A DNA stretch of 64,000 bases, from contig DASVFK010000250.1 of NCBI GenBank assembly GCA_036380095.1, positions 24,125 to 88,124 on the forward strand, written 5' to 3'. The position numbers and the translations under genes were made by a program. The stretch's first letter is position 1, and the number at the start of each line of letters is the position of its first letter. The notes beneath the pieces are model-generated. The model did no database searches, was not told where the DNA came from, and saw nothing but the letters and a program-made list of their open reading frames with translations. This stretch comes from Candidatus Angelobacter sp. Lineage in GTDB: Bacteria > Acidobacteriota > Terriglobia > Terriglobales > Acidobacteriaceae. Below, piece after piece: positions 1 to 64,000 of this stretch.

Positions 1-2894
1 CCGGAAAGCTCAGGATGCGTGCTGTTGAGCAGACCATGCGTGGCGAAGTGGACAATCCTGTAATTCGCGAGTTCAGGGCTGGACGCGATAGCGCGGTTTG
101 CCTTGAAATCCAATGCCTCCAGGACTTGTGTGGCGGGAGACACGGCTCGAATCGCGTCTGCTTCCAGCCGCGTGTAGCGCAGCCGGGTTAGCGCGAGCTG
201 GCCATTGCGCCGCAGTCCCAGATCGTCGGCTGACCGAGCCAGCAGATCAGAAGAGGGGGAGGCGGACAAAAGACCGACCACTGTCTCCATTCTGCTGCTG
301 TGGGCGGGCGAGGCAGCAGCGACTTTCGATGCTCGCGCGCCGACTCGCCGATCATTCTTGTCAAACACCGGATCCGCCAGCACTGCCACAGCCCGTGGCG
401 CCGGCTTGCGATCTTTGGATTGCTGCCGCAACACGGCGAGTATTGAAGCGGAAGGCAAGCTGATGATTTCATGACTGACGGCAAGCGGCGCATCGGCCTT
501 TCCGGCGGCGCCTGGCTCGGGGAGCGCTGCTAGCGAAAGGTAATTCAGGATGCCGTCACCCACCATTACCAGCCTTTTGTCTTTGATCTGCGATGCCACG
601 GGAGCGAGGAGCGTCCGGCTCAACAGCGCCGCGGCCGTTTTGTATTGCTTTTCTGCACTGGACCAGCGTTCTGCCCGCTGCTGCTCGCTTTCCCCCTTGC
701 GCGGGCGATTGCGCTCCGTCAGTAAGTCATAGACCCGCTGCGTCTGCTTCCTGATTTCAGCGCGGTTGGGCAGCTCGTAGGCTTGCAGCGAGTCCGGAGT
801 CACGGCAAAGACATAGCTGCGATTATCTGCCAGGAAGTATTCGAGCAGCAGCGTGCCGGGATCGAGCAACTCTCTCTGGATGGCTTTTGCGCTCAGAGGT
901 TCCGGCTGCGTGAGAGCAACAAATGCGGGGCTGCCGGCTCGAATCTGGCCCTCCACGTTCTGATACTCTTGCGTGAGCCGGCTGATGTCTTTTTCGATGG
1001 CAGTGATCTGCTCGTCGGCATGCTGGTCGGTCAACAGACCAGCGCGGCGCTCCGACTTGGCCCTGATGTCCGACGCCAAGGAGCGCTCCATCTCCAAGAG
1101 GGCGGGATCAACGCCGTTGCGGATGTCAACATGGGCCGCAGCCAGCGTTTCCATGAGCGTGCGCGCCCGCCCCCGTTCCACCACTTCGAGTGCAAGCGCA
1201 TCCCGGTGCTGCATCAAGAGCAGCTCTGCATAATCGCGGTAGAAGTTCTGGTGGCGGGCGCGGAAGCCGGCGCGAGCGTCGTTGGAGCCGCCCAGCCTGG
1301 CGGTTTGGCTCTCCAGAGCGTTTAGCGCTTGCACGTAGAATTTTCCGGCTGCGTCCAATTGCTGTTTGCGCCGCATGATTCCCGCCATGGCGGCCAGGCT
1401 CTCAGCATGTCTCGCGCTTCCCGGCGAAAGCTCTTCCCGGATCGCCAGCGCGCGGCGGAAGTAGCTCTCAGCCTCTTCCACGTCCCCGCGATGCAAGGCA
1501 ACGTTACCCATGCTGTTGAGAGTTTCAGCGGTTGGCAGTCCCTTGGGAACAAGCTTCTCTCTTAGCGCCAGGGTTTCAAGGTAAATTGTTTCCGCGCCAG
1601 CCCAGTCATCGCGTAAGAGCGCCAGATCGCCGAGGCCCTGGCGCGTTTCGGCTTCTTCCGGGCTTCCCGGAGCTATCTTGAGCTTGATCTCCAGAGAGCG
1701 CCGAAGCAATTCTTCCGCCTCCCGGGTATCTCCGCGCTGGACCACTGCTTTTGCCAGATCGCTCAAGATGGTTGCATGGGCGATAGTTCCTGGGTCCACA
1801 TGTTCTTCGATGGCGAGCGATTTGCGATAGTAATCCTCAGCTCGTTCCACGTCGCCGCGGGCCAGCGCAACCTCCGCGATGTCGTCCAACAAGTAGGCGA
1901 GGCCGTTGCTGTTAGGAGCTTGTTTTTCCCAAATCTCCAGGGCACCGCGGTAGTGGTTCTCCGCCTTCGCCAGGTCGCCGCGGTCATAGCAGGTGATGCC
2001 CATGTCGATGAGCAACTCCCCCACATGGATGCTCCCGGGTTCCAGTCGCTCCCGGATCTCGAGGCCTTGGCGATAGTATTCCTCTGACTTGCTAAGTTCA
2101 CCCCGGCCTCTTTCCATCAAGCCCAGGTTCACCAGGGCGTCGCCTGCCAGGTTTTCCTTGCCGGCCTTGCGGCCCTCCCCCGCGGCCTCAAGAAAATGCG
2201 TTGCGGCTCGGTCCCACTGGCTTCTCTGGGTTTCGGTGTTGGCCCATTCCGTCAACAATTGGGCCGCAACAGCCGGTCCCGCAGGTGCAGCTCCCCCGAT
2301 CGCTTCCCGATATAAATCGTCAGCCTCTTTCCACTGTTGCTTTTTCGCCATTAGTTCCGCGGCTTTCGCCAGAAACCACGATTCCAGCCATGGCGGTCCT
2401 GATTCTCGCGCGCCCGCCGCACCGCTCCGCCAGCGCTTTACGGCCTCCCTCAACTCTCCCTTCTTGACCAGTTCCTGGCCCTCAAGATATTCGGCAAGGG
2501 TAGTTCCGGAAAAATTTGGCCGCATGTCAGAGCCCCACCACTGATTGGTCACCGTCCACACGTGGCTTTCCGTGCCTCTGAGTCCTTCAAACTTCACCGG
2601 TCCCCTGACTAACTGGTCAACGGTCACAAGATATAAATCAAAGGGAGATTCAAGTTCTCCACTGGCCTCGCGGCGCGACCAGCGCAATAGCACATCGCCC
2701 TCCAGCATCCCGGATTTTCGTGGCGCGGAGAATTCGTCCTCGAACCTTTCGATCACGACTCCCGGTCTCAACCCAGGCTTCTGGTCCACTTGCGACAAAG
2801 TCTGAGTCCAACAGACAAACACCAAAAGGCCTGACGCGACAATGCGCCACGGCGCGGGGGCCGTGCGCAGCCATCGGGTTCTTGCGTCAAACAT
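1..2894 (-). CDS. TPR-repeat CHAT-domain (caspase-like) protein; C-terminus runs off the left window edge
   Basis: Absent from the ORF track because no stop lies in the window. The reverse-complement frame from ATG 2894 stays open to base 3. The N-terminus MFDARTRWLRTAPAPWRIVASGLLVFVCW looks like a signal or anchor. TPR-like units follow (GDLAKAENHYRGALEIWE, GDVERAEDYYRKSLAIEE), and the CHAT His motif RIVHFATHGLLNS lies at the window edge. Confidence 0.8.
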   Translation of the reverse strand, partial: MFDARTRWLRTAPAPWRIVASGLLVFVCWTQTLSQVDQKPGLRPGVVIERFEDEFSAPRKSGMLEGDVLLRWSRREASGELESPFDLYLVTVDQLVRGPVKFEGLRGTESHVWTVTNQWWGSDMRPNFSGTTLAEYLEGQELVKKGELREAVKRWRSGAAGARESGPPWLESWFLAKAAELMAKKQQWKEADDLYREAIGGAAPAGPAVAAQLLTEWANTETQRSQWDRAATHFLEAAGEGRKAGKENLAGDALVNLGLMERGRGELSKSEEYYRQGLEIRERLEPGSIHVGELLIDMGITCYDRGDLAKAENHYRGALEIWEKQAPNSNGLAYLLDDIAEVALARGDVERAEDYYRKSLAIEEHVDPGTIAHATILSDLAKAVVQRGDTREAEELLRRSLEIKLKIAPGSPEEAETRQGLGDLALLRDDWAGAETIYLETLALREKLVPKGLPTAETLNSMGNVALHRGDVEEAESYFRRALAIREELSPGSARHAESLAAMAGIMRRKQQLDAAGKFYVQALNALESQTARLGGSNDARAGFRARHQNFYRDYAELLLMQHRDALALEVVERGRARTLMETLAAAHVDIRNGVDPALLEMERSLASDIRAKSERRAGLLTDQHADEQITAIEKDISRLTQEYQNVEGQIRAGSPAFVALTQPEPLSAKAIQRELLDPGTLLLEYFLADNRSYVFAVTPDSLQAYELPNRAEIRKQTQRVYDLLTERNRPRKGESEQQRAERWSSAEKQYKTAAALLSRTLLAPVASQIKDKRLVMVGDGILNYLSLAALPEPGAAGKADAPLAVSHEIISLPSASILAVLRQQSKDRKPAPRAVAVLADPVFDKNDRRVGARASKVAAASPAHSSRMETVVGLLSASPSSDLLARSADDLGLRRNGQLALTRLRYTRLEADAIRAVSPATQVLEALDFKANRAIASSPELANYRIVHFATHGLLNSTHPELS

Positions 2895-3227
2895 GCGGGT
2901 CCACTCGGGCAATAGCATTCAACAGAAAACCACACACTCTGTGTTGGCAAGGCAAAGATATGTTTCAAATTGTAAGTGCAACGGACGATTACAGGGCAGT
3001 AATCATTCGCCAAGGATTGGAGTATCGCCAGGCCGGGCCACACTTTACCCTCTGCGCTGGGACCGCATCCCATTTGCCGGCTCTTGCTTGAGAAATTGCA
3101 GCTCGGTGATACGGTTACCTCCCTCTTGCCCTCTCGTCATTTGACCGCCCCCAGCGCCGCCCCCATAATCACCCCCAATCCCCCAGTGGGACCCGTTCTG
3201 GCCTGAGGCAAAAGGGGAAGGAGTACT

Positions 3228-3992
3228 GTGAAAAAAGGATTCTTGCTCGCAATCTTGCTGCTCGTAATCAGCGCCACCACTGCGTCTTTCGCCCTCGCCG
3301 GCGAGACGGAAGCTCCGCCGGCCAAGGCGCCGGAAGGCAGCAGCCGCCCCGGCTTCGCTATCGCTTTCAAGAGCTCGTCGCTGGGGCTGGGTTTTGAGTC
3401 CGGTGTTTCCATGTCGCGCTTCATCGACTTCCGCGGCGGCTTTGATATGTTCACGCTGAACCCGTCATTCACTGACAGCGGTGTCCGTTATAAGGGCAAC
3501 CTGCGGCTGCGTTCCGCCCAGGCCCTGGTCGATCTCAAGCCCTTCAGCGACTGGTTCCACATCAGCCCCGGCATGATGATCTACAACGGCAACCAGCTCA
3601 CTGCAACGGCAAACGTCCCCGGCGGACAGACCTTTAGCCTGGGCAGCGTAAGTTTCCGCAGCAATCCCACGAACCCCATCAACGGCAGTGGACAGATGAC
3701 CTTCAAAAAGGCCGCGCCCATGGTGCTCTTTGGCTTCGGGACCCTGGTACCGCACAGCAGACACTTCACTTTCTATAACGATATCGGCGTGGTGTTTCAG
3801 GGCGAGCCCAAGACCGTGCTTAATCTCGCCGGTAGCGCCTGCGATCCCGTTACCGGGCTGGCCTGCGTCAACGCGGCCACGGACCCGACCATCCAGTCGC
3901 AGGTTCAGGCCCAGCAGACCAAGATCAACAACGACACCAAGATCGCCAAGTACTATCCGGTGTTTGCGCTGGGGTTTGGTTTCAAGTTCTGA
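3228..3992 (+). CDS. putative outer-membrane beta-barrel protein
   Basis: GTG start preceded by GGAAGGAG. Signal peptide MKKGFLLAILLLVISATTASFALA, alternating beta-strand-like composition, and a C-terminal aromatic signature ALGFGFKF. Confidence 0.6.
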   Translation: MKKGFLLAILLLVISATTASFALAGETEAPPAKAPEGSSRPGFAIAFKSSSLGLGFESGVSMSRFIDFRGGFDMFTLNPSFTDSGVRYKGNLRLRSAQALVDLKPFSDWFHISPGMMIYNGNQLTATANVPGGQTFSLGSVSFRSNPTNPINGSGQMTFKKAAPMVLFGFGTLVPHSRHFTFYNDIGVVFQGEPKTVLNLAGSACDPVTGLACVNAATDPTIQSQVQAQQTKINNDTKIAKYYPVFALGFGFKF

Positions 3993-4000
3993 GGATTTGA

Positions 4001-4060
4001 GCCGCGAATTAACGCGAAACGCGCGAAATTCTGATTTGTGATTGGCGATTTGTGATTTGC
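4001..4060 (+). repeat. REP-like intergenic repeat, copy A (GCCGCGAATTAACGCG...GAAATTCTGATTTGTG)
   Basis: Begins 9 nt after the OMP stop codon. It is related to copies at 4186..4230 (inverted), 6916..6931 and 8011..8045 (inverted). Confidence 0.7.
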
Positions 4061-4185
4061 CATGTGGCGAGGCACGAATCAAAGCAAGAGCTTCACGGTT
4101 CAGGCTGCTCACTTTTCTGACTCGGGAACTCTGCGTTCATTCGAGGCTTGCTTCCAGTTCGTCTTGCCGGCCTTCGCTCCCGTCT

Positions 4186-4230
4186 CAAACCACAAACCAC
4201 AAAATCAGACATTCGCGCTGATTCGCGGCC
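4186..4230 (-). repeat. REP-like intergenic repeat, copy D (inverted relative to copy A)
   Basis: The reverse complement GGCCGCGAATCAGCGCGAATGTCTGATTTTGTGGTTTGTGG aligns with copy A. A partial copy also lies at 4131..4146 (TGCGTTCATTCGAGG). Confidence 0.6.
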
Positions 4231-4428
4231 CTTTTTGCTGCTCCTGCCGTTCGCTTTCGAACAGCCTGGTCCCGCCAGCGAACACTAAGCAGGTTCCTAG
4301 CTTCGCCCCCGGCCTGATAACTCCTTGCCACTAAAGCGAATCCCGCCTTCGTGCGTCCCGGAACGCCAATTGCATTGGTCAAGCGTCTAACTAACCATTG
4401 TCGGTTGGCCACCAGAGTTGGAGGCGCA

Positions 4429-6903
4429 ATGAATTTTTGGCAGGACGTTCGTTTTGGCATTCGTGCCATGCTGAAAGCGCGGGGATTGACTGCTATCGCT
4501 CTGTTGACTCTGGCACTGGGAATCGGGGCCAATACCGCGATCTTCAGCATTGTGAACGCGGTTTTGTTGCGCCCGCTGCCTTTCCGCGATCCCGGACAAC
4601 TGGTGCACCTTCGCGCCGACCTGCCTGCCCTGGGAGCCAAGAACATCGGCTTCTCCATGCCCGAATTTGATGATCTGCGCGACCGCGCCGGAGTCTTCGA
4701 CGCTGTCTCGGTAGTCTGGCCTGCTCCGGCGAATGTCACCGGCGGCGAACATCCCGAGCGGGTCGACATCCTCGGCGTCAGCCCCAACTACTTTGAATTG
4801 CTCGGCGCCAAGCCGCAACTCGGCCGCCTGTTCGACAAGCGCGATACCGCAGAGGGTTTTGCCGAAGCCTGCGTCATCAGCGATGGGCTGTGGCGTCGCG
4901 AGTTCGGCGCCGACCCCAACATCCTGGGCCGCAAGATCAGGCTGGATAACGATCTTTACACCATCGTGGGCGTGCTTCCGCCGGAGTTTCATCATCCCGC
5001 ATCCACCAGTGCCCGGCCCGTCGATCTCTGGGCAACAGCAGGTTTTCGCGCCGCGCCGTTTCCCCCGCCGGCGCGCAGCATTCGTGTCTTGCCGGGGATC
5101 ATCGCCCGCTTGAAGCCGGGAACCACGGTGGAACAGGCCCAGGCGCGTCTCGTGTCCCTGGCTTCTACTCTGCGCCGGGACTATGGCGCTGACTATCCGG
5201 CAAACGCCGCCTGGACACTTTCCGCAGAACCGCTCAAAGGAGTTGTCGTCGGTAACTCGCAGACCCTTCTGCTATCTCTCCTGCTTGCGGTAGCGCTCAT
5301 CCTACTGATTGCCTGTGTGAACGTGGCCAGCCTGCTCCTCGCTCGTTCTTCTGTTCGCCGGCGCGAGATTGCCGTGCGCATGGCGCTTGGCGCCAGTCGC
5401 GCCCGCGTGTTTCGCCAGTTGCTGACAGAGTCTGTGGTGCTCGGCCTCGCCGCCGCCCTGGTCGGCGCCGTGGCAGCTGTCCTTACCGAAAAGGCGCTCG
5501 TCGGGCTGCTGCCTGCACAGTTGCCGCACGTGAACGCCATCGCCATTGACGGGCGCGTGCTGTTGTTCACGCTCTCCGTAGCGCTGGTCACCAGCGTGTT
5601 ATTCGGACTCGCGCCGGCGCTGCAAACTTCGCGGCCTGATGTGAACGCCCTGAAACAAGACGGCCGCACCGGTGAGGCATCGCTGCACTCCGCGCGCACC
5701 AGAAAGGTACTGGTCAGCGCTGAGGTTGCGCTCTCCCTCATGCTGGTGGTTGGAGCTGGACTCCTGCTGCGTACTTTCCTTGATCTGCTGCGCGTTAATC
5801 CTGGATTCACGCCGCAACATGTCCTGGCGGCCAGCGTCTGGCTGCCTGTGCCCAACGATCCCAAGACTGATGTCTATGCCACCACGGACCAGCGTACCCC
5901 CTTCATCCGTGAAGTGGTGCGCCGCTTGCGTCAGATCCCGGGCGTGGAGCAGGCTGGAGTCTCCGGTGCGCTGCCCCTGCGAACACCGCTGGCGCCCATC
6001 GGTTTTCTCGCGGAAGGAGAGTCCCAACAGGGCGAAGCTCCCACGGCGAATATCGTGGTGGTTTCGTCGGAGTTCCTGCATACCCTGGGTGTGCCACTGG
6101 TGCGCGGCCGCATGATCCAGGAAAACGACGATCAGAAGGTGGCCAACGTCGCCTTGGTGGATGAAGCTGCCGCGCGTTACTTCTGGCATGGAGAGGACCC
6201 CATCGGGCGCAGGATCCGTTTTGCCCGCGATTTTGTGGTCAATGGCAAATTGCAGCCGGCGCCGTGGATGACCGTGGTCGGAGTCGTCGGCAATATGAAG
6301 TTTTCCCGCCTCGATGAGCCTGACGGTCCCCACATCTACGCCAGCATGTACCAGTTCTCGGGCCGGCTTTTCAATGTGGTGGTCAGGGCAACGGGAGACC
6401 CGGGCACGCTGGGAAAGAGCATTCAGAGTGAGATCCAGTCGGTTGACCCGAATCTTCCTGTCGCGGAATTTGCTCCCATGACGCAAGTCGTGACTGCCTC
6501 TGTGGAGGAACGGCGTTTTGCCGCGGTCCTGATTGCCATCTTCGCCGTGCTCGCCCTGGCCTTGGCGGCGGTGGGTGTTTATGGTGTGGCTTCCTACACC
6601 GTGGCGCAACGCACCCGGGAATTTGGGATCCGAACAGCACTGGGCGCGAGCGCAAACGATCTCTTGCGGCTAGTGCTTCGCGATAGCATGCTCCCGGTAC
6701 TGGCCGGGCTTGCCGCGGGTGTGCTGGGCGCTCTTCTTGGCGCTCGCGTTATTGCGTCGCTCTTGTTCGGTGTCCGTCCCACCGACCCTGTGGTCTTCAT
6801 TCTCTCCGCGGCAGTGCTCGTGATCATCGGCTTGACCGCGAATTATGTTCCTGCGCGCCGCGCCGGACGTGTGGACCCTAACATCGCGCTGCGGTGTGAG
6901 TAG
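4429..6903 (+). CDS. ADOP-family duplicated MacB-like ABC permease (FtsX/MacB_PCD x2)
   Basis: ATG 4429 follows GGAGG. The N-terminus MNFWQDVRFGIRAMLKARGLTAIALLTLALGIGANTAIFS is the typical ADOP start. There are two permease modules, each ending in FtsX-like helices (second: REFGIRTALGAS...), and a C-terminal RVDPNIALRCE. Confidence 0.85.
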   Translation: MNFWQDVRFGIRAMLKARGLTAIALLTLALGIGANTAIFSIVNAVLLRPLPFRDPGQLVHLRADLPALGAKNIGFSMPEFDDLRDRAGVFDAVSVVWPAPANVTGGEHPERVDILGVSPNYFELLGAKPQLGRLFDKRDTAEGFAEACVISDGLWRREFGADPNILGRKIRLDNDLYTIVGVLPPEFHHPASTSARPVDLWATAGFRAAPFPPPARSIRVLPGIIARLKPGTTVEQAQARLVSLASTLRRDYGADYPANAAWTLSAEPLKGVVVGNSQTLLLSLLLAVALILLIACVNVASLLLARSSVRRREIAVRMALGASRARVFRQLLTESVVLGLAAALVGAVAAVLTEKALVGLLPAQLPHVNAIAIDGRVLLFTLSVALVTSVLFGLAPALQTSRPDVNALKQDGRTGEASLHSARTRKVLVSAEVALSLMLVVGAGLLLRTFLDLLRVNPGFTPQHVLAASVWLPVPNDPKTDVYATTDQRTPFIREVVRRLRQIPGVEQAGVSGALPLRTPLAPIGFLAEGESQQGEAPTANIVVVSSEFLHTLGVPLVRGRMIQENDDQKVANVALVDEAAARYFWHGEDPIGRRIRFARDFVVNGKLQPAPWMTVVGVVGNMKFSRLDEPDGPHIYASMYQFSGRLFNVVVRATGDPGTLGKSIQSEIQSVDPNLPVAEFAPMTQVVTASVEERRFAAVLIAIFAVLALALAAVGVYGVASYTVAQRTREFGIRTALGASANDLLRLVLRDSMLPVLAGLAAGVLGALLGARVIASLLFGVRPTDPVVFILSAAVLVIIGLTANYVPARRAGRVDPNIALRCE

Positions 6904-6915
6904 CAGGGATTGAGA

Positions 6916-6931
6916 GCCGCGAATGAACGAG
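6916..6931 (+). repeat. REP-like repeat, truncated copy B (GCCGCGAATGAACGAG)
   Basis: Lies 13 nt after the ADOP stop codon and matches the core of copies A and C. Confidence 0.5.
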
Positions 6932-6936
6932 TCGCC

Positions 6937-7497
6937 CTACCGCGCCACGGCCGGCTCTCCGTTCTCCACCGGCACGTCGGCCTCCGTCCAAAGCACGACT
7001 GCTTGCGGCAAAGTCAGGGCCATTACGATCAGTGGGAATACCAGAGTTGCGGCAAGGTTGACCGATACAGCGTGCGTATTCATTTCCATGATCAATAGTA
7101 CCGGCCAGAGCGCCAGTGAGTAGATCGCCATGATGCGAAACGCAAGGTAATACGCACGATTGCGTACCGCCAGTTCGCGCTCATCCGGATCACCCGGCCC
7201 GGTGTAGCGCACCGGCTTCTTGATTGAGATGTACTTCCATGGATCGGGATTATCCACAGGCAGCGGGAATGTTGCCTGCCTTACCAGGGCGCCAAACGCG
7301 ACGCGGCTGATCCCGCAATACACGATCCCAAAGACCAGATTCACGCCGAGGAAGTTACGCCCCGGCAGCGGGTTGCGCTTGTGCAGCAGGCCCGCGCTCA
7401 CAAGAATGGCCGCAAGAAAGATGTAAACGCAGGCCACCAGCGCTCGGCGATGGGACCGTTCGGCCATCGAAATTCCCAGATATTTTGTTCGCTGCAT
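6937..7497 (-). CDS. hypothetical integral membrane protein (partner of the upstream XRE regulator)
   Basis: ATG 7497 is preceded by AGGAGG; the track start at 7515 is a GTG inside that RBS. About four hydrophobic helices. No recognisable catalytic motif. Confidence 0.55.
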   Translation of the reverse strand: MQRTKYLGISMAERSHRRALVACVYIFLAAILVSAGLLHKRNPLPGRNFLGVNLVFGIVYCGISRVAFGALVRQATFPLPVDNPDPWKYISIKKPVRYTGPGDPDERELAVRNRAYYLAFRIMAIYSLALWPVLLIMEMNTHAVSVNLAATLVFPLIVMALTLPQAVVLWTEADVPVENGEPAVAR

Positions 7498-7548
7498 GAC
7501 AACCTCCTGCTTCACGACAAACGTTGATAGGCGCGATGCCGTCGGACC

Positions 7549-7842
7549 CTATTCCTTGGTTCCGCCCCGTTCTCCTGAGCCATAGACCTGTTCGCTCAGC
7601 GGCTTGAATGGTGTGCGGGAAAAAATCGCTTCCACGGGGAGATGAAAGAACTCGCTGATGCGGAACGCCAATTCCAGGCTGGGGTTGTAATCGCCACGCT
7701 CCAGATAGCCCACCGTCTGGTAGTTGATCCCCAGAGCATCAGCCAAAGCTTGCCGGCTCAGTCCCCGTTCCGCCCGCAACACCGTGATTCGGTTGTAGAG
7801 CTCATCGCCGTTCCGGGCATCGTTCTTGCTGGAATAATTCAC
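7549..7842 (-). CDS. XRE-family helix-turn-helix transcriptional regulator (short, YozG-like)
   Basis: HTH core ITVLRAERGLSRQALADALGINYQTVGYLERGDYNPSLELAFRISEFF. The maximal ORF starts at TTG 7878, but that TTG is part of a TTGACA -35 box. GTG 7842 sits 7 nt after a -10-like box, suggesting a leaderless mRNA. Confidence 0.75.
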   Translation of the reverse strand: MNYSSKNDARNGDELYNRITVLRAERGLSRQALADALGINYQTVGYLERGDYNPSLELAFRISEFFHLPVEAIFSRTPFKPLSEQVYGSGERGGTKE

Positions 7843-7849
7843 GCAATTA

Positions 7850-7878
7850 AATGTAGTAGTACTACAATATCTTGTCAA
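7850..7878 (-). promoter_or_regulatory. sigma70-type promoter TTGACA-17nt-TACATT with embedded palindrome TGTAGTAGTACTACA (7852..7866)
   Basis: Read directly on the minus strand: perfect -35 hexamer, 17-nt spacer, 4/6 match at -10. A perfect 7+1+7 palindrome overlaps the spacer and -10, making it a candidate autoregulatory operator. Confidence 0.5.
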
Positions 7879-7941
7879 TAAACAAATACATTATGGTGTA
7901 AATTAAGATAGGCTAATCAGAATCAACGACTTGGGAATTTT

Positions 7942-7970
7942 GGGTAGTGGGCTAATTTAGCCCACTACCC
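7942..7970. terminator. perfect 13-bp stem-loop GGGTAGTGGGCTA-ATT-TAGCCCACTACCC downstream of the acyl-CoA synthetase gene
   Basis: Perfect inverted repeat flanked by AATTTT on both sides. It lies between the 3' end of the gene at 8052 and the XRE promoter. There is no clean U-tract on the minus strand, so terminator function is uncertain. Confidence 0.45.
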
Positions 7971-8010
7971 AATTTTGCATGGAAGCAGGTGAGCAGGGCT
8001 GCGAGTCTAG

Positions 8011-8045
8011 AATCAGAATTCGCGTCTTGCGCGTTCATTCGCGGC
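8011..8045 (-). repeat. REP-like repeat, copy C
   Basis: The reverse complement GCCGCGAATGAACGCGCAAGACGCGAATTCTGATT starts 7 nt after the stop of the minus-strand gene at 8052. It has the same position and orientation relative to its gene as copy A. Confidence 0.7.
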
Positions 8046-8051
8046 CAACTT

Positions 8052-9665
8052 CTATTCCCGCCACTTCCACTCTGCGTACCTTTTTCTCAGCTCCGCCTTG
8101 AGCAGCTTGCCCGTGGAGGTATGCGGGAGCTCGGGGAGAAAGACGAAATCATCCGGCAGCTGCCACTTGGCGAACTTGGCGCCGAGAAAGACTCGCAGGT
8201 CGTCCGCGGTCGCCTTAACGCCATCCTTTAACACCACTACCGCCAGCGGCCGCTCCTGCCACTTGGGATGCGGCACGGCTATCACTCCCGCCTCGCGCAC
8301 AGCGGGATGGCTCATGAGTGTGTTTTCGAGGTCCACGGAGCTGATCCACTCGCCGCCGGACTTCACCAGGTCCTTGCTGCGGTCCACGAGTCGAATGCAG
8401 CCATCGGGATCGATGGTGGCCACGTCGCCGGTGCGGAACCAGCCGTCGCGGGTCCAGCGATCTTCGGTTCCCGGCGCTTTGTAGTAACTCGCCGCCACCC
8501 ACGGCCCGCGAACCTCAAGTTCGCCGGCCGCCTTACCGTCCCACGGCGCAATGCCGCTATCGTTGGCGATGCGCAGATCGACGAACGGAAGCGGCCAGCC
8601 CTGCTTCGAGCGTTGGGCGTACTGCTGGTCTTCGGGCCACGCGAGCATCTCCGGCTTAAGGCCCGATACTGTTGCCTGCGGCGAGGTCTCCGTCATGCCC
8701 CAGGAATGAAGCAGGTGGAAGCCGTGGCGGTCCAGGCTGCGAATCAGGCTCTCCGGCGGAGCGGTACCGCCGCATAGGACGCGAACGTCTTTTGCCGGCT
8801 TCCAGTTCGGTCCGCGTTTTTCCAGCGCCGCCAGTACCGCCAGCCAGATCGTGGGCACGGCGCAGCTCATGGTCACCTGCTCGCGCTCAATCAGGTCGAG
8901 CAGATTGTCCGCGTCAAGATGCGGACCGGGCAGCACCAGCTTGGCTCCCACCATTGCCGCCGTAAACGAGAGCCCCCAGCCGTTGACGTGAAACATTGAC
9001 GAGGCCAGCAGCACGGAATCGTGCTGCGAGATGCCACACGAATCGGTCATGGCCTGCGCCAGGGTGTGCAGCACCAGCGCCCGATGCGAGTAAAGAACGC
9101 CCTTGGGATTCCCCGTGGTGCCGGAGGTGAAACACATGGTGGCGCCATCTTGCTCGCTGATTTCCGGATACTGGAAGTCGCCGCGGGCCTGGTTTAACCA
9201 CGCCTCATAGCACTCATATCCCGCCGGGGTCGTCTGGCGCGCGTGCGGTACGACGAAGATCCGCTCGAATTTGACTTTGTCCTTGAACTTCTCCAGCACC
9301 GGGAGCAGACAGTCATCCACGATCAGGAAACGGTCCTGCGCGTGGTTGGCGATGTAGGCGATCTCGTCCGGGTGCAGCCGCAGGTTCAGGGCGTGCAGCA
9401 CCGCGCCGGAAGCCGGCACGCCGAAGTGGGCTTCCAGATGTGCGTAGTGGTTCCACATCAGCGTGGCCACGCGCTCGCCTTTTTTGATACCCGCCGCCTG
9501 CAGGAGTTCAGCCATCTTGCGCGCCCGTTCGCGGATTCGTCCCCAGGTGGTGCGATGGAGCGAGCCATCGGGCAGCCGGGAAACGATCTCGCGATCAGGG
9601 AAGTACGTTCCCGTGCGCTCCAGAATCGACGTCAGTGTTAACGGCGCGTTCATCATAGTGTGCAT
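8052..9665 (-). CDS. AMP-dependent acyl-CoA synthetase (long/medium-chain fatty-acid--CoA ligase family)
   Basis: AMP-binding motif FTSGTTGNPKGV, plus GWFRTGDVA and the C-terminal TSTGKLLK lysine motif. ATG 9665 is preceded by AAGGAG; the track start at 9701 is upstream of that RBS. Confidence 0.9.
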   Translation of the reverse strand: MHTMMNAPLTLTSILERTGTYFPDREIVSRLPDGSLHRTTWGRIRERARKMAELLQAAGIKKGERVATLMWNHYAHLEAHFGVPASGAVLHALNLRLHPDEIAYIANHAQDRFLIVDDCLLPVLEKFKDKVKFERIFVVPHARQTTPAGYECYEAWLNQARGDFQYPEISEQDGATMCFTSGTTGNPKGVLYSHRALVLHTLAQAMTDSCGISQHDSVLLASSMFHVNGWGLSFTAAMVGAKLVLPGPHLDADNLLDLIEREQVTMSCAVPTIWLAVLAALEKRGPNWKPAKDVRVLCGGTAPPESLIRSLDRHGFHLLHSWGMTETSPQATVSGLKPEMLAWPEDQQYAQRSKQGWPLPFVDLRIANDSGIAPWDGKAAGELEVRGPWVAASYYKAPGTEDRWTRDGWFRTGDVATIDPDGCIRLVDRSKDLVKSGGEWISSVDLENTLMSHPAVREAGVIAVPHPKWQERPLAVVVLKDGVKATADDLRVFLGAKFAKWQLPDDFVFLPELPHTSTGKLLKAELRKRYAEWKWRE

Positions 9666-9794
9666 CAGGCTTAGGCTCCTTTGGCACTGGGCAGGCGGCA
9701 TTTTATATCACTCTCAACGTCGCTCCTGATTCAGAACACAATCTCTGCTAACCCCGCGGCCTTGACTTGCGTCTGTTATTAGATCGGAGAATTT

Positions 9795-12266
9795 GTGAGC
9801 AATTTTGGCCAGGACATCCGTTTCGCTCTACGCGCCATGCGCAAGTCGCCGGGGTTTACGGCTGTCGCCGTAATCACGCTTGCCTTGGGCATCGGCGCTA
9901 ACACGGCGATCTTTACCGTGATCAATGCCGTGTTCTTCAATCCCATGCCGGTCAAGGACGCGGGGCGCCTGGTGAACCTCTATACCATCGATCCGGGCGT
10001 ATCGACCCGAGGTTTCACCTACATGCCGCTCTCCCTCCCCAACGGCCAGGACGTCGCCCGCGAGATCAGCGCCTTTTCCGGTGTGGCGATCTACACCGTG
10101 TTCGGCACCGGCGTGAGTATGACCGTCAACGGCCAGCCTGACAGATACAATGCCAGCGCCGTCACCGGAAATTACTTTGATGTGCTGGGCGTTCCCGCGG
10201 CCCTGGGCCGCACCTTTCGTCTTGAAGAAGAGCGTGAAGGCTCCGCGCCCGTTGTGATCCTCAGCCATGGTTTGTGGGAGCGCAAGTTCGGGGCCGATCC
10301 CGGCGTCATCGGGCAGAATGTCCTGCTCAACGGACAAGGCTTCACGGTTATCGGCGTGGCTCCTCGCGGTTTCCAGGGGCCTACCACTCTAGGTGGCCCG
10401 GACATGTGGGTGACCATGGCCATGCATGACCAGATCTTTTCCGGCCTGCAAAAGACGCTGTTCAAGGAGCGCCGGGCTCTATTTTTCTCCGCCATCGCAC
10501 GATTGAAAGATGGCGCGACGCTGGAGCAGGCGCGGCAGCAATTGAAAGTCCTGGGAGCGAACCTGGAACAGGCGTTCCCCGCGGCCAACAAGGGCCGGAC
10601 CTTTGTGGGCATTCCGCTGTTGCAGTCGGTGGTAGGGCCGGATTTTGGGGCAGTGCTCAGTCAAATCGGCGCCGTAATGATGGGTGTGGTGGGTCTGGTG
10701 CTGTTGATCGCGTGCGCCAACATCGCCAACCTGATGCTTTCTCGTGCGGCTTCACGCAAACGCGAGATTTCCATCCGGCTGGCCATGGGCGCCTCGCGCT
10801 CGCGCATCGTGGCGCAATTGCTTACCGAATCGACTGTCCTGGCCGTTGCCGGCGGTTTGCTGGGGCTCGGCTTGGCGGTGGTTGGCCGCAATCTGCTGTG
10901 GAAGTTCCGGCCGCCCTTCCTGGCCAATACCTTTCTCGATCTGCCCCTGGACAGCCACGTGCTCCTGTTTACTCTTGGTATCGCCTTGGCTACCGGCATC
11001 ATCTTTGGGCTGGTGCCGGCCATGCAGTCCTCGCGTCCTGATCTGGTCTCTGAACTCAAGGAGCGCACCGGTACCGAGATGTTTGCCCGGGGCATCTTCA
11101 ACCTGCGCAACATCTTCATCATGGCGCAGGTTGGGCTTTCGCTTGTGGCGTTGATCGGGGCCGGACTGTTCCTGATGAGTTTGCGCAACGCCCAACAAAC
11201 CGATCCCGGCTTCAACACCCACAACCTGGGCATCATCTCCTTCGACGTCGGCTCACTGAACTACGAACCTGCGCGGGTGAAGGAGTTCCAGCGTCGCGTG
11301 CTGGAGGTGATCACCGCTACTCCCGGTGTGCAAGCCGCCACTCTTTCGAGCAGCGTGCCGCTGTTGAACGGCGGTTTCGGTCGCAGCATTTTTCCTGAAG
11401 GCCGCGACCCCAGCGCCAATCGCAACGGCTTGTTCGCCCAAGTTAATAGCGTCTCCCTCGACTATCTGCGCACCATGGGAATTCCGCTGGTAAAAGGGAG
11501 CGACTTTGACAGCTCGGTGCGCGAAGACGGTCCCCGCGTGGTGGTAATCAATGAAACGGCGGCGCACCGTATCTGGCCCAACGACGATCCGATAGGGAAG
11601 CGTTTCAAGTTTTTCGGCGATGACAACTGGGTCCAGGTGATGGGAGTGGCGCGCGACTCCAAGTACAACGCCCTGGGCGAAGACCCCACGCCCTACATGT
11701 ATCTTCCTCTGCTGCAGTATCCCAGCTCCGGAGTAACCGTGTTTTTCCGCACTGGCCCGGAGACGCGCTCCATTCTGGGCGCCTTGCGTACGGAAGTGCA
11801 GGCCATGGACCGCAACCTGCCCCTGACCAACGTGTGGCCGATTGGCGAGGTCTTTTCCCAGGCCTTGTGGGCGCCCCGCTTCGGCGCCGCACTCCTGGCC
11901 ATCTTCGCCATGCTGGCCATGCTGCTCTGCGCCGTAGGAATTTACGGCGTGGTCAGCTATTGGGTAGGCCAGCGAGTGCGCGAAATCGGCGTGCGGCTGG
12001 CCCTGGGCGCGCAGCCTGGCAACGTCCTGCTGATGGTCTTGCGCCAGAGCGCCGTCACCTTGGCCATTGGTTTGGGGGCGGGACTGCTGGTTGCCTACGT
12101 CGCGGCCCGCTTCACTGTGAGCCTTCTCTTCGGCGTGAGTGCGAATGAGCCGGTGGCTTTTCTCTCGATCGCGTTGGGCCTGGCCGCAGTTGGACTCCTG
12201 GCCAGCTATGTCCCGGCGCGCAGAGCGGCCCGGGTGGACCCCATGATCGCTCTGCGCTACGAGTAA
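9795..12266 (+). CDS. ADOP-family duplicated MacB-like ABC permease (second copy)
   Basis: GTG start after GGAG. N-terminus MSNFGQDIRFALRAMRKSPGFTAVAVITLALGIGANTAIF, duplicated permease architecture, C-terminal RVDPMIALRYE. Paralogous to 4429..6903. Confidence 0.85.
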   Translation: MSNFGQDIRFALRAMRKSPGFTAVAVITLALGIGANTAIFTVINAVFFNPMPVKDAGRLVNLYTIDPGVSTRGFTYMPLSLPNGQDVAREISAFSGVAIYTVFGTGVSMTVNGQPDRYNASAVTGNYFDVLGVPAALGRTFRLEEEREGSAPVVILSHGLWERKFGADPGVIGQNVLLNGQGFTVIGVAPRGFQGPTTLGGPDMWVTMAMHDQIFSGLQKTLFKERRALFFSAIARLKDGATLEQARQQLKVLGANLEQAFPAANKGRTFVGIPLLQSVVGPDFGAVLSQIGAVMMGVVGLVLLIACANIANLMLSRAASRKREISIRLAMGASRSRIVAQLLTESTVLAVAGGLLGLGLAVVGRNLLWKFRPPFLANTFLDLPLDSHVLLFTLGIALATGIIFGLVPAMQSSRPDLVSELKERTGTEMFARGIFNLRNIFIMAQVGLSLVALIGAGLFLMSLRNAQQTDPGFNTHNLGIISFDVGSLNYEPARVKEFQRRVLEVITATPGVQAATLSSSVPLLNGGFGRSIFPEGRDPSANRNGLFAQVNSVSLDYLRTMGIPLVKGSDFDSSVREDGPRVVVINETAAHRIWPNDDPIGKRFKFFGDDNWVQVMGVARDSKYNALGEDPTPYMYLPLLQYPSSGVTVFFRTGPETRSILGALRTEVQAMDRNLPLTNVWPIGEVFSQALWAPRFGAALLAIFAMLAMLLCAVGIYGVVSYWVGQRVREIGVRLALGAQPGNVLLMVLRQSAVTLAIGLGAGLLVAYVAARFTVSLLFGVSANEPVAFLSIALGLAAVGLLASYVPARRAARVDPMIALRYE

Positions 12267-12269
12267 CGT

Positions 12270-13118
12270 TTATTGGTACATGACGCGCATCTTGTCTACA
12301 TAGACCTGATACGGCGTCGCCTTGCTGTTGCTATCCAGTTGAAATGCGTTGGAGAACTGGTTGCGCCCGTTGGTGAAAGCGGCGTTGTGCGAAATGTTGA
12401 CCGGGAAGCGCACGCCGTCCACGGTGAGCGCATCGTGCCACACCACGTGGTTGGCGGTGTCGTTGTGATATTCGGCAACGATGTGGTGCCAGGTATTGGG
12501 AGCAAATCCCGTGAAGGGAATGCCGCTCGTGTCCCAGCGCTTCAAGCCGTAGTCGAAGATGCGCCATGTCTTGGTGCCCACGTATTCCGCCTGCCAGGCG
12601 AAGTTGTAGACCCAGCCATTGACGGTCTGCTGGCACTCGAACTCGATCGCCTGCGGAGCGTTCTCCATTCCGGAAGGAACAAAGAGATCGAACTCGTACG
12701 TCAGCGCTGTGATCTGGCCGGTGACCGGCGCGTACTGCCGATAGAAGTAGGCGTTGCTGAATGCCACGGATGCTGCGATGGAGAACTGGGTTGAGCGGCC
12801 GTCTTCACTGGGCGAGGCCATTCCGGGCGTGAATGTATAGGAGGCTACCGCTCCGGTGGCGCCGGTATTGCCGCAAGCGCCACAGGTGAGCCAGTTCGGC
12901 GAATCTTCCACGTTATCGATTACCGTGCTGCTGGGCGTGCCGGGCGCGGGTGCAGGAGATGGCGCCGGCGCAGGTGAAGGAACCGGTGAAGGCGAGGGAT
13001 GGGCAGCGGGTGAGATCGAGTTACTGGCAATGTTGCTTCCGCCGCAACCGGTGATTGTGAAAAACGATGTGAAGACTACGAGCAGGGCAAAAAAAGAAAG
13101 AGCACAACAACTACGCAA
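12270..13118 (-). CDS. hypothetical lipoprotein with Pro/Ser/Ala linker and beta-sandwich-like C-terminal domain
   Basis: TTG start after GGGAGGA. Signal plus lipobox FFTITGCGG and a linker PSPSPVPSPAPAPSPAPAPG. I recognise no family for the remainder. Confidence 0.55.
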   Translation of the reverse strand: MRSCCALSFFALLVVFTSFFTITGCGGSNIASNSISPAAHPSPSPVPSPAPAPSPAPAPGTPSSTVIDNVEDSPNWLTCGACGNTGATGAVASYTFTPGMASPSEDGRSTQFSIAASVAFSNAYFYRQYAPVTGQITALTYEFDLFVPSGMENAPQAIEFECQQTVNGWVYNFAWQAEYVGTKTWRIFDYGLKRWDTSGIPFTGFAPNTWHHIVAEYHNDTANHVVWHDALTVDGVRFPVNISHNAAFTNGRNQFSNAFQLDSNSKATPYQVYVDKMRVMYQ

Positions 13119-13545
13119 AAATGGTTCCTCCCAAGGGTTCGGCCTGGACGCAGTGACGTGTGCGTAACTCTACCGGCGCGGCGGTCGTTTTGGATTACGC
13201 GGGAAACCTGAAGTTAAGGTGACCAAAGTAGCCTGGCCGTTCGGACATCGGTTGAAATACCGGCCCAAAACGCGTGATTTGCGTGCTCGTACAAACCCCG
13301 GTAACTTGTCCTGTTTTCAAATCCTTGGAGAGAATCTTGTTGAGCGTGCGGCTAGGGCGGGCGCGTGGTTTGCCATTGTCCGCAGGGGAGTTTTTCGCTC
13401 AGGCTCAGCTCATGCAGCGCGGAGTCCCTCGCCTTCCTCAAGCTTTCACCCGAGGTCACGGCTAAGGCGTGAAGATCAAAGCGGGATGGGCAGCATCTGC
13501 TGCATAATTGAGGTATTCCGGGAGCCGGCAACAACTTAGGTCGAC

Positions 13546-15183
13546 GTGAGAGCAGGCAACTTGACCCCCAACCCTACCCAATCCACACCCAGACAGCTGT
13601 TGCGCGTGCGTGACTTGTGTGTCGATTATCGCTTTGCATCGGTTAAGGTTGCCGCCTTGCAAAACGTAGATCTGGAACTGGGCGAAGGCGAGAGTCTGGG
13701 CGTGTTGGGAGAATCCGGATCGGGCAAGAGTTCCCTGGCACATGCGTTGCTCCGTCTCTTGCCCTCCGATGCGTCCGTCTCCGGGCTGGTGCAATTCCGG
13801 GAAACGGATTTACTGAACGCCCGCGCGAAGACCTTGCGTGAAATCCGCGGCGCCGGGATTGCTTTGATTTCGCAGGAGCCGGCCCTGGCGCTGAACCCTG
13901 TACTGCCCATTGGGCGGCAGATTGGCGACGTACTTCGCGCCCACGAGTCGGTCAACCGTAGGCAGGAGCGAGATCGCGTGGCCGGTGCGCTGCGCGAAGT
14001 TGGTTTGACCGAGCCTGAGCGTATCATGCGCGCTTATCCTCACCAGCTCAGCGGGGGGCAAAGACAGCGCGCTGCCATTGCTCAGGCGCTGGTGTGCCGG
14101 CCGGCGCTCCTGATTGCCGATGAACCGCTCAGCTCGCTTGACACGGCCACGCAGGCTGAAGTTCTGGAGCTGCTGCGCACCCTGAAAGCGGAACTCAACC
14201 TGGCCATGATCTTCATCTCGCACAACGCTGGAGCGTTCTCCTCTTTGTGTGAGCGCGCGTTGGTGATGCGCAATGGCCGGGCTGTTGCTTGTGCTTCCCT
14301 CGAGGAACTCGCCGAGACCGCTGATCCTTACATCCGTGGATTGCTGTTTCCGGAGGCCGCTTTTTTAGACGGATGCAAGACACCAGCGTCGCAGCCTCAA
14401 GCCGGCCGGCCGCTGCTCGAAGTGCGGAGCGTGAGCAAGAGGTTCATGCAGCGCAGGGCGCTTTCACGCAGCAAGTTTGCTGTCCAGGCCCTGGAGCACA
14501 TCGATCTCAGCGTGGATGAGGGCGCCACGCTCGCGGTCATCGGACGCTCGGGTTCGGGAAAATCCACGCTGGCCCGCTGCATCGCCGGTTTTGAAAGTCC
14601 CGACTCGGGTGAAATCGTGCTAGCAGGCCGCAAGCACGAATCCAGCCCCCAGGTGCAGATGATTTTCCAGGACGTGGGCACGGCGCTGAACCCGCGCTTC
14701 ACTGCCGCAGAGGTGATCAGCGAACCGCTGGACATCGCGCGTAAGAACGATCCTTTGGAGCGCCGCAAGCGCGCCCTGGACCTGATGGAAGAGGTCGGCC
14801 TTGATCCCGACTGGCAGGCCCGCCCCTCGCACCAGTTCAGCGGCGGCCAGCGGCAGCGGCTGGCTCTGGCCCGGGCTTTAGCGGCTGGGCCAAAACTTCT
14901 GGTCCTTGACGAACCCTTTTCCGGACTCGACCTGGCCTTACAGGCGCAGATGTTGCGGCTTCTCCTGGAGGTCCAGGCGCGCCACCGTCTCACCTGCATT
15001 TGGATCGGCCACGATCTTAGCTTCCTTTCTTATTTTGCCCGTGATGTCGTCGTCATGGACCAGGGCCGGGTGGTGGAACACACGGCTCCACAAGGCCTGC
15101 GGAGCAGCACAGTGCCGGCAACGCGTTTGTTGGTGGAAGCCAGCGATCGGCTGCATGCCCCGGGCGTAGAGGCTGTGTCATGA
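13546..15183 (+). CDS. fused double-ATPase subunit of an Opp/Dpp-type (peptide/nickel family) ABC importer
   Basis: Two full ABC cassettes. Walker A motifs GESGSGKSS and GRSGSGKST, signatures LSGGQRQR and FSGGQRQR, Walker B motifs LLIADEP and LLVLDEP. Confidence 0.9.
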   Translation: MRAGNLTPNPTQSTPRQLLRVRDLCVDYRFASVKVAALQNVDLELGEGESLGVLGESGSGKSSLAHALLRLLPSDASVSGLVQFRETDLLNARAKTLREIRGAGIALISQEPALALNPVLPIGRQIGDVLRAHESVNRRQERDRVAGALREVGLTEPERIMRAYPHQLSGGQRQRAAIAQALVCRPALLIADEPLSSLDTATQAEVLELLRTLKAELNLAMIFISHNAGAFSSLCERALVMRNGRAVACASLEELAETADPYIRGLLFPEAAFLDGCKTPASQPQAGRPLLEVRSVSKRFMQRRALSRSKFAVQALEHIDLSVDEGATLAVIGRSGSGKSTLARCIAGFESPDSGEIVLAGRKHESSPQVQMIFQDVGTALNPRFTAAEVISEPLDIARKNDPLERRKRALDLMEEVGLDPDWQARPSHQFSGGQRQRLALARALAAGPKLLVLDEPFSGLDLALQAQMLRLLLEVQARHRLTCIWIGHDLSFLSYFARDVVVMDQGRVVEHTAPQGLRSSTVPATRLLVEASDRLHAPGVEAVS

Positions 15184-16136
15184 TTCGCTACTTCGGGCGC
15201 AGGCTGTTTCACGCCGTGCTGGTCTTGTTCGGCGTTTCGCTGCTGATGTTCCTCGTGCAGCAGGCCGCACCCGGAGATTTTCTGAGTGAAATGAGGTTGA
15301 ACCCCCAGATTTCCCCGCAAGCGTTGCACACCTTGCGGGCGCAATACGGCCTGGATCAGCCGCTGCCCCTGCGCTATGCGCACTGGCTCAGCTTTGTGGC
15401 CAGAGGTGAATTCGGGTATTCCTTTGCTTACGACATGCCTGCTTCCAAACTCCTGTGGCCGCGCGCGCGGAACACTCTGCTGCTCACTGTGCCGGCCCTT
15501 CTTATCTCCTGGCTGATCGCGGTGCCTTTGGGCGTACTGGCCGCGGCACAGCGTGGGACCTGGCTGGGCCGGCTGTTCTCCGGCGGAACATCTTTTCTGC
15601 TGGCTGTGCCGGACGTCTTGCTTGCTTTGCTGGCGTTGATGATCGCCTTGCGCACCGGACTGTTTCCAGTGGGCGGAATGAGGTCCGCAGACCCGTCTCA
15701 CGGGCGGCTGGCAGACCTGGCGTGGCACATGGTCTTGCCCGTCGGCACACTGGTGCTCGGATCATTGCCTGTCATTTTGCGTCACGTACGCGCCGCCGTC
15801 TCCGAAACGCTCAGTTCTTGTTATGTGCGCGCGGCTGAAGGCCATGGGTTGCGTCAGTTGCCGCTCTTGTTCCGGCACGCGTTGCCTGCGGCCGCCAATC
15901 CGCTGATTTCCTTGTTCGGCATTTCCATTGCTTTCCTTCTGAGCGTCTCGCTCCTGGTGGAGACGGTGATGAGCTGGCCGGGAATGGGGCCGCTTTTGTT
16001 GGAGTCGATCCTGGCTCGCGATCTATTTGTGGTGCTCGGGGCCACCATGCTCTCCACGTTGTTCCCGCTGGCGGGGAACTTGATCGCGGACGTCCTGCTG
16101 TATGGTTTCGACCCGCGTATCAGGATGGAACCATGA
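15180..16136 (+). CDS. ABC transporter permease (OppB/DppB-like)
   Basis: ATGA overlap with the ATPase stop. N-terminus MIRYFGRRLFHAVLVLFGVSLLMF is typical of OppB/DppB. Multiple TM helices. Confidence 0.85.
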   Translation: MIRYFGRRLFHAVLVLFGVSLLMFLVQQAAPGDFLSEMRLNPQISPQALHTLRAQYGLDQPLPLRYAHWLSFVARGEFGYSFAYDMPASKLLWPRARNTLLLTVPALLISWLIAVPLGVLAAAQRGTWLGRLFSGGTSFLLAVPDVLLALLALMIALRTGLFPVGGMRSADPSHGRLADLAWHMVLPVGTLVLGSLPVILRHVRAAVSETLSSCYVRAAEGHGLRQLPLLFRHALPAAANPLISLFGISIAFLLSVSLLVETVMSWPGMGPLLLESILARDLFVVLGATMLSTLFPLAGNLIADVLLYGFDPRIRMEP

Positions 16137-17161
16137 GACAACGTCACGTATTTTCCTGGGCGGCGTGGTTCCTCGTGACGGTCAATGCCGCCGCGCTTCT
16201 GGCCGGGTTCGTCGCTCCCTACAACTACGAAACGCAGGACCGGCTACGTCCTTATGCGCCTCCCACGCGTCTCCACTTGGTGGATTGTGAAGGCAAGTTT
16301 CACTTCTGGCCATTCGTGTATATGACCAGGCCCGGCGGGGAGAGTCTCACGGAGTACCAAGAAGACTGTGGCCAGCGGTTTCCGGTTCGTTTCTTTCTGA
16401 GCGGCGACGGTTATACCGTGCTGGGATTGTTTTCGGGGCACCGCCATCTTTTTGGAGTTGATCTGCCCGCGCGCATGTACCTGTTGGGAGGAGATGGCCT
16501 GGGGCGCGACCAGTTTTCCCGCATGCTCTATGGCGCGCAGGTGTCCTTGTTTGCCGGCGCGCTGGCGGCCTTGCTCGCCATGATGGGGGGACTGCTGGTT
16601 GGTTCCATCGCCGGCGTTTACGGCGGGGCAATTGACGACTTATGCATGCGCGTTACCGAGGTCATTATCGCAGTCCCGCCATTTTATGTTTTGCTCGCCG
16701 TACGGGCGTTTCTGCCGCTGCAAGTGAGCGCACCGGTCATGTTCCTGGAGATCGTGGCTGTGCTTGGTTTCGTGGCCTGGGGACGCCCCGCGCGGCTGGT
16801 GCGAGGCGTTGTTTTGGGCGCGCGCGAACGCAGCTTTGTTCTGGCGGCGCAGGGATTCGGCGCGTCGCGGGCGTATCTGCTGCGACGTCACCTGATGCCT
16901 TTGGCCATGAACGCGGCGCTTACGCAGATGGCTGTTTCCATTCCCCAAATCATTCTTGGGGAAGTGGTCATCTCCTTCCTGGGGCTGGGCATGAGCGAGC
17001 CCGTTCCCAGTTGGGGCAACATGCTGGCCCAGGCGCAGCAATACCACGTGCTGACGGCACATTGGTGGATGCTGCTTCCGGCGCTGGCCCTGGTTCCAGT
17101 GACCCTGGCGTACCAGGCCTTGGCCGATGTTCTAGGTTCACGCTTGCAATCTCGAATTTGA
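16133..17161 (+). CDS. ABC transporter permease (OppC/DppC-like)
   Basis: ATGA overlap with the preceding permease. It has the long periplasmic N-terminal loop typical of OppC, followed by BPD_transp_1-like helices (LGGDGLGRDQFSRMLYGAQVSL). Confidence 0.85.
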   Translation: MRQRHVFSWAAWFLVTVNAAALLAGFVAPYNYETQDRLRPYAPPTRLHLVDCEGKFHFWPFVYMTRPGGESLTEYQEDCGQRFPVRFFLSGDGYTVLGLFSGHRHLFGVDLPARMYLLGGDGLGRDQFSRMLYGAQVSLFAGALAALLAMMGGLLVGSIAGVYGGAIDDLCMRVTEVIIAVPPFYVLLAVRAFLPLQVSAPVMFLEIVAVLGFVAWGRPARLVRGVVLGARERSFVLAAQGFGASRAYLLRRHLMPLAMNAALTQMAVSIPQIILGEVVISFLGLGMSEPVPSWGNMLAQAQQYHVLTAHWWMLLPALALVPVTLAYQALADVLGSRLQSRI

Positions 17162-17176
17162 GCCGATGGGAGAAGC

Positions 17177-18934
17177 ATGACGACTTTCAAATACTCGCGT
17201 TTTGTTTCGGTCCTAGCCCTCCTGGTTGGTTGCTTGAGCCTTCCGGGATTCGGCGGGTTGGCTCCGCAAGAGGAGCTTCTGACCACCACGGCGGAACCGG
17301 GACGGCCGGGAGGACGTTTGGCTATCGGGGAGCCGTTCGAGCCCAAGACCTTGAACCCGCTCAACGCGGTGGACCAACCGTCGCTCGATGTCATCCGCCG
17401 CACCATGGCTGATTTGATCCATATCAACCGGGCCACGCTGAAAGCGGAGCCGGCACTGGCCAAGTCGTGGACGGCCACTCCCGACGGCAAGACCCTTACC
17501 TTGCAGCTTCGCCGCGGGATCCGTTTTTCGGATGGAGCTCCGTTTGACGCCGATGACGTAGTCTTCTCCTTCCAGGTCTATCTCGATGAGAAAGTGGCCG
17601 CGCCACAACGCGTTTTGTTGCTGATCGATGACAAGCCGATCAAGGTGGAAAAACTCGGGCAATACACGGTGCGGTTTTCGTTTTCCGCGCCTTACGCCGT
17701 GGGAGAAAGGGTCTTTGACAGCGTGCCCGTCCTGCCCCGCCATCTTTTGGAGAAGGAGTACCAGGAGGGCCGCATCAAGCAGGTATGGACGCTCAGCGCT
17801 TCGCCGGCCAGCATGGCGGGCCTGGGACCTTTCCGGCTGAAATCAGTCGCCCCCGGCGAGCGAGTCGTGCTGGAGCGTAATCCTTACTATTGGAAAGTGG
17901 ACAGCAAGGGCCAGCGGCTTCCTTACCTCGATGAATTGAGTTTCGTCATGGTGCCCAATACGGAAGCCCAGGTGATTCGATTCATGGCTGGCGACATTCA
18001 GGCAATCAGTCCCTTGAGCGCCGATGGCTACGCCTCCCTGGCTCCCGACCAGCAGAAACATCACTACAAACTGTACGACATGGGCGCGGGACTGGAATTC
18101 AATTTCCTATTTTTCAATCTCAATGAAGACACGGAAGGCCGGTTGCCGGAGGTCGCGCGCAAGCAAGCCTGGTTCAGAGACGTACGCTTTCGCCAGGCGG
18201 TCTCGCGCGCCATCGACCGGCAGGCGATCGCCCGGCTGGCATACCACAACCGGGCCACACCGCTGGTAACCCATGTGACGCCGGGAGACAAGCTGTGGTT
18301 CGATTCCTCCCTCGCTGCGCCCTCGCAATCGCTGCCGGAAGCGCGGCGGCTCTTGCAGCAAGCCGGCTTTTCCTGGAAGCCGGACGGGGCGCTGGTTGAC
18401 TCCCATGGCACGCGCGTGAGTTTCAGCATTCTGGCCAACTCGGGCAACGCCCAGCAGACGCAAAGCGCAACCTTGATCCAAAGCGACCTAAGCAAGCTGG
18501 GGATGGACGTGCACGTTGTTACGCTGGAGTTCCGTGCCACCGTGGACCGCATCCTGCAGTCCCATGATTACGACGTCGCCGTGATGCGCATGGCCAATGG
18601 TGACGCCGATCCCAATCCCGTGATGGGCATTCTCACCTCGGAGGGCTCCACGCATGTGTGGAGCATGGGGGAAAAGAAACCGCCCCAGTGGCAGTTGGAA
18701 ATCGACCGCCTGATGCAGCAGCAGATGATCACGCTGGACTTTCGCAAGCGCAAGAAACTCTATGATCAAGTGCAGCAGATCCTGGCGCGCGAAGTCCCGG
18801 CCCTTTTTCTGGTGAGCCCCAATATCCTGGTGGCGGCCCGGGAAAATCTCGCCAATGTGCGTCCCGCTATAATGGACAACTACATTCTGTGGAATTCAGA
18901 CGAACTGTTTTGGCGCACCCCCGCCGGAAAATAA
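17177..18934 (+). CDS. ABC transporter substrate-binding protein, family 5 (peptide/nickel)
   Basis: Signal peptide or lipoprotein-like N-terminus. Size of 585 aa and motifs (LNPLNAVDQPS..., ERNPYYW) are typical of SBP_bac_5. It is the last gene of the transporter block. Confidence 0.85.
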   Translation: MTTFKYSRFVSVLALLVGCLSLPGFGGLAPQEELLTTTAEPGRPGGRLAIGEPFEPKTLNPLNAVDQPSLDVIRRTMADLIHINRATLKAEPALAKSWTATPDGKTLTLQLRRGIRFSDGAPFDADDVVFSFQVYLDEKVAAPQRVLLLIDDKPIKVEKLGQYTVRFSFSAPYAVGERVFDSVPVLPRHLLEKEYQEGRIKQVWTLSASPASMAGLGPFRLKSVAPGERVVLERNPYYWKVDSKGQRLPYLDELSFVMVPNTEAQVIRFMAGDIQAISPLSADGYASLAPDQQKHHYKLYDMGAGLEFNFLFFNLNEDTEGRLPEVARKQAWFRDVRFRQAVSRAIDRQAIARLAYHNRATPLVTHVTPGDKLWFDSSLAAPSQSLPEARRLLQQAGFSWKPDGALVDSHGTRVSFSILANSGNAQQTQSATLIQSDLSKLGMDVHVVTLEFRATVDRILQSHDYDVAVMRMANGDADPNPVMGILTSEGSTHVWSMGEKKPPQWQLEIDRLMQQQMITLDFRKRKKLYDQVQQILAREVPALFLVSPNILVAARENLANVRPAIMDNYILWNSDELFWRTPAGK

Positions 18935-18941
18935 AAAGTGA

Positions 18942-19538
18942 ATGGACGACAACGCCAAGAGCATTACTTTGCCAGCGCCAAAGGAAATTGAGGCCGAAGA
19001 CGAAAGGCTGGTCCAGGATTGCCTGAAAGGGGACGAAAAGGCATGGAACCGCCTGATCGACAAATACAAGCGGTTGATCTATTCGGTCCCGGTCAAATAC
19101 GGCGTTGCTCCGGAAGACGCAGCCGACATCTTTCAGAACGTCTGTGTCGACCTGTTCACCAACCTTTCCAAGCTGAGAAAAATTGAGTCGCTGCGGTCCT
19201 GGCTCATTACCGTGGCCACGCACAAGTGTTTCCATCACAAAAGGCAGCAGCGGCAGGACGTTGAACTGGACGCGATGGAGCAGGAAGTGGCGGAAGATCT
19301 GGCGCCGGCGGCCGAGACGGTGCTCCACGAAGTGCAGGAAGAGCAGGCCATACGCGACGCCCTGGCGCGGCTCACGCCTCGCTGTGCGGAACTGGTGAAG
19401 ATGCTGTTCTATGAACAGCCGCCGGTGCCCTATACCGAAGTTGCCCAGAGACTCGGCCTGGCCACCGGGTCCATCGGATTCATCCGCGGGCGATGTCTCA
19501 ACCGGCTGCAAAAGATTCTGGCGGAGCTGGGGTTCTAG
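18942..19538 (+). CDS. ECF-type sigma-70 family RNA polymerase sigma factor
   Basis: Region 2 (RLIYSVPVKYGVAPEDAADIFQNVCVDLF) and a region 4 HTH (YTEVAQRLGLATGSIGFIRGRCLNRL). It starts 7 nt after the SBP stop. Confidence 0.85.
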   Translation: MDDNAKSITLPAPKEIEAEDERLVQDCLKGDEKAWNRLIDKYKRLIYSVPVKYGVAPEDAADIFQNVCVDLFTNLSKLRKIESLRSWLITVATHKCFHHKRQQRQDVELDAMEQEVAEDLAPAAETVLHEVQEEQAIRDALARLTPRCAELVKMLFYEQPPVPYTEVAQRLGLATGSIGFIRGRCLNRLQKILAELGF

Positions 19539-22397
19539 ATGTCGCAGGTTGGTACATTTGCGCCGGAACCGTGGATTTCCGAACTCTCGGCAATTAGCGA
19601 AGAGCAGGGACGCCGGGAGTTCTTGTCACGCCAGGCCCACCGCCAAAGCGAAAAATCGCTGCAGGCGCTGCTGGATGGCGTGGCCACGTTTGCCCGCTTC
19701 GATGTGCCCAAGGCAGAGCGCCTGTCCCAGGCCCTGGCTTGGATCGCCACAGAAAGCGGCGACCCCTATGCTCTGGCGCAAAGCCGGCGGGCCTCTGGTC
19801 ATGTGCATTACCTCAACGGCAGATACCGGCAGGGAATCGAGGAGTACGAAAAGGCCATCCAGGAATTGGACCGTTTGGGGCGTCACGTGGAGGCCGCGAG
19901 CACGATCAGCGCCGCCCTCATATGCTTGATCTACGACGGGCAGTACGACCGCGCCTATCAGCTCGGCAAAAAGGCCCGCGAGGCGTTCCAGGCGGCTGGG
20001 GACCGACACCGCCTGGCCAGGCTTGATAGCAACCTGGCCAACGTCTATTACCGACAAGACCGCTTTCAGGAGGCGGGCGCGCTGTTTGAGCGCGCCTATA
20101 GCGAACTTCTTGAAGTGGGAGACCCACTGGACATCGCGGTGGTCCTGCGCAATATGGCGGTCTGCTACATCAGCCTGAACGAGTTTGCGCAAGCGCAGGA
20201 AACCTATCAGTTGGCCCGCCAGCACTCGGAAAGACATGGTTTTTCCCAACTGGTCGCCGAATCCGATTACAACATCGCCTACCTGCACTATCTGCGCGGC
20301 GAATACTTGCGCGCCATCGAGATGTACGACCAGACGCGGGTGCGCTGTAAGCAGCTCGGCGACAAGTACCACCAGGCCCTGTGTGACCTTGACCAGTCGG
20401 AGATTTATCTGGAGTTGAACCTGACTGAGGGGGGCATCGAACTGGCGCAAGATGCTTTTGCCGCTTTCAGCGACCTGGGGATGCGCTATGAGGCGGCCAA
20501 AGCGGCCACGTTCTCCGCCATCGCGGTCAGCCAGCAGGGGCATTATCGCCAGGCCCTGCAGATTTTCGACCGTGCCCGGGAGCTGTTTATCAATGAGCAG
20601 AACCAGCTCTGGCCGGCGCTGATCGATCTCTACAAGGCACTGGTGCTTTACGAAGCCGGCGACAATGACTCGGCGGAAGACCTTGCTTTGTCCGCCCTGG
20701 AATACTTCGCTCCCTCTTACCTGCCGGCCAAAGCCGCTTTATGCGAACTGTTGCTGGCTGCCATCGAATTGCGCAGCTCCGATGCCGACGAGGCGCGGCG
20801 ATACTGCAGCTCCGCCCTGGCCCGCTTGCTGCACATCGAGTCCCCTGCCACCTACCAGGCGTATTTCATGCTGGGCCAGGCCGAGGAAGCCAGCCGTAAC
20901 ACTGAGCTGGCGCGCCAGGCCTATGAGAAGGCCTATCAGAAGCTGGAGGACCTGCGCAGCCACCTGGGCAAGGAAGAGCTGAAGATCGCGTTTCTCAAGA
21001 ACAAACTCACGGTTTATGAAAGCCTTGTCCTAACATCGCTGGCGGTCCATTCGCGCACCTGCACGGAGCACGATACGTTCCAGTACATCGAACAGGCAAA
21101 ATCACGCAGCCTGGCTGACCTGATTGCCTTCCGTGCGTCTTCGCTCAACGCCAGGAACCTTGAGCATGCTCCCGCCATGGCCCAGTTTCGCGAGCTGCGC
21201 CAGAAACTGAACTGGACCTACCATGAAATCGAATTGCAGGAATTGGGCCAGGAAGGCGGTTCGCAGGACCGCATCCGGCAATTGCGCCTGCAAAGCCGGG
21301 AGTACGAAGACGCTCTGGTCAAGTCCTTCTCCCAATTGCAGAGCGTTGACTATGAGCTCGCCAGCCTGCAAAGCGCCAGCACCGTCTCTGCGCGCGAGCT
21401 GCAAAAGATTCTGCCTCCTGACTCGATGCTGGTGGAGTATTACGTTGCCCGTGACCGGTTCTACGTTTGCCTAGTCTCCCGAGACCGCCTCAAGGTACTG
21501 CCGGTGGCGGACGCCGTCCCGGTACGGGAAAAGCTTCGACTTCTGCAATTGCAGTTGGCGAAATTCCGCCTGGGAGACGAGTACATCCGGCCGCTGGAGA
21601 AGCGCTTGTTGCAGGCGACGCGGGCGCACCTTGAGGAACTCTACGAGTTGCTGATCGCCCCCATCCGTGGGCAGCTCGAGGCCCATCACCTCATCATTGT
21701 GCCCCACACGTTTCTGCACTACCTGCCCTTCCATGCCCTGTCTGACGGAAAACGGCATCTGATTGACGATTTTTCCATCTCCTACGCACCCAGCGGGAGC
21801 ATTTTTGCCGCGTGCCAAGGCAAGGAACATGCCAGCCAGAGCGGCTTGGTGCTGGCCATCCCGGACGCCCGTGCTCCATACATTGAAGAGGAAGGTCGGC
21901 TGGTGGCAGACGCCATGGGCGGGGCAAGTTTGTTCCTGGGTGAGGATGCTACCGAGGAACGCTTGCGCAGCCTGGGACCGCAGAGCCGGTTCATCCACAT
22001 TGCCACGCATGGATATTTTCGTGAGGACAATCCCATGTTCTCTTCCATTCGGCTGGGGAATTCTCTTCTGAGCCTATTTGACCTGTATCAGTTACAGCTA
22101 AACGCTGAGCTGGTGACCTTGAGCGGTTGTGGCACGGGAATGAATGTTGTGGTGGGCGGCGATGAACTGATCGGCCTGGTGCGGGGTTTGCTCTATGCTG
22201 GGGCGCAAACCCTGATGGTGAGCTTGTGGGAGGTGCACGATCAGAGTACGGCCGAGTTCATGCGCGATTTCTATACCTTGTATGGTGGAGTCCAGAACAA
22301 GGCGGAAGCCCTTCGCCAGGCTGCGCTCAGACTGCGCGAAACCCACCCACATCCGTATTATTGGGCGGCCTTCGCCCTGGTTGGGAAGTTTATGTAA
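19539..22397 (+). CDS. TPR-repeat CHAT-domain (caspase-like peptidase) protein
   Basis: Its ATG directly abuts the sigma-factor TAG (TAGATG). The N-terminal two-thirds is TPR-like. The C-terminal CHAT domain has the His/Cys dyad context FIHIATHGYF ... LVTLSGCGTG. Confidence 0.85.
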   Translation: MSQVGTFAPEPWISELSAISEEQGRREFLSRQAHRQSEKSLQALLDGVATFARFDVPKAERLSQALAWIATESGDPYALAQSRRASGHVHYLNGRYRQGIEEYEKAIQELDRLGRHVEAASTISAALICLIYDGQYDRAYQLGKKAREAFQAAGDRHRLARLDSNLANVYYRQDRFQEAGALFERAYSELLEVGDPLDIAVVLRNMAVCYISLNEFAQAQETYQLARQHSERHGFSQLVAESDYNIAYLHYLRGEYLRAIEMYDQTRVRCKQLGDKYHQALCDLDQSEIYLELNLTEGGIELAQDAFAAFSDLGMRYEAAKAATFSAIAVSQQGHYRQALQIFDRARELFINEQNQLWPALIDLYKALVLYEAGDNDSAEDLALSALEYFAPSYLPAKAALCELLLAAIELRSSDADEARRYCSSALARLLHIESPATYQAYFMLGQAEEASRNTELARQAYEKAYQKLEDLRSHLGKEELKIAFLKNKLTVYESLVLTSLAVHSRTCTEHDTFQYIEQAKSRSLADLIAFRASSLNARNLEHAPAMAQFRELRQKLNWTYHEIELQELGQEGGSQDRIRQLRLQSREYEDALVKSFSQLQSVDYELASLQSASTVSARELQKILPPDSMLVEYYVARDRFYVCLVSRDRLKVLPVADAVPVREKLRLLQLQLAKFRLGDEYIRPLEKRLLQATRAHLEELYELLIAPIRGQLEAHHLIIVPHTFLHYLPFHALSDGKRHLIDDFSISYAPSGSIFAACQGKEHASQSGLVLAIPDARAPYIEEEGRLVADAMGGASLFLGEDATEERLRSLGPQSRFIHIATHGYFREDNPMFSSIRLGNSLLSLFDLYQLQLNAELVTLSGCGTGMNVVVGGDELIGLVRGLLYAGAQTLMVSLWEVHDQSTAEFMRDFYTLYGGVQNKAEALRQAALRLRETHPHPYYWAAFALVGKFM

Positions 22398-22401
22398 AGA
22401 T

Positions 22402-22412
22402 TTGTAAATATT
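22402..22412 (+). promoter_or_regulatory. AT-rich motif TTGTAAATATT (copy 1), upstream of the anti-sigma-like gene
   Basis: The identical 11-mer recurs at 24792..24802 upstream of the second S8 peptidase. Both lie in AT-rich islands within GC-rich DNA. Function not established. Confidence 0.3.
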
Positions 22413-22549
22413 AGAGCAGGTATATTTTTTACCCTGGTTCTGACTCTTTATGTACAGAAGCAGGCTCATCCGTCGACTGCTAAAGAGGGGAGCATGGACC
22501 CGGAAGCCGTGTTCCCCTCGTAAACAAAAGAGACGAAGAAAAACGATTT

Positions 22550-23185
22550 ATGCCTCAAGCCGCGCGCCATTTCGACATTACCGAGTGGGCTGATTATGCC
22601 AGGAAGACGGCATCTCCCGAGCAGCAAAGCGAGATGGCGTCTCACCTGAAGGCTGGATGCCCGAAGTGCGAAAAGATCGAGCAATTATTGACGAAATTCA
22701 TTGCAGTCTGCGCGCGTGAGAGCGCGTATGAATTACCTCGACACGCAGAGCGGTCAGTGAAGGCGCTGGCGGGTCTGGGAAAACCCGAGCGTCGCTCGAC
22801 GTTCGAGCGGCTGTGGGGCACCTTGATATTTGATAGCTCGAATGCCCCGCTGCCGGTGGGTGTCCGCGGATCTCATCAAATCAGCCGGCATGTGCTGTTT
22901 CATGCGGGCGATTACTCCGTTGATCTGCGATTTGAGCATGAAAGAGGTTCGGCCAGTATGGTGCTCGTGGGACAGATTGCCAACCAGAAGTCGCCCGAAG
23001 AGGCGATGTGCAATCTGCCAGTGATCCTGCTGGCGGGTGAGCGGGAAGTGTCGCGCTCCATTAGCAATTCCTACGGAGAGTTCCAGATGGAATATGTTCC
23101 GGACAGCGATCTGCGCCTGTTGGTTCCCCTTGAGTCAACCGGCCAGGAGCTCGAGGTATTGCTGGGCAAGACGCCGCAAGCCTGA
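22550..23185 (+). CDS. soluble anti-sigma-factor-like protein (zf-HC2-like N-terminus, beta-sandwich C-terminus)
   Basis: The N-terminal HLKAGCPKCEKIEQL resembles the H-x3-C-x2-C anti-sigma zinc motif, with one extra residue. There is no TM helix. The C-terminal part resembles carboxypeptidase-regulatory-like folds (GEFQMEYVPDSDLRLLV). Confidence 0.45.
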   Translation: MPQAARHFDITEWADYARKTASPEQQSEMASHLKAGCPKCEKIEQLLTKFIAVCARESAYELPRHAERSVKALAGLGKPERRSTFERLWGTLIFDSSNAPLPVGVRGSHQISRHVLFHAGDYSVDLRFEHERGSASMVLVGQIANQKSPEEAMCNLPVILLAGEREVSRSISNSYGEFQMEYVPDSDLRLLVPLESTGQELEVLLGKTPQA

Positions 23186-23224
23186 TTTTTGTAGGGGCCA
23201 ATTTGAACAACTGAGACGTCGACT

Positions 23225-24637
23225 ATGAGGACACTGCGTCTGCTGTGCATTACCGGTCTTGTGTTTGCGCTCGGCCTGCCTGTGGCCGCGCAGAGCACTT
23301 TTGTTCTAACCGTTGCGCCCGCTAATGCCCAGACGGTCCTCACCAGCCACGGTCTTACTGTCATCAAAGAGATCCATGATGGCGCAAACTGCGTCTATCT
23401 GGTACGTTCCGCTTCCGCCGATGTAGCCAGCGTTGAAACGGAAGTTGAAAAAGACCTCTTGGTCGCCGGCTTTGAGCCCGAGCAAAGTATTGGTCTGCCG
23501 GAGCTCAGTGGGGCCACTCAGTCAAATCTTACGCAAGCCACCGCTACGGTCACGGGCACCCTGCCCGGGCGTACGCTGGTCACCTTCTTCGGAAGCACAG
23601 TTCCCAGCAATTACACCAGCCAGGCGGCCACCAGCATCGTTCGCTTGGATGATGCCCGCAACGCTACTCATCTCACGGGCGCGGGGACGGTGGCGATCAT
23701 CGATACCGGGGCAGATCCGAACCATCCAGCGTTGGCTGGCGTTTTCGTAGGCGGATACGACTTTACCCGCGACACAATTGGATTTTCAGAGCTTGCGGAC
23801 CTGGATCCAAACACGGCCGCTGCTCTGCAGCAGTCGATTTCGCCTATCCTTGGCTCGCAGAACGTTTACATTCTTAATCCATACACTGCCGCCATCCTGG
23901 ACCAGTCGATCTCGCCCATCCTGGGACAATCGATTTCGCCGATTCTCGGCGGCACCGGTGATTTTGGCCACGGCACCATGGTGGCAGGCGTGGTCCACCT
24001 GGTAGCGCCCACCGCCAAGATCATGCCCTTGAAGGCATTTCGCGCCGATGGAACATCGAATCTTTCCGATATCATTAACGCCGTCTATTACGCTGCGGAC
24101 AACGGGGCCAACGTCATCAGCATGAGCTTCAGCATGCCGCAGTCTTCCCCTGGGCTTCAGACTGCGATCCAGTACGCCCTCAACAAGAACATTGCCGTTG
24201 TCGCCGCCTCCGGCAATGACGGGCAGAAGACCCTGGTTTTCCCGGCAAGCTACGGCGGCGTGCAGGGAATCGGCTCCACGGACTCCAACGACGCGAGAAG
24301 CACGTTCTCCAATTACGGCTCTGGCGTGACGGCTTTTGCGGCCCCGGGCGAAGCCGTAATTACCACTTTCCCAGGCGGCTATTACGCCGCAGGCTGGGGT
24401 ACTTCCTTCAGCGCTCCCATGTTCGCCGGCGCAGCTTCCCTCGTGCTCCAGGCACGTCCATTGAGCAAGCCGGGAGATGTAACCAACGCTCTTTCAAAGA
24501 CCAAGCAGGTAAGCGATATGGGTTATGGCCGCATTGACCTCTACCAGTCGCTTACGAACTTGTTTAGTGGCAGCACGAGCACCAGCGGTGGCAGCGGGAC
24601 CAGCGGCAGCAATACCAGCGGCTCCTCCAAACCATAA
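23225..24637 (+). CDS. secreted S8 family serine peptidase (subtilase) with I9-like propeptide
   Basis: Signal peptide. Catalytic contexts VAIIDTGAD (Asp), GHGTMVAG (His), ASGNDG (Asn) and GTSFSAPMFAG (Ser). Three QSISPILG repeats lie between Asp and His. Gly/Ser/Thr-rich tail. Confidence 0.9.
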   Translation: MRTLRLLCITGLVFALGLPVAAQSTFVLTVAPANAQTVLTSHGLTVIKEIHDGANCVYLVRSASADVASVETEVEKDLLVAGFEPEQSIGLPELSGATQSNLTQATATVTGTLPGRTLVTFFGSTVPSNYTSQAATSIVRLDDARNATHLTGAGTVAIIDTGADPNHPALAGVFVGGYDFTRDTIGFSELADLDPNTAAALQQSISPILGSQNVYILNPYTAAILDQSISPILGQSISPILGGTGDFGHGTMVAGVVHLVAPTAKIMPLKAFRADGTSNLSDIINAVYYAADNGANVISMSFSMPQSSPGLQTAIQYALNKNIAVVAASGNDGQKTLVFPASYGGVQGIGSTDSNDARSTFSNYGSGVTAFAAPGEAVITTFPGGYYAAGWGTSFSAPMFAGAASLVLQARPLSKPGDVTNALSKTKQVSDMGYGRIDLYQSLTNLFSGSTSTSGGSGTSGSNTSGSSKP

Positions 24638-24642
24638 TCCCG

Positions 24643-24668
24643 TCAAGGATTCGGCCTTGGTTTTTTTA
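24643..24668 (+). terminator. rho-independent terminator (TCAAGG-ATTCGG-CCTTGG + T7)
   Basis: Short GC stem followed by TTTTTTT, starting 6 nt after the S8 stop codon. Confidence 0.6.
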
Positions 24669-24791
24669 TTAAGCCCTCTTAATCCTTGCACCTCTTAATC
24701 TGCCAAGAAATGAACTTCAGACCAACGAATGTTGCACGAAACCTTCGCCCTGTGAGCACCTGCCCAGCTTGCCTTTGTCTGATTTAAGTTA

Positions 24792-24802
24792 TTGTAAATA
24801 TT
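24792..24802 (+). promoter_or_regulatory. AT-rich motif TTGTAAATATT (copy 2), upstream of the second S8 peptidase
   Basis: Identical 11-mer to 22402..22412. Followed by GTATTTATATATG. Confidence 0.3.
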
Positions 24803-25008
24803 GTATTTATATATGAATCAGGGGATTCATCCCTGGGCTTAAGGATGGTCCGGGATGAGTCCAACCGTTAGCTTGAATAAATTTGCTCTAACAAAAGCGT
24901 ATTTCTCGTGGCTATACTGACCACCTATTATTCAGCAACACTGACTTTCGCAACGAAATACGAGGAGCCAGGTGTCGTCGACGGAAACGACCACCCGGAG
25001 TTGGAGAG

Positions 25009-26343
25009 ATGGCTAAAGGACGGATTACCGGTCGAACACTCTGCTTGTTCCTGCTTTTGCTGGGACTTCCCCTGATGGCCGAGGACAAGTATGTCCTGGT
25101 TACGTCGCCATCCAAGGTACAGGACGTTTGCAGCCGTCACGGGTTGCAGCCGGTTTCCCAGCTTTCCAGCAGTTCATCAGCAGGTGTTTTTCTTGTTTCC
25201 ACGGCATCGATTGATCCCACTCTCGCCACAGATTCTGATGTACAGAGCTTTGAGCTTAATCGAACAGTGGGCGTGCCGGAGCTTTCCGGGCTTACCGTCT
25301 CCAGCCTGACGCAGTCCATTTCGCCCATTCTGGGCCAGTTGCCAGGGCGGCAAGCGGTGTCCTACTTCGGGGCATCCGTCGCCAACTATTACGTAACGCA
25401 GCCTGCGAGTTCCATCACACGATTGGCAGATGCCCAATCCGCATCCAGCCTTATCGGTACGGGAATTACGGTAGCCATAGTCGATACAGGCGTGGACCTT
25501 GATCATCCTGCATTGCAGGGCGTGCTGGTGAGTGGTTACGACTTTGTGAAGAACGGCGCGCTGGTATCTGAGGTAGCGGACCTGGGCCCGAACGCGGCCG
25601 GCTTGACCCAGTCGATCAGTCCCATCCTGGGCGGGGTCAATGTGGTGCAATTGAATGCATCCACGGCGGCGATCCTGAGCCAGGCGGCGGAAGACGCGCT
25701 GGGTACTCCGCCTGCGGCCTTCGGCCACGGTACCATGACGGCCGGCGTGGTGCACCTGATAGCTCCGGGCTCGAAGATCATGCCGCTCAAGGCATTTGCC
25801 GCTGACGGCAGCTCTGACCTGTTCAACATCCTGCGCGCGATCTATTACGCCGTGGACCATGGCGCCACCGTGATCAGCATGAGCTTTGAGATTTCCCAGA
25901 GCTCTCCGGCGCTGCAGAATGCGATCCAGTATGCGCTGAGCAAGAACGTTGTCCTGGTGGCGGCCTCCGGTAATGACGCCCAGCAGATCATGGTCTATCC
26001 CGCTGGATACAACAACGTAATCGGCGTGGGATCAACCAGTAACACCGATGGTAAGAGTGACTTTACCAATTTCGGAACCAATGCCACTTTTGTGGCGGCT
26101 CCAGGCGAAGGCGTGATTACCACTTATCCCGGAGGCAACTATGCCGCCGGCTGGGGAACTTCATTCAGCACTCCGCTGGTGGCCGGTGAAGCTGCGTTGA
26201 TCTTGCAAGCAAGACCTGCCTACCATCCTGGGGACGTTGCCAATGCGGTTTCCAGGGGTGTCCAGGTGCAGCAGATGGGTCACGGACGCGTAGATATTTG
26301 CCAGGCGATCTCGAGCCTGGGGAACGGCCTTAAATGCCAGTAA
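25009..26343 (+). CDS. secreted S8 family serine peptidase (subtilase), paralog of 23225..24637
   Basis: Signal peptide. Catalytic contexts VAIVDTGVD, GHGTMTAG, ASGNDA and GTSFSTPLVAG. Two QSISPILG motifs: one in the propeptide region and one between Asp and His. Confidence 0.9.
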   Translation: MAKGRITGRTLCLFLLLLGLPLMAEDKYVLVTSPSKVQDVCSRHGLQPVSQLSSSSSAGVFLVSTASIDPTLATDSDVQSFELNRTVGVPELSGLTVSSLTQSISPILGQLPGRQAVSYFGASVANYYVTQPASSITRLADAQSASSLIGTGITVAIVDTGVDLDHPALQGVLVSGYDFVKNGALVSEVADLGPNAAGLTQSISPILGGVNVVQLNASTAAILSQAAEDALGTPPAAFGHGTMTAGVVHLIAPGSKIMPLKAFAADGSSDLFNILRAIYYAVDHGATVISMSFEISQSSPALQNAIQYALSKNVVLVAASGNDAQQIMVYPAGYNNVIGVGSTSNTDGKSDFTNFGTNATFVAAPGEGVITTYPGGNYAAGWGTSFSTPLVAGEAALILQARPAYHPGDVANAVSRGVQVQQMGHGRVDICQAISSLGNGLKCQ

Positions 26344-26368
26344 AACTCAACGGATGAGCATGGCATAA

Positions 26369-26402
26369 CCAAAGCCCTGCCAAAAGGCAGGGCTTTGGTT
26401 TT
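26369..26402. terminator. rho-independent terminator between convergent genes (CCAAAGCCCTGCC-AAAA-GGCAGGGCTTTGG-TTTT)
   Basis: Perfect 13-bp stem with a T-run on the plus strand, located between the S8 gene (+) and the M28 gene (-). Confidence 0.8.
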
Positions 26403-26416
26403 GAGCTTTCAGTCCC

Positions 26417-28030
26417 TCAGAACAACCCCGCGCCCATTTGCGCATAGCGGCGGAAGAAACTGTCGCTCTTCCATTGTGGACGCTTGTCGTCATTAGCCAC
26501 CCGCAGCATCAGGGAGCGCACAATCTCTTCATAGCCGGCCGCCGAGGACAGGTCCACCGGCTGGTCAAGATCGTCAGAAGGCGCGTGGTAGCGCTGTGTC
26601 AGCCAGTTCTTGAACAGTTGCTGTTCCGGCGAGCCTTTCTCAAAGCCCACGCCCATGGCCAGCGCGGGAATGCCCTGGCGGATAAAGTTGTATTGATCGC
26701 TGCGAATGAAGGCGTTGCGCTGCGGTTCGGGATCGGGTTGCACTTGCACACCCAGGGCCTTGGCGCTCTCTTGCGCCGCATCGCCCAGGTCGGATTCAGC
26801 AAGTCCGTACACCGTGAGGACCTTCAACGGCACGATCGGCAGAAACATATCGATATTGATGTTGGCCACCATGGAGCCGGGCTTTACCGTGGGATGAGCG
26901 TTGAAGTAGCGCGAGCCCAGCAGCCCTTTCTCTTCGCCGGTAACAAAGAGGAACAGCACGGACCGCCGGGGACGCGTTCCGGACTTGCGCAGGCACTCCG
27001 CCAGGTCGAGCAGGAGCGCGCTCCCGGAAGCGTTGTCCATGGCGCCGTTGTAAATGCGGTCGCCGTTAATGGGCTCGCCGATCCCGATGTGGTCGATGTG
27101 CGCCGAGACCACCACGTATTCGTCTTTCAGTTTCGGGTCAGCGCCGGCGAGCTTGGCCACCACGTTGGCCGATTCCAACTGCTTCTTGTTCACGGTTGCG
27201 CGTACCCGGATGCTCAGGCCCAGGGGAAAGCGGGGAAGCGCCTTGCGCTCTCTTGCCAGGTCAAGAATGCCCTGCAGTTTGTGCCCGGAATTCTCAAACA
27301 GTTTGTCAGCCCGCTCCGGATTGAAGATGACGGCCAGTTGTTGTCCCGCGGTTTCATCGAATTCTTTTCCGCTCAGCGCCATGCTGGGGTGGGCCCGATT
27401 GGCCGCGATCCGGCTCCAGGGAATGTCCATGGAGGCGGGATTCAGGACCGTGATTACGCCCACCGCGCCCGCTTTCTTCAGCGCTTTCCAGCGCTCGGCT
27501 TGCGACGAGTAGTGCGAGGCCAAGGCGCCAGGCAGCTCAGCGGGAGATCCTGCCATCATCACCGCGACCTTGCCCTTAAGGTCCTGCCCGGCCAGGTCGT
27601 CATAGCCCTTTTCCGGGACTGAGAGCCCATAGCCCACAAACACCAGGGATGCCTGCAGCGAAGGCGCAAGATCAACGCGAGTGGAGAAGATGGCGTCCTC
27701 GCCCAGCGTCAGCGGCTCCACCAGGTTCTTGTTGATCAGGGCCAGGCTGGACGTTGCCTCCACAATCTGCCGCGACTCGAACTGTACTGGCTGGTAAAAA
27801 CCATTGGCGCCGGCCGGCTCCAGTTCGCTCATCTTCAGTTGGTCCACCAGATAGGCTTCCGCGCGGCGAAGTCCAGCGCTGCCGGTTTCGCGGCCTTCCA
27901 TGTCGTCCGCCGCCAGCACCTTCACATAACCCCACCAACTGTTGCCGTCAAAATGTTTTTCTGCCTGCTGGGAAAGCGAGGGCAAGACGAGGATTCCACT
28001 TGCGGCCAGACACAGCAACATTCTTCTCAT
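26417..28030 (-). CDS. secreted M28 family metallopeptidase with PA (protease-associated) domain
   Basis: Signal peptide MRRMLLCLAASGILVLPSLSQQ. PA-like GKVAVMMAG. M28 zinc-ligand contexts SAHIDHIG, NGAMDNASGSA and FVTGEEKGLLGS. Confidence 0.85.
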   Translation of the reverse strand: MRRMLLCLAASGILVLPSLSQQAEKHFDGNSWWGYVKVLAADDMEGRETGSAGLRRAEAYLVDQLKMSELEPAGANGFYQPVQFESRQIVEATSSLALINKNLVEPLTLGEDAIFSTRVDLAPSLQASLVFVGYGLSVPEKGYDDLAGQDLKGKVAVMMAGSPAELPGALASHYSSQAERWKALKKAGAVGVITVLNPASMDIPWSRIAANRAHPSMALSGKEFDETAGQQLAVIFNPERADKLFENSGHKLQGILDLARERKALPRFPLGLSIRVRATVNKKQLESANVVAKLAGADPKLKDEYVVVSAHIDHIGIGEPINGDRIYNGAMDNASGSALLLDLAECLRKSGTRPRRSVLFLFVTGEEKGLLGSRYFNAHPTVKPGSMVANINIDMFLPIVPLKVLTVYGLAESDLGDAAQESAKALGVQVQPDPEPQRNAFIRSDQYNFIRQGIPALAMGVGFEKGSPEQQLFKNWLTQRYHAPSDDLDQPVDLSSAAGYEEIVRSLMLRVANDDKRPQWKSDSFFRRYAQMGAGLF

Positions 28031-28226
28031 GAAAACAGGGAGCCTCCAGGGTGGGATTAAGAGAGCATATCAGCAATCTAGGCCGTCAGGAGGCTCTCTC
28101 AGGCGAACTCCGGAGCCGTTCTAAGCGGAACCGCTGACTCGACGTTGGGAGAGACGCCCACGGGCGGAATGCTGGGACGTGCCGTTCGTGAAGCCATGAT
28201 TGCCCCGGTTTTGCTCATGCACTCGC

Positions 28227-29279
28227 TTACCTTTTCTTGCCCTCCCGCTGCTGCTTTTCATAAGCGCGAAAGAGTTGTTTGAGCTTGCGCTTGTGCAGCG
28301 ACGCCGCCAGTGGGTCGCTTTCGCGCTCCAGGCGCTCCTGCTCGCGGCGCAGGCGATGGAGGCTTTCCAGCCTGCCGGCATCGATCTCTCCGGTTTCCAC
28401 TCCGGCCGCCACGGCGCATCCCGGCTCGCCCTGGTGCCGGCAATCACGGAAGCGGCAGTGGACGGCCAGTTCCGAGATTTCCGCAAACGTCTGCTGTACT
28501 GCCGCCTCCCCGGCCCAAAGCTGCACCTCACGCAGTCCCGGTGTATCGATCAGCAGCACGCCGGAGGATAGACGCAGTAAACGACGGTCGGTCGTGGCGT
28601 GCCTGCCCTTGCCGTCGCCCTCGCGGATGTCGCGGGTCGCGCGCAGATCGCTGCCGCCCAGCGCATTGGTCAAGGTGGATTTGCCCACGCCGGAGGAGCC
28701 GAGCAGGACCACGGTTTCGCCGGCAGCCAGCAGCGAGCACAGCTCTCGCAAGCCTTGGCCGGTCTTGTTGCTGATGCAGAGAACAGGGAAGCCCAAGGCG
28801 CATTGCTCGGCCTCGCCCACGAAGGGCGCGGTGTCCTCCACGAGATCGCTCTTGGTAAGGACGATGACCGGCGTGGCGCCGCTCTCCCATACAAGGGTCA
28901 GGTATCGCTCCAGCCGGCGCACACTGAAGTCTTGATTCATTGACGTGACCAAGACCACGCGGTCCACATTGGCAGCCAGTATTTGCGCCGACTGCTGACG
29001 TCCGGCATGCTTGCGCGCAATGGCGGTGCGCCGCTCAAGAATGCTTTCCACCACGTAGCGGCTGTCGCCCGTGGCTTCCGCCAGCACCCAGTCGCCGACC
29101 GCTGGTGGAAAGCAAGGATGGGTGCGCAACCGTCCTCGAGGCATCGCGAAGACTTCGCGGTCGCCGTCGTGGACCAGGAAAAGATCGGCGCCCTCGGAGA
29201 CAACGCGGCAAGGGCGTAAGTGCGTACCTTGGAGTTGAGCCTGGAAGAAGGCGCTCCAGCCTATCGACTGCAATGTCAT
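28227..29279 (-). CDS. rsgA: ribosome small-subunit-dependent GTPase A
   Basis: Circularly permuted GTPase motifs (LTKSDL, LLGSSGVGKSTLTNAL, IDTPGLRE) and a C-terminal zinc knuckle CRFRDCRHQGEPGCAV. ATG 29279 follows GAGG; the track start GTG 29288 is the alternative. Confidence 0.9.
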   Translation of the reverse strand: MTLQSIGWSAFFQAQLQGTHLRPCRVVSEGADLFLVHDGDREVFAMPRGRLRTHPCFPPAVGDWVLAEATGDSRYVVESILERRTAIARKHAGRQQSAQILAANVDRVVLVTSMNQDFSVRRLERYLTLVWESGATPVIVLTKSDLVEDTAPFVGEAEQCALGFPVLCISNKTGQGLRELCSLLAAGETVVLLGSSGVGKSTLTNALGGSDLRATRDIREGDGKGRHATTDRRLLRLSSGVLLIDTPGLREVQLWAGEAAVQQTFAEISELAVHCRFRDCRHQGEPGCAVAAGVETGEIDAGRLESLHRLRREQERLERESDPLAASLHKRKLKQLFRAYEKQQREGKKR

Positions 29280-29496
29280 GTGAGCCACCTCAGGGAGCTT
29301 TCGTGTTGGGTTACACGTATCGCGACGAGGCCGCGAACCATGCGGCGCGTGCCGCGGGGGCTTCTAGAAGGTGAAGCGCGAGATGGCGGTCATAGGCAGC
29401 TCCAATGTCGCCGGGTACGCTGTCAAGAATAGGAAGATGGGCCGCTCGAAGTCAAGGGCGCAAATGCCCACTTACCGGCCCAACCGCGTTTGCGGC

Positions 29497-31200
29497 TTAT
29501 ACTCCGGCGCTCTGGTCGGCGGCCTGGAGCGTTTGCGAGACGGTCTTGGCGTAATCTTTCAGGCGGTCAAGTGAGGTTTGCAACGCAGCTGCTTTGTCAT
29601 GCAGCCCGCGGGCGCGGGCAATGGCCATGACGGCTCCGGCTTCCATGTTCAACCGCTCCAGGGCGCTGAGCAGGTAGCCCAGAGCATCAGCGTGCGGCTT
29701 CCACAAGTAGGCCGAATTGGCTTTCTGATTGTACTCATCCACTTCCACGATCATCCGTGAAAGATAAGCCACAATCGTCATGGTCAGGGCGGCGTAATCG
29801 GCGCGAAAGCTTTTTTCGCCCTGGTAGTCGGCTTTGTAGGCCTCCACTTCAGTGGGAGAGAGCGTGATCCTGGTTTTTTTCACCGGCACCACATGGGCCA
29901 GCTTGGGATCGGCAGAGCGCACATGTTCCTTGATGGATTCACGGGCACTGTGGATCTTGCCCTCCTGCACCGCATTCTGCACTGCCTGTGACGGCGGGAC
30001 GGCAAGCACCTCTGCTTTGATCGTCTGCGGCGATACCGCTGCGGGCCGCGCTGCAACTGGAGCGCTGCTTGCCGCGGGAGCAGCAGGGGCCGGCGCCGCT
30101 TGCGGTGGAGCGGGAGCAGGCGTGGCGCCTTCAGGAGCCGTCGGAATCGCGGGGCGAGGACCAGCCGGCGGAGCTGTCCCGGTGGTGCGCGACGGGCGCT
30201 TGTTGTCCACCGCCTTCTTAAACTTTGAGACTTTGCGGAACTCGTCCTGGGCGTACTGATAATCTTCCGCCAGGATTTCGTCGGTAGCCACTTCCGTGAG
30301 CTGCTTGACGGTGATATCGCCCTCCACGCGAGAGAGGATGCTGCCGCCTTCACGCTGCACGTTCTCAGCGAACGTCTTGATCTGTTTGGCGGCGTCGTGG
30401 AAGAGATCGTCAAATTTCCGCCCGAACATGTCATTCCATACGGCCACGTGCGAAAGCCCGTTGGGATGATAGAACGACCTGCCCAGTGATTGTTTCAACT
30501 CGCGCACGCGCTGCACGATGTTGGAGTCCATGATCTGATCGAAATGTCGGAATTCCTCCAGCTCTTGATAGAGGTATTCAAATTCTGAGAGGAGCTGCAT
30601 GTGCTCCTGCGGCATCTCGCCATACTCCAGGTCGGCCAGGGCGCGGTAAAGGGTACCCTGGAAGCCCAGCGCTGCCTGGGAAACAAAGAAGTACGAGCTG
30701 TCCACCTCGGGACGCTGCCAGGCGGAAGGGCCATTGTCGCTCACGGGCGGATTGCGGAACATGAACGTGATCACGCAATCCATCTTGTCGCGGTCGCCGG
30801 AGCGTAGGGAAGCCTTGTCGGTGTAGTAGCGCAGCAGGGCGTGCGCCAGGTCGAATCCCTGGGTTGCTTTGAGGGTGTCGCGCACCACCGGCGGCGTCAT
30901 GGCCAGGTCCAGCACGTCCAGCCAATTCTTGAGAGCGTCAATGGTCTGGGTGATGTTTTCCGGCTGCGCCGCCTTGTCTGCTGCAGCGGGCACGGGCACG
31001 GCATGGCCGAGACTCTTTTCCAAGAGGCTGACGTAAAAGCTGTTGACCGCAGTGAGGTCTTGTAGCTCCCTTTGGGAGTCAGATCGCACAGTTAACTCCT
31101 GGCAATAGTTCCGCCCGGGGGGTTGAGAGCCGGAATTTTCGGGTAGTGTAAACCAGCTTCTCCTCAGAGACAAACGCAAATGAGGTACCAGGGAAGACAC
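29497..31200 (-). CDS. hypothetical protein with central Pro/Ala-rich linker
   Basis: Long ORF with coding-like composition and helical N- and C-terminal regions. Central segment TGTAPPAGPRPAIPTAPEGATPAPAPPQAAPAPAAPAASSAP. No family recognised; start codon uncertain. Confidence 0.5.
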   Translation of the reverse strand: MSSLVPHLRLSLRRSWFTLPENSGSQPPGRNYCQELTVRSDSQRELQDLTAVNSFYVSLLEKSLGHAVPVPAAADKAAQPENITQTIDALKNWLDVLDLAMTPPVVRDTLKATQGFDLAHALLRYYTDKASLRSGDRDKMDCVITFMFRNPPVSDNGPSAWQRPEVDSSYFFVSQAALGFQGTLYRALADLEYGEMPQEHMQLLSEFEYLYQELEEFRHFDQIMDSNIVQRVRELKQSLGRSFYHPNGLSHVAVWNDMFGRKFDDLFHDAAKQIKTFAENVQREGGSILSRVEGDITVKQLTEVATDEILAEDYQYAQDEFRKVSKFKKAVDNKRPSRTTGTAPPAGPRPAIPTAPEGATPAPAPPQAAPAPAAPAASSAPVAARPAAVSPQTIKAEVLAVPPSQAVQNAVQEGKIHSARESIKEHVRSADPKLAHVVPVKKTRITLSPTEVEAYKADYQGEKSFRADYAALTMTIVAYLSRMIVEVDEYNQKANSAYLWKPHADALGYLLSALERLNMEAGAVMAIARARGLHDKAAALQTSLDRLKDYAKTVSQTLQAADQSAGV

Positions 31201-31270
31201 TCCCTGGCAAAACCCGGCAATTTCGGCTATTTTACCCTATTGAAGCCAAAGTTACGGAAGGTCAAGGGCC

Positions 31271-32449
31271 TTATTTTCCGCTCAACAGCAGCTTGGCGAT
31301 GGTCTGCAGCTGCATATTGGAGGTTCCCTCGTAGATCTTGCCGATCTTGGCGTCGCGGAAATATTTTTCGGCTGGGCAGTCCTTGGTGAAGCCGTAGCCG
31401 CCGAAAATCTCCAGCGAAAGCGAAGCCACGCGCTCCGCCACCTGCGACGCAAACAGTTTGGTCATGGCGGCTTCCTTCACAAAGTTCATGCCTGTGTCTT
31501 TCATGCGCGCCGTGTTATAGACCATCAGGCGAGCCGCCTCGATTTCCGTGGCCATTTGCGCCAGTTGGAATTGAATGCCCTGGAACTCCGCGATCGGTTT
31601 GCCGAACTGCGTGCGCTCTTGCGCGTACTTCGCCGCGCTCTCCCACGCGCCGCGCGCCAGGCCCAGCATCTGCGCTCCGATTCCGATGCGGCCTTCGTTG
31701 AGCGTCTCAATCGCGATCTTGTAGCCCTTGCCGGCTTCGCCCAGGACGTTCTCTTTGGGAACGCGGCAATCTTCCAGAATCAGCTCGCAAGTGGAGGACG
31801 CACGAATACCCAGCTTGTCTTCCTTCTTGCCCACGCTGAAGCCAGGGAAACTTTTCTCTACGATGAACGCGGTGATGCCCTTGTATCCCGCAGCAGGATC
31901 GATGGTGGCAAACAGGATGAAAACGCCCGACTCCTTCGCGTTGGTGATCCAAAGCTTGCGGCCGTTCAGGATGTATTCGTTGCCTTTTAGCTGGGCGCGC
32001 GCCTGCATGGCAAAGGCGTCTGACCCGGAGCCGGCTTCGCTGAGCGCGTAGGCGCCCACGGTGTCGCGCGCCATGCGCGGCAGGTAGCGCTTCTTCTGCT
32101 CGTCCGTGGTCCAGCGCATGAGCGCGTTGTTGACCAGCGTATTCTGCACGTCCACAATCACCCCGGCCGAGGGGTCCACGCGGGAAAGCTCTTCCACTGC
32201 CAGGATCGCGTCAAAGAACTTGCCTCCGGCGCCGCCGTATGCTTCAGGGATTTCAATGCCCATCAAACCAAGCTGGAAGAACTGGTCAAGTAGTGTACGG
32301 TCGAAAACGCCATGCTCGTCCATCTCGCGCACCTTGGGACGAAGAGCATCATCGGCGAACTGGCGCACGCTTTCCCGGAACAACTGCTCGTCTTCACGCA
32401 ACGCCGCCAGAGGTTGCGGCGCAAGGTCTTGGGCAATGGTTTGGGACAT
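31271..32449 (-). CDS. acyl-CoA dehydrogenase (short/branched-chain type)
   Basis: Motifs GAYALSEAGSGSDAF and EIFGGYGFTKDCPAEKYFRDAKIGKIYEGTSNMQ. ATG 32449 (MSQTIAQDL...) is chosen because the upstream 68 codons of the track ORF have no ACAD-like sequence. Confidence 0.9.
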   Translation of the reverse strand: MSQTIAQDLAPQPLAALREDEQLFRESVRQFADDALRPKVREMDEHGVFDRTLLDQFFQLGLMGIEIPEAYGGAGGKFFDAILAVEELSRVDPSAGVIVDVQNTLVNNALMRWTTDEQKKRYLPRMARDTVGAYALSEAGSGSDAFAMQARAQLKGNEYILNGRKLWITNAKESGVFILFATIDPAAGYKGITAFIVEKSFPGFSVGKKEDKLGIRASSTCELILEDCRVPKENVLGEAGKGYKIAIETLNEGRIGIGAQMLGLARGAWESAAKYAQERTQFGKPIAEFQGIQFQLAQMATEIEAARLMVYNTARMKDTGMNFVKEAAMTKLFASQVAERVASLSLEIFGGYGFTKDCPAEKYFRDAKIGKIYEGTSNMQLQTIAKLLLSGK

Positions 32450-32729
32450 TACAAGATCCCTTGGAAGTAAAGATGGCAAACAAAAAATTGTATCACCCGG
32501 CAGTGTGTCAGTTTGAAAAACTGACGCACTGCCAGTATCAGCGTCTAGCGTTTCGGCACGCCGGGACGCGGGCCCAAGCCCAGGACTTTTAGTCCTGGGT
32601 GAGCGAAGCGAATAGCAGACGTCATCGCCGCAGCGATGAACCGCGGTGAGCAAACTGAGCCACGACCCGATCCCGGTGCGGCGCAGTGGACTTGACGCAC
32701 CTGTCTGCGGGAATTTTTAATGCTTGTCT

Positions 32730-33611
32730 ATGCGCGTAGCCTTCTTAGGTTTGGGAATCATGGGACGGCCGATGGCCGCCAACCTCGTCAAAGCCGGACA
32801 TGAGGTCACAGTCTGGAACCGCACCCCGAAAGAAGTCCCTGGGGCCGTCACCGCCACCACTGCCGCTGAGGCAGTCAAGGACAAAGAGGCTGTCTGGATT
32901 TGCGTATCAGACACCAAGGCCGTTCAAACCGTACTCTGGGGCGCTCAGGGTGCTCATGAAGGACTGAGTAGCGGCACGGTGGTAGTGGACTCCAGCACCA
33001 TCTCGCCTTCCGCCAGCCTGCAGTTCATGCAAGGCCTGCAAGAGGCGAAGGGCTGCGAATTCCTGGATGCGCCCGTGACCGGCTCCAAGATCGCCGCGGA
33101 AAGCGGCCAGTTGATCTTCATGGTGGGCGGAAATCCGGCCAACATCGAGCGCACGGAGCCGCTGTTTCGCGCCATGGGGAAAAAGGTGATCCACATGGGT
33201 GACAACGGCAAGGGCCTGGCCGCCAAGCTGGCCCAGAACATGAACATCGTTTTCATTTATGAAGGACTGTGCGAGAGCCTTACCCTGGCCCGCAAACTGG
33301 GCGTTCCCGTGGAAAAAATGTTCGAACTGATTGAGGCTTCCATGATCCGCTCCGGCGTGGCCGAGTACAAGAAGCCGTTCATCCTGGCCCAGGATTACAC
33401 GCCCAACTTTCCGCTCAAGCTCATGCACAAAGACATGCACCTGATGATGGATGCGGCGAAGGAAAACGACGTGAAGCTTCCCGGACTCACCAAGATTGAC
33501 GAAATCTACGAGGAAGCCAGCCGCGCGGGATTTGACGATCTGGATTACGCCGCCACCATCACGTTGCTGGAAGAAATGGCCGGCTTACGCCAAAAATCAA
33601 AGCCTTCGTAA
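32730..33611 (+). CDS. NAD(P)-dependent beta-hydroxyacid dehydrogenase (3-hydroxyisobutyrate dehydrogenase family)
   Basis: Rossmann motif MRVAFLGLGIMGRPMAANL, plus LDAPVTGS and the catalytic Lys region GKGLAAKLAQN. Confidence 0.85.
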   Translation: MRVAFLGLGIMGRPMAANLVKAGHEVTVWNRTPKEVPGAVTATTAAEAVKDKEAVWICVSDTKAVQTVLWGAQGAHEGLSSGTVVVDSSTISPSASLQFMQGLQEAKGCEFLDAPVTGSKIAAESGQLIFMVGGNPANIERTEPLFRAMGKKVIHMGDNGKGLAAKLAQNMNIVFIYEGLCESLTLARKLGVPVEKMFELIEASMIRSGVAEYKKPFILAQDYTPNFPLKLMHKDMHLMMDAAKENDVKLPGLTKIDEIYEEASRAGFDDLDYAATITLLEEMAGLRQKSKPS

Positions 33612-33708
33612 GTTCGAGCGGACCAAATCTCCTTCCGCGCCCAAGCCGCGCAAAATGCTGCAGCGATCTCTCGCTTACTCTTAAACACACAAGCTATAAC
33701 ATCGTACT

Positions 33709-33746
33709 GCGACTAAGACAAACGCTCTTAGTCGCCGCATTTTTTG
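33709..33746 (+). terminator. rho-independent terminator (GCGACTAAG-loop-CTTAGTCGC ... TTTTTT)
   Basis: Perfect 9-bp stem followed, after CGCA, by T6. Lies about 100 nt after the dehydrogenase stop. Confidence 0.65.
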
Positions 33747-33780
33747 CAGCCTTTGTTATGTTCGCGATACACGAGAGATC

Positions 33781-33825
33781 GTGATTAAAGAATTTAATGT
33801 GTGCAAGGCATATCACAGAGGTGAT
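33781..33825 (+). promoter_or_regulatory. GTGAT-N26-ATCAC-N4-GTGAT element upstream of large paralog 1
   Basis: The same GTGAT-N26-ATCAC spacing and the inner AATTAATGTG-like core (here AATTTAATGTG) recur at 37735..37770 and 43360..43395. Confidence 0.45.
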
Positions 33826-34295
33826 GTGACCGGCACTTCATATACGAAAGCAATAATCAGGATGCGAGTGCGGTGCCGCGCACTTTCAATCTTCAATCTC
33901 AACTGAGGTTGGTGGCGGTTGCGTAACTCGCAGATTCCTTCACCAGCCCTGAACCCGGGTGCGATACAGATGTAGGTTGCACGTATCGGCGGCACACCCG
34001 GCCCGCGGCAGTCCACGGAACAGAGAGCGCTTTCGGACCCAGCTTGGCGATTCGCCAGGCATATACACCTCTTTGTCCCAAAACTGCCACGAACTTCGCA
34101 GCCCAGGCCCTTAGTCGACCGAACCCAGGATTTTCCAGATTCAGGACTTTGTCCACGACCTGCTTTGTTCAGACGAGCAAATGTGCGCGTGATTGACGTG
34201 AAGAGAAATACGGATGAGAGAGATTGCGGGCCCGGGAACCCGGAATCTCAAACGCGACATTCTCGAATCTTGCAAAAAGGACGGAAACTTTCGAA

Positions 34296-37200
34296 ATGAG
34301 CTCGCAATCCACAAATAGGGCACGACCCTCGTGTACTCCCAAGAACAGAATCGCTCTTTGCCTGATCTTGCTGTTGATCGGGTTGCTTGCCATGGCGGGG
34401 ACCGCTGTGGCGCAATTGCCGATGCCGGCATCCACTCAGTTTGACATCACTGGTTTTATTCAGGAAGCCACGCTGGATCCCACATGCACCGCCAACGCGC
34501 ATTGCGGCGGCACCATCTTGGTCAACGGTCACAACGTGATTGTGCCCAAAGAGACTATCGTGATCCTGCCCGCCAATGCTCTGACCTGGCAGGAAGTCTT
34601 CGCCCAGGCGCCCGCGCCCTATGGGCTGCTGACCAATCCGCCTTCCAGCGGACTTGCCATGTCGGATCTGCCTGCGCCGTTGGCTACGTACGAAGCACAA
34701 GTGATTGGCAACCGCGTGATCACTGGCGGAAATGACCGCTACATCGCGGGTTTGATCTACATCTCGCAGCAAGGTTTGAACATCGGCAGCGGGTTCATCA
34801 ACTTCATCAACTACGCCACGGGCGAAATGCGCGTGGGCGGCATTCTGGGAAATTCCGCTACCGGCGCGCGCGTGCAAATCAACGATCCGGTGGGACGCTT
34901 CGGCCGGGTGGTCTCGCCTGACGTGCGCTTCACTGTAGACCCGGACAATCCGACCATCGCCAGCTCCACCGGCTTCCCCATGTGCGTGCCGCGTGTGGAT
35001 CCTGCGGCGGTGATCGATCCTCTGTGCCCGCAGACGCAGCGGCCCGGGGCAATCCCTCCTGCAGTCGGCTTTGCTTCGGTGATTCAGACGAACGATCCGG
35101 GAGCTTTGCCGGGCGTTCCGCCTGACGCAACGATCCAAGTTCCGTTCGAAGTAGGCGACTGGATCACCTTTGCGGGAACCCTGGTTGCCGATCCTGGCTT
35201 TACCGCTGGTCCCACGGCTGGTCCATGGCCGGGCAAGGCGAACACCTACATTTCCGCGCATACCATTTCCAACAACGTTGCCGTGTACACCTGGCCCAAC
35301 ACCAATCCGGCCTATGTGGCGACGGAAGTCACCATCATCGGCACCGGAGGTTTGACGGTCATCGGCGCCGGCGAAGCGGTGATTCGCACACGCTTTGAAG
35401 GCATGACCACCGACGTAAACCAGAACGCGGCCCTGCAGCGGAACATTCATCTCTACGGGATCGATCTGAATCCTGGGGACGGTTCTACGACAGACCGTGA
35501 CTGGGGAACCATCGGCGTGGATCCTGGACCGCCCAACGGCGCGGTCAAAGGCCGTTGGCGCTTCCGCCCGCCGTGCTTGCCCTTCGGCTCAGTTCCAACC
35601 AAGCCTGACAAAGACTGCGTGATGAACGCATCTGGCACCTTCCTGCCTCCGACGCGCGAAATGCGTGCCGTAATCGAAGGCGCATGGACCCCGGCAGGCC
35701 CGCAAACAACGTATGCCAACGGGATCATCGCCGGGCAGTACCACGCTCCGATTTTGGAGTACATCTTCCCAGAAAACGTGCCCGGTGCGCCCATTGTCGA
35801 GAACAACTTCAACTCCATCCCCTTCCTGGCCCAGGGCGGATATACGTCCTCAGCAGGAACACTGGTGGGGCAGCTCAATCCCTGGCCCAGCAACATAGTT
35901 CCGGCGCCGTTCTGCGCTGCGCCTACGGCTAGCGCCGGCGGTCCTTATAGCACTGGTTCCGGCGGAACGGTCGCGTTGAACGGCACTTCGGGTGGCACAG
36001 GTCCATTCACCTTCGCATGGACGGCAAACGCAGGCACGTTTGACAATGCCGGTGTGTCCAACCCGAACTTCACGGCGCCGCAGACCGCCGTGGGCACAAC
36101 GGTAAACCTGTCTTTGACTGTAGCCAACGCCTGCGGGAGCTCCACCGCGACCAGCACGGTTGCGGTCAGCGCGGCTTTGGCGCCAACGGTTAATCCCATC
36201 GCACCGCAAACCGTGGATTCCGGATCGGGCGGCAGCTTCTCTGTCACGGCCTCTGATCCCAACGTTCCGCCCGCGGTGCCGCTGACCTGGTCGGTAAGCC
36301 AGAGCGGTACGCCCGCCCTGCTCAACCTGGCCATCAGCTCCGGCGGAGCCACCTCGGCGAGCGTGACCTTTACCGCGCCGTCCGGTGTGATCACGCCCAC
36401 GAACATCACCGTCACCGTGACGGCGACGAACACTGCCGGCGTGTCCTCCGCGCCGGTCTCCACCACCGTGACCATCAATCCAGCGGTTGCCTGTAACGCG
36501 CCAGTAGCCAATGCCGGCGGTCCGTACACGGTTTCTTCTGGAGGCTCGATTACGCTGAACGGTAGCGCTACCGGGTCAACGCCTCTCACCTTTATCTGGG
36601 CGGCGCCTGCTCAAGGCACGATCAACCCGCTGGACGCCGCTACATCGACCTACACGGCGCCCGTGACTCCGGTTCCGTTAGACGTAACGGTGTCACTCAC
36701 GGCGGCCAACGGCTGCGCTGGCAGTCCGAATACCGCCAGTGCAAATGTCCACGTCAACGCGGCACTGCCGCCGGTGGTCAATCCCGTGGCGGCCATCTCG
36801 GTGCCGGTGAATACGTCGAATGTGAGCATGCTGGTCACCGCCATTGATCCCAACGTTCCGGCGCTGACGCCGCTTACCTTCACCGTAACCCAGACTCCGG
36901 CCGGAACTCTGCAGTTCCCATCCGCTCTCTGCCCTGGTGGAGTAACGCAAGGAAACTTGTGTGTGACACCTGCGGGGCCAACCTCGGCGAACATAACCTT
37001 CAACGCTCCGGCTACACCCACTACGGTGACGCTGAGCTTTACGGCCATCAACGCTGCTGGTGTGGCTTCGGCGCCGGTAACCACTACGGTGACCCTCACC
37101 GACGTGTTCAACATCACGGCGGCGGAGTACCGGATCGGCAAGCAGCGGTTGATCGTTAACGTCACGGATCTTACCGTGGACCCAACCATCCAGATCTTCC

Positions 37201-37472
37201 TGCAGCCTTACCGCTGCGAAGTCAACGCGGCGCCTTGCGCTCCGAACGCTCAAGGCATCTGGATGTATAACCCTGACCCGGCAGCTGGCGGAGTCGGCAA
37301 CCTCTTCACCGGCGGCGCTGGTGGCCTCTACATCATCGACGTTGTAGGAGCGCCGAAGCCGGCCTGCAACCTCAATGCAAACTACGCGACCCCGTGCGGT
37401 ACGGTGTCCATCAGTGCGGTGTCCTCGAAGGGTGGGGCGGCATCGTCCGCGCTCACCAGGATCCGCCAGTAA
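34296..37472 (+). CDS. large secreted protein, paralog 1: Cys-rich N-terminal domain of unknown family + 2x(PKD-like + Ig-like) + conserved C-terminal domain
   Basis: ATG 34296 gives a signal peptide (...LILLLIGLLAMAGTAVAQ). The mature N-terminus LPMPASTQFDITGFIQEATLD is shared with the other two paralogs. PKD-like ANAGGPYTVSSGGSITLNGSATGS, and a C-terminal ...ALTRIRQ. Confidence 0.85.
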   Translation: MSSQSTNRARPSCTPKNRIALCLILLLIGLLAMAGTAVAQLPMPASTQFDITGFIQEATLDPTCTANAHCGGTILVNGHNVIVPKETIVILPANALTWQEVFAQAPAPYGLLTNPPSSGLAMSDLPAPLATYEAQVIGNRVITGGNDRYIAGLIYISQQGLNIGSGFINFINYATGEMRVGGILGNSATGARVQINDPVGRFGRVVSPDVRFTVDPDNPTIASSTGFPMCVPRVDPAAVIDPLCPQTQRPGAIPPAVGFASVIQTNDPGALPGVPPDATIQVPFEVGDWITFAGTLVADPGFTAGPTAGPWPGKANTYISAHTISNNVAVYTWPNTNPAYVATEVTIIGTGGLTVIGAGEAVIRTRFEGMTTDVNQNAALQRNIHLYGIDLNPGDGSTTDRDWGTIGVDPGPPNGAVKGRWRFRPPCLPFGSVPTKPDKDCVMNASGTFLPPTREMRAVIEGAWTPAGPQTTYANGIIAGQYHAPILEYIFPENVPGAPIVENNFNSIPFLAQGGYTSSAGTLVGQLNPWPSNIVPAPFCAAPTASAGGPYSTGSGGTVALNGTSGGTGPFTFAWTANAGTFDNAGVSNPNFTAPQTAVGTTVNLSLTVANACGSSTATSTVAVSAALAPTVNPIAPQTVDSGSGGSFSVTASDPNVPPAVPLTWSVSQSGTPALLNLAISSGGATSASVTFTAPSGVITPTNITVTVTATNTAGVSSAPVSTTVTINPAVACNAPVANAGGPYTVSSGGSITLNGSATGSTPLTFIWAAPAQGTINPLDAATSTYTAPVTPVPLDVTVSLTAANGCAGSPNTASANVHVNAALPPVVNPVAAISVPVNTSNVSMLVTAIDPNVPALTPLTFTVTQTPAGTLQFPSALCPGGVTQGNLCVTPAGPTSANITFNAPATPTTVTLSFTAINAAGVASAPVTTTVTLTDVFNITAAEYRIGKQRLIVNVTDLTVDPTIQIFLQPYRCEVNAAPCAPNAQGIWMYNPDPAAGGVGNLFTGGAGGLYIIDVVGAPKPACNLNANYATPCGTVSISAVSSKGGAASSALTRIRQ

Positions 37473-37483
37473 GGACAGTTCCG

Positions 37484-37516
37484 GCGGTCGAAGAGCACTC
37501 GCTGCTCTTCGACCGC
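37484..37516 (+). terminator. stem-loop GCGGTCGAAGAGCA-CTCGC-TGCTCTTCGACCGC after paralog 1
   Basis: Perfect 14-bp stem 12 nt after the stop, with no U-tract. The same stem sequence recurs after paralog 3 (47068..47098). Confidence 0.5.
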
Positions 37517-37595
37517 AAGGGGGAAACGTTTCAGGCAAGCGGGCCGCGCCGTTGCTCGTTGCTGGCCCGCAAACTTTTGTGGAGCGCAGACCACA

Positions 37596-37632
37596 CTCGC
37601 CTCGTGCCTTCGGCCGGGGCGAGTTTTTTTTT
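37596..37632 (+). terminator. strong rho-independent terminator (long GC stem + T9)
   Basis: CTCGCCTCG...CGGGGCGAG stem with an inner GCC-TTC-GGC, followed by TTTTTTTTT. Confidence 0.8.
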
Positions 37633-37920
37633 GCCGATCGCTGCCCTAGTCTCCTGGACCCGCCACCGAATCTCTCCATGGATTTTCCACCTAGTTTCTT
37701 TTGTGATCACGAATGCAAAGGCGGGACTACACATGTGATCAGAAGAATTAATGTGGGTAAGGCATATCACGCACATGAGTTGGACTGCCCTTTTATAACA
37801 GCGAGAGAAAGCGGCGCCACCAATTGATGAGGAGTTTTTGGATGAGACAAGTGTTTGTTGCACCAAGTGTCGCCGGCTTGTATCAGGTTGAAAATACGGC
37901 AGGGTCTTGTCCGTGAAGTT

Positions 37921-37936
37921 TGTGATCTTAATCACG
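37921..37936 (+). promoter_or_regulatory. CRP/FNR-type palindrome TGTGA-TCTTAA-TCACG
   Basis: Matches 9 of 10 positions of the classical TGTGA-N6-TCACA consensus. An identical site lies at 43562..43577 in the paralog 3 leader. Confidence 0.4.
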
Positions 37937-38202
37937 CAGGAGCGTGATGAGGGACACAGCAGGACCTTCTCTGGTCTGTCACAGTATGCGACCAAGTTAG
38001 ACAGATAAACCTGTTTTAGAAAGTGCCCAGAAGTAAAGCGCCACTGAGAACTCACGGCTGATTTTACCTCCGCGATCCCTTGGCGGTGCTGGTGCCCCAG
38101 GAACACAAGAAATAAGAAACGCGCCTGCACGTGCAGTGGTTTGTTTTCCGGGTTCGGCTGCAACGTGCGTAGGGAAGGTGCGATACGCGCTGGAACTTCC
38201 GG

Positions 38203-38218
38203 GGACAGGCAACTGTCC
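38203..38218 (+). ncRNA. leader hairpin GGACAG-GCAA-CTGTCC (GNRA tetraloop)
   Basis: The paralog 3 counterpart at 43832..43847 is GGACAT-GTAA-ATGTCC. The loop-closing pair changes G-C to U-A in a compensatory way, and the loop stays GNRA. Confidence 0.5.
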
Positions 38219-38280
38219 TTGTTCACAGTCGTTGAGCATTCGCACCTCCATGCAAATTTTTCTGAGACGGAGCGACTGCA

Positions 38281-41200
38281 ATGACAACGACGGGAAAGCT
38301 GTACTCTACCCCTGCCCCCAAAAAAGCTGAAAAGCATCTTCCGGGGCCCTCGACAAGAAAACTTTTTCTCACCCTCATCGCGGTGATTCTGCTTGTCACC
38401 TATGCCGGCGCGCAATTGCCCATGCCGGCCTCCACCCAGTTTGACATCACCGGGTTTATCCAGGAGGCCACGCTGGACTCCAGTTGCACGGCCGATCCGC
38501 ACTGCGGCGGCACCATCAAGCTCAACGGCCACACGATCATCGTGCCGAAAGAAACGATCGTGATATTCCCGGCCAATGCGCTGACCTGGCAGGAAATCTT
38601 TGCTCAGGCACCGGCGCCGTATGGTCTGCTGACGAACCCACCTTCCACTGGCTTGGCCAGAGCCGATTTGCCGGCGCCTTTGACCACGTATGAAGCGCAA
38701 GCGGTGGGCAACCGTGTCCTTGGCGGCCCCGCGGGCGCTGACTTGTACATCGCCGGTTTGATCTATATCTCGCAGCAAGGCCTGAACACGGGCAGCGGGT
38801 TCATCAACTACATCAACTACGCCGCGGGCGAAATGCGCGTTGGCGGCGCCTTGGGAAATCCCACCGACGGCGCGCGCGTTCGCATCAACGATCCGGCGGG
38901 CCGCTTTGGGCGGGTCATGTCGCCGGACGTGCGCTTCACCGTAGACCCGGACAATCCGACCATCGCCAGTTCCACAGGATTCCCCATGTGTTTCCCGCGG
39001 GTCGATCCTGCGACGGCGGTGGATCCTTTGTGCCCGCAGAGTCAGCGCCCGGCGGCTGTAGCCCCCGCAGTCGGCTTTGCCTCCGTGATTCAGACGAATG
39101 ATCCTGGTGCGCTGCCAGGTGTTCCGCCCGATGCAACCATTCAGGCGCCGTTCGAAGTAGGAGACTGGATCACTTTTTCGGGCACGCTGGTGCAAGATGG
39201 GTTAACGCCTACGGCAGGGCCGTTCCCCGGAACCGCCAACACCTACATCTCCGCGCACACCATTTCCAACAACGTGGCCGTGTTCACCTGGCCCAACACC
39301 AATCCCGCCTACGTCTCTATCGAGACGACCCTGATCGGTACCGGGGGGTTGATCGTGCTGGGTGCTGGAGAAGCCGTCATCCGCACTCGTTTTGAGGGCA
39401 TGATGACCGATGTAAACCAAAACGCGGCGTTGCAGCGGATCATCCACCTGTACGGCGTCGACCTGAGCCCGTTCGATGGCTCGACGACGGACCGCGATTT
39501 TGGCACGATCGGCGTAGATCCTGGCCCGCCGAACGGCGCCAACAAGGGACGTTGGCGTTTCCGTCCGCCGTGCCTGCCCTTCGGCACAATTCCCACCAAG
39601 CCGGACAAAGACTGCGTGATGAACGCGGCCGGCACCTTCCTGCCTCCGCCGCGCGAAGTGCGCGCGGTGATTGAAGGCGCGTGGATCCCGGGACAGACAA
39701 CCACCTATGCCAACGGGATCATTGCCGGTCAATACCATGCTCCGATTTCGGAGTACATCTTCCCGGAGAATATTCCCGGCACACCGATTGTTGCTAATAA
39801 CTTTGAAGCCATACTTTTCCTGACCCAGGGCGGATATACATCATCGGCGGGGACGTTGGTGGGCCAACTCAACCCCTGGCCTGGTCTCTTCCCGCCGCCG
39901 GTGGGTGACGCGCCGCCGGTTGCCAACGCAGGTGGTCCGTACACCGTCGGTTCCGGCGGAACCATCGGACTAAGCGGCACCACCACAGCCGGCACGGCGC
40001 CATTTACGTACCAGTGGACGGCAAGCGCAGGAACTTTCGACAATGCAACCCTGGCCAACCCGAACTATACGGCGCCACAAACCGCCTCGGGAACAACAGT
40101 TAACCTGTCATTCACGGCAACCAATGCCTTCGGGACCTCAACGGCGAACACGACCGTAACTGTCAATGCCGCATTGGCTCCCGTGGTGAACCCGATCGCG
40201 CCCACCTCGGTCACTTCAGGCGACGCGGGCACCATCACCGTAACCGCATCTGATCCCAACACGCCGCCGTCTGTGCCGCTCACCTGGACCGTGAGCCAGA
40301 CGGGCAATCCTCCGCTGATCAATCTGGCGATCAATCCCAGCGGACCTGCCAGCGGAGTGATCACTTACACCTCCAAGTCCGGTGTGAGCACTCCCACGGA
40401 CATCACTGTCACCGTTACTGCGAGGAACGCCGCAGGTGTGTCATCAGCGCCGGTCTCCACTACGGTCACCATCAACCCGGCGGGTCCAGTCTGTAACGCG
40501 CCTGTCGCCAATGCCGGTGGTCCATACACGGTTGGCGCAGGAGGCTCCATCGTGCTGAGCGGCAGCGCCACTGGATCTCCGGCCATCACTTACTCCTGGA
40601 CGGCAACTGCCGGCAGCTTTACCTCGGGTAACAATACCGCCACGCCCACCTACAAGGCGCCTGTCGTCCTGGCGCCAACAGCGGTCACGGTGTCACTGAC
40701 GGCAACGAACAAGTGCGGCCCCGGCGGCACGAACATCTCGAATACCGCGAGCTCCACGGTAACGGTGAACGCAGCGCTGCCTCCCACGGTGAATCCCGTG
40801 ACGGCGGTTTCAGTGTTCTCCGGCGCCGCGGGCAGCATCAACGTAACCGGTTCCGATCCCAATGTTCCCGCCATGGTGCCATTGACCTGGACGGTGTCCC
40901 AGACCGGAGCCCCGGCCCTGCTTAACCTGATAATTACCTCGACTGGATCGACGACGGCAAGGATCAACTTCACTGCTCCGACCCTGCCGGTTGGCCAGGT
41001 GACGCCCGCGGTGATCACGTTGACCATCACGGCCAGGAACACGGCTCCTTTGAACTCGGCGCCGATCACCACTACGGTCACCGTCAACCCGTTGCCTGAT
41101 GTCATCGCCATTACGTCCGCGGAGTACAGGACCGGCAAGCAACGGCTGATCATCAACGCAACTTCGTCGGTTGTCAGCCCCAACGTGGTCCTGAAACTGC

Positions 41201-41439
41201 AGCCTTACTTGACAGCGACAGGAACCATCTACAATCCCGATCCCGCAGCCGGCGGCTTGGGCAATGTCTTCACCAACACCGGGGGTGGACTCTACCTCTT
41301 GGACATCAGTGGAGCACCGCGGCCGGCCTGTGGCAATGCGGCTGGGTATCAAACCCCGTGCCCGTCAACGCCGCTGGACGTGAAGTCCAACCTGAACGGA
41401 GATAGCGGACCGTTCGGGCTGACCCGCATCCGCCAGTGA
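38281..41439 (+). CDS. large secreted protein, paralog 2
   Basis: Start preceded by GACGGAG. Signal/anchor FLTLIAVILLVTYAGAQ, then LPMPASTQFDITGFIQEATLD. Same architecture as paralog 1; ends ...GLTRIRQ. Confidence 0.9.
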   Translation: MTTTGKLYSTPAPKKAEKHLPGPSTRKLFLTLIAVILLVTYAGAQLPMPASTQFDITGFIQEATLDSSCTADPHCGGTIKLNGHTIIVPKETIVIFPANALTWQEIFAQAPAPYGLLTNPPSTGLARADLPAPLTTYEAQAVGNRVLGGPAGADLYIAGLIYISQQGLNTGSGFINYINYAAGEMRVGGALGNPTDGARVRINDPAGRFGRVMSPDVRFTVDPDNPTIASSTGFPMCFPRVDPATAVDPLCPQSQRPAAVAPAVGFASVIQTNDPGALPGVPPDATIQAPFEVGDWITFSGTLVQDGLTPTAGPFPGTANTYISAHTISNNVAVFTWPNTNPAYVSIETTLIGTGGLIVLGAGEAVIRTRFEGMMTDVNQNAALQRIIHLYGVDLSPFDGSTTDRDFGTIGVDPGPPNGANKGRWRFRPPCLPFGTIPTKPDKDCVMNAAGTFLPPPREVRAVIEGAWIPGQTTTYANGIIAGQYHAPISEYIFPENIPGTPIVANNFEAILFLTQGGYTSSAGTLVGQLNPWPGLFPPPVGDAPPVANAGGPYTVGSGGTIGLSGTTTAGTAPFTYQWTASAGTFDNATLANPNYTAPQTASGTTVNLSFTATNAFGTSTANTTVTVNAALAPVVNPIAPTSVTSGDAGTITVTASDPNTPPSVPLTWTVSQTGNPPLINLAINPSGPASGVITYTSKSGVSTPTDITVTVTARNAAGVSSAPVSTTVTINPAGPVCNAPVANAGGPYTVGAGGSIVLSGSATGSPAITYSWTATAGSFTSGNNTATPTYKAPVVLAPTAVTVSLTATNKCGPGGTNISNTASSTVTVNAALPPTVNPVTAVSVFSGAAGSINVTGSDPNVPAMVPLTWTVSQTGAPALLNLIITSTGSTTARINFTAPTLPVGQVTPAVITLTITARNTAPLNSAPITTTVTVNPLPDVIAITSAEYRTGKQRLIINATSSVVSPNVVLKLQPYLTATGTIYNPDPAAGGLGNVFTNTGGGLYLLDISGAPRPACGNAAGYQTPCPSTPLDVKSNLNGDSGPFGLTRIRQ

Positions 41440-41454
41440 GAAAAGCAACACCAG

Positions 41455-41484
41455 GGACTGCCGAGCCATTCGGCTCGGCAGTCC
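41455..41484 (+). terminator. rho-independent terminator (GGACTGCCGAGCC-ATTC-GGCTCGGCAGTCC + TCTCTT)
   Basis: Perfect 13-bp stem 16 nt after the stop of paralog 2, followed by a pyrimidine/T-rich tract. Confidence 0.7.
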
Positions 41485-41917
41485 TCTCTTCGCTGCGCAG
41501 ATTAGAACCATCTTCTAGTTGCAGCGCAGCCGCAACCCGGTACTTTCAGGTTTCAGTTCTGGGGTGCCGGCTTTTTTTGCGGGGCAACTACATGCCACGG
41601 TCAAAAGGTGCTGCGGAGATGACTCCCCAGATCCTTGTCCAGGAACTCGGGAAGGAGTACACTTGGCGCACTTTTTTGGTCCACAACCACAGCAACACTC
41701 TGCCCCGATTCGGCGGGGGCATCGGGCCATACAGGTATAGGTAACGGGAGAAGCGCCACAATCACTTCGGATGGAGTGCCGCAGCCCGCGATTAGCCAGC
41801 GAGGCCGCTGAGAGTTAATTCGACCCTGGAACCGCCAGCGGATTTCCTCGCTCACACCAGCACTCGGCAGCGAGTCTAGCGCCTGCCACAACATAGTCTC
41901 GTCCAGGAGCTTAAGAA

Positions 41918-42802
41918 ATGAAAATGGTATTGAAGATTGCGGTTCTAACCGCAATTCTGGCCGCAGCGGTCCTGTTGGCATTCGTCCCTCAGGCTTCCGC
42001 ACAAGATCCGCCGCCCGGTTTGCCCATTCTCTTGGGCACCACCGGCGCATGCAACAACGTCAACCAAGGTGGTCCTTGCACTGAAACCAGCACACTAGTG
42101 CAGATCGATCCGACGAACGGCGCCCTTGTCCGGGTGATCGGTCCCGTGGGCTATACCGTCAACGGGCTGGCCTGGGACTCCACCACCGACAAGCTGTACG
42201 CTACTACCGCCATCGGAGACGTGGTCTTCCATGGCCTGATCACTATCGACCCGAACACCGGCCAGGGTACCCCCGTGAATGCAAGCGTCGTCAATTTCGG
42301 GCTGGCGGGTGCCGCTTCTCCAGTCCACTCCATTACTTTTGATTCCAGTGGGAACGCCGTGGGGTGGTATGACGAGTTTCCGCCGCCGGTGGGAGTTACC
42401 GATACTTTCGTCACGATCAACAAAGCCACCGGCATCGCCACTGAGCATGACAACACTGGGATCAACACAGGCCAGAACGGGGTCGCGTTCGCCAAGCATG
42501 ATCTGCTGTGGAACATCGACAGTCCCAAGTTTGTGGGCAGTGTCATCACGCAAACGGCCTACCTGCTCGATCCAACGAATGGACAGCCGATGGATTCCCG
42601 GGATATCGCTCCGCCAACGCCAGCAGCACTGGGCGATTTCGATCCCGTAGGCAATAAGTACTATGGCCTTAACTTTCAGGCCTTCAGCACCGCTCCTACT
42701 TTCCTGGTGCTGATCGACCTGAAAAAAGGAACGGCGACCACGCTGGGGCAGACGGTAAACGACCTGCATGTGATCGCGTTCGTGAAACACCACATCCTCT
42801 GA
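41918..42802 (+). CDS. secreted repeat protein, beta-propeller-like, small paralog 1
   Basis: Signal peptide ending ASAQ, then DPPPGLPILLGTTGAC... and recurring IDPxTG / GxxV strand-like units. Shares long identical blocks with 47219..48091 and 48369..49262. Confidence 0.8.
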   Translation: MKMVLKIAVLTAILAAAVLLAFVPQASAQDPPPGLPILLGTTGACNNVNQGGPCTETSTLVQIDPTNGALVRVIGPVGYTVNGLAWDSTTDKLYATTAIGDVVFHGLITIDPNTGQGTPVNASVVNFGLAGAASPVHSITFDSSGNAVGWYDEFPPPVGVTDTFVTINKATGIATEHDNTGINTGQNGVAFAKHDLLWNIDSPKFVGSVITQTAYLLDPTNGQPMDSRDIAPPTPAALGDFDPVGNKYYGLNFQAFSTAPTFLVLIDLKKGTATTLGQTVNDLHVIAFVKHHIL

Positions 42803-43359
42803 AGAACCACTAATTATTGCAGCGCAACACAACGCCGGCGCCTCGGGCATCAAGCCTGGGGCGCTACGGCGTTTCGTTTTGGCACAGTTCCTGTCGGCGT
42901 TACCCCTTTAACTAAGACCGATGTTCTAGCCGAGTTTTGTTGTGATTAGAAATGAGCTGGTTGCGCGACTTCCAGCGACACGTTCTTTGTTGGAGTTCAC
43001 ACAAAGAAAGCAACCACCACAGGTGTGACAACGCGCACAGACGAATCCAGCTCTGCTTTGTAAACTCCTGGTCATTGGTCGACGGAACATTTTGCATCGG
43101 GAAGCTGGCGGCTGATTTTGAGAGACCTGAGGTCTTCCGGCAGCACCAGCTTCACCCGGTCAAATGAAAAGAAAGACCATGCACGACCGGCCTCCGCTCA
43201 AGCGGTTGCCGCAGTCGGCGGGTTCCTCAGCAGCAAGCCTATTTCCGCTACACGCTCGCATCCTCAGGCGGAACAGGTAAGACAAACACAACAACCGGTC
43301 GTTGCGGTGACAAGAGTTCCATGTTGTGTCTGTCGGGTATCCATTGGGCCATTTCAAAT

Positions 43360-43912
43360 GTGATCAGAGAAATTAATGTGGGCCGGCTCTATCACGCGGA
43401 TGGGCTGGGCTGCCCTCATGTAACAGGGGAGAGAAACCAGTGTCACCAGATAAGAGACCTTCGTTTAGTCAGCTTGAAGGTTGGATTAAAAAGTTGCTGT
43501 TGGGCAAGGTGTCGCCAGCTCGTATCTGGTTGAAAGTACGACAGGATTTTGTCCGCGAAGTTGTGATCTTAATCACGCAGAGGCGTGATGAGGAACACAT
43601 CAGGATCAACTCTGGTCTGTCACAGTATGCGACCAAGCTGACGGATGAAACCTGTTCTAGAAGTTCAACGCCTGTGAGTTTCGCAAAGTTGATTTCGGCA
43701 ACTGAAGCTTGATGGGCGTGGGATCCCAGGGCCCCAAACAAGTAACGCGCCTGCACGCGCAGCAATGTTGATTCCGGGTTCGCTGCAACGTGCTGACGGA
43801 AGGTGCGACATTATCAGGCTGGAACTTCCGGGGACATGTAAATGTCCTTGTTCATCAAGCCAGAGCATTCGCACCGCTAGACTTGAATTTTTTCTGAGAC
43901 GGAGCGATTGCA
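43360..43912 (+). promoter_or_regulatory. conserved non-coding leader of paralog 3 (homologous to 37735..38280)
   Basis: See 37735..38280. Contains GTGAT-N26-ATCAC (43360..43395), a CRP-like site (43562..43577) and the GNRA hairpin (43832..43847). Confidence 0.7.
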
Positions 43913-46900
43913 ATGACAACGACGGGAAGGCTACCCTCTACATTTGCCCCAACTACAATTGGAAAGTACCTGACGGGGCCCTCGACAAGAAACTTTTTTC
44001 TCACCCTCATCGCGGTGATTCTGCTTGTTAGTTATGCTGGCGCGCAGTTGCCCATGCCGCCCTCAACCCAGTTTGACATTACCGGTTTTATCCAGGAAGC
44101 CACGCTGGATTCCACTTGCACCGCCGACGCACACTGTGGCGGCACCATCAAGCTCAATGGCCATACGATTGTCGTGCCCAAGGAAACCATCGTGATTTTC
44201 CCGGCCAATGCGCTGACCTGGCAGGAAATTTTTGCTCAGGCTCCGGCGCCTTACGGACTGCTGACAAATCCGCCCTCCACCGGCATGGCTCTGGCTGACC
44301 TGCCTGCGCCTTTGAGCACTTATGAAGCGCAAGCGGTGGGCAACCGCGTCCTTGGCGGTCCCGCAGGCGCTGACTTGTACATCGCAGGCCTGATCTATAT
44401 TTCGCAGCAAGGCCTGAACAGCGGCAACGGGTTCATCAACTTTATCAACTACACCACGGGCGAGATGCGCGTAGGCGGTCAGTTGGGGAATCCCGCTGAC
44501 GGCGCGCGTGTGCGCCTCAACGATCCCGTGGGGCGCTATGGACGGGTGATCTCGCCCGACATACGCTTCACCGTGGACCCGGACAATCCTACGATTACCG
44601 GCTCCAGCGGTTTCCCCATGTGCCTTCCGCGCGTGGACCCTGCGATTGCGGTTGATCCCTTGTGCCCGCAGACGCAGCGGCCTGCGGCAATCGCGCCGGC
44701 AGTCGGCTTTGCTTCTGTGATTCAGACGAACGATCCTGTCGCGCTGCCGGGTGTTCCACCGGATGCAACCATTCAAGTGCCATTCGAGGTAGGTGATTGG
44801 ATCAGCTTCGCGGGAACCCTGGTGCAAGACGGATTGACGCCCACGGCCGGGCCATGGCCGGGAACCGCCAACACCTATATCTCCGCGCACACCATCACCA
44901 ACAACGTGGCCATCTTCACCTGGCCGAACACCAATCCTGCCTACACGCGCACGGATGTGACCATCATCGGCACCGGAGGCTTGATCGTGCTGGGCGTGGG
45001 CGAAGCGGTCATCCGCACACGCTTTGAGGGCATGATGACGGATGTGAATCCGAACCCAGCCCTGCAACGGATCATCCATCTTTATGGCATCGATCTGAAT
45101 CCGGCGGACGGTTCGACGACGGACCGCGACTGGGGCACCATCGGGGTTGATCCGGGACCGCCTTTGGGCGCCAACAAGGGCCGCTGGCGCTTCCGTCCAC
45201 CCTGCGATCCTTTCGGGACCATCGAGGCCAAACCTGACAAGAAATGCGTGATGAACCAGTCCGGAACCTTCCTGCCGCCCACGCGCGAAGTAAGGTCGGT
45301 GATCGAAGGCGCCTGGACTCCCGGTGGGCCGCAGACCACGTATGCCAATGGGATCATCGCCGGGCAGTACCATGCTCCGATTTTGGAGTACATCTTCCCG
45401 GAGAACATTCCCGGCGCACCGATCGTTGAAAACAACTTCAACAGCATTCCCTTCCTGGCCCAGGGCGGATATACCTCGTCCGCGGGCACGCTGGTGGGGC
45501 AGCTCAATCCCTGGCCGAGCAACATCATCCCGCCGCCATTCTGCGCGAACATCACGGCCGTCAGCGCCGGTGGTCCATATACAGTGGGTTCCGGCGGAAC
45601 CATCCCATTGACCAGCACCACGAACGGCACGGGGCCATTTACGTACTCGTGGGTAGCAAGTGCGGGGACGTTTGACAATGCCAGCGTGGCCAACCCGAAC
45701 TTCACGGCGCCACAAACGGCGGCGGGGACCACGGTGAACTTGTCACTCACTGTGTCGAATGCCTGCTCGTCGGTTCCTGCGACCAGCACGGTAACGGTCA
45801 ACGCGGCCTTGGCGCCCACCGTCAACCCGATCGCACCCCAGAATGTGATCTCAGGGAACGCCGGCGGCTTCACTGTCAGCGGTTCTGATCCCAACGTTCC
45901 GGCGTCTGTGCCGCTTACGTGGTCAGTTTCTCAGACGGGCCCGATCGCCCTGCAAAACCTGGTGATCGCCTCCACGGGAGCTACCACGGCGAGCGTGACG
46001 TACAACGCGCCGGCCGGTGTGTTGGTTGCTACCGATGTCACGGTCACGGTGACCGCGACGAACGTGGCAGGTGTGGCATCTGCTCCTGTTTCCACGACGG
46101 TAACCATCAATCCAGCCAACAACTGCATCGCGCCTGTGGCCAATGCCGGTGGTCCGTACACGGTTGGCGCCGGAGGCTCGATCTCGCTGAACGGCAGCGC
46201 AACCGGGACAACTCCTATCACGTTTGCCTGGGCGCCGCCAGCGCAGGGAACCATCAACCCGCTGAGCAGCCCCACGGCGACTTACACTGCGCCTGTGGTA
46301 CTGGTGCAAACCGTGGTGCCACTGTCACTCACGGCGACCAACAGCTGCGGCAGCAACACCGCCACCTCGCAAGTAACGGTGAACGCAGCCCTGCCACCCA
46401 CCATGAACCAGCCGGCGAACGTCTCGGTGTTCTCTGGTGCGGCGGGCAGCTTCACGATCAGCGGCTCGGATCCCAATGTGCCTCCGCTGGTGCCACTCAG
46501 CTTCACGGTGACGCAGAACCCGGCCGGAACTCTGGCCAACCTCACTGTGACTCCAGGCCCCAACCCACCAGGAACCGGAGCAACGGTGACCTTTACGGCT
46601 CCTACGCTGCCGGTGAACGTGGCAACCAACACGGTGGTCACGCTGACCATCACGGCGACCAACACGGCTCCTCTGACTTCGGCGGCGGTGACGATGACGG
46701 TAACGGTGAAACCGCTGCCCGACCTCATCACCCCCTTGTCGGCGGAATACCGGACTGGCAAGCAGCGTCTGATCGTCACTGCGAGCACGTCCAACGCCGG
46801 TGCAACGTTGAAGCTGCAACCCTATCTCACGACGACGGGAAGCACCTACAATCCTGACCCGGCGGCAGGCGGACTCGGTAACACGTTCGTCCTCGTGAAC

Positions 46901-47053
46901 GGCGTCTTGACCGTTGACATCAGCGGCGCCCCGGCTCCGGCCTGCGGCAACCCGGCGGGCTATCAAACGCCTTGCCCGACGGCCCCGCTGGACATCAAGT
47001 CCAACATCGGCGGTGATAGCGGGTTCTTTGCGTTGACCCGCATCCGCCAATAA
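43913..47053 (+). CDS. large secreted protein, paralog 3
   Basis: MTTTGRLPSTFAPTT...FLTLIAVILLVSYAGAQ then LPMPPSTQFDITGFIQEATLD. Same architecture; ends ...ALTRIRQ. Confidence 0.9.
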   Translation: MTTTGRLPSTFAPTTIGKYLTGPSTRNFFLTLIAVILLVSYAGAQLPMPPSTQFDITGFIQEATLDSTCTADAHCGGTIKLNGHTIVVPKETIVIFPANALTWQEIFAQAPAPYGLLTNPPSTGMALADLPAPLSTYEAQAVGNRVLGGPAGADLYIAGLIYISQQGLNSGNGFINFINYTTGEMRVGGQLGNPADGARVRLNDPVGRYGRVISPDIRFTVDPDNPTITGSSGFPMCLPRVDPAIAVDPLCPQTQRPAAIAPAVGFASVIQTNDPVALPGVPPDATIQVPFEVGDWISFAGTLVQDGLTPTAGPWPGTANTYISAHTITNNVAIFTWPNTNPAYTRTDVTIIGTGGLIVLGVGEAVIRTRFEGMMTDVNPNPALQRIIHLYGIDLNPADGSTTDRDWGTIGVDPGPPLGANKGRWRFRPPCDPFGTIEAKPDKKCVMNQSGTFLPPTREVRSVIEGAWTPGGPQTTYANGIIAGQYHAPILEYIFPENIPGAPIVENNFNSIPFLAQGGYTSSAGTLVGQLNPWPSNIIPPPFCANITAVSAGGPYTVGSGGTIPLTSTTNGTGPFTYSWVASAGTFDNASVANPNFTAPQTAAGTTVNLSLTVSNACSSVPATSTVTVNAALAPTVNPIAPQNVISGNAGGFTVSGSDPNVPASVPLTWSVSQTGPIALQNLVIASTGATTASVTYNAPAGVLVATDVTVTVTATNVAGVASAPVSTTVTINPANNCIAPVANAGGPYTVGAGGSISLNGSATGTTPITFAWAPPAQGTINPLSSPTATYTAPVVLVQTVVPLSLTATNSCGSNTATSQVTVNAALPPTMNQPANVSVFSGAAGSFTISGSDPNVPPLVPLSFTVTQNPAGTLANLTVTPGPNPPGTGATVTFTAPTLPVNVATNTVVTLTITATNTAPLTSAAVTMTVTVKPLPDLITPLSAEYRTGKQRLIVTASTSNAGATLKLQPYLTTTGSTYNPDPAAGGLGNTFVLVNGVLTVDISGAPAPACGNPAGYQTPCPTAPLDIKSNIGGDSGFFALTRIRQ

Positions 47054-47067
47054 CCAACGAATAACCT

Positions 47068-47098
47068 GGCGGTCGAAGAGCAATCCTCTTCGACCGCC
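47068..47098 (+). terminator. stem-loop GGCGGTCGAAGAG-CAATC-CTCTTCGACCGCC after paralog 3
   Basis: Perfect 13-bp stem 15 nt after the stop. The stem sequence is shared with 37484..37516. Confidence 0.55.
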
Positions 47099-47218
47099 TT
47101 CCATCCGACCTCCCCCCAAAGGTTTGGAAGCAATCCCAGATTCAGAGTGCCCCCCAGGTTTCGTGCGACCCAGGTTCGGAGTAACCCCCGAAGGTTTAAG
47201 GAGCAAGGAGCTAAGAAG

Positions 47219-48091
47219 ATGAAAACCCTCTGCAGATTAGTGACCCTAACCACGATGCTAGCGGCGGTCCTGGCGATGAGCGTCCAGGTGTCCGCGCAAG
47301 ATCCGCCGCCCGGCCAGCCCATTCTGTTGGGCACCACCGGTGCATGCTTCAACGCCAATCAAGGCGGCCTTTGCACCCAAACCAGCACGCTGGTGCAGAT
47401 CGATCCCTCCACCGGCGCACTGATCAAGACGATCGGCCCGGTGGGCTATACCGTCAACGGGCTGGCTTGGGACCCCACCACCGACAAGCTGTACGCTACA
47501 ACCGCCGCGGGCGATGTGAGCTTCCATGGCCTGATTACCATTGACCCCAATACGGGACAGGGCACGCCCGTGAATCCACTTGCCGTCAATTATGGGCTGG
47601 ATCCCACTTCTCCTGTCCACTCCATCACCATCGACTCCAATGGCAACGCCGTTGGGTGGTATGACGAGTTCGGATCGGGAGTTACCGATACCTTTGTCAC
47701 GTTCGATAAATCCACCGGCTTCGCCACCGAGTTCAACAACACCGGGATCAACACCGGCCAGAACGGGCTTGCCTTCGCCAAGCATGACCTGCTGTGGAAC
47801 ATTGATAGTCCCAAGTTTGTAAACGGCGGTTTGACGCAAACGGCCTACCTGCTCGATCCCACGAATGGACATCCGCTGGATGAAAGGGATGTGACTCCAC
47901 CAACAGCAGCGGCACTGGGCGATTTCGATCCCGTAGGCAATCAGTACTACGGGCTGAACTTCGATACGTCCACCCCCGGGAGCGGGACATACCTGGTGGC
48001 GATCAACCTCAAGAAGGGCACCGTGACCACGGTGGGGCAGACGGTAGACGGCCTGCATGTAATCGCGTTCGTGAAACACAAATTGATCTAG
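47219..48091 (+). CDS. secreted repeat protein, beta-propeller-like, small paralog 2
   Basis: ATG 47219 follows AAGGAGCAAGGAG. MKTLCRLVTLTTMLAAVLAMSVQVSAQ then DPPPGQPILLGTTGAC. The track start at 47147 adds a non-homologous extension. Confidence 0.8.
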   Translation: MKTLCRLVTLTTMLAAVLAMSVQVSAQDPPPGQPILLGTTGACFNANQGGLCTQTSTLVQIDPSTGALIKTIGPVGYTVNGLAWDPTTDKLYATTAAGDVSFHGLITIDPNTGQGTPVNPLAVNYGLDPTSPVHSITIDSNGNAVGWYDEFGSGVTDTFVTFDKSTGFATEFNNTGINTGQNGLAFAKHDLLWNIDSPKFVNGGLTQTAYLLDPTNGHPLDERDVTPPTAAALGDFDPVGNQYYGLNFDTSTPGSGTYLVAINLKKGTVTTVGQTVDGLHVIAFVKHKLI

Positions 48092-48368
48092 GAGCAGAGA
48101 AGCGAAGGCAGAAGGTTTGATGCACTCATACGTCACCGAGACGAAAGACAACGATCACCCCGGCGCCGCAACGGGCGGAGCCGGCAACGCGTTCATCAAC
48201 CATGGGAACGGCACTTTCAGTTGTATTGAACGGAGTGCCGGGACCTTGATTCCGCCAGCGCGGACGCTGGACGAGAAATCAAACCTGAATGCGATAGCGG
48301 ATACTTTGCGCTCACCCGCATCAGGCAGTAAGGCCTATCCGACAAAGCATCCCCCGAGGAGCTTAAGA

Positions 48369-49262
48369 ATGAAAACACTAATATGGAGATCAGCAACACT
48401 AGCCTTAATACTCAGCGCGGCGGTCCTGGTGGGAGTTATTCCCCAGGCGTCCGCACAGACCCCGCCGCCCGGCCAGCCAGTTCTTTTGGGCACCCTCGGT
48501 GCGTGCGATAACGTCGTTCAAGGCGGTCCCTGCACCCACACGAGCACACTGGTACAGATTGACCCAGACACCGGAGCACTGGTCAAGACGATCGGTCCGG
48601 TGGGTTTTACGGTCAACGGCTTGGCTTGGGACATGACGACCAACAAGCTGTACGCCACAACCGCCGTGGGAGATGTGAGTTTCCATGGCCTGATCACCAT
48701 TGACCCCAATACCGGACAGGGTACACCCGTGAATGCAAGCGTCAACAATTACGGATTGGACGTCACGCCTGGAACCCTGGGTTCTCCCGTCCACTCCATT
48801 ACCTTCGATTCCAATGGCAACGCCGTTGCGTGGTATGACGAGTTTCCGCCGCCGACGGGAGTCACCGATACCTTCGTGACGATCAATAAAGCCACCGGCA
48901 TCGCCACCGAGTTCAACAACACCGGGCTCAACACGGGCCAGAACGGGCTCGCCTTCGCCAAGCATGATCTCCTGTGGAACATCGACAGTCCCAAGCTTGT
49001 GAACAATGTTGTGACGCAAACGGCCTACCTGCTCGATCCCACGAATGGACATCCGCTGGATGAAAGGGATGTGTCTCCGCCAACGGCAGCAGCCCTGGGC
49101 GATTTCAATCCCGTAGGCAATCAGTACTATGGCCTTAAATTTACGGTCTTCAACCCCACGACTTTCCTGGTGGTGATTGACCTGAAAAAAGGAACGGTGA
49201 CCACGCTAGCGCAAACGGTGGATGACTTGCATGTGATCGCATTCGTCAAACACCTCCCATGA
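48369..49262 (+). CDS. secreted repeat protein, beta-propeller-like, small paralog 3
   Basis: ATG 48369 follows GAGGAGCTTAAGA, the same RBS context as 41918. MKTLIWRSATLALILSAAVLVGVIPQASAQ then TPPPGQPVLLGTLGAC. The track start at 48117 adds 84 non-homologous residues. Confidence 0.8.
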   Translation: MKTLIWRSATLALILSAAVLVGVIPQASAQTPPPGQPVLLGTLGACDNVVQGGPCTHTSTLVQIDPDTGALVKTIGPVGFTVNGLAWDMTTNKLYATTAVGDVSFHGLITIDPNTGQGTPVNASVNNYGLDVTPGTLGSPVHSITFDSNGNAVAWYDEFPPPTGVTDTFVTINKATGIATEFNNTGLNTGQNGLAFAKHDLLWNIDSPKLVNNVVTQTAYLLDPTNGHPLDERDVSPPTAAALGDFNPVGNQYYGLKFTVFNPTTFLVVIDLKKGTVTTLAQTVDDLHVIAFVKHLP

Positions 49263-49950
49263 GATCAAAGAAGTAAGGATTAGATTGATGCAGTTTTACC
49301 TCCAGACCCAATTAACCCCAAGGGCTGCCGAGTCAAAGCAACTCGGCGGTCCCCTCCCATGGGCTCACCAGACCACCAGGGCCGGGAAAGAGAGGTCATC
49401 GAAGCCGGTCATGGATTGACACTCGACACGCATGGAGCGACTCAAATGGGGCACAGAAATGCTGGCTTTATTGTTCCGGAATGCGCTTCCAGAGCGCGGC
49501 TCGCAGAGTCCGGCTTAGTGGGTTTCGCCACCGGCAGATTACATCGTGAGAAAGTTAGTTTTTTGCGCCTGGCTGGTCCAACCATTGAAATTAACGCCGC
49601 ACCCGTGACGCGGGTCACATACAACTGCGACCTCACACTGATAATGTGCCGCTACTCAACAAGCTTGAACACTGAACTTGTTGCAAGCTCCTCTTCCGGG
49701 GAGATTCGACTTGATTTCGAACGAGTCTCAGCGGCACGTAACCTGCCTGGAAGAACTCCAAAAGAAGAAGTTGCGCGGCTGCGCGAATTGCCAGCCGCAA
49801 GCAGGGCCCCATCGCGGGTCAAGGGAACAAGTACGTGCGGGGTTCGTACAGCAGCCCCTGGATTAGATACGCGAAACCACCGGTCAGGCAGCGAGAAAAT
49901 CAAAGCCGGCCAATACAACAACAGTCGACACTTTAAGGAGCGCAGCCAAT

Positions 49951-52209
49951 ATGAAGCACAGAGAAGATGGTTTTTTCCTTCCGGAAACCGCCTCTCGGGC
50001 CCGTATCAGAGAGGCAGAGAACGCACGCAAGAACCGGCAAGAAATTGTTAAGGCCTACTCACAAGGCCAGGTAACACGCCGTGACCTGATCAAGTGGGGT
50101 CTGATCACCACGGGCGGACTTCTGGCGCCCATCCATGGCCTGAACCCGTTCGTCAAAAGCGCCTACGGCAGCATTCCCACGGGCGCGAATCCCAGCCCGC
50201 TGTTTGGGGCACAGCCATTTACACAAGCCATGCCGCGGTTTGATTTGCTGGCGCGGCTGCCGTTTGGTGGGCGCCAGACGCTGAGTCCCACGCCGACGGC
50301 CCAGGCCAACACCACGTTGCAGCCGGTCGACCCGCTTTTGGGTGGCGGCTTCGGCCCCATTGAAGGCCGTCCTCCGGGACCGGTGTGGGCGCACCAGGCG
50401 TTCACCCAGTTCCCGCCGCAGATTGCCATCGAAGCCACGCAGCAGGGTAACAAGGGACCCAATACCACGTACAATCCCGGCGTTGCCTCAAACTTTAACT
50501 CCGGCATCAATCCGGCGACGCCGATTCCGCTGACCTTCCACCCGAACTTTCCCATCCAGGCCGAGAACTCGGTGTGGACCTTCAACGGAACAGTCCCGCC
50601 CAAGCTGGCTATGGGCCGCTATGGCGAACCGATCCTGTTCCGTCACCACAACGGCTTGCCGGCTGACGTGACGCTGAACAACGGCTTCGGCCGCAATACC
50701 ATCAGCACCCACGAGCACAACGGCCATCATGGCGCGGAGAATGACGGCTTTACCGGCGCCTTCTTCTTCCCCAACCAGTTCTATGACTATCACTGGCCGA
50801 TCAAGCACGCGGGATTCACCAGCATCAACACCGGAGCGACCGATCCCAGGTGCGGAGCGCCCGATGGCAACGGCGGCATCACCAAGCTGCCGGGTGATTG
50901 GCATGAGACCATGAGCACGCACTGGTTCCACGATCACATGTTCAGCTTTACCTCGCAGAACGTGTACAAGGGCAATGCTGCCATGTTCAACATGTACAGC
51001 TCGCTCGATCGCGGGAACGAGGCGCTCAATGACGGTGTGAACCTGCGCCTGCCTTCCGGCAAAAACCTCGACTGGGGAAATCTCGAATATGACGTGAATC
51101 TCCTGGTCAACGAGAAAGCCTTTGATGCCACCGGACAGTTGTACTTTGACATCTTTGACTTCGACGGGTTCCTGGGAGACGTGATGTGCGTCAACCTGGC
51201 CTACAAGCCGTACTTCGAAGTGGAACACCGCAAGTACCGCTTCCGCATCCTCAACGGCAGCGTCTCGCGCTTCTTCAAGATCTGTTGTGTGGACGCTACA
51301 GGCACCGCCGTCCCGATCATTCAGATCGGCAACGACGGCAACCTGCTGCCGAACCCGGTGACCCTCACGCAACTCGATGAGCAGGGCATCGCCGAAAGGT
51401 ACGACATTGTCATCGACTTTACGGCCAACAGAGCTAAAGTCGGCGACAAATTCTGGCTGGTAAACCTGTGCGAACACCAGGACGGCAAGAAGCCTTCCGC
51501 GGACCTGTCCATTGCGGACGCTCTCGCGGGCAAATCCAACGATCCCTGCATCGGCAAGTTCCTGGAGTTCCGTATTGTGCGGAATCCAGCCACTGCCGAC
51601 AAGAGCGTGGTGCCCAACGTCCTGATTCCGAACCCAGACCTCTCAGCCATCCCGGTGGCACGTACCCGGGTGTTTGAGTTCAACAGTGGAGCTCAGCAGA
51701 ACCCGAACCTGTTGAACGACCCAAGCTGCTTTGTCACGGGCGCCGGCGGCCAGTCAGGCCCCTGGGGCGTCAAGACCGATAACCAGGGACCCACGTATGA
51801 CGCTTGCTTCGGCCGCATCTCCGGTGCGCCGCAGTACGGCACGCGCGAGGTGTGGGAACTGCGCAACGGTGGCGGCGGTTGGGACCATCCCATCCACATC
51901 CACTTTGAAGAAGGCCAGGTCCTGGCCCGCAACGGCAGCGCCGCCAACGTGCCGGCGTGGGAAAAGGGCCGCAAGGATGTATATCGCCTGCGTCCCAGCG
52001 GCAGCGTGACCATTACCATGCAGTTCCGCGATTGGGGCGGCATGTTCATGGAGCATTGCCACAATACCGTGCATGAAGACAACGCCATGCTGGTGCGCTG
52101 GGAGACCCAGAATGCGGGAACTCCGTTCCTGTATCCGCTCCCGACGCCGATTCCGACACCGCAGGGCGTTACCTTCCAGCCCGTGAGTGAAATCCTCCCG
52201 ACCGCGTAA
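49951..52209 (+). CDS. Tat-exported multicopper oxidase (CotA/bilirubin-oxidase-like)
   Basis: Twin-arginine signal TRRDLIKWGLITTGGLLAP. The four copper-binding motifs are HEHNGHHG, HWFHDH, HPIHIHFEEG and HCHNTVHEDNAM. RBS AAGGAG. Confidence 0.9.
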   Translation: MKHREDGFFLPETASRARIREAENARKNRQEIVKAYSQGQVTRRDLIKWGLITTGGLLAPIHGLNPFVKSAYGSIPTGANPSPLFGAQPFTQAMPRFDLLARLPFGGRQTLSPTPTAQANTTLQPVDPLLGGGFGPIEGRPPGPVWAHQAFTQFPPQIAIEATQQGNKGPNTTYNPGVASNFNSGINPATPIPLTFHPNFPIQAENSVWTFNGTVPPKLAMGRYGEPILFRHHNGLPADVTLNNGFGRNTISTHEHNGHHGAENDGFTGAFFFPNQFYDYHWPIKHAGFTSINTGATDPRCGAPDGNGGITKLPGDWHETMSTHWFHDHMFSFTSQNVYKGNAAMFNMYSSLDRGNEALNDGVNLRLPSGKNLDWGNLEYDVNLLVNEKAFDATGQLYFDIFDFDGFLGDVMCVNLAYKPYFEVEHRKYRFRILNGSVSRFFKICCVDATGTAVPIIQIGNDGNLLPNPVTLTQLDEQGIAERYDIVIDFTANRAKVGDKFWLVNLCEHQDGKKPSADLSIADALAGKSNDPCIGKFLEFRIVRNPATADKSVVPNVLIPNPDLSAIPVARTRVFEFNSGAQQNPNLLNDPSCFVTGAGGQSGPWGVKTDNQGPTYDACFGRISGAPQYGTREVWELRNGGGGWDHPIHIHFEEGQVLARNGSAANVPAWEKGRKDVYRLRPSGSVTITMQFRDWGGMFMEHCHNTVHEDNAMLVRWETQNAGTPFLYPLPTPIPTPQGVTFQPVSEILPTA

Positions 52210-52317
52210 GCGGCCAGGAGTGGACCATAACCATACCGGCGGGCCGCCAAAACCAGGGCGGCTCGCCGGGATGCCCATCAACAAAAATGGGCCATCAGGC
52301 TAGAAAGGAGCACCATC

Positions 52318-53274
52318 ATGCGACGGAAGACTTGGGCGGCAGCAGCCACGTTCCTGGCGGCAGCGACCATTGTGTTGTGCATGCGCCCGGCGCAGGCCGA
52401 CTCGCGCTGGGGCGCCAATTATTTCCCCAACGTTGAGTTGACCGACCAGAACGGCGAAAAGCACCATTTTTATGACGATCTGCTCAAGGGCAAGATCGTG
52501 GTCATTGAACAGTTCTATACCCACTGCATTGATATCTGTCCGCTGGAAACCGCGCGCCTGGCCCAGGTGCAGAAAATGCTGGGCGACCGTGTGGGCAAAG
52601 ACATCTTTTTCTATTCCATCAGCATTGATCCAAAGCGCGACACTCCGGAAGTAATGAAAGCCTACGCGGAGACGTATCACGTTGGCCCCGGCTGGCTTTT
52701 TCTCACCGGCAAGAAAGAAGACATCGACTTAATCAATAAGAAGCTTGGCTTTCAAGACCCGCAACCGGGCGACCGTGACGGTCATTCGCCCCACCTGCTG
52801 ATTGGCAATGAAGCCGCCGGGATGTGGCAGCGCAACAACGCGCTGGACAACCCGCGCTATATGGCGGTGATGATCGGCGATTGGATGAACAGTTGGCGCA
52901 GCGCCAAGCCCATGACCACCGGCACGAGCTATACCGAAGCCGGCGCGATCAAGGGCTATGATTCGGGCAAGTACCTGTTCTTTACCCAGTGCGCGCCCTG
53001 CCACACCATCGGCGAGGGCGAATCCATCGGGCCGGACTTGCGCGGCGTCACCAAGGTCCGCGACCCCAAGTGGCTCCGCAAAATCGTGCAGACCCCAGAG
53101 GACTTGCTGGACAAGGGTGATCCCCTGGCCACAGCCATGCTTGCCAAGTACAAGAACGTGCGTATGCCCAATCTGCATTTCGATGAGGAAGCCACGGACG
53201 CGCTGATCGGCTACATGGACCGGCAGAGCGCCGCGGTCACAGCGAAACAGATGAAGGAGGAGCGATCGCAATAA
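52318..53274 (+). CDS. SCO1/SenC copper chaperone fused to a C-terminal mono-haem cytochrome c domain
   Basis: Signal/anchor, SCO motif YTHCIDICP (CxxxC) with a downstream His (GHSPHLL), and a C-terminal CAPCH haem-binding site with distal MPN. Confidence 0.85.
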   Translation: MRRKTWAAAATFLAAATIVLCMRPAQADSRWGANYFPNVELTDQNGEKHHFYDDLLKGKIVVIEQFYTHCIDICPLETARLAQVQKMLGDRVGKDIFFYSISIDPKRDTPEVMKAYAETYHVGPGWLFLTGKKEDIDLINKKLGFQDPQPGDRDGHSPHLLIGNEAAGMWQRNNALDNPRYMAVMIGDWMNSWRSAKPMTTGTSYTEAGAIKGYDSGKYLFFTQCAPCHTIGEGESIGPDLRGVTKVRDPKWLRKIVQTPEDLLDKGDPLATAMLAKYKNVRMPNLHFDEEATDALIGYMDRQSAAVTAKQMKEERSQ

Positions 53275-53322
53275 TTTTGCTTCCGTCCCGCCCCTTTGGT
53301 TTTCTGCGGGGCTGAAGACAGG

Positions 53323-54243
53323 ATGGATGTTGTGGAGCGCAGCCAACGCTGGCGCTCCGGGACTTGTCCCCCGGAGCGCCGCGGCTTTTTTGGCGGACTT
53401 GATACAATCACAGTCGTGACGCCGGATAACGCAGCTACGCGCCAGCCTGCCCCGCGCCGCCGCAACGGCTTGCTCTGGGCGGGAGGGCTTCTCATCGTTG
53501 TTGCTTTGCTGAGCAACATACTCTTTTTCCTGCGCCTTCCTGGCCAGGCCATTTTTCCCTGGCTGAACCTGGCGCTGTTCGTGGTTCCCGTGGTCCTGCT
53601 GGTGATGGGGCTCAGGCGTGCCATCACCCAGCCGGAGACTTACCGCGGCAAGGCCGGAGGCTGGATTCTGACCGCGCTGTCCGTCTTGTTGCTTGCCTTT
53701 GCGGTATTCGCGTTCTACAAGTCGCGCGACATTCCCAATGCCGCCAGCGCTCCCAAAGTCGGGGCCAAAGCGCCTGATTTTGTCCTTCCAGACACCAGCG
53801 GCCGGTCCGTGGGACTCAGCGACTTGCTCTCCATGCCGATGGACAACGGCGCGCCACCCAAAGCCGTGCTGTTGGTTTTCTATCGCGGCTACTGGTGACC
53901 GTTCTGCAACTCCGAGTTACGGGGCATCGAAAAGCAGTTGGCGGAATTCAGGAACGCCGGCGTCCGGACGGCCGCCATCAGTGTGGATCCGCCGCAAACC
54001 TCGGCGGAACTCTGCAAGCGCGCAGGCTACACCTTTACGTTTCTCTCAGATCCCTCGAGGGAAGCTACCCGGCGCTACAACCTGCTCCATCGCGGCGGCG
54101 GGCCCGACGGGAGTGACATTGCGCGGCCCGCGGAGTTTCTGGTGGACTCCGCCGGCATAGTTCGCTGGGTGAACTTCGCCGAAGACATTCGCGTTCGCGC
54201 CCGGGCACAGGAGATGCTCGCGGCGGCGCAAAGCATCCAGTAA
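53323..54243 (+). CDS. membrane-anchored thioredoxin-fold redoxin (AhpC/TSA-TlpA superfamily), predicted selenoprotein with Sec at TGA 53896..53898
   Basis: Track ORFs 53296..53898 and 53938..54243 share one frame. Read-through gives VLLVFYRGYW-U-PFCNSELRGIEKQLAEFRNAGVRTAAISVD, the W-C-P-x-C active-site context. Three N-terminal TM helices. The start codon is uncertain (ATG 53323 or TTG 53296). Confidence 0.7.
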
Positions 54244-54360
54244 CTAAGTCATTTCAGGACTGCGCTGTCCCGCGGGGCGCAGCAGGCATGCATGCCTGCG
54301 GGTTCAACACATGATTCATCGAGAGGCTTCGGCCGCGGAGGTAAATCCGATCCTGTGCGG

Positions 54361-54539
54361 CACGTGTCAGGGCATGACTTTAGTCTGCCGTTAGGCGTAC
54401 CTAAATTTATTGGCCTTCAGCCCCTGGAATGTTTGCACAGGCTCTCCGGAAGGTGCGTCATAAAAAGCAACATCTCAGGGGTAAAGCCCGCACTCTGTAA
54501 GACTGGGAAGGCACGACTAAAGTCATGCCCTGACACGTG
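54361..54539. repeat. MITE-like element / long hairpin bounded by perfect 25-bp inverted repeats
   Basis: CACGTGTCAGGGCATGACTTTAGTC (54361..54385) is the exact reverse complement of 54515..54539, and pairing extends a further 4 bp inward after a 1-nt bulge. There is no coding capacity apart from a doubtful 98-aa ORF. Confidence 0.65.
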
Positions 54540-54612
54540 TGGAATGAGCAGGGAGTCTTTTCAACACCCTGGTCAGCCCCTGAAGTAAGAGGCTGAGGAC
54601 ACGTCCAAGAAA

Positions 54613-55347
54613 CTACAGGTTGCTGTACTGGACCGTAGCTTTCTTCGGCACCGGTTTCTTTTCGGTAACGTTGTCGTCAATCACGATCTTCTTCGGTCCC
54701 TGCGTGCCGGCTGAAGTTGTGCTGGAGGCCTGCACGGCGCCGTCATCGGCAGTCTTGGGTTTTTTTGGCGCGGGCGCTGCAGCAACAGCAGCCTGGCGTG
54801 GCGCATGTGACGGGGCCGGCGCAGTTGGCGAAGCGACAACGCTGCCCTTGCCTTCCAGGACCGCGGCTTTTCCTTCAATATAGGACGAGAGGCTGCGCCG
54901 GATTCGCGTCAGGTTGGAGAAGTCCTGCGCCAGCGGACCGTATTCTTCTTTCTTGCCGTAAGTTTCAGTGGCCGTCACCAGCGAGTCCAGCGTTTCACAA
55001 ACCACGCTCAAATCGTCATAGAGTTTAAAGCTGGTTACCACGCTCCCGCGCGAGCTGCGAACTTCGGCGATGAGCGCCGGCAGTGCGCCCGCCAGGTTGC
55101 GCTTCAGGGAAACCGCCGTATGCTCTGCTTCCTTGGCGTGCGAATTCTTGCCCATGAACCCCGGCTTGAGCCCGGTCCCCCACTTGTCAGTCCTCAGGTT
55201 GGCGATGTCAATCTGTGCGGTTTGCGCCGTCTTTTCCAGATCGGCCAGGGTCGTGTACAAGTCGGGCCGCGCAGCTGCGCTCTTTTGCTGCGCCGCCGCA
55301 GCCATGCTCAGGGCGAAAATCGCCAGCACGGCCAGTGAGCTTTTCAT
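54613..55347 (-). CDS. hypothetical secreted protein
   Basis: Signal peptide MKSSLAVLAIFALSMAAAAQQ, a helical N-terminal half and a Pro/Ala/Lys-rich C-terminal half. No family recognised. Confidence 0.55.
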   Translation of the reverse strand: MKSSLAVLAIFALSMAAAAQQKSAAARPDLYTTLADLEKTAQTAQIDIANLRTDKWGTGLKPGFMGKNSHAKEAEHTAVSLKRNLAGALPALIAEVRSSRGSVVTSFKLYDDLSVVCETLDSLVTATETYGKKEEYGPLAQDFSNLTRIRRSLSSYIEGKAAVLEGKGSVVASPTAPAPSHAPRQAAVAAAPAPKKPKTADDGAVQASSTTSAGTQGPKKIVIDDNVTEKKPVPKKATVQYSNL

Positions 55348-55489
55348 TGGGATGGCTCCAGTGGGGGACGTCTTAAATAAGGATATCGCTCCTGCCTTCT
55401 CCTGCGCGCGTTACCGATGGGCACTGCCGCTGCGGACCGAGGTAACTGATTTCGGAGCTGATCTTGCGAATCGCAGATTCCTCCGGTTT

Positions 55490-56374
55490 TCACGCCGCTA
55501 CGGCCGGCCGCACGCCGCCTTCCAGTCCGATCTTGGCAAACGCCAGGTTCAACGTCTGCTTGCTCAGCAGTTCCAGGAAAGAGCCGACCGACTGCACAAT
55601 CGTGCTCACGTCGTCGCGGCCTATTCCGGCCTCTTCCAGCTCTGTCATGGAAAGTTGCAGCGTGTGCGGCAGTTCGGCGGCCAACGCCAGTGCTGACTCG
55701 CGCAGCGCCGCGCAATTCTGTTCGAAGCGCGCGGTCGCCACAACCGGTTTGAGGGCCGTCCAGTATTCTTCCAGGAATTCCGGCCAGCGTCCCAGGCTGA
55801 GGTAGCAAGTGCCCAGGAAGGGCGTGCCCATGGTGCGCTTGATGTCGTCATAGACCCTGCGCGTGGCAGGGGGCGCGCTCTCTTCTTCCACCTGGATCGG
55901 CCGCTGGACGCGCGAAACGCTGGACCAATCGTGCTCCGCGGGCCTGCTCTCCCGCGGCACTGTTGTCTCAGGGTTCTCAAAGGCCTGCGCTTGCGCTGCA
56001 CAAAGCAGCAGCAGTGCGGGATAATTTGCGTAATAGAGATCCACCACCTGCTGCAACTCGTCCACCGCGCCCGCGCTGAAACTCAGCTCCTGCGTGCGTC
56101 GCCGCAAGTCCGGGACGGCGAAGTAATTGTGCATCCGCGTATAGGCTTCTGCCCGCAGCCGCCCTGCTGTGGAGAAGAATTCCTGCATTTCCACCACCGG
56201 ACGCGCCCGCTCCCAGAACCGGCTGAAGTACTCCGGGAAAGAAGCCAGCACCTGGAACATGGTGTTCACGTGCGGCGTGCCGAGAGCTTCCTTGATCTCG
56301 AAGTAGATCTGGCTGGTGCGCAAGTCTGCTTCAGCTTCTTTGATCGCGTGCAGCTTGTGCCGCTTCCAGGCCAT
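55490..56374 (-). CDS. DehI-family (halocarboxylic acid dehalogenase DehI-like) protein
   Basis: Two internal repeats with the DehI-like pattern: IYFEIKEALGTPHVNTMFQVLASFPEYFSRFW and VYDDIKRTMGTPFLGTCYLSLGRWPEFLEEYW. These resemble my recollection of the P. putida DehI repeat YEDIRLTLRVPWV...ATFPGYL. Recognition is from memory only. Confidence 0.55.
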   Translation of the reverse strand: MAWKRHKLHAIKEAEADLRTSQIYFEIKEALGTPHVNTMFQVLASFPEYFSRFWERARPVVEMQEFFSTAGRLRAEAYTRMHNYFAVPDLRRRTQELSFSAGAVDELQQVVDLYYANYPALLLLCAAQAQAFENPETTVPRESRPAEHDWSSVSRVQRPIQVEEESAPPATRRVYDDIKRTMGTPFLGTCYLSLGRWPEFLEEYWTALKPVVATARFEQNCAALRESALALAAELPHTLQLSMTELEEAGIGRDDVSTIVQSVGSFLELLSKQTLNLAFAKIGLEGGVRPAVAA

Positions 56375-56633
56375 ACCGGTTGGATGAATGCTCCTGCCAT
56401 TGGGTTGAGCGAATGGCTGCTTGATCTGCGACAGCCGGAACGGGTCAGGCCAATACCTTACGCCGCTCCAACTTTCGTCACTTGCCAGCGGCTGTGACCA
56501 AAGGACATGATGGCGCCACCACTGGGCAGCAACAACCGTAACGGAGACATGAAAAGAAAGTTAAAGCAGAATCACACTTGCCGCCACGCACAACCAGCGT
56601 TCCCGGCCTGCATCGTACTTGGGTAACGAACCG

Positions 56634-56813
56634 ATGAGAACCGTACTAGCATCCTCCACTGTCCTTGTAACCATCCTTCTTTCTTTGAGTTTTGGCATTG
56701 CCTGCGGATACGCAGTGATTGCCGGGATCCTGCACGCAATCGCCTATCGGCCCAAGCCGCAGGAAAACGCTCCAGCAACAGCAGCGATTGCCACCTCGGC
56801 CGGCACGCACTAA
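56634..56813 (+). CDS. possible small two-helix membrane protein
   Basis: MRTVLASSTVLVTILLSLSFGIACGYAVIAGILHAIAY... is hydrophobic and plausible. However, the RBS is weak and no homology is recognised. Confidence 0.25.
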   Translation: MRTVLASSTVLVTILLSLSFGIACGYAVIAGILHAIAYRPKPQENAPATAAIATSAGTH

Positions 56814-57005
56814 AGCGCCGCGGCATCCCCGAGCGCCCGCCCCTGTTTCAAGCAGCTTGGAACTGCGAAGAACCCTGCCGTGACCCAGGTTGCGGACTCG
56901 CCGGTGCGGCACGAAACATCACTTTCCGCCCACTGTTGCCCCTGCTGCGCATCTAACCCTGCGGGAAAAACGCACCGCGACCATCGCGTACAAGGAGGGA
57001 AACAG

Positions 57006-57863
57006 ATGCCATTCATCAACGTCGGCAGAGAAAATTCCGGCAGGATCGAGCTTTACTATGAAGACCACGGCAAGGGCAATCCCGTGGTGCTGATTCACGG
57101 CTGGCCCCTGAGTGGGCGTTCCTGGGAGAAGCAGACTCGGGCCCTGGTGGATGCAGGTTACCGCGTTATCACGTACGACCGGCGCGGTTTTGGACACTCC
57201 AGCAAACCGGCCATCGGCTACGACTATGAGACTTTTGCTGAAGACTTGCGCCGGCTCATCATCCGTCTCCGCCTGCGCGATGTTACGCTCGTGGGTTTCT
57301 CCATGGGCGGCGGTGAGGTGGCGCGCTACTTGGGCAGATACGGGACCAGGGGCGTGAGCAACGCGGTCTTTGTCTCCGCGATTCCGCCATTCCTGTTCAA
57401 AACTCACGACAACCCTGAAGGCGTGGAAGGCAGCGTCTTTGAGGGAATCAAGCAAGGGATCGCCGCTGACCGCATGGCGTTTCTCTCGCAGTTTCTTACC
57501 AATTTTTACAACGTTGACGTGCTGGGCGGAAGGCTGATCAGCGACCAGGTGGTGCAATTCAGTTGGGCCATCGCCGCCGGCGCATCACCCCGCGGCACGA
57601 TCGATTGTGTGAACGCCTGGCTGACTGACTTCCGCAAAGACCTCAAGCGCATTGACATTCCCACGCTGGTCATCCACGGCGACTCGGACCGCATTGTCCC
57701 ACTGGCCGCCAGCGGCAAGCGCACGGCCGAGATGGTCCAACGGGGCAGGCTGGTCGTGGTGGAGGGCGGCCCGCACGGTTTAACCTGGACCCACGCCGAC
57801 CAAGTCAACCGCGAGCTGTTGAACTTCCTGGGGCAGGAGATCACCAGACGCAAGGTGGCTTGA
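57006..57863 (+). CDS. alpha/beta hydrolase, non-haem chloroperoxidase / arylesterase-like
   Basis: ATG 57006 follows AAGGAGGG. MPFINVGRENSGRIELYYEDHGKGNPVVLIHGWPLSG, nucleophile elbow GFSMGGGE, and a late HGD...H region typical of this subfamily. Confidence 0.85.
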   Translation: MPFINVGRENSGRIELYYEDHGKGNPVVLIHGWPLSGRSWEKQTRALVDAGYRVITYDRRGFGHSSKPAIGYDYETFAEDLRRLIIRLRLRDVTLVGFSMGGGEVARYLGRYGTRGVSNAVFVSAIPPFLFKTHDNPEGVEGSVFEGIKQGIAADRMAFLSQFLTNFYNVDVLGGRLISDQVVQFSWAIAAGASPRGTIDCVNAWLTDFRKDLKRIDIPTLVIHGDSDRIVPLAASGKRTAEMVQRGRLVVVEGGPHGLTWTHADQVNRELLNFLGQEITRRKVA

Positions 57864-57871
57864 GCGAAACG

Positions 57872-58447
57872 CTATTTTTTCTTTGGCATCGACACCGGTT
57901 TCGCGAGCGGCTTGACTTCTGCCGGGGGCGCAGGCGGCGCCGGCTTCGCCAGCGCGGCCCTGGCTTTCTCCGGAAGTTTGTCGGCATGGGCTAACAATTG
58001 GCTTACCTGCCATATCTGTGCCTGCGTCAGCATCTCGCCGAAGCCCGGCATGCCGGTCATGCGGATTCCGTTGGCAACTTTCCAGTAGGTTTCGCCCACG
58101 GGATCGTCGGTGACCATCTCGTCCTTGTTGAACAACTGCGGCGGCAGAGGAAACATGCCTTTGGCCGCCTTGGTGGCGGGCTCCCCCGGCAGGCCGTGGC
58201 AGAAAGCACAATTCTCAGTGTAGATGGTTGCGCCCTGTTCCAGCCCGGCTTCATCCGTGGTGCCCTGTGCCTGCTTGGGCGCTTCTTTACCGATGCGAGC
58301 AGCCAACGCCATCTTGGCCACTTGGTGCTCAAACGGCATGGGCGGCGCCGACGTTGCCACCGGCGCATAGCCAAGGCGGAAATAACAGAAAGCCCCCACC
58401 GCCGGAATCAACAGTCCCAGAATCAGGCCAAAGATGAACTTCTTCAT
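57872..58447 (-). CDS. membrane-anchored c-type cytochrome
   Basis: ATG 58447 follows GAGGGAGAG. N-terminal helix MKKFIFGLILGLLIPAVGAFCYF and haem motif CAFCHG with a downstream Met (MTGMPGF). Confidence 0.75.
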   Translation of the reverse strand: MKKFIFGLILGLLIPAVGAFCYFRLGYAPVATSAPPMPFEHQVAKMALAARIGKEAPKQAQGTTDEAGLEQGATIYTENCAFCHGLPGEPATKAAKGMFPLPPQLFNKDEMVTDDPVGETYWKVANGIRMTGMPGFGEMLTQAQIWQVSQLLAHADKLPEKARAALAKPAPPAPPAEVKPLAKPVSMPKKK

Positions 58448-58578
58448 GCGGCTCTCCCTCTGTTCAGGAATTCTGACCATTGATTGTATGCGATGCGCCT
58501 CTCTTTCGCGCAAACTCTATCGCAATACGAATCAGGAAGCGCAGCGTTCCCGATCACGGCGATTCCTGGCGGTCTCCC

Positions 58579-60930
58579 TCAGTTCCTCGTCAGGTAGATC
58601 ACCGACATAAATGACACGCCTGAAGCGTCCCAGCCCTTCACCGTGATGCGGTGTGTTCCCACGGTCAGCGCCAGCGTGGTGTCTGCCGTACTGGAAGCGG
58701 TTTGGTATTTGAGCACGCCGTCCAGGTAGACCTGCGTCGCATTGATCTTGTAGCCGGAGAAAGCCGTCCCCACCACATGCACGGACGAGTTGGTGGTGCT
58801 GGTAAAAGTTGGGCTGGTGATGGTTACGTATTGCGCCTTCACCGTGACCGTCTTGCTTGTACTAGAGACCGCGCCCTGATTGTCTGTGACCGTGGCCTTC
58901 ACAGTGTAGGCGCCGGCGGTTTTGTATTGATGTGCTGCGCTCACACCGTTCACTGTCGCGCTGCCGTCGCCGAAGTTGATGCTGACGCCCGCGATGGAGC
59001 CGTCAGGATCGCTCGACCCAGCGGTGGACGCTGTGACCGAGCCTCCCACGAGCAGTGACGTTGCGTTCAGGCTGAGCGCGGCCACCGGAGGCTGGTTGGT
59101 CACTGGCACCGTCACGTTCACCTGGCTCATGAAGTTGCGCCCGGAGCTGTCCCAAGCTTTCACAGTCAGGGTATGGGCTCCACCTGAGGCTGCAATGCTC
59201 GTATCGAGCGTGGGAGCGTTCCCGGTGTAAGCCAGCACGCCATCCAGGTAGACCTGCATGGTGGTCACTGGATAACCGGAGAAGCCGCTGGCCGTCACGC
59301 GTACGGGTGAAGTCACTTGCGCTCCCGCCGCCGGGGCGCTCACGATCACCTCCGGCGGTTTCACCGTGACCGTCTTGCTCATCGAGGAGGTTGCGCCCAT
59401 GTTGTCGGTAACGGTTGCCGTCACCGTGTAAGCTCCCGCAGCCGAGTATGTGTGCGACGCAGAGGTCCCTGCCATCGCCGTACTGCCGTCACCAAAGTTG
59501 ATGCTCGTGCCGGCCAGCGTTCCATCGGGATCACTGGAGCCCGCCGCGCTCGCCGAGATGGTTGCCGGCGCGTAGGCCGAGGTCGCCGACAAAGACAACG
59601 CTGCCACCGGCGGTTGGTTCGCCGCGGCAGCTATCGTCCACGGCGCGCCCGCGGAGATCTTGTTGGTCATTGAAGGCATGCCGATGGCTTTCACGAACAC
59701 CGTGTAAGTACCGGAGTCCAGCCCGAACTGCGCCAGGTCCATCGAGGAGACGCCTGCCGCCGCATTTGCCAGCCACATCAGGTTCTGGCCGTCTTGCGAA
59801 GCAAACACAGAAAAGTGGTCCACCGTGTTTGCCTGTCCGGTGATGCTCCATGAAACCACGCTTCCTGTCACCTTGGCGCTTACCGTCACGCAGTTGTCAA
59901 CGCCGCTTTCAAACTCAGAGCCTTCTTCGTAATCGTTCCAGGTGACAAGCTGAATGCCCAGCAACTGGTTCGTGGTGGAGTAATATTTGCCATTTTCTTT
60001 GAGCGTCTGCAGCCACGTCTGGCCGCACTGCTGCCCGATCACGCGCCCTGCGCCCCAGGCTGCCAGCGAGTCGTTGAATCCTTTGTAAGCGGAAGCGATG
60101 GAATACTTGGCGGGATTGGCCAGCGCGGTCTTGTCGTAATTGTCCAGGTAGGTGATGGCCATCAGGTTGGTGGAGGACACGGTCTCCGGCGCCACCCAGG
60201 AGAAGCCGCCGTCGCTTTGCGCGTGCGTGAACGCTCCGGAGTTGCGGAAGACAAGCAGCGGGTTTCCTGCAACGCCGTTGCGCACCCGCGCCCAGTCGAT
60301 CGCATACTTGGAGTCGTCAATAAAGAAATAAACCACCGGACGGCCGCCCGACCTCTGGTACGCGGGCGAGCCCCAGTAGGTGGTGTTGGCGTAGTTGAGA
60401 TCGTTGATGGCGCTCTGCGTGATGTCACAGCCCGTGCCGCACCCGGAGAACGAGCCCTGATCGAGCATGATGGCGAAGCTGAAGCCCGGGTGCAGAAGGG
60501 CCTGCTGCATGATGTACTGCGTGGTCTGGTCATAAGCCCGGTGCTGAGTGCTGTTGCCCGCGCCGTACCAGTCGATGATCACTCCGTCCAGGCCGCGGCT
60601 CACCATGTCATTCACCTGTTTCTGCACCTGCAGCGCGTCGTTGGAGGCGTAGCCCACGTTCATGTGGTTGCTGAAGCCGAACCAGGGCATGAAATGAGCG
60701 TAGATCTTTGCCGTCGCTCCTGGATAAAGCGCCGTCCTGAGCGGCACCTTGCTGATATTGCCCGCGCCGATGTTGCCGTCGCTCTGCGTAAGAAAAGAAT
60801 CGGCCGCGCTGGTGTTGTTCGCGGTTTCCGCGGCAAGCGTAGTTGTCGCCTGGAATTTTGTCGCGGCGGACGCCGGGAGTAAAGAGCAAAGAAAGAATAT
60901 GATGACTGGAAGGCTGTATTGCTTATGCAC
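58579..60930 (-). CDS. secreted glycosidase-like protein with two PKD domains and Ig-like domains
   Basis: Signal peptide. The N-terminal ~400 aa is TIM-barrel-like (YAHFMPWFGF...GLDGVIIDWYG). Two PKD units (SSDPDG...INFGDGS...YTVTATVTD) alternate with Ig-like units (VYLDGVL...TLTVKAWDSSG). The catalytic family is not assignable by eye. Confidence 0.7.
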   Translation of the reverse strand: MHKQYSLPVIIFFLCSLLPASAATKFQATTTLAAETANNTSAADSFLTQSDGNIGAGNISKVPLRTALYPGATAKIYAHFMPWFGFSNHMNVGYASNDALQVQKQVNDMVSRGLDGVIIDWYGAGNSTQHRAYDQTTQYIMQQALLHPGFSFAIMLDQGSFSGCGTGCDITQSAINDLNYANTTYWGSPAYQRSGGRPVVYFFIDDSKYAIDWARVRNGVAGNPLLVFRNSGAFTHAQSDGGFSWVAPETVSSTNLMAITYLDNYDKTALANPAKYSIASAYKGFNDSLAAWGAGRVIGQQCGQTWLQTLKENGKYYSTTNQLLGIQLVTWNDYEEGSEFESGVDNCVTVSAKVTGSVVSWSITGQANTVDHFSVFASQDGQNLMWLANAAAGVSSMDLAQFGLDSGTYTVFVKAIGMPSMTNKISAGAPWTIAAAANQPPVAALSLSATSAYAPATISASAAGSSDPDGTLAGTSINFGDGSTAMAGTSASHTYSAAGAYTVTATVTDNMGATSSMSKTVTVKPPEVIVSAPAAGAQVTSPVRVTASGFSGYPVTTMQVYLDGVLAYTGNAPTLDTSIAASGGAHTLTVKAWDSSGRNFMSQVNVTVPVTNQPPVAALSLNATSLLVGGSVTASTAGSSDPDGSIAGVSINFGDGSATVNGVSAAHQYKTAGAYTVKATVTDNQGAVSSTSKTVTVKAQYVTITSPTFTSTTNSSVHVVGTAFSGYKINATQVYLDGVLKYQTASSTADTTLALTVGTHRITVKGWDASGVSFMSVIYLTRN

Positions 60931-61294
60931 GCAAGGGTCCCCTGGGCTTAACGTCGCCTGGGGAGTCGAGAGGTCAAGTCCGTTAGCTGCTGATTTCGTC
61001 CATAGGTCTGCGGAACGATTGCTCAGGATTCTAGGGGAGTAACTGCTTGACCCGAATCAGCAGAATCACTTGCTTCACCACGCGAGATGCCTTATGAGTG
61101 GTAGGTGAGGAATCGGTCATTGATTCTGAAGGATTTAGAACGTGAACAGAAAGGAGATGCCTGCAACTTATCCACCTGCGACCGGCCCGCGAAAACAACT
61201 AAGTTGCACCCGATTGCTTCTAAGCTAACGGCCAAAGGTTGACGTGGCGCCCGCTTGTCCTGAAGAATGGAATAACGGTAGGGGGTAAGCACAA

Positions 61295-61537
61295 ATGAGT
61301 GCGCAGCCGAAAATGGACACCACTCCGAAAATCCCGGCGGATATCAACGTAAAGCTGCGGAGTCTGGCCCACGATCTGAGCAATTCGATCGAAACCATCA
61401 TGCAAGCTTCTTACTTGCTTGCCCAGATGCAGTTGGATGAGAACGCCCGGAAGTGGTCAGACCTGATTGACAAGGCCGGCCGCGACTGCGCACGGATCAA
61501 CCGCGAAATCCGCGATATCCTCCGCGCCAGCGCCTGA
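61295..61537 (+). CDS. stand-alone HisKA/DHp-like mini-protein (80 aa)
   Basis: H-box-like LRSLAHDLSNSIETIMQASYLL followed by a second helix, with no HATPase or sensor domain. RBS-like GGGGGTAAG upstream. Confidence 0.45.
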   Translation: MSAQPKMDTTPKIPADINVKLRSLAHDLSNSIETIMQASYLLAQMQLDENARKWSDLIDKAGRDCARINREIRDILRASA

Positions 61538-61636
61538 ACGCCAGACCCACGCGCAGCGACTGACCGGAGCATGCGCTCCAAGCCTGCCTGCGCCACCCAT
61601 GCCCACATCGCCGTCGGCACTTCCCCAAATAAATAA

Positions 61637-61659
61637 CCTGCGCCCCGAGGGGGCGCAGG
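61637..61659 (-). terminator. rho-independent terminator (CCTGCGCCCC-GAG-GGGGCGCAGG; TTATTTATTT on the minus strand)
   Basis: Perfect 10-bp stem between convergent genes. The T-rich tract follows it on the minus strand, downstream of the Spy/CpxP-like gene. Confidence 0.75.
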
Positions 61660-61723
61660 TCGCGTTGCTATCAAGAAATCTTGTGAGGAGGGTTGTTGGA
61701 AGCCGCGCACCATCGGCGTCCTG

Positions 61724-62113
61724 TTACTTTTGCATCTCCTGTTTCTTTTGCTCCTTCATCGCGGCGAATTTCTTCTGCTGCTCCGGAGTGAGAACTGCCA
61801 TGACTTGTGAATGATAATTCTGGTGGATTTCCTTCATCTTGGTTTGTCTCTGGTCGGCGCTCAACGACGTGTCATCGTGCACGGTCTTGAGCTGCGTGAC
61901 TTGCTCCTGCAACAGGGGCTTGATTTTGGCTTTTTGTTCATCCGTCAGTTGCAGTTGCGTAGCCAGTTTCTGCAGTCCCTCTTGCACCTTGGCCTTGGTG
62001 GCTGGGTCCACGGTGGCGGCCTGGTCTCCCGCGCCTTGGGCGAAAGCCGGCAGACAGCCGATCGCCACAAACACGGCACACACCAGCGCCAGCACTTGTA
62101 TTTTCCTGCTCAT
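61724..62113 (-). CDS. periplasmic Spy/CpxP-family (LTXXQ motif) protein
   Basis: ATG 62113 follows GGAGG. Signal peptide MSRKIQVLALVCAVFVAIGCLPAFAQ, two LTXXQ motifs (LTDEQ, LTPEQ), helical and Lys/Gln-rich. Confidence 0.75.
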   Translation of the reverse strand: MSRKIQVLALVCAVFVAIGCLPAFAQGAGDQAATVDPATKAKVQEGLQKLATQLQLTDEQKAKIKPLLQEQVTQLKTVHDDTSLSADQRQTKMKEIHQNYHSQVMAVLTPEQQKKFAAMKEQKKQEMQK

Positions 62114-62330
62114 AATGATTTTTCCTCCGTTGAGATGGCCTACATTATTCTGTGACGAAAAGGCGCGTTCGGGGCTTTTGTTGTGAGATGCGCATGTGCG
62201 GCTGAGAGGGGCCCCCGAAAAACTACTTAATCCTTCAATGGACGAGTCTTCAATCAGGTCCAGGATTGCAGCGGGTCCACTGGCCCGATACACTTTCGAG
62301 CGCGTGAGATTTTATTGAAGGAGCAACCGT

Positions 62331-64000
62331 ATGATTCGCCGCCTTATGGCAACCGGCGTTATGCTGGGATTCACAAGCCTGATTGGCGCCGCCCAGTCGC
62401 CCTCTGCCCCGCCCGCGCCCGACGCCCGCAAAGCGGCCATCGCTCGCGACGTGGCGCGCATGGCACGGACCGGCGCCGCATTCGCTCCCAGCTTCTCGCC
62501 CGACGGAAAGTGGGTCAGCTTCATCACCAACATCAGCGGCGCGCCTCAGGTGTGGACGGTCCCGGTGGAAGGCGGCTATCCCCGCATGGTAACCAACGGC
62601 GACGATCCGGTGGTTTCGCAACAGTGGTCGCCCGCGGGCGACCTGCTCGCCGTGACCATTGCTCCCGGCGGCGGATTGAATTCGCAGGTCTACGTGGTGA
62701 AGCCCGACGGTACCGGCATGCGCCTGCTTACTCAGGGCGGCAAAGACAACAACGGCTTTGATGCCTGGACGGACGACGGCGAACAGATCGCCATCGATTC
62801 CAGCCGCCTTGATCCCGCCTCACGCGACTCGTTCGTGATCGATTTGGCCACGGGCGACGTTCGGCTGGTGGCCCGCAATCCCGGCGTAGGGAGTATCGAG
62901 AACATTTCCCGCGACGGCAGACGCGCGGTGCTCTCTCGCGTGAAGAGTCGCGGTGACAACAACCTCTTTCTGCTCGATCTCGCCTCCGGGAAAGAGACCC
63001 TGCTCACCAAACATGAGGGGATTGCCCAGTTCGGCGGCCAGCTTGCACCGGATGGCTCCGCCGTCTACCTCAACGGCAACAAGGACCGCGACCTGTTTGC
63101 CCTGGCGCGCATCCGCATCGCGGCTGACGGGACTGCCGGCAACATGGAGGTGCTGGTGGAGCGCCCCGATGCCGAACTCGATGGCGTAGAACTCAATATC
63201 CAGGGCACGCTGGCCGCATTGCTGTGGAACGTGAAAGGCCGCGAGGAGCTTTCTTTTTACGACATCGCCAAAGGCAAACACATACCCGGGCCCAAACTTC
63301 CCGGAGAGCTGGCGGGCGGAATGGCTTTCTCGCGTGACGGCTCCAAACTGGCGCTGAATGTCTCCGGCGCCACGCAACCCTCTGACCTCTGGATCATGGA
63401 CGTTAACACCAAACAGTTTCGCCAGCTGACGTTTAGTCCGCATCCAGGAATTGATTTGAACGCGCTGGTGCGGCCGGAGTTGGTCACGTTTCCTTCTTTT
63501 GACGGCTTGCAACTCAGCGGCTGGCTCTACAAACCAAAAAACCAACCAGGCCCAGGCGCGTACGTCGTCAGCTTCCACGGTGGCCCGGAAGGACAGGAGC
63601 GTCCGGCCTTCCGCAGCGATTATCAGGCGCTGCTGGCGCAGGGCATCGGCGTGTTTGCTCCCAACGTGCGCGGCTCGTCGGGCTTCGGCAAGAAGTTCGT
63701 CAACCTGGATAACGGCGAGCTGCGCTTCAACGGAGTAAAGGACATCAAGGCCTGCGTGGACTACCTGGTCAACAATCGTCTGGCCGATCCCAAACGCATC
63801 GGCATCACCGGCGGCTCCTATGGCGGATACATGACCATGGCCGGCCTCACCGAATATCCCGATCTTTTTGCCGCTGGGGTCGATCTGTTCGGGATCGTCA
63901 ACTTCATGACCTTCTTCGAGCACACGCAGCCGTGGATGGCAGCCATCTCCACTATCGAATACGGCGACCCTAAAACGCAGAAAGAGATGCTGGACCGCCT
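62331..64000 (+). CDS. S9 family serine peptidase (prolyl oligopeptidase/dipeptidyl-peptidase type), runs off the right window edge
   Basis: Not in the track because no stop lies in the window. ATG 62331 follows GAAGGAG. Signal peptide MIRRLMATGVMLGFTSLIGAAQ, beta-propeller-like N-terminal part (SPDGKWVSF, SRDGRRAV, SRDGSKLAL) and catalytic Ser context GITGGSYGGYMT. Confidence 0.85.
   Translation, partial: MIRRLMATGVMLGFTSLIGAAQSPSAPPAPDARKAAIARDVARMARTGAAFAPSFSPDGKWVSFITNISGAPQVWTVPVEGGYPRMVTNGDDPVVSQQWSPAGDLLAVTIAPGGGLNSQVYVVKPDGTGMRLLTQGGKDNNGFDAWTDDGEQIAIDSSRLDPASRDSFVIDLATGDVRLVARNPGVGSIENISRDGRRAVLSRVKSRGDNNLFLLDLASGKETLLTKHEGIAQFGGQLAPDGSAVYLNGNKDRDLFALARIRIAADGTAGNMEVLVERPDAELDGVELNIQGTLAALLWNVKGREELSFYDIAKGKHIPGPKLPGELAGGMAFSRDGSKLALNVSGATQPSDLWIMDVNTKQFRQLTFSPHPGIDLNALVRPELVTFPSFDGLQLSGWLYKPKNQPGPGAYVVSFHGGPEGQERPAFRSDYQALLAQGIGVFAPNVRGSSGFGKKFVNLDNGELRFNGVKDIKACVDYLVNNRLADPKRIGITGGSYGGYMTMAGLTEYPDLFAAGVDLFGIVNFMTFFEHTQPWMAAISTIEYGDPKTQKEMLDR

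What the first reader, a model, noticed from the sequence alone, without database searches (positions are those of the whole stretch)
33781..54243. Uncharacterised extracellular gene island: three giant secreted paralogs, three beta-propeller-like secreted paralogs, then a Tat multicopper oxidase / SCO1-cytochrome c / seleno-redoxin operon
All of the roughly 20 kb on one strand encodes exported proteins. There are three ~1050-aa paralogs (34296, 38281, 43913) with long identical stretches (LPMPxSTQFDITGFIQEATLD, VPKETIVIxPANALTWQExFAQAPAPYGLLTNPPS, C-terminal LTRIRQ). There are three ~290-aa paralogs (41918, 47219, 48369), so the counts are 3:3 although the order is large / large-small / large-small-small. 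A copper-oxidase module follows immediately. I cannot place the N-terminal ~500-aa domain of the large proteins or the small proteins in any family. The large genes each carry their own long leader and their own terminator, so the duplication copied complete regulatory units. Co-localisation with an MCO and copper-loading genes suggests an extracellular oxidative function (metal, phenolic or polymer oxidation) or a surface-layer function. That is inference only.
Basis: partly seen in the sequence, partly recalled or inferred. Interest (0 to 1): 0.8.

Follow-up and report, generated by a model that had tools for sequence, protein, structure and literature searches.

The report
Unknown secreted proteins beside copper oxidase
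A soil acidobacterium carries three copies each of two secreted proteins of unknown function next to a copper-oxidase operon; the large protein's 500-residue head matches no annotated family or solved structure, occurs in at least six phyla, and often sits beside copper-oxidase genes, so it probably works with an extracellular oxidase.

Summary
On the + strand, 34296-54243 encodes three ~1050-aa paralogs (68-74% identical), three ~290-aa paralogs (73-76%), a Tat-signal multicopper oxidase (MCO) with all four copper motifs, a SCO1-cytochrome c fusion, and a membrane redoxin with an in-frame UGA at the first Cys of its CxxC motif.

The large protein's ~500-aa N-terminal domain has no Pfam or NCBIfam hit. 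Its AlphaFold model (pTM 0.79) has no significant Foldseek match in the PDB. A profile of the domain finds 1114 clusters (50% identity), and homologs span six phyla. The small protein is a beta-propeller of the YVTN/YncE type.

Synteny is real. An MCO lies within 10 kb in 17 of 31 fully flanked genome loci, across five phyla. SCO1, MauG-like di-haem peroxidases, a LuxR-type two-component system and (in Burkholderiales) a type II secretion system (T2SS) recur nearby. The link is facultative in both directions.

The wider family keeps no His or Met ligands, so the head domain is probably not a classical copper centre.

My best reading is a secreted partner or substrate-handling component of an extracellular MCO system, resembling IoxA/IoxC or Mnx. 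Its function is unproven, and I could not test homology to IoxC.

The parts
33612..34295 (+). Upstream region (leader or promoter) of large gene 1. The upstream dehydrogenase gene ends with a terminator-like hairpin at 33709-33735.
   Evidence: The region is 78% identical to the equivalent region of the syntenic relative L089. It shares only a short GTGAT...TTAATGTG block with the leaders of copies 2 and 3.
34296..37472 (+). Large secreted paralog 1 (1058 aa): signal peptide, ~500-aa unknown N-domain, PKD/Ig-like repeats, ~110-aa C-terminal domain ending LTRIRQ.
   Evidence: The ATG at 34296 gives a complete signal peptide. The public annotation (P0010, 1026 aa) starts later.
37700..38280 (+). 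Conserved upstream region of large gene 2. Contains the palindrome TGTGATCTTAATCAC at 37921-37935.
   Evidence: 72% identical to 43330-43912. The palindrome occurs twice in the window against 0.05 expected. It occurs again upstream of a Large gene in L089. No conserved ORF.
38281..41439 (+). Large secreted paralog 2 (1052 aa). Residues: signal 1-45, N-domain 46-544, PKD-like 545-630, Ig-like 631-738, PKD-like 740-831, Ig-like 832-940, C-domain 944-1052.
   Evidence: Identical to public protein VF532_15570 of a Candidatus Angelobacter genome assembled from a metagenome (MAG).
41918..42802 (+). Small secreted paralog 1 (294 aa), beta-propeller.
43330..43912 (+). Conserved upstream region of large gene 3. 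Contains the palindrome at 43562-43576.
43913..47053 (+). Large secreted paralog 3 (1046 aa).
47219..48091 (+). Small secreted paralog 2 (290 aa), beta-propeller. This is the sequence used for the AF2 model.
48369..49262 (+). Small secreted paralog 3 (297 aa), beta-propeller.
49263..49950 (+). Conserved non-coding region upstream of the MCO. It holds the inverted repeats GTGAC-N4-GTCAC and CACAyTGnTAATGTG. The overlapping ORF 49359-50051 (230 aa) is probably spurious.
   Evidence: The region is 68-73% identical in at least seven other loci, but the ORF is not preserved (it is split across frames in L025). The predicted product has no Pfam hit and an Arg/Ser-rich composition. RNAalifold gives no covariation support.
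49951..52209 (+). Tat-signal multicopper oxidase (752 aa).
   Evidence: Pfam Cu-oxidase_2 at 1e-16. NCBIfam PhsA and CueO, partial matches. Bilirubin oxidase and CotA are the nearest solved structures, 9e-41. Four copper motifs and an RR motif.
52318..53274 (+). SCO1/SenC copper chaperone fused to a mono-haem cytochrome c (318 aa).
   Evidence: Pfam SCO1-SenC at 2e-22 and Cytochrom_C at 4e-7. CIDIC and CAPCH motifs. The same gene follows the MCO in L002, L025, L044, L089 and L098.
53296..54243 (+). Membrane-anchored AhpC/TSA-type redoxin with an in-frame TGA at 53896-53898 in place of the first Cys of CxxC (candidate selenocysteine).
   Evidence: The Pfam AhpC-TSA match is split across the stop. 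The sequence reads GYW-TGA-PFC. A hairpin lies 11 nt downstream, but its folding energy is not significant.

Best explanation
The region is a tandemly amplified version of a conserved extracellular copper-oxidase module.

Shown:
- The core is a Tat-signal multicopper oxidase with its dedicated SCO1-cytochrome c copper-delivery protein.
- Upstream are secreted 'Large' proteins: an unknown, strongly conserved ~500-aa beta-rich head, a PKD/Ig stalk and a conserved C-terminal domain.
- In this acidobacterial lineage each Large gene tends to be followed by a secreted 'Small' beta-propeller gene.

Inferred mechanism:
- SCO1-cytochrome c loads or reduces copper for the oxidase after export.
- The oxidase reduces O2 while oxidising an extracellular substrate.
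- Large, with Small where present, acts outside the cell as a partner of the oxidase. It could be a co-subunit or a component that captures and presents substrate. This would resemble IoxC with IoxA in iodide oxidase, or MnxE/F with MnxG in manganese oxidase.
- The head domain keeps no His, Met or Cys ligand set across the family. It is therefore more likely a binding or acid/base (Asp/Asn/Arg/Tyr, possibly Ca2+-dependent) module than a copper centre.
- The three copies have diverged most in the stalk and C-terminal domains. That fits variants with different targets or attachment.

The substrate (Mn(II), Fe(II), halide or phenolic polymer) is not determined.
For: 1. Anatomy and paralogy.

2. 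Unknown but real family:
- No Pfam, NCBIfam or PDB match.
- AF2 pLDDT 77.6 and pTM 0.79, with no Foldseek hit at E<=0.001 in the PDB or BFVD.
- More than 1100 homologs, all named 'hypothetical', with the N-domain 55-70% identical.
- 1114 clusters at 50% identity match the N-domain profile.
- dN/dS is 0.11.

3. Synteny:
- Large-Small-MCO-SCO1cyt recurs at 65-90% identity in L002, L025 and L098, and in many soil contigs.
- The syntenic relative L089 has Large-Large-MCO-SCO1cyt at the same chromosomal site.
- An MCO lies within 10 kb in 17 of 31 fully flanked genome loci. These come from Acidobacteriota, Pseudomonadota, Actinomycetota, Chloroflexota and Myxococcota. My own rough expectation by chance is 1-2%.
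- SCO1 is present in 15 loci, and a MauG-like di-haem peroxidase is present in 16 loci, next to Large in most of them.
- A distant 29%-identical N-domain-only homolog in Roseomonas sits beside SCO and cytochrome c genes.

4. Secretion: dedicated type II secretion clusters flank the module in Cupriavidus, Herbaspirillum and Paraburkholderia.

5. Precedents from the literature:
- IoxA and IoxC co-purify; the cluster has SCO1 genes and flanking gsp genes (PMC9415286).
- MCO-MofC-SCO1 clusters (PMC5566968).
- A cupredoxin/SCO1/cytochrome cluster induced on magnetite, with similar clusters reported in Paraburkholderia and Anaeromyxobacter (PMC12016527).
Against: - The association is facultative. 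Of 82 Large loci, 54 hold no MCO in the DNA held, and among Myxococcota the count is 13 of 14.
- Three further MCO-SCO1 pairs of the Cupriavidus type lack Large.
- The syntenic relative L090 has Large but no MCO.
- There is no evidence of physical interaction. Co-folding could not be run.
- Homology of Large to IoxC or to Slit_1816 could not be tested, because neither sequence was obtainable.
- No conserved metal ligands were found, and fusions give no catalytic clue.
- The neighbourhood also fits mere co-regulation by the adjacent LuxR-type two-component system.
Confidence: 0.45

Rival explanations
1. Large is an independent secreted enzyme or binding protein. It might be a Ca2+-dependent polymer-degrading or polymer-binding module displayed on an Ig/PKD stalk. 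On this view it only shares a regulon or genomic island with the copper oxidase and has no physical or mechanistic coupling to it.
For: - Most loci lack an adjacent MCO.
- Some loci place Large next to M28 and M2 peptidases (L001) or MsrA/MsrB (L005).
- The residues conserved across the family are Asp, Asn, Arg, Tyr, Glu, Gly and Pro, with no His or Met.
- Fusions are only to Ig, cadherin, PKD and CarboxypepD_reg domains, as is typical of secreted hydrolases and binding proteins.
- A LuxR-type response regulator sits directly upstream in many loci.
Against: - The enrichment of MCO, SCO1 and MauG-like genes next to Large across five phyla is far above chance.
- A distant N-domain-only homolog keeps SCO and cytochrome c neighbours even without an MCO.
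- No similarity to any known hydrolase or lyase fold was found.
Confidence: 0.27
2. Large is itself a redox enzyme. Its cofactor would be installed by the neighbouring maturation genes: SCO1 for a metal, and the MauG-like di-haem peroxidase for a protein-derived quinone or cross-link. The methanethiol oxidase MtoX with SCO1 and MauG is the model. The MCO would then be a second enzyme of the same pathway.
For: - A MauG/RoxA-like protein of 700-870 aa lies immediately beside Large in 14 to 16 loci from Acidobacteriota, Burkholderiales, Geobacter and Kofleriaceae.
- The Roseomonas homolog sits with SCO and cytochrome c but no MCO.
- The mtoX-SCO1-mauG arrangement is a precedent (PMC5739008).
- Tyr344 (83 of 85) and Tyr485 (78 of 85) are nearly invariant across the family.
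Against: - No conserved His, Met or Cys ligand set exists for copper.
- The window itself has no MauG-like gene.
- In the reverse look-ups SCO1 follows the MCO, not Large.
Confidence: 0.13
3. The island is a copper-stress or copper-homeostasis locus. Large would be a surface protein that binds or sequesters copper, and the MCO would act as a CueO-like cuprous oxidase.
For: - In seven acidobacterial loci (L035, L039, L043, L045, L047, L048, L054) Large is followed by a MauG-like gene and an MCO. In six of them CusB/CusA-like RND efflux genes follow as well.
- SCO1 and the MCO are copper proteins.
- NCBIfam gives a partial CueO similarity.
Against: - Large has no His-, Met- or Cys-rich motifs and no conserved ligands.
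- The strongly conserved 500-aa fold is unlike known copper-sequestering proteins.
- The window has no efflux genes.
Confidence: 0.08
4. Large and Small are structural cell-surface proteins (surface layer or adhesin) with no enzymatic role.
For: - Ig/PKD repeats and multiple tandem paralogs.
- Signal peptides and a conserved C-terminal domain that could serve in attachment.
Against: - The head domain is 50-60% identical between phyla and has dN/dS 0.11. I take this to be unusual for surface-layer proteins or adhesins.
- The same architecture occurs in both monoderm and diderm phyla.
- The neighbourhood is consistently redox- and copper-related.
Confidence: 0.07

Closest known systems
Iodide-oxidising enzyme IOX of Iodidimonas sp. 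Q-1 and Roseovarius sp. A-2 (ioxABCDEF; IoxA MCO plus IoxC)
   Same: An extracellular MCO co-purifies with a ~71-kDa protein of unknown function (IoxC). SCO1/SenC genes lie in the cluster. Type II secretion (gsp) genes flank it (PMC9415286). In Cupriavidus and Herbaspirillum the order MCO(~580 aa)-SCO1-Large mirrors ioxA-ioxB-ioxC, with a T2SS alongside.
   Different: The window's MCO is 752 aa against a 62-kDa IoxA, and only 36-39% identical to the Cupriavidus ~580-aa type. The window has one SCO1-cytochrome c fusion rather than three SCO1 genes. Homology of Large to IoxC is untested because no IoxC sequence could be obtained.
Mnx manganese oxidase complex of Bacillus sp. PL-12 (MnxG MCO with MnxE/MnxF; MnxC SCO1-like)
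   Same: A multi-subunit extracellular MCO with non-MCO accessory subunits and a SCO1-like gene in the operon (my own knowledge; cited in PMC12016527 as reference 60).
   Different: The accessory subunits are small (~12 kDa) and unrelated in sequence. No homology was detected. The Mnx system is spore-surface associated.
OmpB/MofA clusters (Geobacter sulfurreducens ompB; Leptothrix mofABC)
   Same: A secreted MCO is encoded with a cytochrome c-domain protein (MofC) and, in Geobacter, a SCO1/SenC chaperone. OmpB export depends on an atypical T2SS (PMC5566968).
   Different: OmpB and MofA are much larger MCOs (over 1300 aa, my own knowledge). No Large- or Small-type genes are described there.
Sideroxydans lithotrophicus ES-1 cluster Slit_1812-1818
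   Same: It combines a cytochrome, SCO1/SenC, small hypothetical proteins, two MCOs and one larger non-MCO protein described as having adhesin- and lyase-like domains. The products are predicted extracellular and are induced on magnetite. Similar clusters are reported in Paraburkholderia and Anaeromyxobacter, taxa in which I found Large-MCO-SCO1 loci (PMC12016527).
   Different: The authors describe Slit_1816 as cupredoxin-containing, whereas the Large head gave no cupredoxin match. Sequence identity with Large could not be checked.
mtoX-SCO1-mauG operon (copper-dependent methanethiol oxidase, SBP56 family)
   Same: A periplasmic oxidase is encoded with a SCO1 chaperone and a MauG-like di-haem protein (PMC5739008). 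Large is flanked by SCO1 and MauG-like genes in many loci.
   Different: MtoX keeps conserved His ligands, and Large does not. There is no sequence relationship. The window lacks a MauG-like gene.
YVTN/YncE-type beta-propellers (and Pfam DUF4394, DUF6923)
   Same: The Small protein has five DPxTG-type strand-turn-strand repeats. It gives weak hits to YncE, DUF4394 and DUF6923. Its model is a beta-propeller.
   Different: All sequence hits are far below the curated cut-offs. By repeat count it has about five blades, against seven in YncE. Foldseek TM-scores are only ~0.5 to six-bladed Kelch domains.

Membership tests
Multicopper oxidase (three-domain, CueO/CotA/bilirubin-oxidase type): gene 49951-52209 | Four copper-binding motifs: HxH, HxH, HxxHxH and HCHxxxHxxxxM. 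| tested here: met
   HEHNGHH (from residue 254), WFHDH (327), HPIHIH (649) and HCHNTVHEDNAM (702).
Multicopper oxidase (three-domain, CueO/CotA/bilirubin-oxidase type): gene 49951-52209 | Profile match to cupredoxin MCO domains above the curated threshold. | tested here: met
   Pfam Cu-oxidase_2 scores 61.3 bits against a cut-off of 20.4. PDB bilirubin oxidase matches at 9e-41. The N-terminal domain was not detected by Pfam, and about 200 extra N-terminal residues remain unexplained.
Tat-exported protein: MCO | Twin-arginine motif S/T-R-R-x-F-L-K followed by a hydrophobic stretch. | tested here: met
   QVTRRDLIKWGLITTGGLLAP at residues 40-60, read from the sequence. No dedicated predictor was run.
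SCO1/SenC copper chaperone: gene 52318-53274 | Thioredoxin-like SCO1 domain with a CxxxC motif. | tested here: met
   Pfam SCO1-SenC scores 80.2 bits against a cut-off of 22.8. The CIDIC motif is present.
Class I cytochrome c: C-terminal half of 52318-53274 | CxxCH haem-binding motif and a profile match. | tested here: met
   CAPCH motif. Pfam Cytochrom_C scores 31.6 bits against a cut-off of 21.3.
Selenocysteine-containing AhpC/TSA redoxin: 53296-54243 | An in-frame UGA aligned with the catalytic Cys of homologs. | tested here: met
   The AhpC-TSA profile match continues across the stop (profile positions 1-37 before it and 53-123 after it). The sequence reads GYW-TGA-PFC.
Selenocysteine-containing AhpC/TSA redoxin: 53296-54243 | A bacterial SECIS hairpin downstream of the UGA, and selA/selB/selC/selD in the genome. 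| tested here: inconclusive
   The hairpin CUCCG-AGUUA-CGGGG starts 11 nt after the UGA, but the fold z-score is only -0.76. The window has no tRNA-Sec. The rest of the genome was not available.
PKD / bacterial Ig-like repeats: middle of the Large proteins | A profile match above threshold. | tested here: inconclusive
   Only sub-threshold PKD_4, Ig_3 and LapB_rpt hits were found. NCBIfam myxo_dep_M36 aligns at 2.8e-24 over residues 544-936 of copy 3, far below that family's whole-protein cut-off. Homologs carry K319L-like_PKD hits.
Any Pfam, NCBIfam or PDB family: N-terminal ~500-aa domain of Large | A significant sequence or structure match. | tested here: not met
   No Pfam or NCBIfam hit at E<=0.1 falls in residues 46-544. 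PDB phmmer gives nothing there. Foldseek against the PDB gives a best E of 0.03 with TM below 0.2. Foldseek against BFVD gives a best E of 0.006.
IoxC (partner protein of iodide oxidase) | Sequence homology to IoxC of Iodidimonas sp. Q-1. | not testable with these tools
   No IoxC sequence was available. Only gene order and T2SS context resemble the iox cluster.
YVTN/YncE beta-propeller: Small proteins | A profile match above threshold and a beta-propeller fold. | tested here: inconclusive
   YncE scores 13.8-17.9 bits against a cut-off of 400, and DUF4394 scores 23 bits against 29.6. The fold is a beta-propeller in the AF2 model (pTM 0.80), with Foldseek probability 1.0 to Kelch propellers and TM ~0.5.
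Classical copper protein (type 1, 2 or 3, or CuA): N-domain of Large | A conserved His, Cys or Met ligand set. | tested here: not met
   Across 85 diverse representatives no His or Met is conserved. His326 is present in 59 of 85 and His486 in 28 of 85. The only conserved Cys are the pair C237 and C251, which I take to be a disulfide.

The most novel reading that the evidence does not exclude
The ~500-aa head of Large is a new protein fold. It would define a previously unrecognised and phylogenetically widespread class of multi-component extracellular copper-oxidase systems: an MCO, a dedicated SCO1(-cytochrome c), a Large partner, and optionally a propeller, a MauG-like haem protein or a T2SS. 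IoxA/IoxC iodide oxidase would be the only biochemically studied member. Such systems would carry out metal or halide oxidation by abundant soil bacteria such as Acidobacteriota.
Probability: 0.3. Interest if true: 0.8.

Novelty: new variant of a known kind. Interest (0 to 1): 0.6.

Why it matters
Secreted multicopper oxidases drive manganese, iron, iodide and phenolic/lignin oxidation in soils and waters. The multi-subunit forms (Mnx, IOX) are poorly understood, and their accessory subunits have no family assignment.

This locus exposes a very large, strongly conserved and entirely unannotated secreted protein family. A profile of its head domain finds 1114 clusters at 50% identity, and members come from at least six phyla, including cultured Cupriavidus, Paraburkholderia, Terrabacter, Humibacillus and Methylomicrobium. 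The family is repeatedly wired to MCO, SCO1, cytochrome c, MauG-like and T2SS genes.

If Large is an MCO partner, that would give a genomic marker for a class of extracellular oxidases in dominant soil phyla. It would also give cultured, and probably genetically workable, organisms in which to test the idea. If Large is not a partner, it is still a good target for structure determination, because the confident model has no match in the PDB.

Tried and rejected
1. IoxC link. I tried to reach Iodidimonas sequences in three ways: homolog names, cluster look-ups of ten representatives of 646-721 aa, and papers. No sequence was obtained, so the link remains untested.

2. Copper-enzyme idea for the head domain. 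I rejected it as the leading model because no His, Met or Cys ligands are conserved across 85 diverse representatives.

3. MopE/CorA-type copper-binding proteins (recalled from memory because of the adjacent di-haem peroxidase). No PDB sequence or fold match of any kind was found.

4. Domain-fusion hints. Longer family members carry only Ig, cadherin, PKD and CarboxypepD_reg domains.

5. ORF 49359-50051 as a gene. I rejected it: there is no family match, the composition is implausible, and the frame is not preserved in homologous loci.

6. Structured RNA in the leaders. Rfam found nothing. RNAalifold on eight MCO leaders gave an unfavourable covariation term of +2.42, and only 5 of 51 pairs showed compensatory change. 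The 90-aa ORF in the leader of copy 3 is not conserved in copy 2.

7. SECIS. The fold energy is not significant, and the window has no tRNA-Sec.

8. Methylomicrobium lacus locus. It has no copper genes nearby; there is an IS200-like transposase upstream.

9. Phage or viral structural similarity: none.

Full report
**1. What is in the sequence**

The + strand from about 34.3 to 54.2 kb carries nine convincing genes.

Three encode ~1050-aa proteins: 34296-37472, 38281-41439 and 43913-47053. They are 68-74% identical along their full length.

Three encode ~290-aa proteins: 41918-42802, 47219-48091 and 48369-49262. They are 73-76% identical.

Three further genes follow:
- A 752-aa multicopper oxidase (MCO, 49951-52209). 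It has a twin-arginine motif and the four canonical copper motifs.
- A SCO1/SenC-cytochrome c fusion (52318-53274; motifs CIDIC and CAPCH).
- A membrane-anchored AhpC/TSA redoxin (53296-54243). Its reading frame holds a TGA exactly where the first Cys of CxxC belongs (GYW-U-PFC).

The second large protein is identical to hypothetical protein VF532_15570 of a Candidatus Angelobacter genome assembled from a metagenome (MAG; Acidobacteriota).

The paralogs are old: dS is 0.5-1.0. They are under purifying selection. dN/dS is 0.11 for the N-domain, about 0.3 for the PKD/Ig region, 0.16-0.48 for the C-domain and 0.21-0.26 for the small proteins.

**2. Architecture of the large protein**

Taking copy 2 as reference, the layout is (motif positions read from the sequence):
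- Sec signal peptide, residues 1-45. The mature end LPMPxSTQFD is conserved across the family.
- N-terminal domain, 46-544.
- Two PKD-like/Ig-like pairs, 545-940.
- A ~110-aa C-terminal domain ending LTRIRQ, 944-1052.

Pfam and NCBIfam give no hit at all in the N-domain. The repeats give only sub-threshold Ig, PKD and LapB hits. No solved structure matches the N-domain by sequence.

I built an AlphaFold2 model of residues 46-544 from a 58-sequence alignment. It is fairly confident (pLDDT 77.6, pTM 0.79) and nearly all-beta. Foldseek finds nothing at E<=0.001 in the PDB; the best hit is 0.03, TM-scores are below 0.2, and the hits are fragmentary OB-fold-like pieces. Nothing is found in BFVD either.

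**3. Size and spread of the family**

More than 1100 homologs were found. All are named 'hypothetical', and the N-domain is 55-70% identical among the listed ones.

An exhaustive profile search of the N-domain found 1114 clusters (50% identity) at E<=1e-3 and 374 at E<=1e-30. Their lengths range from 500 to over 1500 aa.

Genome hits come from six phyla:
- Acidobacteriota.
- Myxococcota.
- Desulfobacterota.
- Chloroflexota.
- Actinomycetota (Terrabacter, Intrasporangium, Humibacillus).
- Pseudomonadota (Cupriavidus, Herbaspirillum, Methylomicrobium lacus).

Further Pseudomonadota homologs lie on Paraburkholderia megaplasmids.

Across 85 diverse representatives (37-70% identical to the window protein) the near-invariant residues are Gly, Pro, Asp, Asn, Arg, Tyr, Glu and Thr. 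No His or Met is conserved. The only conserved Cys are one pair, which I take to be a disulfide. This argues against a classical copper site in the head domain.

Longer family members add only Ig, cadherin, PKD and CarboxypepD_reg domains.

**4. The small protein**

488 homologs were found, again all named 'hypothetical'. There are weak, sub-threshold hits to DUF4394, DUF6923 and YncE.

The AF2 model (pLDDT 80, pTM 0.80) is a beta-propeller. Foldseek matches six-bladed Kelch domains at E about 1e-8 and TM about 0.5. By eye the sequence holds five xxIDPxTG-type repeats, so I count five blades, with six not excluded.

**5. Gene neighbourhood**

- Large-Small-MCO-SCO1cyt recurs in L002 and L025.
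- A metagenome scan anchored on Small shows that close Small homologs (65% identity or more) are almost always preceded by a Large gene and followed by the MCO. L098 is an example: Large-Small-leader-MCO-SCO1cyt.
- More distant Small homologs mostly lack Large. Some of them directly follow a different MCO type, as in L166.
- In 31 genome loci with full 10-kb flanks on both sides, 17 hold an MCO. Over all 82 loci the count is 28. These loci come from five phyla.

Other recurrent neighbours:
- SCO1 (with or without cytochrome c), 15 loci.
- A 700-870-aa MauG/RoxA-like di-haem peroxidase, present in 16 loci and next to Large in most of them.
- A LuxR-type response regulator with a HisKA_3 kinase, in Acidobacteriota and Actinomycetota.
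- CusB/CusA-like efflux genes, in six acidobacterial loci.
- A dedicated type II secretion (T2SS) cluster, in Burkholderiales.

A 29%-identical homolog on a Roseomonas gilardii plasmid consists of the N-domain only. It lies next to SCO and cytochrome c genes with no MCO.

The link is facultative.
- Most myxobacterial loci lack copper genes.
- Three further MCO-SCO1 pairs of the Cupriavidus type have no Large.
- Two syntenic relatives carry different loads at the same chromosomal site, downstream of the acyl-CoA dehydrogenase and 3-hydroxyisobutyrate-dehydrogenase-like genes.
  - L089 has two Large genes, the MCO, SCO1cyt, a Large remnant and a second MCO.
  - L090 has one Large gene and no MCO.

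The tight pair is therefore MCO-SCO1. Large is a frequent, non-obligatory companion, and its copy number is dynamic.

**6. Regulatory regions**

The 580 bp upstream of copies 2 and 3 are 72% identical. That looks higher than I would expect for unconstrained sequence, given dS of 0.8-1.0 in the coding regions; I did not compute a neutral expectation. They contain the palindrome TGTGATCTTAATCAC, which resembles a CRP/FNR site by my reading. It occurs twice in the window against 0.05 expected, and again upstream of a Large gene in L089. The leader of copy 1 differs.

The ~690 bp upstream of the MCO is conserved in at least seven other loci. It holds two inverted repeats. RNAalifold gives no covariation support, and Rfam finds nothing.

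I read these regions as promoter and operator sequence, possibly with 5' UTR. ORF 49359-50051 is probably spurious.

**7. Mechanism**

Shown: a Tat-signal MCO with an adjacent SCO1-cytochrome c; secreted Large and Small proteins; conserved co-localisation.

Inferred: SCO1-cytochrome c matures the oxidase, and Large (with Small) works with it outside the cell as a co-subunit or a substrate-handling component.

Precedents from the literature:
- IoxA and IoxC co-purify in iodide oxidase. The cluster has SCO1 genes and flanking gsp genes (PMC9415286).
- Mnx manganese oxidase (my own knowledge).
- OmpB/MofA clusters with MofC and SCO1 (PMC5566968).
- A cupredoxin/SCO1/cytochrome cluster induced on magnetite in Sideroxydans, with similar clusters in Paraburkholderia and Anaeromyxobacter (PMC12016527).

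In Cupriavidus and Herbaspirillum the order MCO(~580 aa)-SCO1-Large beside a T2SS mirrors ioxA-ioxB-ioxC. I could not obtain an IoxC or a Slit_1816 sequence, so homology is untested.

The rivals are:
- an independent secreted enzyme or binding protein that is merely co-regulated;
- an enzyme bearing a cofactor matured by MauG and SCO1, as with mtoX (PMC5739008);
- a copper-homeostasis protein;
- a structural surface protein.

**8. Verdict**

Its central inference, a functional tie to the copper oxidase, is now supported by cross-phylum synteny. The function remains unknown.

Relative to known systems this is a new variant of a known kind: a multi-component secreted MCO cluster. It is built around a large protein family with no annotation and, so far, no structural relative.

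Noticed in passing
window 53896-53898 (within 53296-54243, + strand): The in-frame TGA replaces the first Cys of the CxxC motif of a membrane-anchored AhpC/TSA redoxin (GYW-U-PFC). A hairpin CUCCG-AGUUA-CGGGG starts 11 nt downstream. This is a candidate selenoprotein, but the SECIS fold is not significant and the window has no tRNA-Sec.
   Followed up: partly
window 37921-37935 and 43562-43576; L089 9647-9660 and 17634-17647: A near-perfect palindrome, TGTGATCTTAATCAC(A/G), lies about 350 bp upstream of large genes 2 and 3 and of a Large gene in a related genome. It resembles a CRP/FNR-type operator. It occurs twice in the window against 0.05 expected.
   Followed up: partly
window 49263-49950: The long non-coding region upstream of the MCO is conserved at 68-73% in at least seven loci. 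It holds the inverted repeats GTGAC-N4-GTCAC and CACAyTGnTAATGTG and an invariant 12-bp long-range complementarity (CTCTTCCGGGGAG with CCTGGAAGA). There is no covariation, so whether it acts as an operator or as RNA is unresolved. A TAATGTG motif also occurs in the Large leaders.
   Followed up: partly
L089 17560-18310: In a syntenic relative, the SCO1-cytochrome c gene is followed by a Large leader. After that comes a collapsed Large remnant (start codon region joined to the C-terminal ...LNGDSGPLELT). A second MCO copy follows. This is evidence of unequal recombination between repeated units.
   Followed up: partly
window 55490-56374 (- strand): A DehI-family haloacid dehalogenase-like gene lies 1.2 kb downstream of the island (Pfam DehI, 2.9e-24). 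This may be coincidental, but it is notable given the iodide-oxidase analogy.
   Followed up: no
L084 7699-9191 (Roseomonas gilardii plasmid pRo-1): A distant homolog consisting of the N-domain only is annotated as two overlapping ORFs, which suggests a frameshift or an annotation split. It lies directly after SCO and cytochrome c genes and a 616-aa protein with no Pfam match.
   Followed up: partly
L092 (Limimaricola variabilis plasmid) 546-14234: A 765-aa MCO, a 333-aa SCO family protein and a histidine kinase/response regulator pair lie divergent from a 2301-aa gene annotated as 'peroxidase family protein', which sits next to a type I secretion permease. Large is absent. The large secreted peroxidase recalled manganese-oxidising MopA to me; I did not test this.
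   Followed up: no
L005 12734-14020 (also L006, L007): In one acidobacterial lineage, Large is followed directly by the methionine sulfoxide reductase genes msrA and msrB. These repair oxidised methionine, which hints at an oxidising environment around this protein.
   Followed up: no
window 19539-28030 and 58579-60930: The flanks encode other secreted or degradative proteins: a CHAT-TPR protein, two S8 subtilases, an M28 peptidase and a PKD/ChitinaseA_N-domain protein. The M28 peptidase, a 528-aa unknown protein, an acyl-CoA dehydrogenase and a dehydrogenase are syntenic with L089, and the last three also with L090.
   Followed up: partly
L166 68-2641; L143 and L144: Divergent homologs of the Small propeller (60-63% identical) lie directly downstream of, or near, a different MCO type (27-28% identical to the window MCO) with no Large gene. 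The propeller-MCO link may therefore be independent of Large.
   Followed up: no

Follow-up and report, generated by a model that had tools for sequence, protein, structure and literature searches.

Bacterial selenoproteins that combine a peroxiredoxin-like domain with a U-x-x-C motif have been predicted before. The Sargasso Sea yielded 22 Prx-like sequences with a thioredoxin-like UxxC (PMC1088965), the GOS data contain 225 under the name "Prx-like 1, pfam00578, UxxC" (PMC2398784), and Prx-like UxxC selenoproteins are listed in a 2026 review (PMC13188914). For Acidobacteria, three selenoprotein families comprising four proteins were on record in 2006 (PMC1794560), and Sec-type hydrogenases occur in Acidobacteriota (PMC13582414). 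Within the 64-kb stretch of DNA analyzed here, referred to below as the window, lies what is very probably one gene encoding a ~33-kDa selenoprotein, in which a UGA-encoded selenocysteine followed by a SECIS hairpin would form part of a membrane-anchored, outward-facing domain of peroxiredoxin fold. Predictions of Prx-like selenoproteins with UxxC go back to 2004-2005, so the gene is an unannotated addition to a known type. What sets it apart is the membrane anchor, the outward orientation, the prevalence in soil Terriglobia, and the fact that no annotation model covers the family.

Judged by domain and motif, the predicted protein fits the Prx-like UxxC kind. It shares with the Prx-like 1 selenoproteins an AhpC/TSA domain (PF00578) with U-x-x-C instead of the T-x-x-U of Sec-peroxiredoxins, as well as the existence of Cys homologues and a prediction that proceeds through Sec/Cys pairing and a bacterial SECIS. 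What separates the new family from Prx-like 1 is a conserved membrane domain of three helices and an outward orientation; it also comes mostly from soil Terriglobia, whereas Prx-like 1 sequences derive from Deltaproteobacteria or marine samples. PrxU of Eubacterium acidaminophilum is likewise a selenoprotein of the AhpC/TSA superfamily, but its Sec is the peroxidatic residue (TxxU), whereas the Sec of the present family is situated three residues earlier (UxxC). Among the NCBIfam models, none reaches its cut-off for the read-through protein: the top match is ResA (NF002854, 45.8 bits against a cut-off of 170), and SelL_rel_redox (44.1 against 120), BCP (36 against 140), and PrxU (NF040737, 25.5 against 270) score lower. 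Membership in the PrxU or SelL-related groups was rejected, as both scores are far under the curated cut-offs. The membrane-tethered TlpA, ResA, and CcmG proteins also display an outward-facing thioredoxin-superfamily domain with a motif of the W-C-x-x-C type, but they have one transmembrane (TM) helix where the family has three, and the structural neighbors of the family are peroxiredoxins. Assignment to ResA/TlpA was set aside on the strength of the low ResA score and the presence of three TM helices rather than a single anchor.

The selenoprotein coding sequence occupies positions 53323..54243 of the forward strand, on which all features of the gene described here reside, and comprises 306 codons from the ATG at 53323; TTG 53296 and GTG 53332 are alternative starts. 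Between either 53296 or 53323 and the end at 54243, the frame is interrupted solely by the TGA at 53896..53898. An earlier note on this DNA, made from the sequence alone, had described ORFs 53296..53898 and 53938..54243 as lying in the same frame with this TGA and 13 sense codons between them, and these coordinates proved correct. The read-through product is ...KAVLLVFYRGYW-U-PFCNSELRGIEKQ..., with the peptide ...VLLVFYRGYW-U-PFCNSELRG... surrounding the predicted selenocysteine (U192, motif W-U-P-F-C). The TGC codon at 53905..53907 encodes Cys195, the Sec partner in U-x-x-C, which is invariant in alignment A1. Two Pfam matches span the TGA (residue 192), AhpC-TSA at residues 146-282 (E=1e-27) and Redoxin at residues 145-289 (E=2e-17), and full-length Cys homologues of ~261 aa exist. 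In GenBank, the N-terminal half of the gene is represented by HEX7287614.1, a 188-aa hypothetical protein of "Candidatus Angelobacter sp." that fits the GTG start at 53332 and ends at the TGA. A survey of in-frame TGA codons across the 64-kb window identified this gene as the sole read-through candidate with a redox motif and yielded no candidates for further selenoprotein genes.

The domain that follows the membrane anchor (53758..54168, residues 146-282) was assigned by Pfam, by a PDB profile search, and by Foldseek on the model of a homologue. The AlphaFold model of the Cys homologue P0024, which is 49% identical and has the same motif in its Cys form (WCPFC), is confident (pLDDT 93.8) and has three long helices that lead into a thioredoxin-superfamily domain whose CxxC sits where a helix begins. 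Foldseek matched this model best to AhpE, Bcp4, and PrxQ in the PDB (TM-score ~0.9, rmsd 1.6-2.3 Å), and the profile search gave AhpE, BCP, and PrxQ as best matches, with E=1.6e-23 for AhpE. On the basis of this model, the extracytoplasmic domain of the predicted protein is a peroxiredoxin fold of the AhpE/BCP type, with M. tuberculosis AhpE and the BCP/PrxQ enzymes (1xvw, 3hjp, 2ywn) as its best matches in both sequence and structure.

The active site departs from that of these enzymes. Alignment with peroxiredoxins matches Cys195, which is invariant, to the peroxidatic Cys and the Sec to the conserved Thr of T-x-x-C; the respective motifs are F-Y-R-G-Y-W-U-P-F-C and F-F-P-L-A-F-T-G-I-C. Where peroxiredoxins have the catalytic Thr, the family thus has Sec, Cys, or Ser, and their catalytic Pro gives way to Arg. 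An invariant Arg lies in the matching strand: Arg268 (54124..54126, in R-P-A-E-F), which is invariant in alignments A1 and A4, is probably the counterpart of the peroxiredoxin active-site Arg, although in the HMM alignment it is one residue out of register with Arg116 of AhpE. Unlike the membrane-anchored family, the AhpE, BCP, and PrxQ enzymes are soluble, cytoplasmic proteins without selenium. Taken together, the Prx-type structural neighbors and the U-x-x-C motif point to a peroxiredoxin-like fold with a thioredoxin-like redox center. The earlier note had the stop codon replacing an attacking Cys; the placement of Sec at a Cys position stands, while the attacking role derives from analogy with the thioredoxin CxxC, and the peroxiredoxin alignment puts Cys195 at the peroxidatic position, so that either residue may be the one that attacks the substrate.

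Upstream of this domain, hydropathy, charge distribution, and the P0024 model agree on three TM helices. Helix 1 (approximately L50-F69, 53470..53529) is preceded by a basic tail, PRRRNG, and helix 2 (approximately I77-M95, 53551..53607), at which P79, W80, and G96 are conserved, is followed by a basic loop, GLRRA...YRGK. Helix 3 (approximately G113-F131, 53659..53715) would then put the redox domain outside the cytoplasm. Exactly three hydrophobic segments are present in 148 of 151 homologues, whose mean content of Lys and Arg is 2.5 in the N-terminal tail, 1.1 in loop 1, 4.4 in loop 2, and 1.7 after TM3. Since the N-terminus and the second loop are basic, and hence cytoplasmic, the peroxiredoxin-fold domain is expected on the outer (periplasmic) face. 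Charge counts and model thus show a predicted topology with the N-terminus inside, three TM helices, and an extracytoplasmic redox domain, in agreement with what had been proposed from the positive-inside rule for the single sequence. The N-terminal half had also been thought to contain one beta strand beyond its helices, which does not hold up against the homologue model, where three short strands accompany the three TM helices.

Relatives of the gene bear directly on how the TGA is read. A protein search with the read-through product, in which U had been replaced by C, returned matches of three kinds: HEX7287614.1, dozens of full-length proteins named "peroxiredoxin", and ~40 hypothetical proteins of 168-204 aa. 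Forty-one of these short homologues were retrieved (35-84% identity to the query), and ~38 of them end in ...(V/I)FYRGYW. In a genome scan restricted to one genome per species, 559 relatives were found, and the best 80 of these loci, nearly all from Terriglobia/Acidobacteriota MAGs, were compared; TGA is present in 80 of 80 (79 plus L060), with the frame continuing beyond it. A metagenome scan seeded with Cys forms returned mostly TGA forms (75 of 80 loci, with five Cys forms), the metagenome loci L127 and L148 being among those that carry TGA. When the species-representative set, the metagenome set, L085, and the window are combined, TGA occupies the homologous codon (FYRGYW-TGA-PxC) in 156 of 166 family loci, TGC or TGT occupies it in 10 (L081-L084 and L086-L091), and TAA or TAG in none of the 166. 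The Sec/Cys pairing suggested for this codon by the earlier note is therefore borne out, with Cys codons appearing at the expected place in the homologue alignment. At the protein level, Cys is found at the Sec site in P0015, P0020, P0024, and P0030, and a Ser variant in P0028.

The sequence beyond the TGA behaves as coding sequence. Downstream codons 11-60 contain no in-frame stops in 149 distinct genes, and pairwise nucleotide differences in this region amount to 0.26 at first, 0.17 at second, and 0.61 at third codon positions. Judging from these patterns, the region downstream of the TGA is translated and under purifying selection. Together with the shared ending of most short homologues at ...FYRGYW, this upholds the view that neither half of the gene makes a sensible protein alone.

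Eleven nucleotides separate the UGA from the first stem base of a 15-nt hairpin, CUCCG-AGUUA-CGGGG (53910..53924), in which positions 53910-53914 pair with 53920-53924 around the loop AGUUA (53915-53919). This element, pointed out in the earlier note as a possible SECIS, short and not scored, is very probably a minimal SECIS hairpin on the evidence of its pairing, compensatory changes, RNAalifold consensus, and fixed synonymous sites. The 65-nt fold starting at the UGA (53896-53960) has an MFE of -14.5, attained through an alternative fold, and at z=+0.71 is no better than that of shuffled sequence, so that the case had to rest on the comparison of homologues; an Rfam scan of the window at gathering thresholds gave no match. 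In an ungapped alignment of 80 sequences with column 1 at the UGA, columns C15, C18-U23, C25, G26, and G29 are invariant, and columns 15-19 are complementary to columns 25-29 in 100% of cells, a figure that drops to 32-57% once the 3′ side is shifted by one to three columns. Double changes occur in 26 cells, at two of the five stem pairs: pair 16-28 appears as CG, UG, or UA, and pair 17-27 as UA (56), CG (20), or UG (2), although the relatedness of the sequences means that fewer independent events lie behind these counts. The observed values were reached by 0 of 500 shuffles. On a rough and weak NJ tree, the stem states seem to have changed many times, the Fitch estimate being no fewer than 11 and no fewer than 20 arm changes. 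RNAalifold recovers the same five pairs and nothing else, without a conserved lower stem. It was thus the homologues that settled the question, with the hairpin at the very position first picked out being fully paired and carrying compensatory changes.

Codon usage within the hairpin is constrained beyond what the protein would demand. Each of the 150 distinct Sec genes has the full hairpin, its stem taking the form CCUCG/CGAGG (59 genes), CUCCG/CGGAG (55), CUCCG/CGGGG (34), or CCUCG/CGGGG (2). The choice between the synonymous Arg codons CGA and CGG goes with the codon opposite, CUC (Leu) or UCC (Ser), and since this choice follows the opposite arm, it is not explicable by selection at the protein level. 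Relative to the same genes elsewhere, synonymous sites in the hairpin are frozen: GAG is fixed in 150 of 150 cases (50% elsewhere), UUA/UUG in 146 of 146 (19%), CGA/CGG in 150 of 150 (28%), UCC in 89 of 89 (20%), and CUC in 61 of 61 (21%). The four close Cys homologues retain the hairpin codons, which fits a recent Sec-to-Cys conversion, and the Cys-form control, only partly informative, consequently rests on the six distant "GCRAC" Cys forms; in three of these the stem is broken and the frozen sites vary. A scan of long open frames in 1.24 Mb for the geometry of UGA plus hairpin returned the 156 family sites and one stray, with no further selenoprotein gene candidates in that sequence.

In the bSECIS model, a stem of 4-16 bp carries a loop of 3-9 nt that has G among its first two positions followed by G or U, the UGA-to-loop distance is 16-37 nt, and the folding energy is -7.5 kcal/mol or lower (PMC13188914). 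The family hairpin satisfies this geometry, with a 5-bp stem, a 5-nt loop (AGUUN) that has G-U at positions 2-3, and a spacing of 16 nt; the energy of the bare hairpin, -5.8 to -7.4 kcal/mol, is slightly weaker than the cut-off. A second point of reference is the minimal SECIS of E. coli fdhF, whose upper stem-loop is said, after the work of Liu et al. in 1998 and Hüttenhofer et al. in 1996, to begin 11 nt after the UGA and to require the G-U in its loop. The 11-nt spacing and the loop G-U are features shared by both elements. The family hairpin differs from that of fdhF in comprising only 15 nt (5 bp and a 5-nt loop), in having neither the bulged U nor a conserved lower stem, and in being nearly sequence-invariant.

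Several other readings of the conserved TGA have to be weighed against selenocysteine. The codon might simply terminate a 20-kDa protein with three TM helices, the downstream ORF being a relic of a pseudogene or separately translated, as the annotation of HEX7287614.1 implies; more ORFs in the window end normally at TGA than at any other stop, and possible restart codons exist, the first of them being TTG 53938. Decay, however, cannot explain how 156 loci of various species come to share a stop at one homologous codon, every time TGA. The downstream frame, moreover, displays a coding substitution pattern without stops, a restart at 53938 would remove the invariant Cys195, and the junction lies within both the Pfam domain and the AlphaFold fold, so truncation is regarded as very improbable. 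A genome-wide reassignment of TGA, for example to Trp or Gly as in genetic codes 4 or 25, would be in keeping with ~20 JGI proteins named "peroxiredoxin" that have W at the Sec site. The only such W form compared with its DNA (L085, the DNA of JGI protein P0002) nevertheless carries TGA, and its code 11 translation differs from the deposited protein; the W in the JGI call is therefore a gene-calling artefact, at least for that entry. Because TGA terminates 20 of the 38 long ORFs in the window, the code is not reassigned, and the window contains no redox-motif read-through candidate besides this gene; the chance of a reassigned code is very small.

Recoding of the UGA to a residue other than Sec could conceivably proceed through a SelB-dependent tRNA(Cys)UCA (selC*) that reads it as Cys, an allo-tRNA suppressor, or near-cognate read-through. 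Acidobacteria possess allo-tRNAs of 8/4 or 9/3 structure for which a role in nonsense suppression has been proposed, and selC* tRNA(Cys) able to decode Sec-UGA is found in other phyla, having been reported from anaerobic Firmicutes, Thermodesulfobacteria, Nitrospirae, and Proteobacteria but not from Acidobacteria (PMC5389517), which do have selenoproteins. This reading also agrees with the ARAGORN results, in which no tRNA-Sec was seen in the window (which has no tRNA gene at all) or in 60 loci, where only tRNA-Arg and tRNA-Val were detected. Likewise, tblastn with E. coli SelA, SelB, and SelD gave no homologues of selA, selB, or selD in the window and 165 loci (~1.2 Mb of flanks). Since the window and flanks represent a small fraction of each genome, however, these null results on the Sec machinery say little either way. 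Against non-Sec recoding stand the spacing and the G-U loop of the hairpin, which are as expected of a SECIS bound by SelB, and the location of the codon at a redox Cys position in a classic Sec/Cys pair, and we consider such recoding unlikely. It seems similarly doubtful that the conserved UGA is not, or not always, read as Sec because the same hairpin is used by an allo-tRNA opal suppressor or by a SelB-dependent tRNA(Cys). Were such a non-canonical tRNA at work, soil Terriglobia would possess a selenium-independent or selenium-switchable route to the enzyme.

For a selenoprotein gene, the course of events can be modeled on bacterial Sec insertion. With the ribosome positioned at the UGA, SelB carrying Sec-tRNA(Sec) would bind the loop of the hairpin, such that selenocysteine is inserted and termination does not take place. 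In the folded protein, Sec192 and Cys195 would lie at the start of the active-site helix and could cycle between the selenol/thiol and selenenylsulfide states. The domain may have either thiol peroxidase or thiol:disulfide reductase activity on extracytoplasmic substrates, with a partner presumably re-reducing the putative redox domain.

The family is systematically mis-annotated, as truncated hypothetical proteins in GenBank and as "peroxiredoxin" with Trp at the Sec site in JGI, and because no NCBIfam model covers it either, selenoprotein counts for soil Acidobacteriota are underestimated. A broader proposition, that a dominant phylum of aerobic soil bacteria has here an uncatalogued, near-ubiquitous extracytoplasmic selenoenzyme whose SECIS is among the shortest in nature, has roughly even chances of being right. 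Through a selenoenzyme tethered to the outside of the membrane, envelope redox or defence against peroxides in these largely aerobic soil bacteria would become linked to the availability of selenium. A 15-nt, near-invariant hairpin with more than 150 natural variants also constitutes a comparative data set for the minimal SelB-binding element. The selenoprotein specialist will not be surprised by the gene, whose value lies in the annotation fix and in the hint that a major soil phylum has a selenoenzyme in its envelope.

Gene neighborhoods offer little guidance as to function. None of the neighbors in the window recurs beside the family gene in other loci, and every neighbor family is confined to 12 or fewer of 80 loci; since the neighborhood is not conserved, it provides no functional clue, and the gene behaves as a stand-alone unit. 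A functional tie to the multicopper oxidase and the SCO1/SenC-cytochrome c fusion as a feature of the family was rejected on the same grounds. In the window itself, these two genes lie upstream of the selenoprotein gene, the multicopper oxidase at 49951-52209 and then the SCO1/SenC-cytochrome c fusion at 52318-53274. Sco proteins are substrates of TlpA, and in this window alone the SCO1/SenC-cytochrome c neighbor recalls the TlpA-Sco relationship.

Close Cys homologues of the selenoprotein (loci L081-L084) keep the codons of the SECIS hairpin, UCC GAG UUG/CUU CGG, within codons +4 to +9 after TGC/TGT, and this retained segment has the appearance of a fossil SECIS that persists after a recent Sec-to-Cys replacement. 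One homologue, the 314-aa protein P0028 encoded on a 7.3-Mb contig, instead carries Ser at the Sec/Cys position (FYRGHA-S-PFC), and its S-x-x-C arrangement resembles the T-x-x-C of true peroxiredoxins. The Ser form hints that Cys195, the partner of Sec192, could act alone.

A further residue, Trp, occupies the Sec position in approximately 20 JGI metagenome proteins named "peroxiredoxin" (within the homologues P0002-P0025). In the single JGI entry whose DNA was checked (locus L085), the Sec codon is TGA (591-593), and thus the Trp calls probably stem from a code-4 model that the gene caller applied to short contigs. These Trp-form entries, with the DNA checked for one, are mistranslated selenoproteins. 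For a few TGA-form loci (L003, L009, L026, L040, L049, L050, L053, L072, and L076), the source MAG bears the label Verrucomicrobia, Limnocylindrales, Actinomycetota, Binatia, or "delta proteobacterium"; these outlying labels reflect either horizontal transfer or errors of binning and labelling.

Two genes directly 5′ of the selenoprotein gene in the window (49951-53274, + strand) form a pair for copper handling: one encodes a multicopper oxidase (PF07731), the other a fusion of SCO1/SenC with cytochrome c that contains CxxxC and CxxCH motifs. The pair is similar to known TlpA-Sco partnerships, and its position next to the selenoprotein gene was observed at none of the other 165 family loci. 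On the 3′ side reside genes for a DehI-family haloacid dehalogenase-like protein (55490-56374, - strand) and a cbb3 subunit III-like cytochrome c (57872-58513, - strand), neither of which is kept beside family members at other loci.

The three-helix membrane domain (window 53470-53715; columns 60-110 of the family protein alignment) displays conserved motifs of its own: the stretch joining TM1 to TM2 contains P-x-T-R-D-F-P-W, and G-L-R-R-A-F follows TM2. The domain's only Pfam match is a sub-threshold one to DUF7937. Judging from these sequence features, the domain may be more than an anchor.
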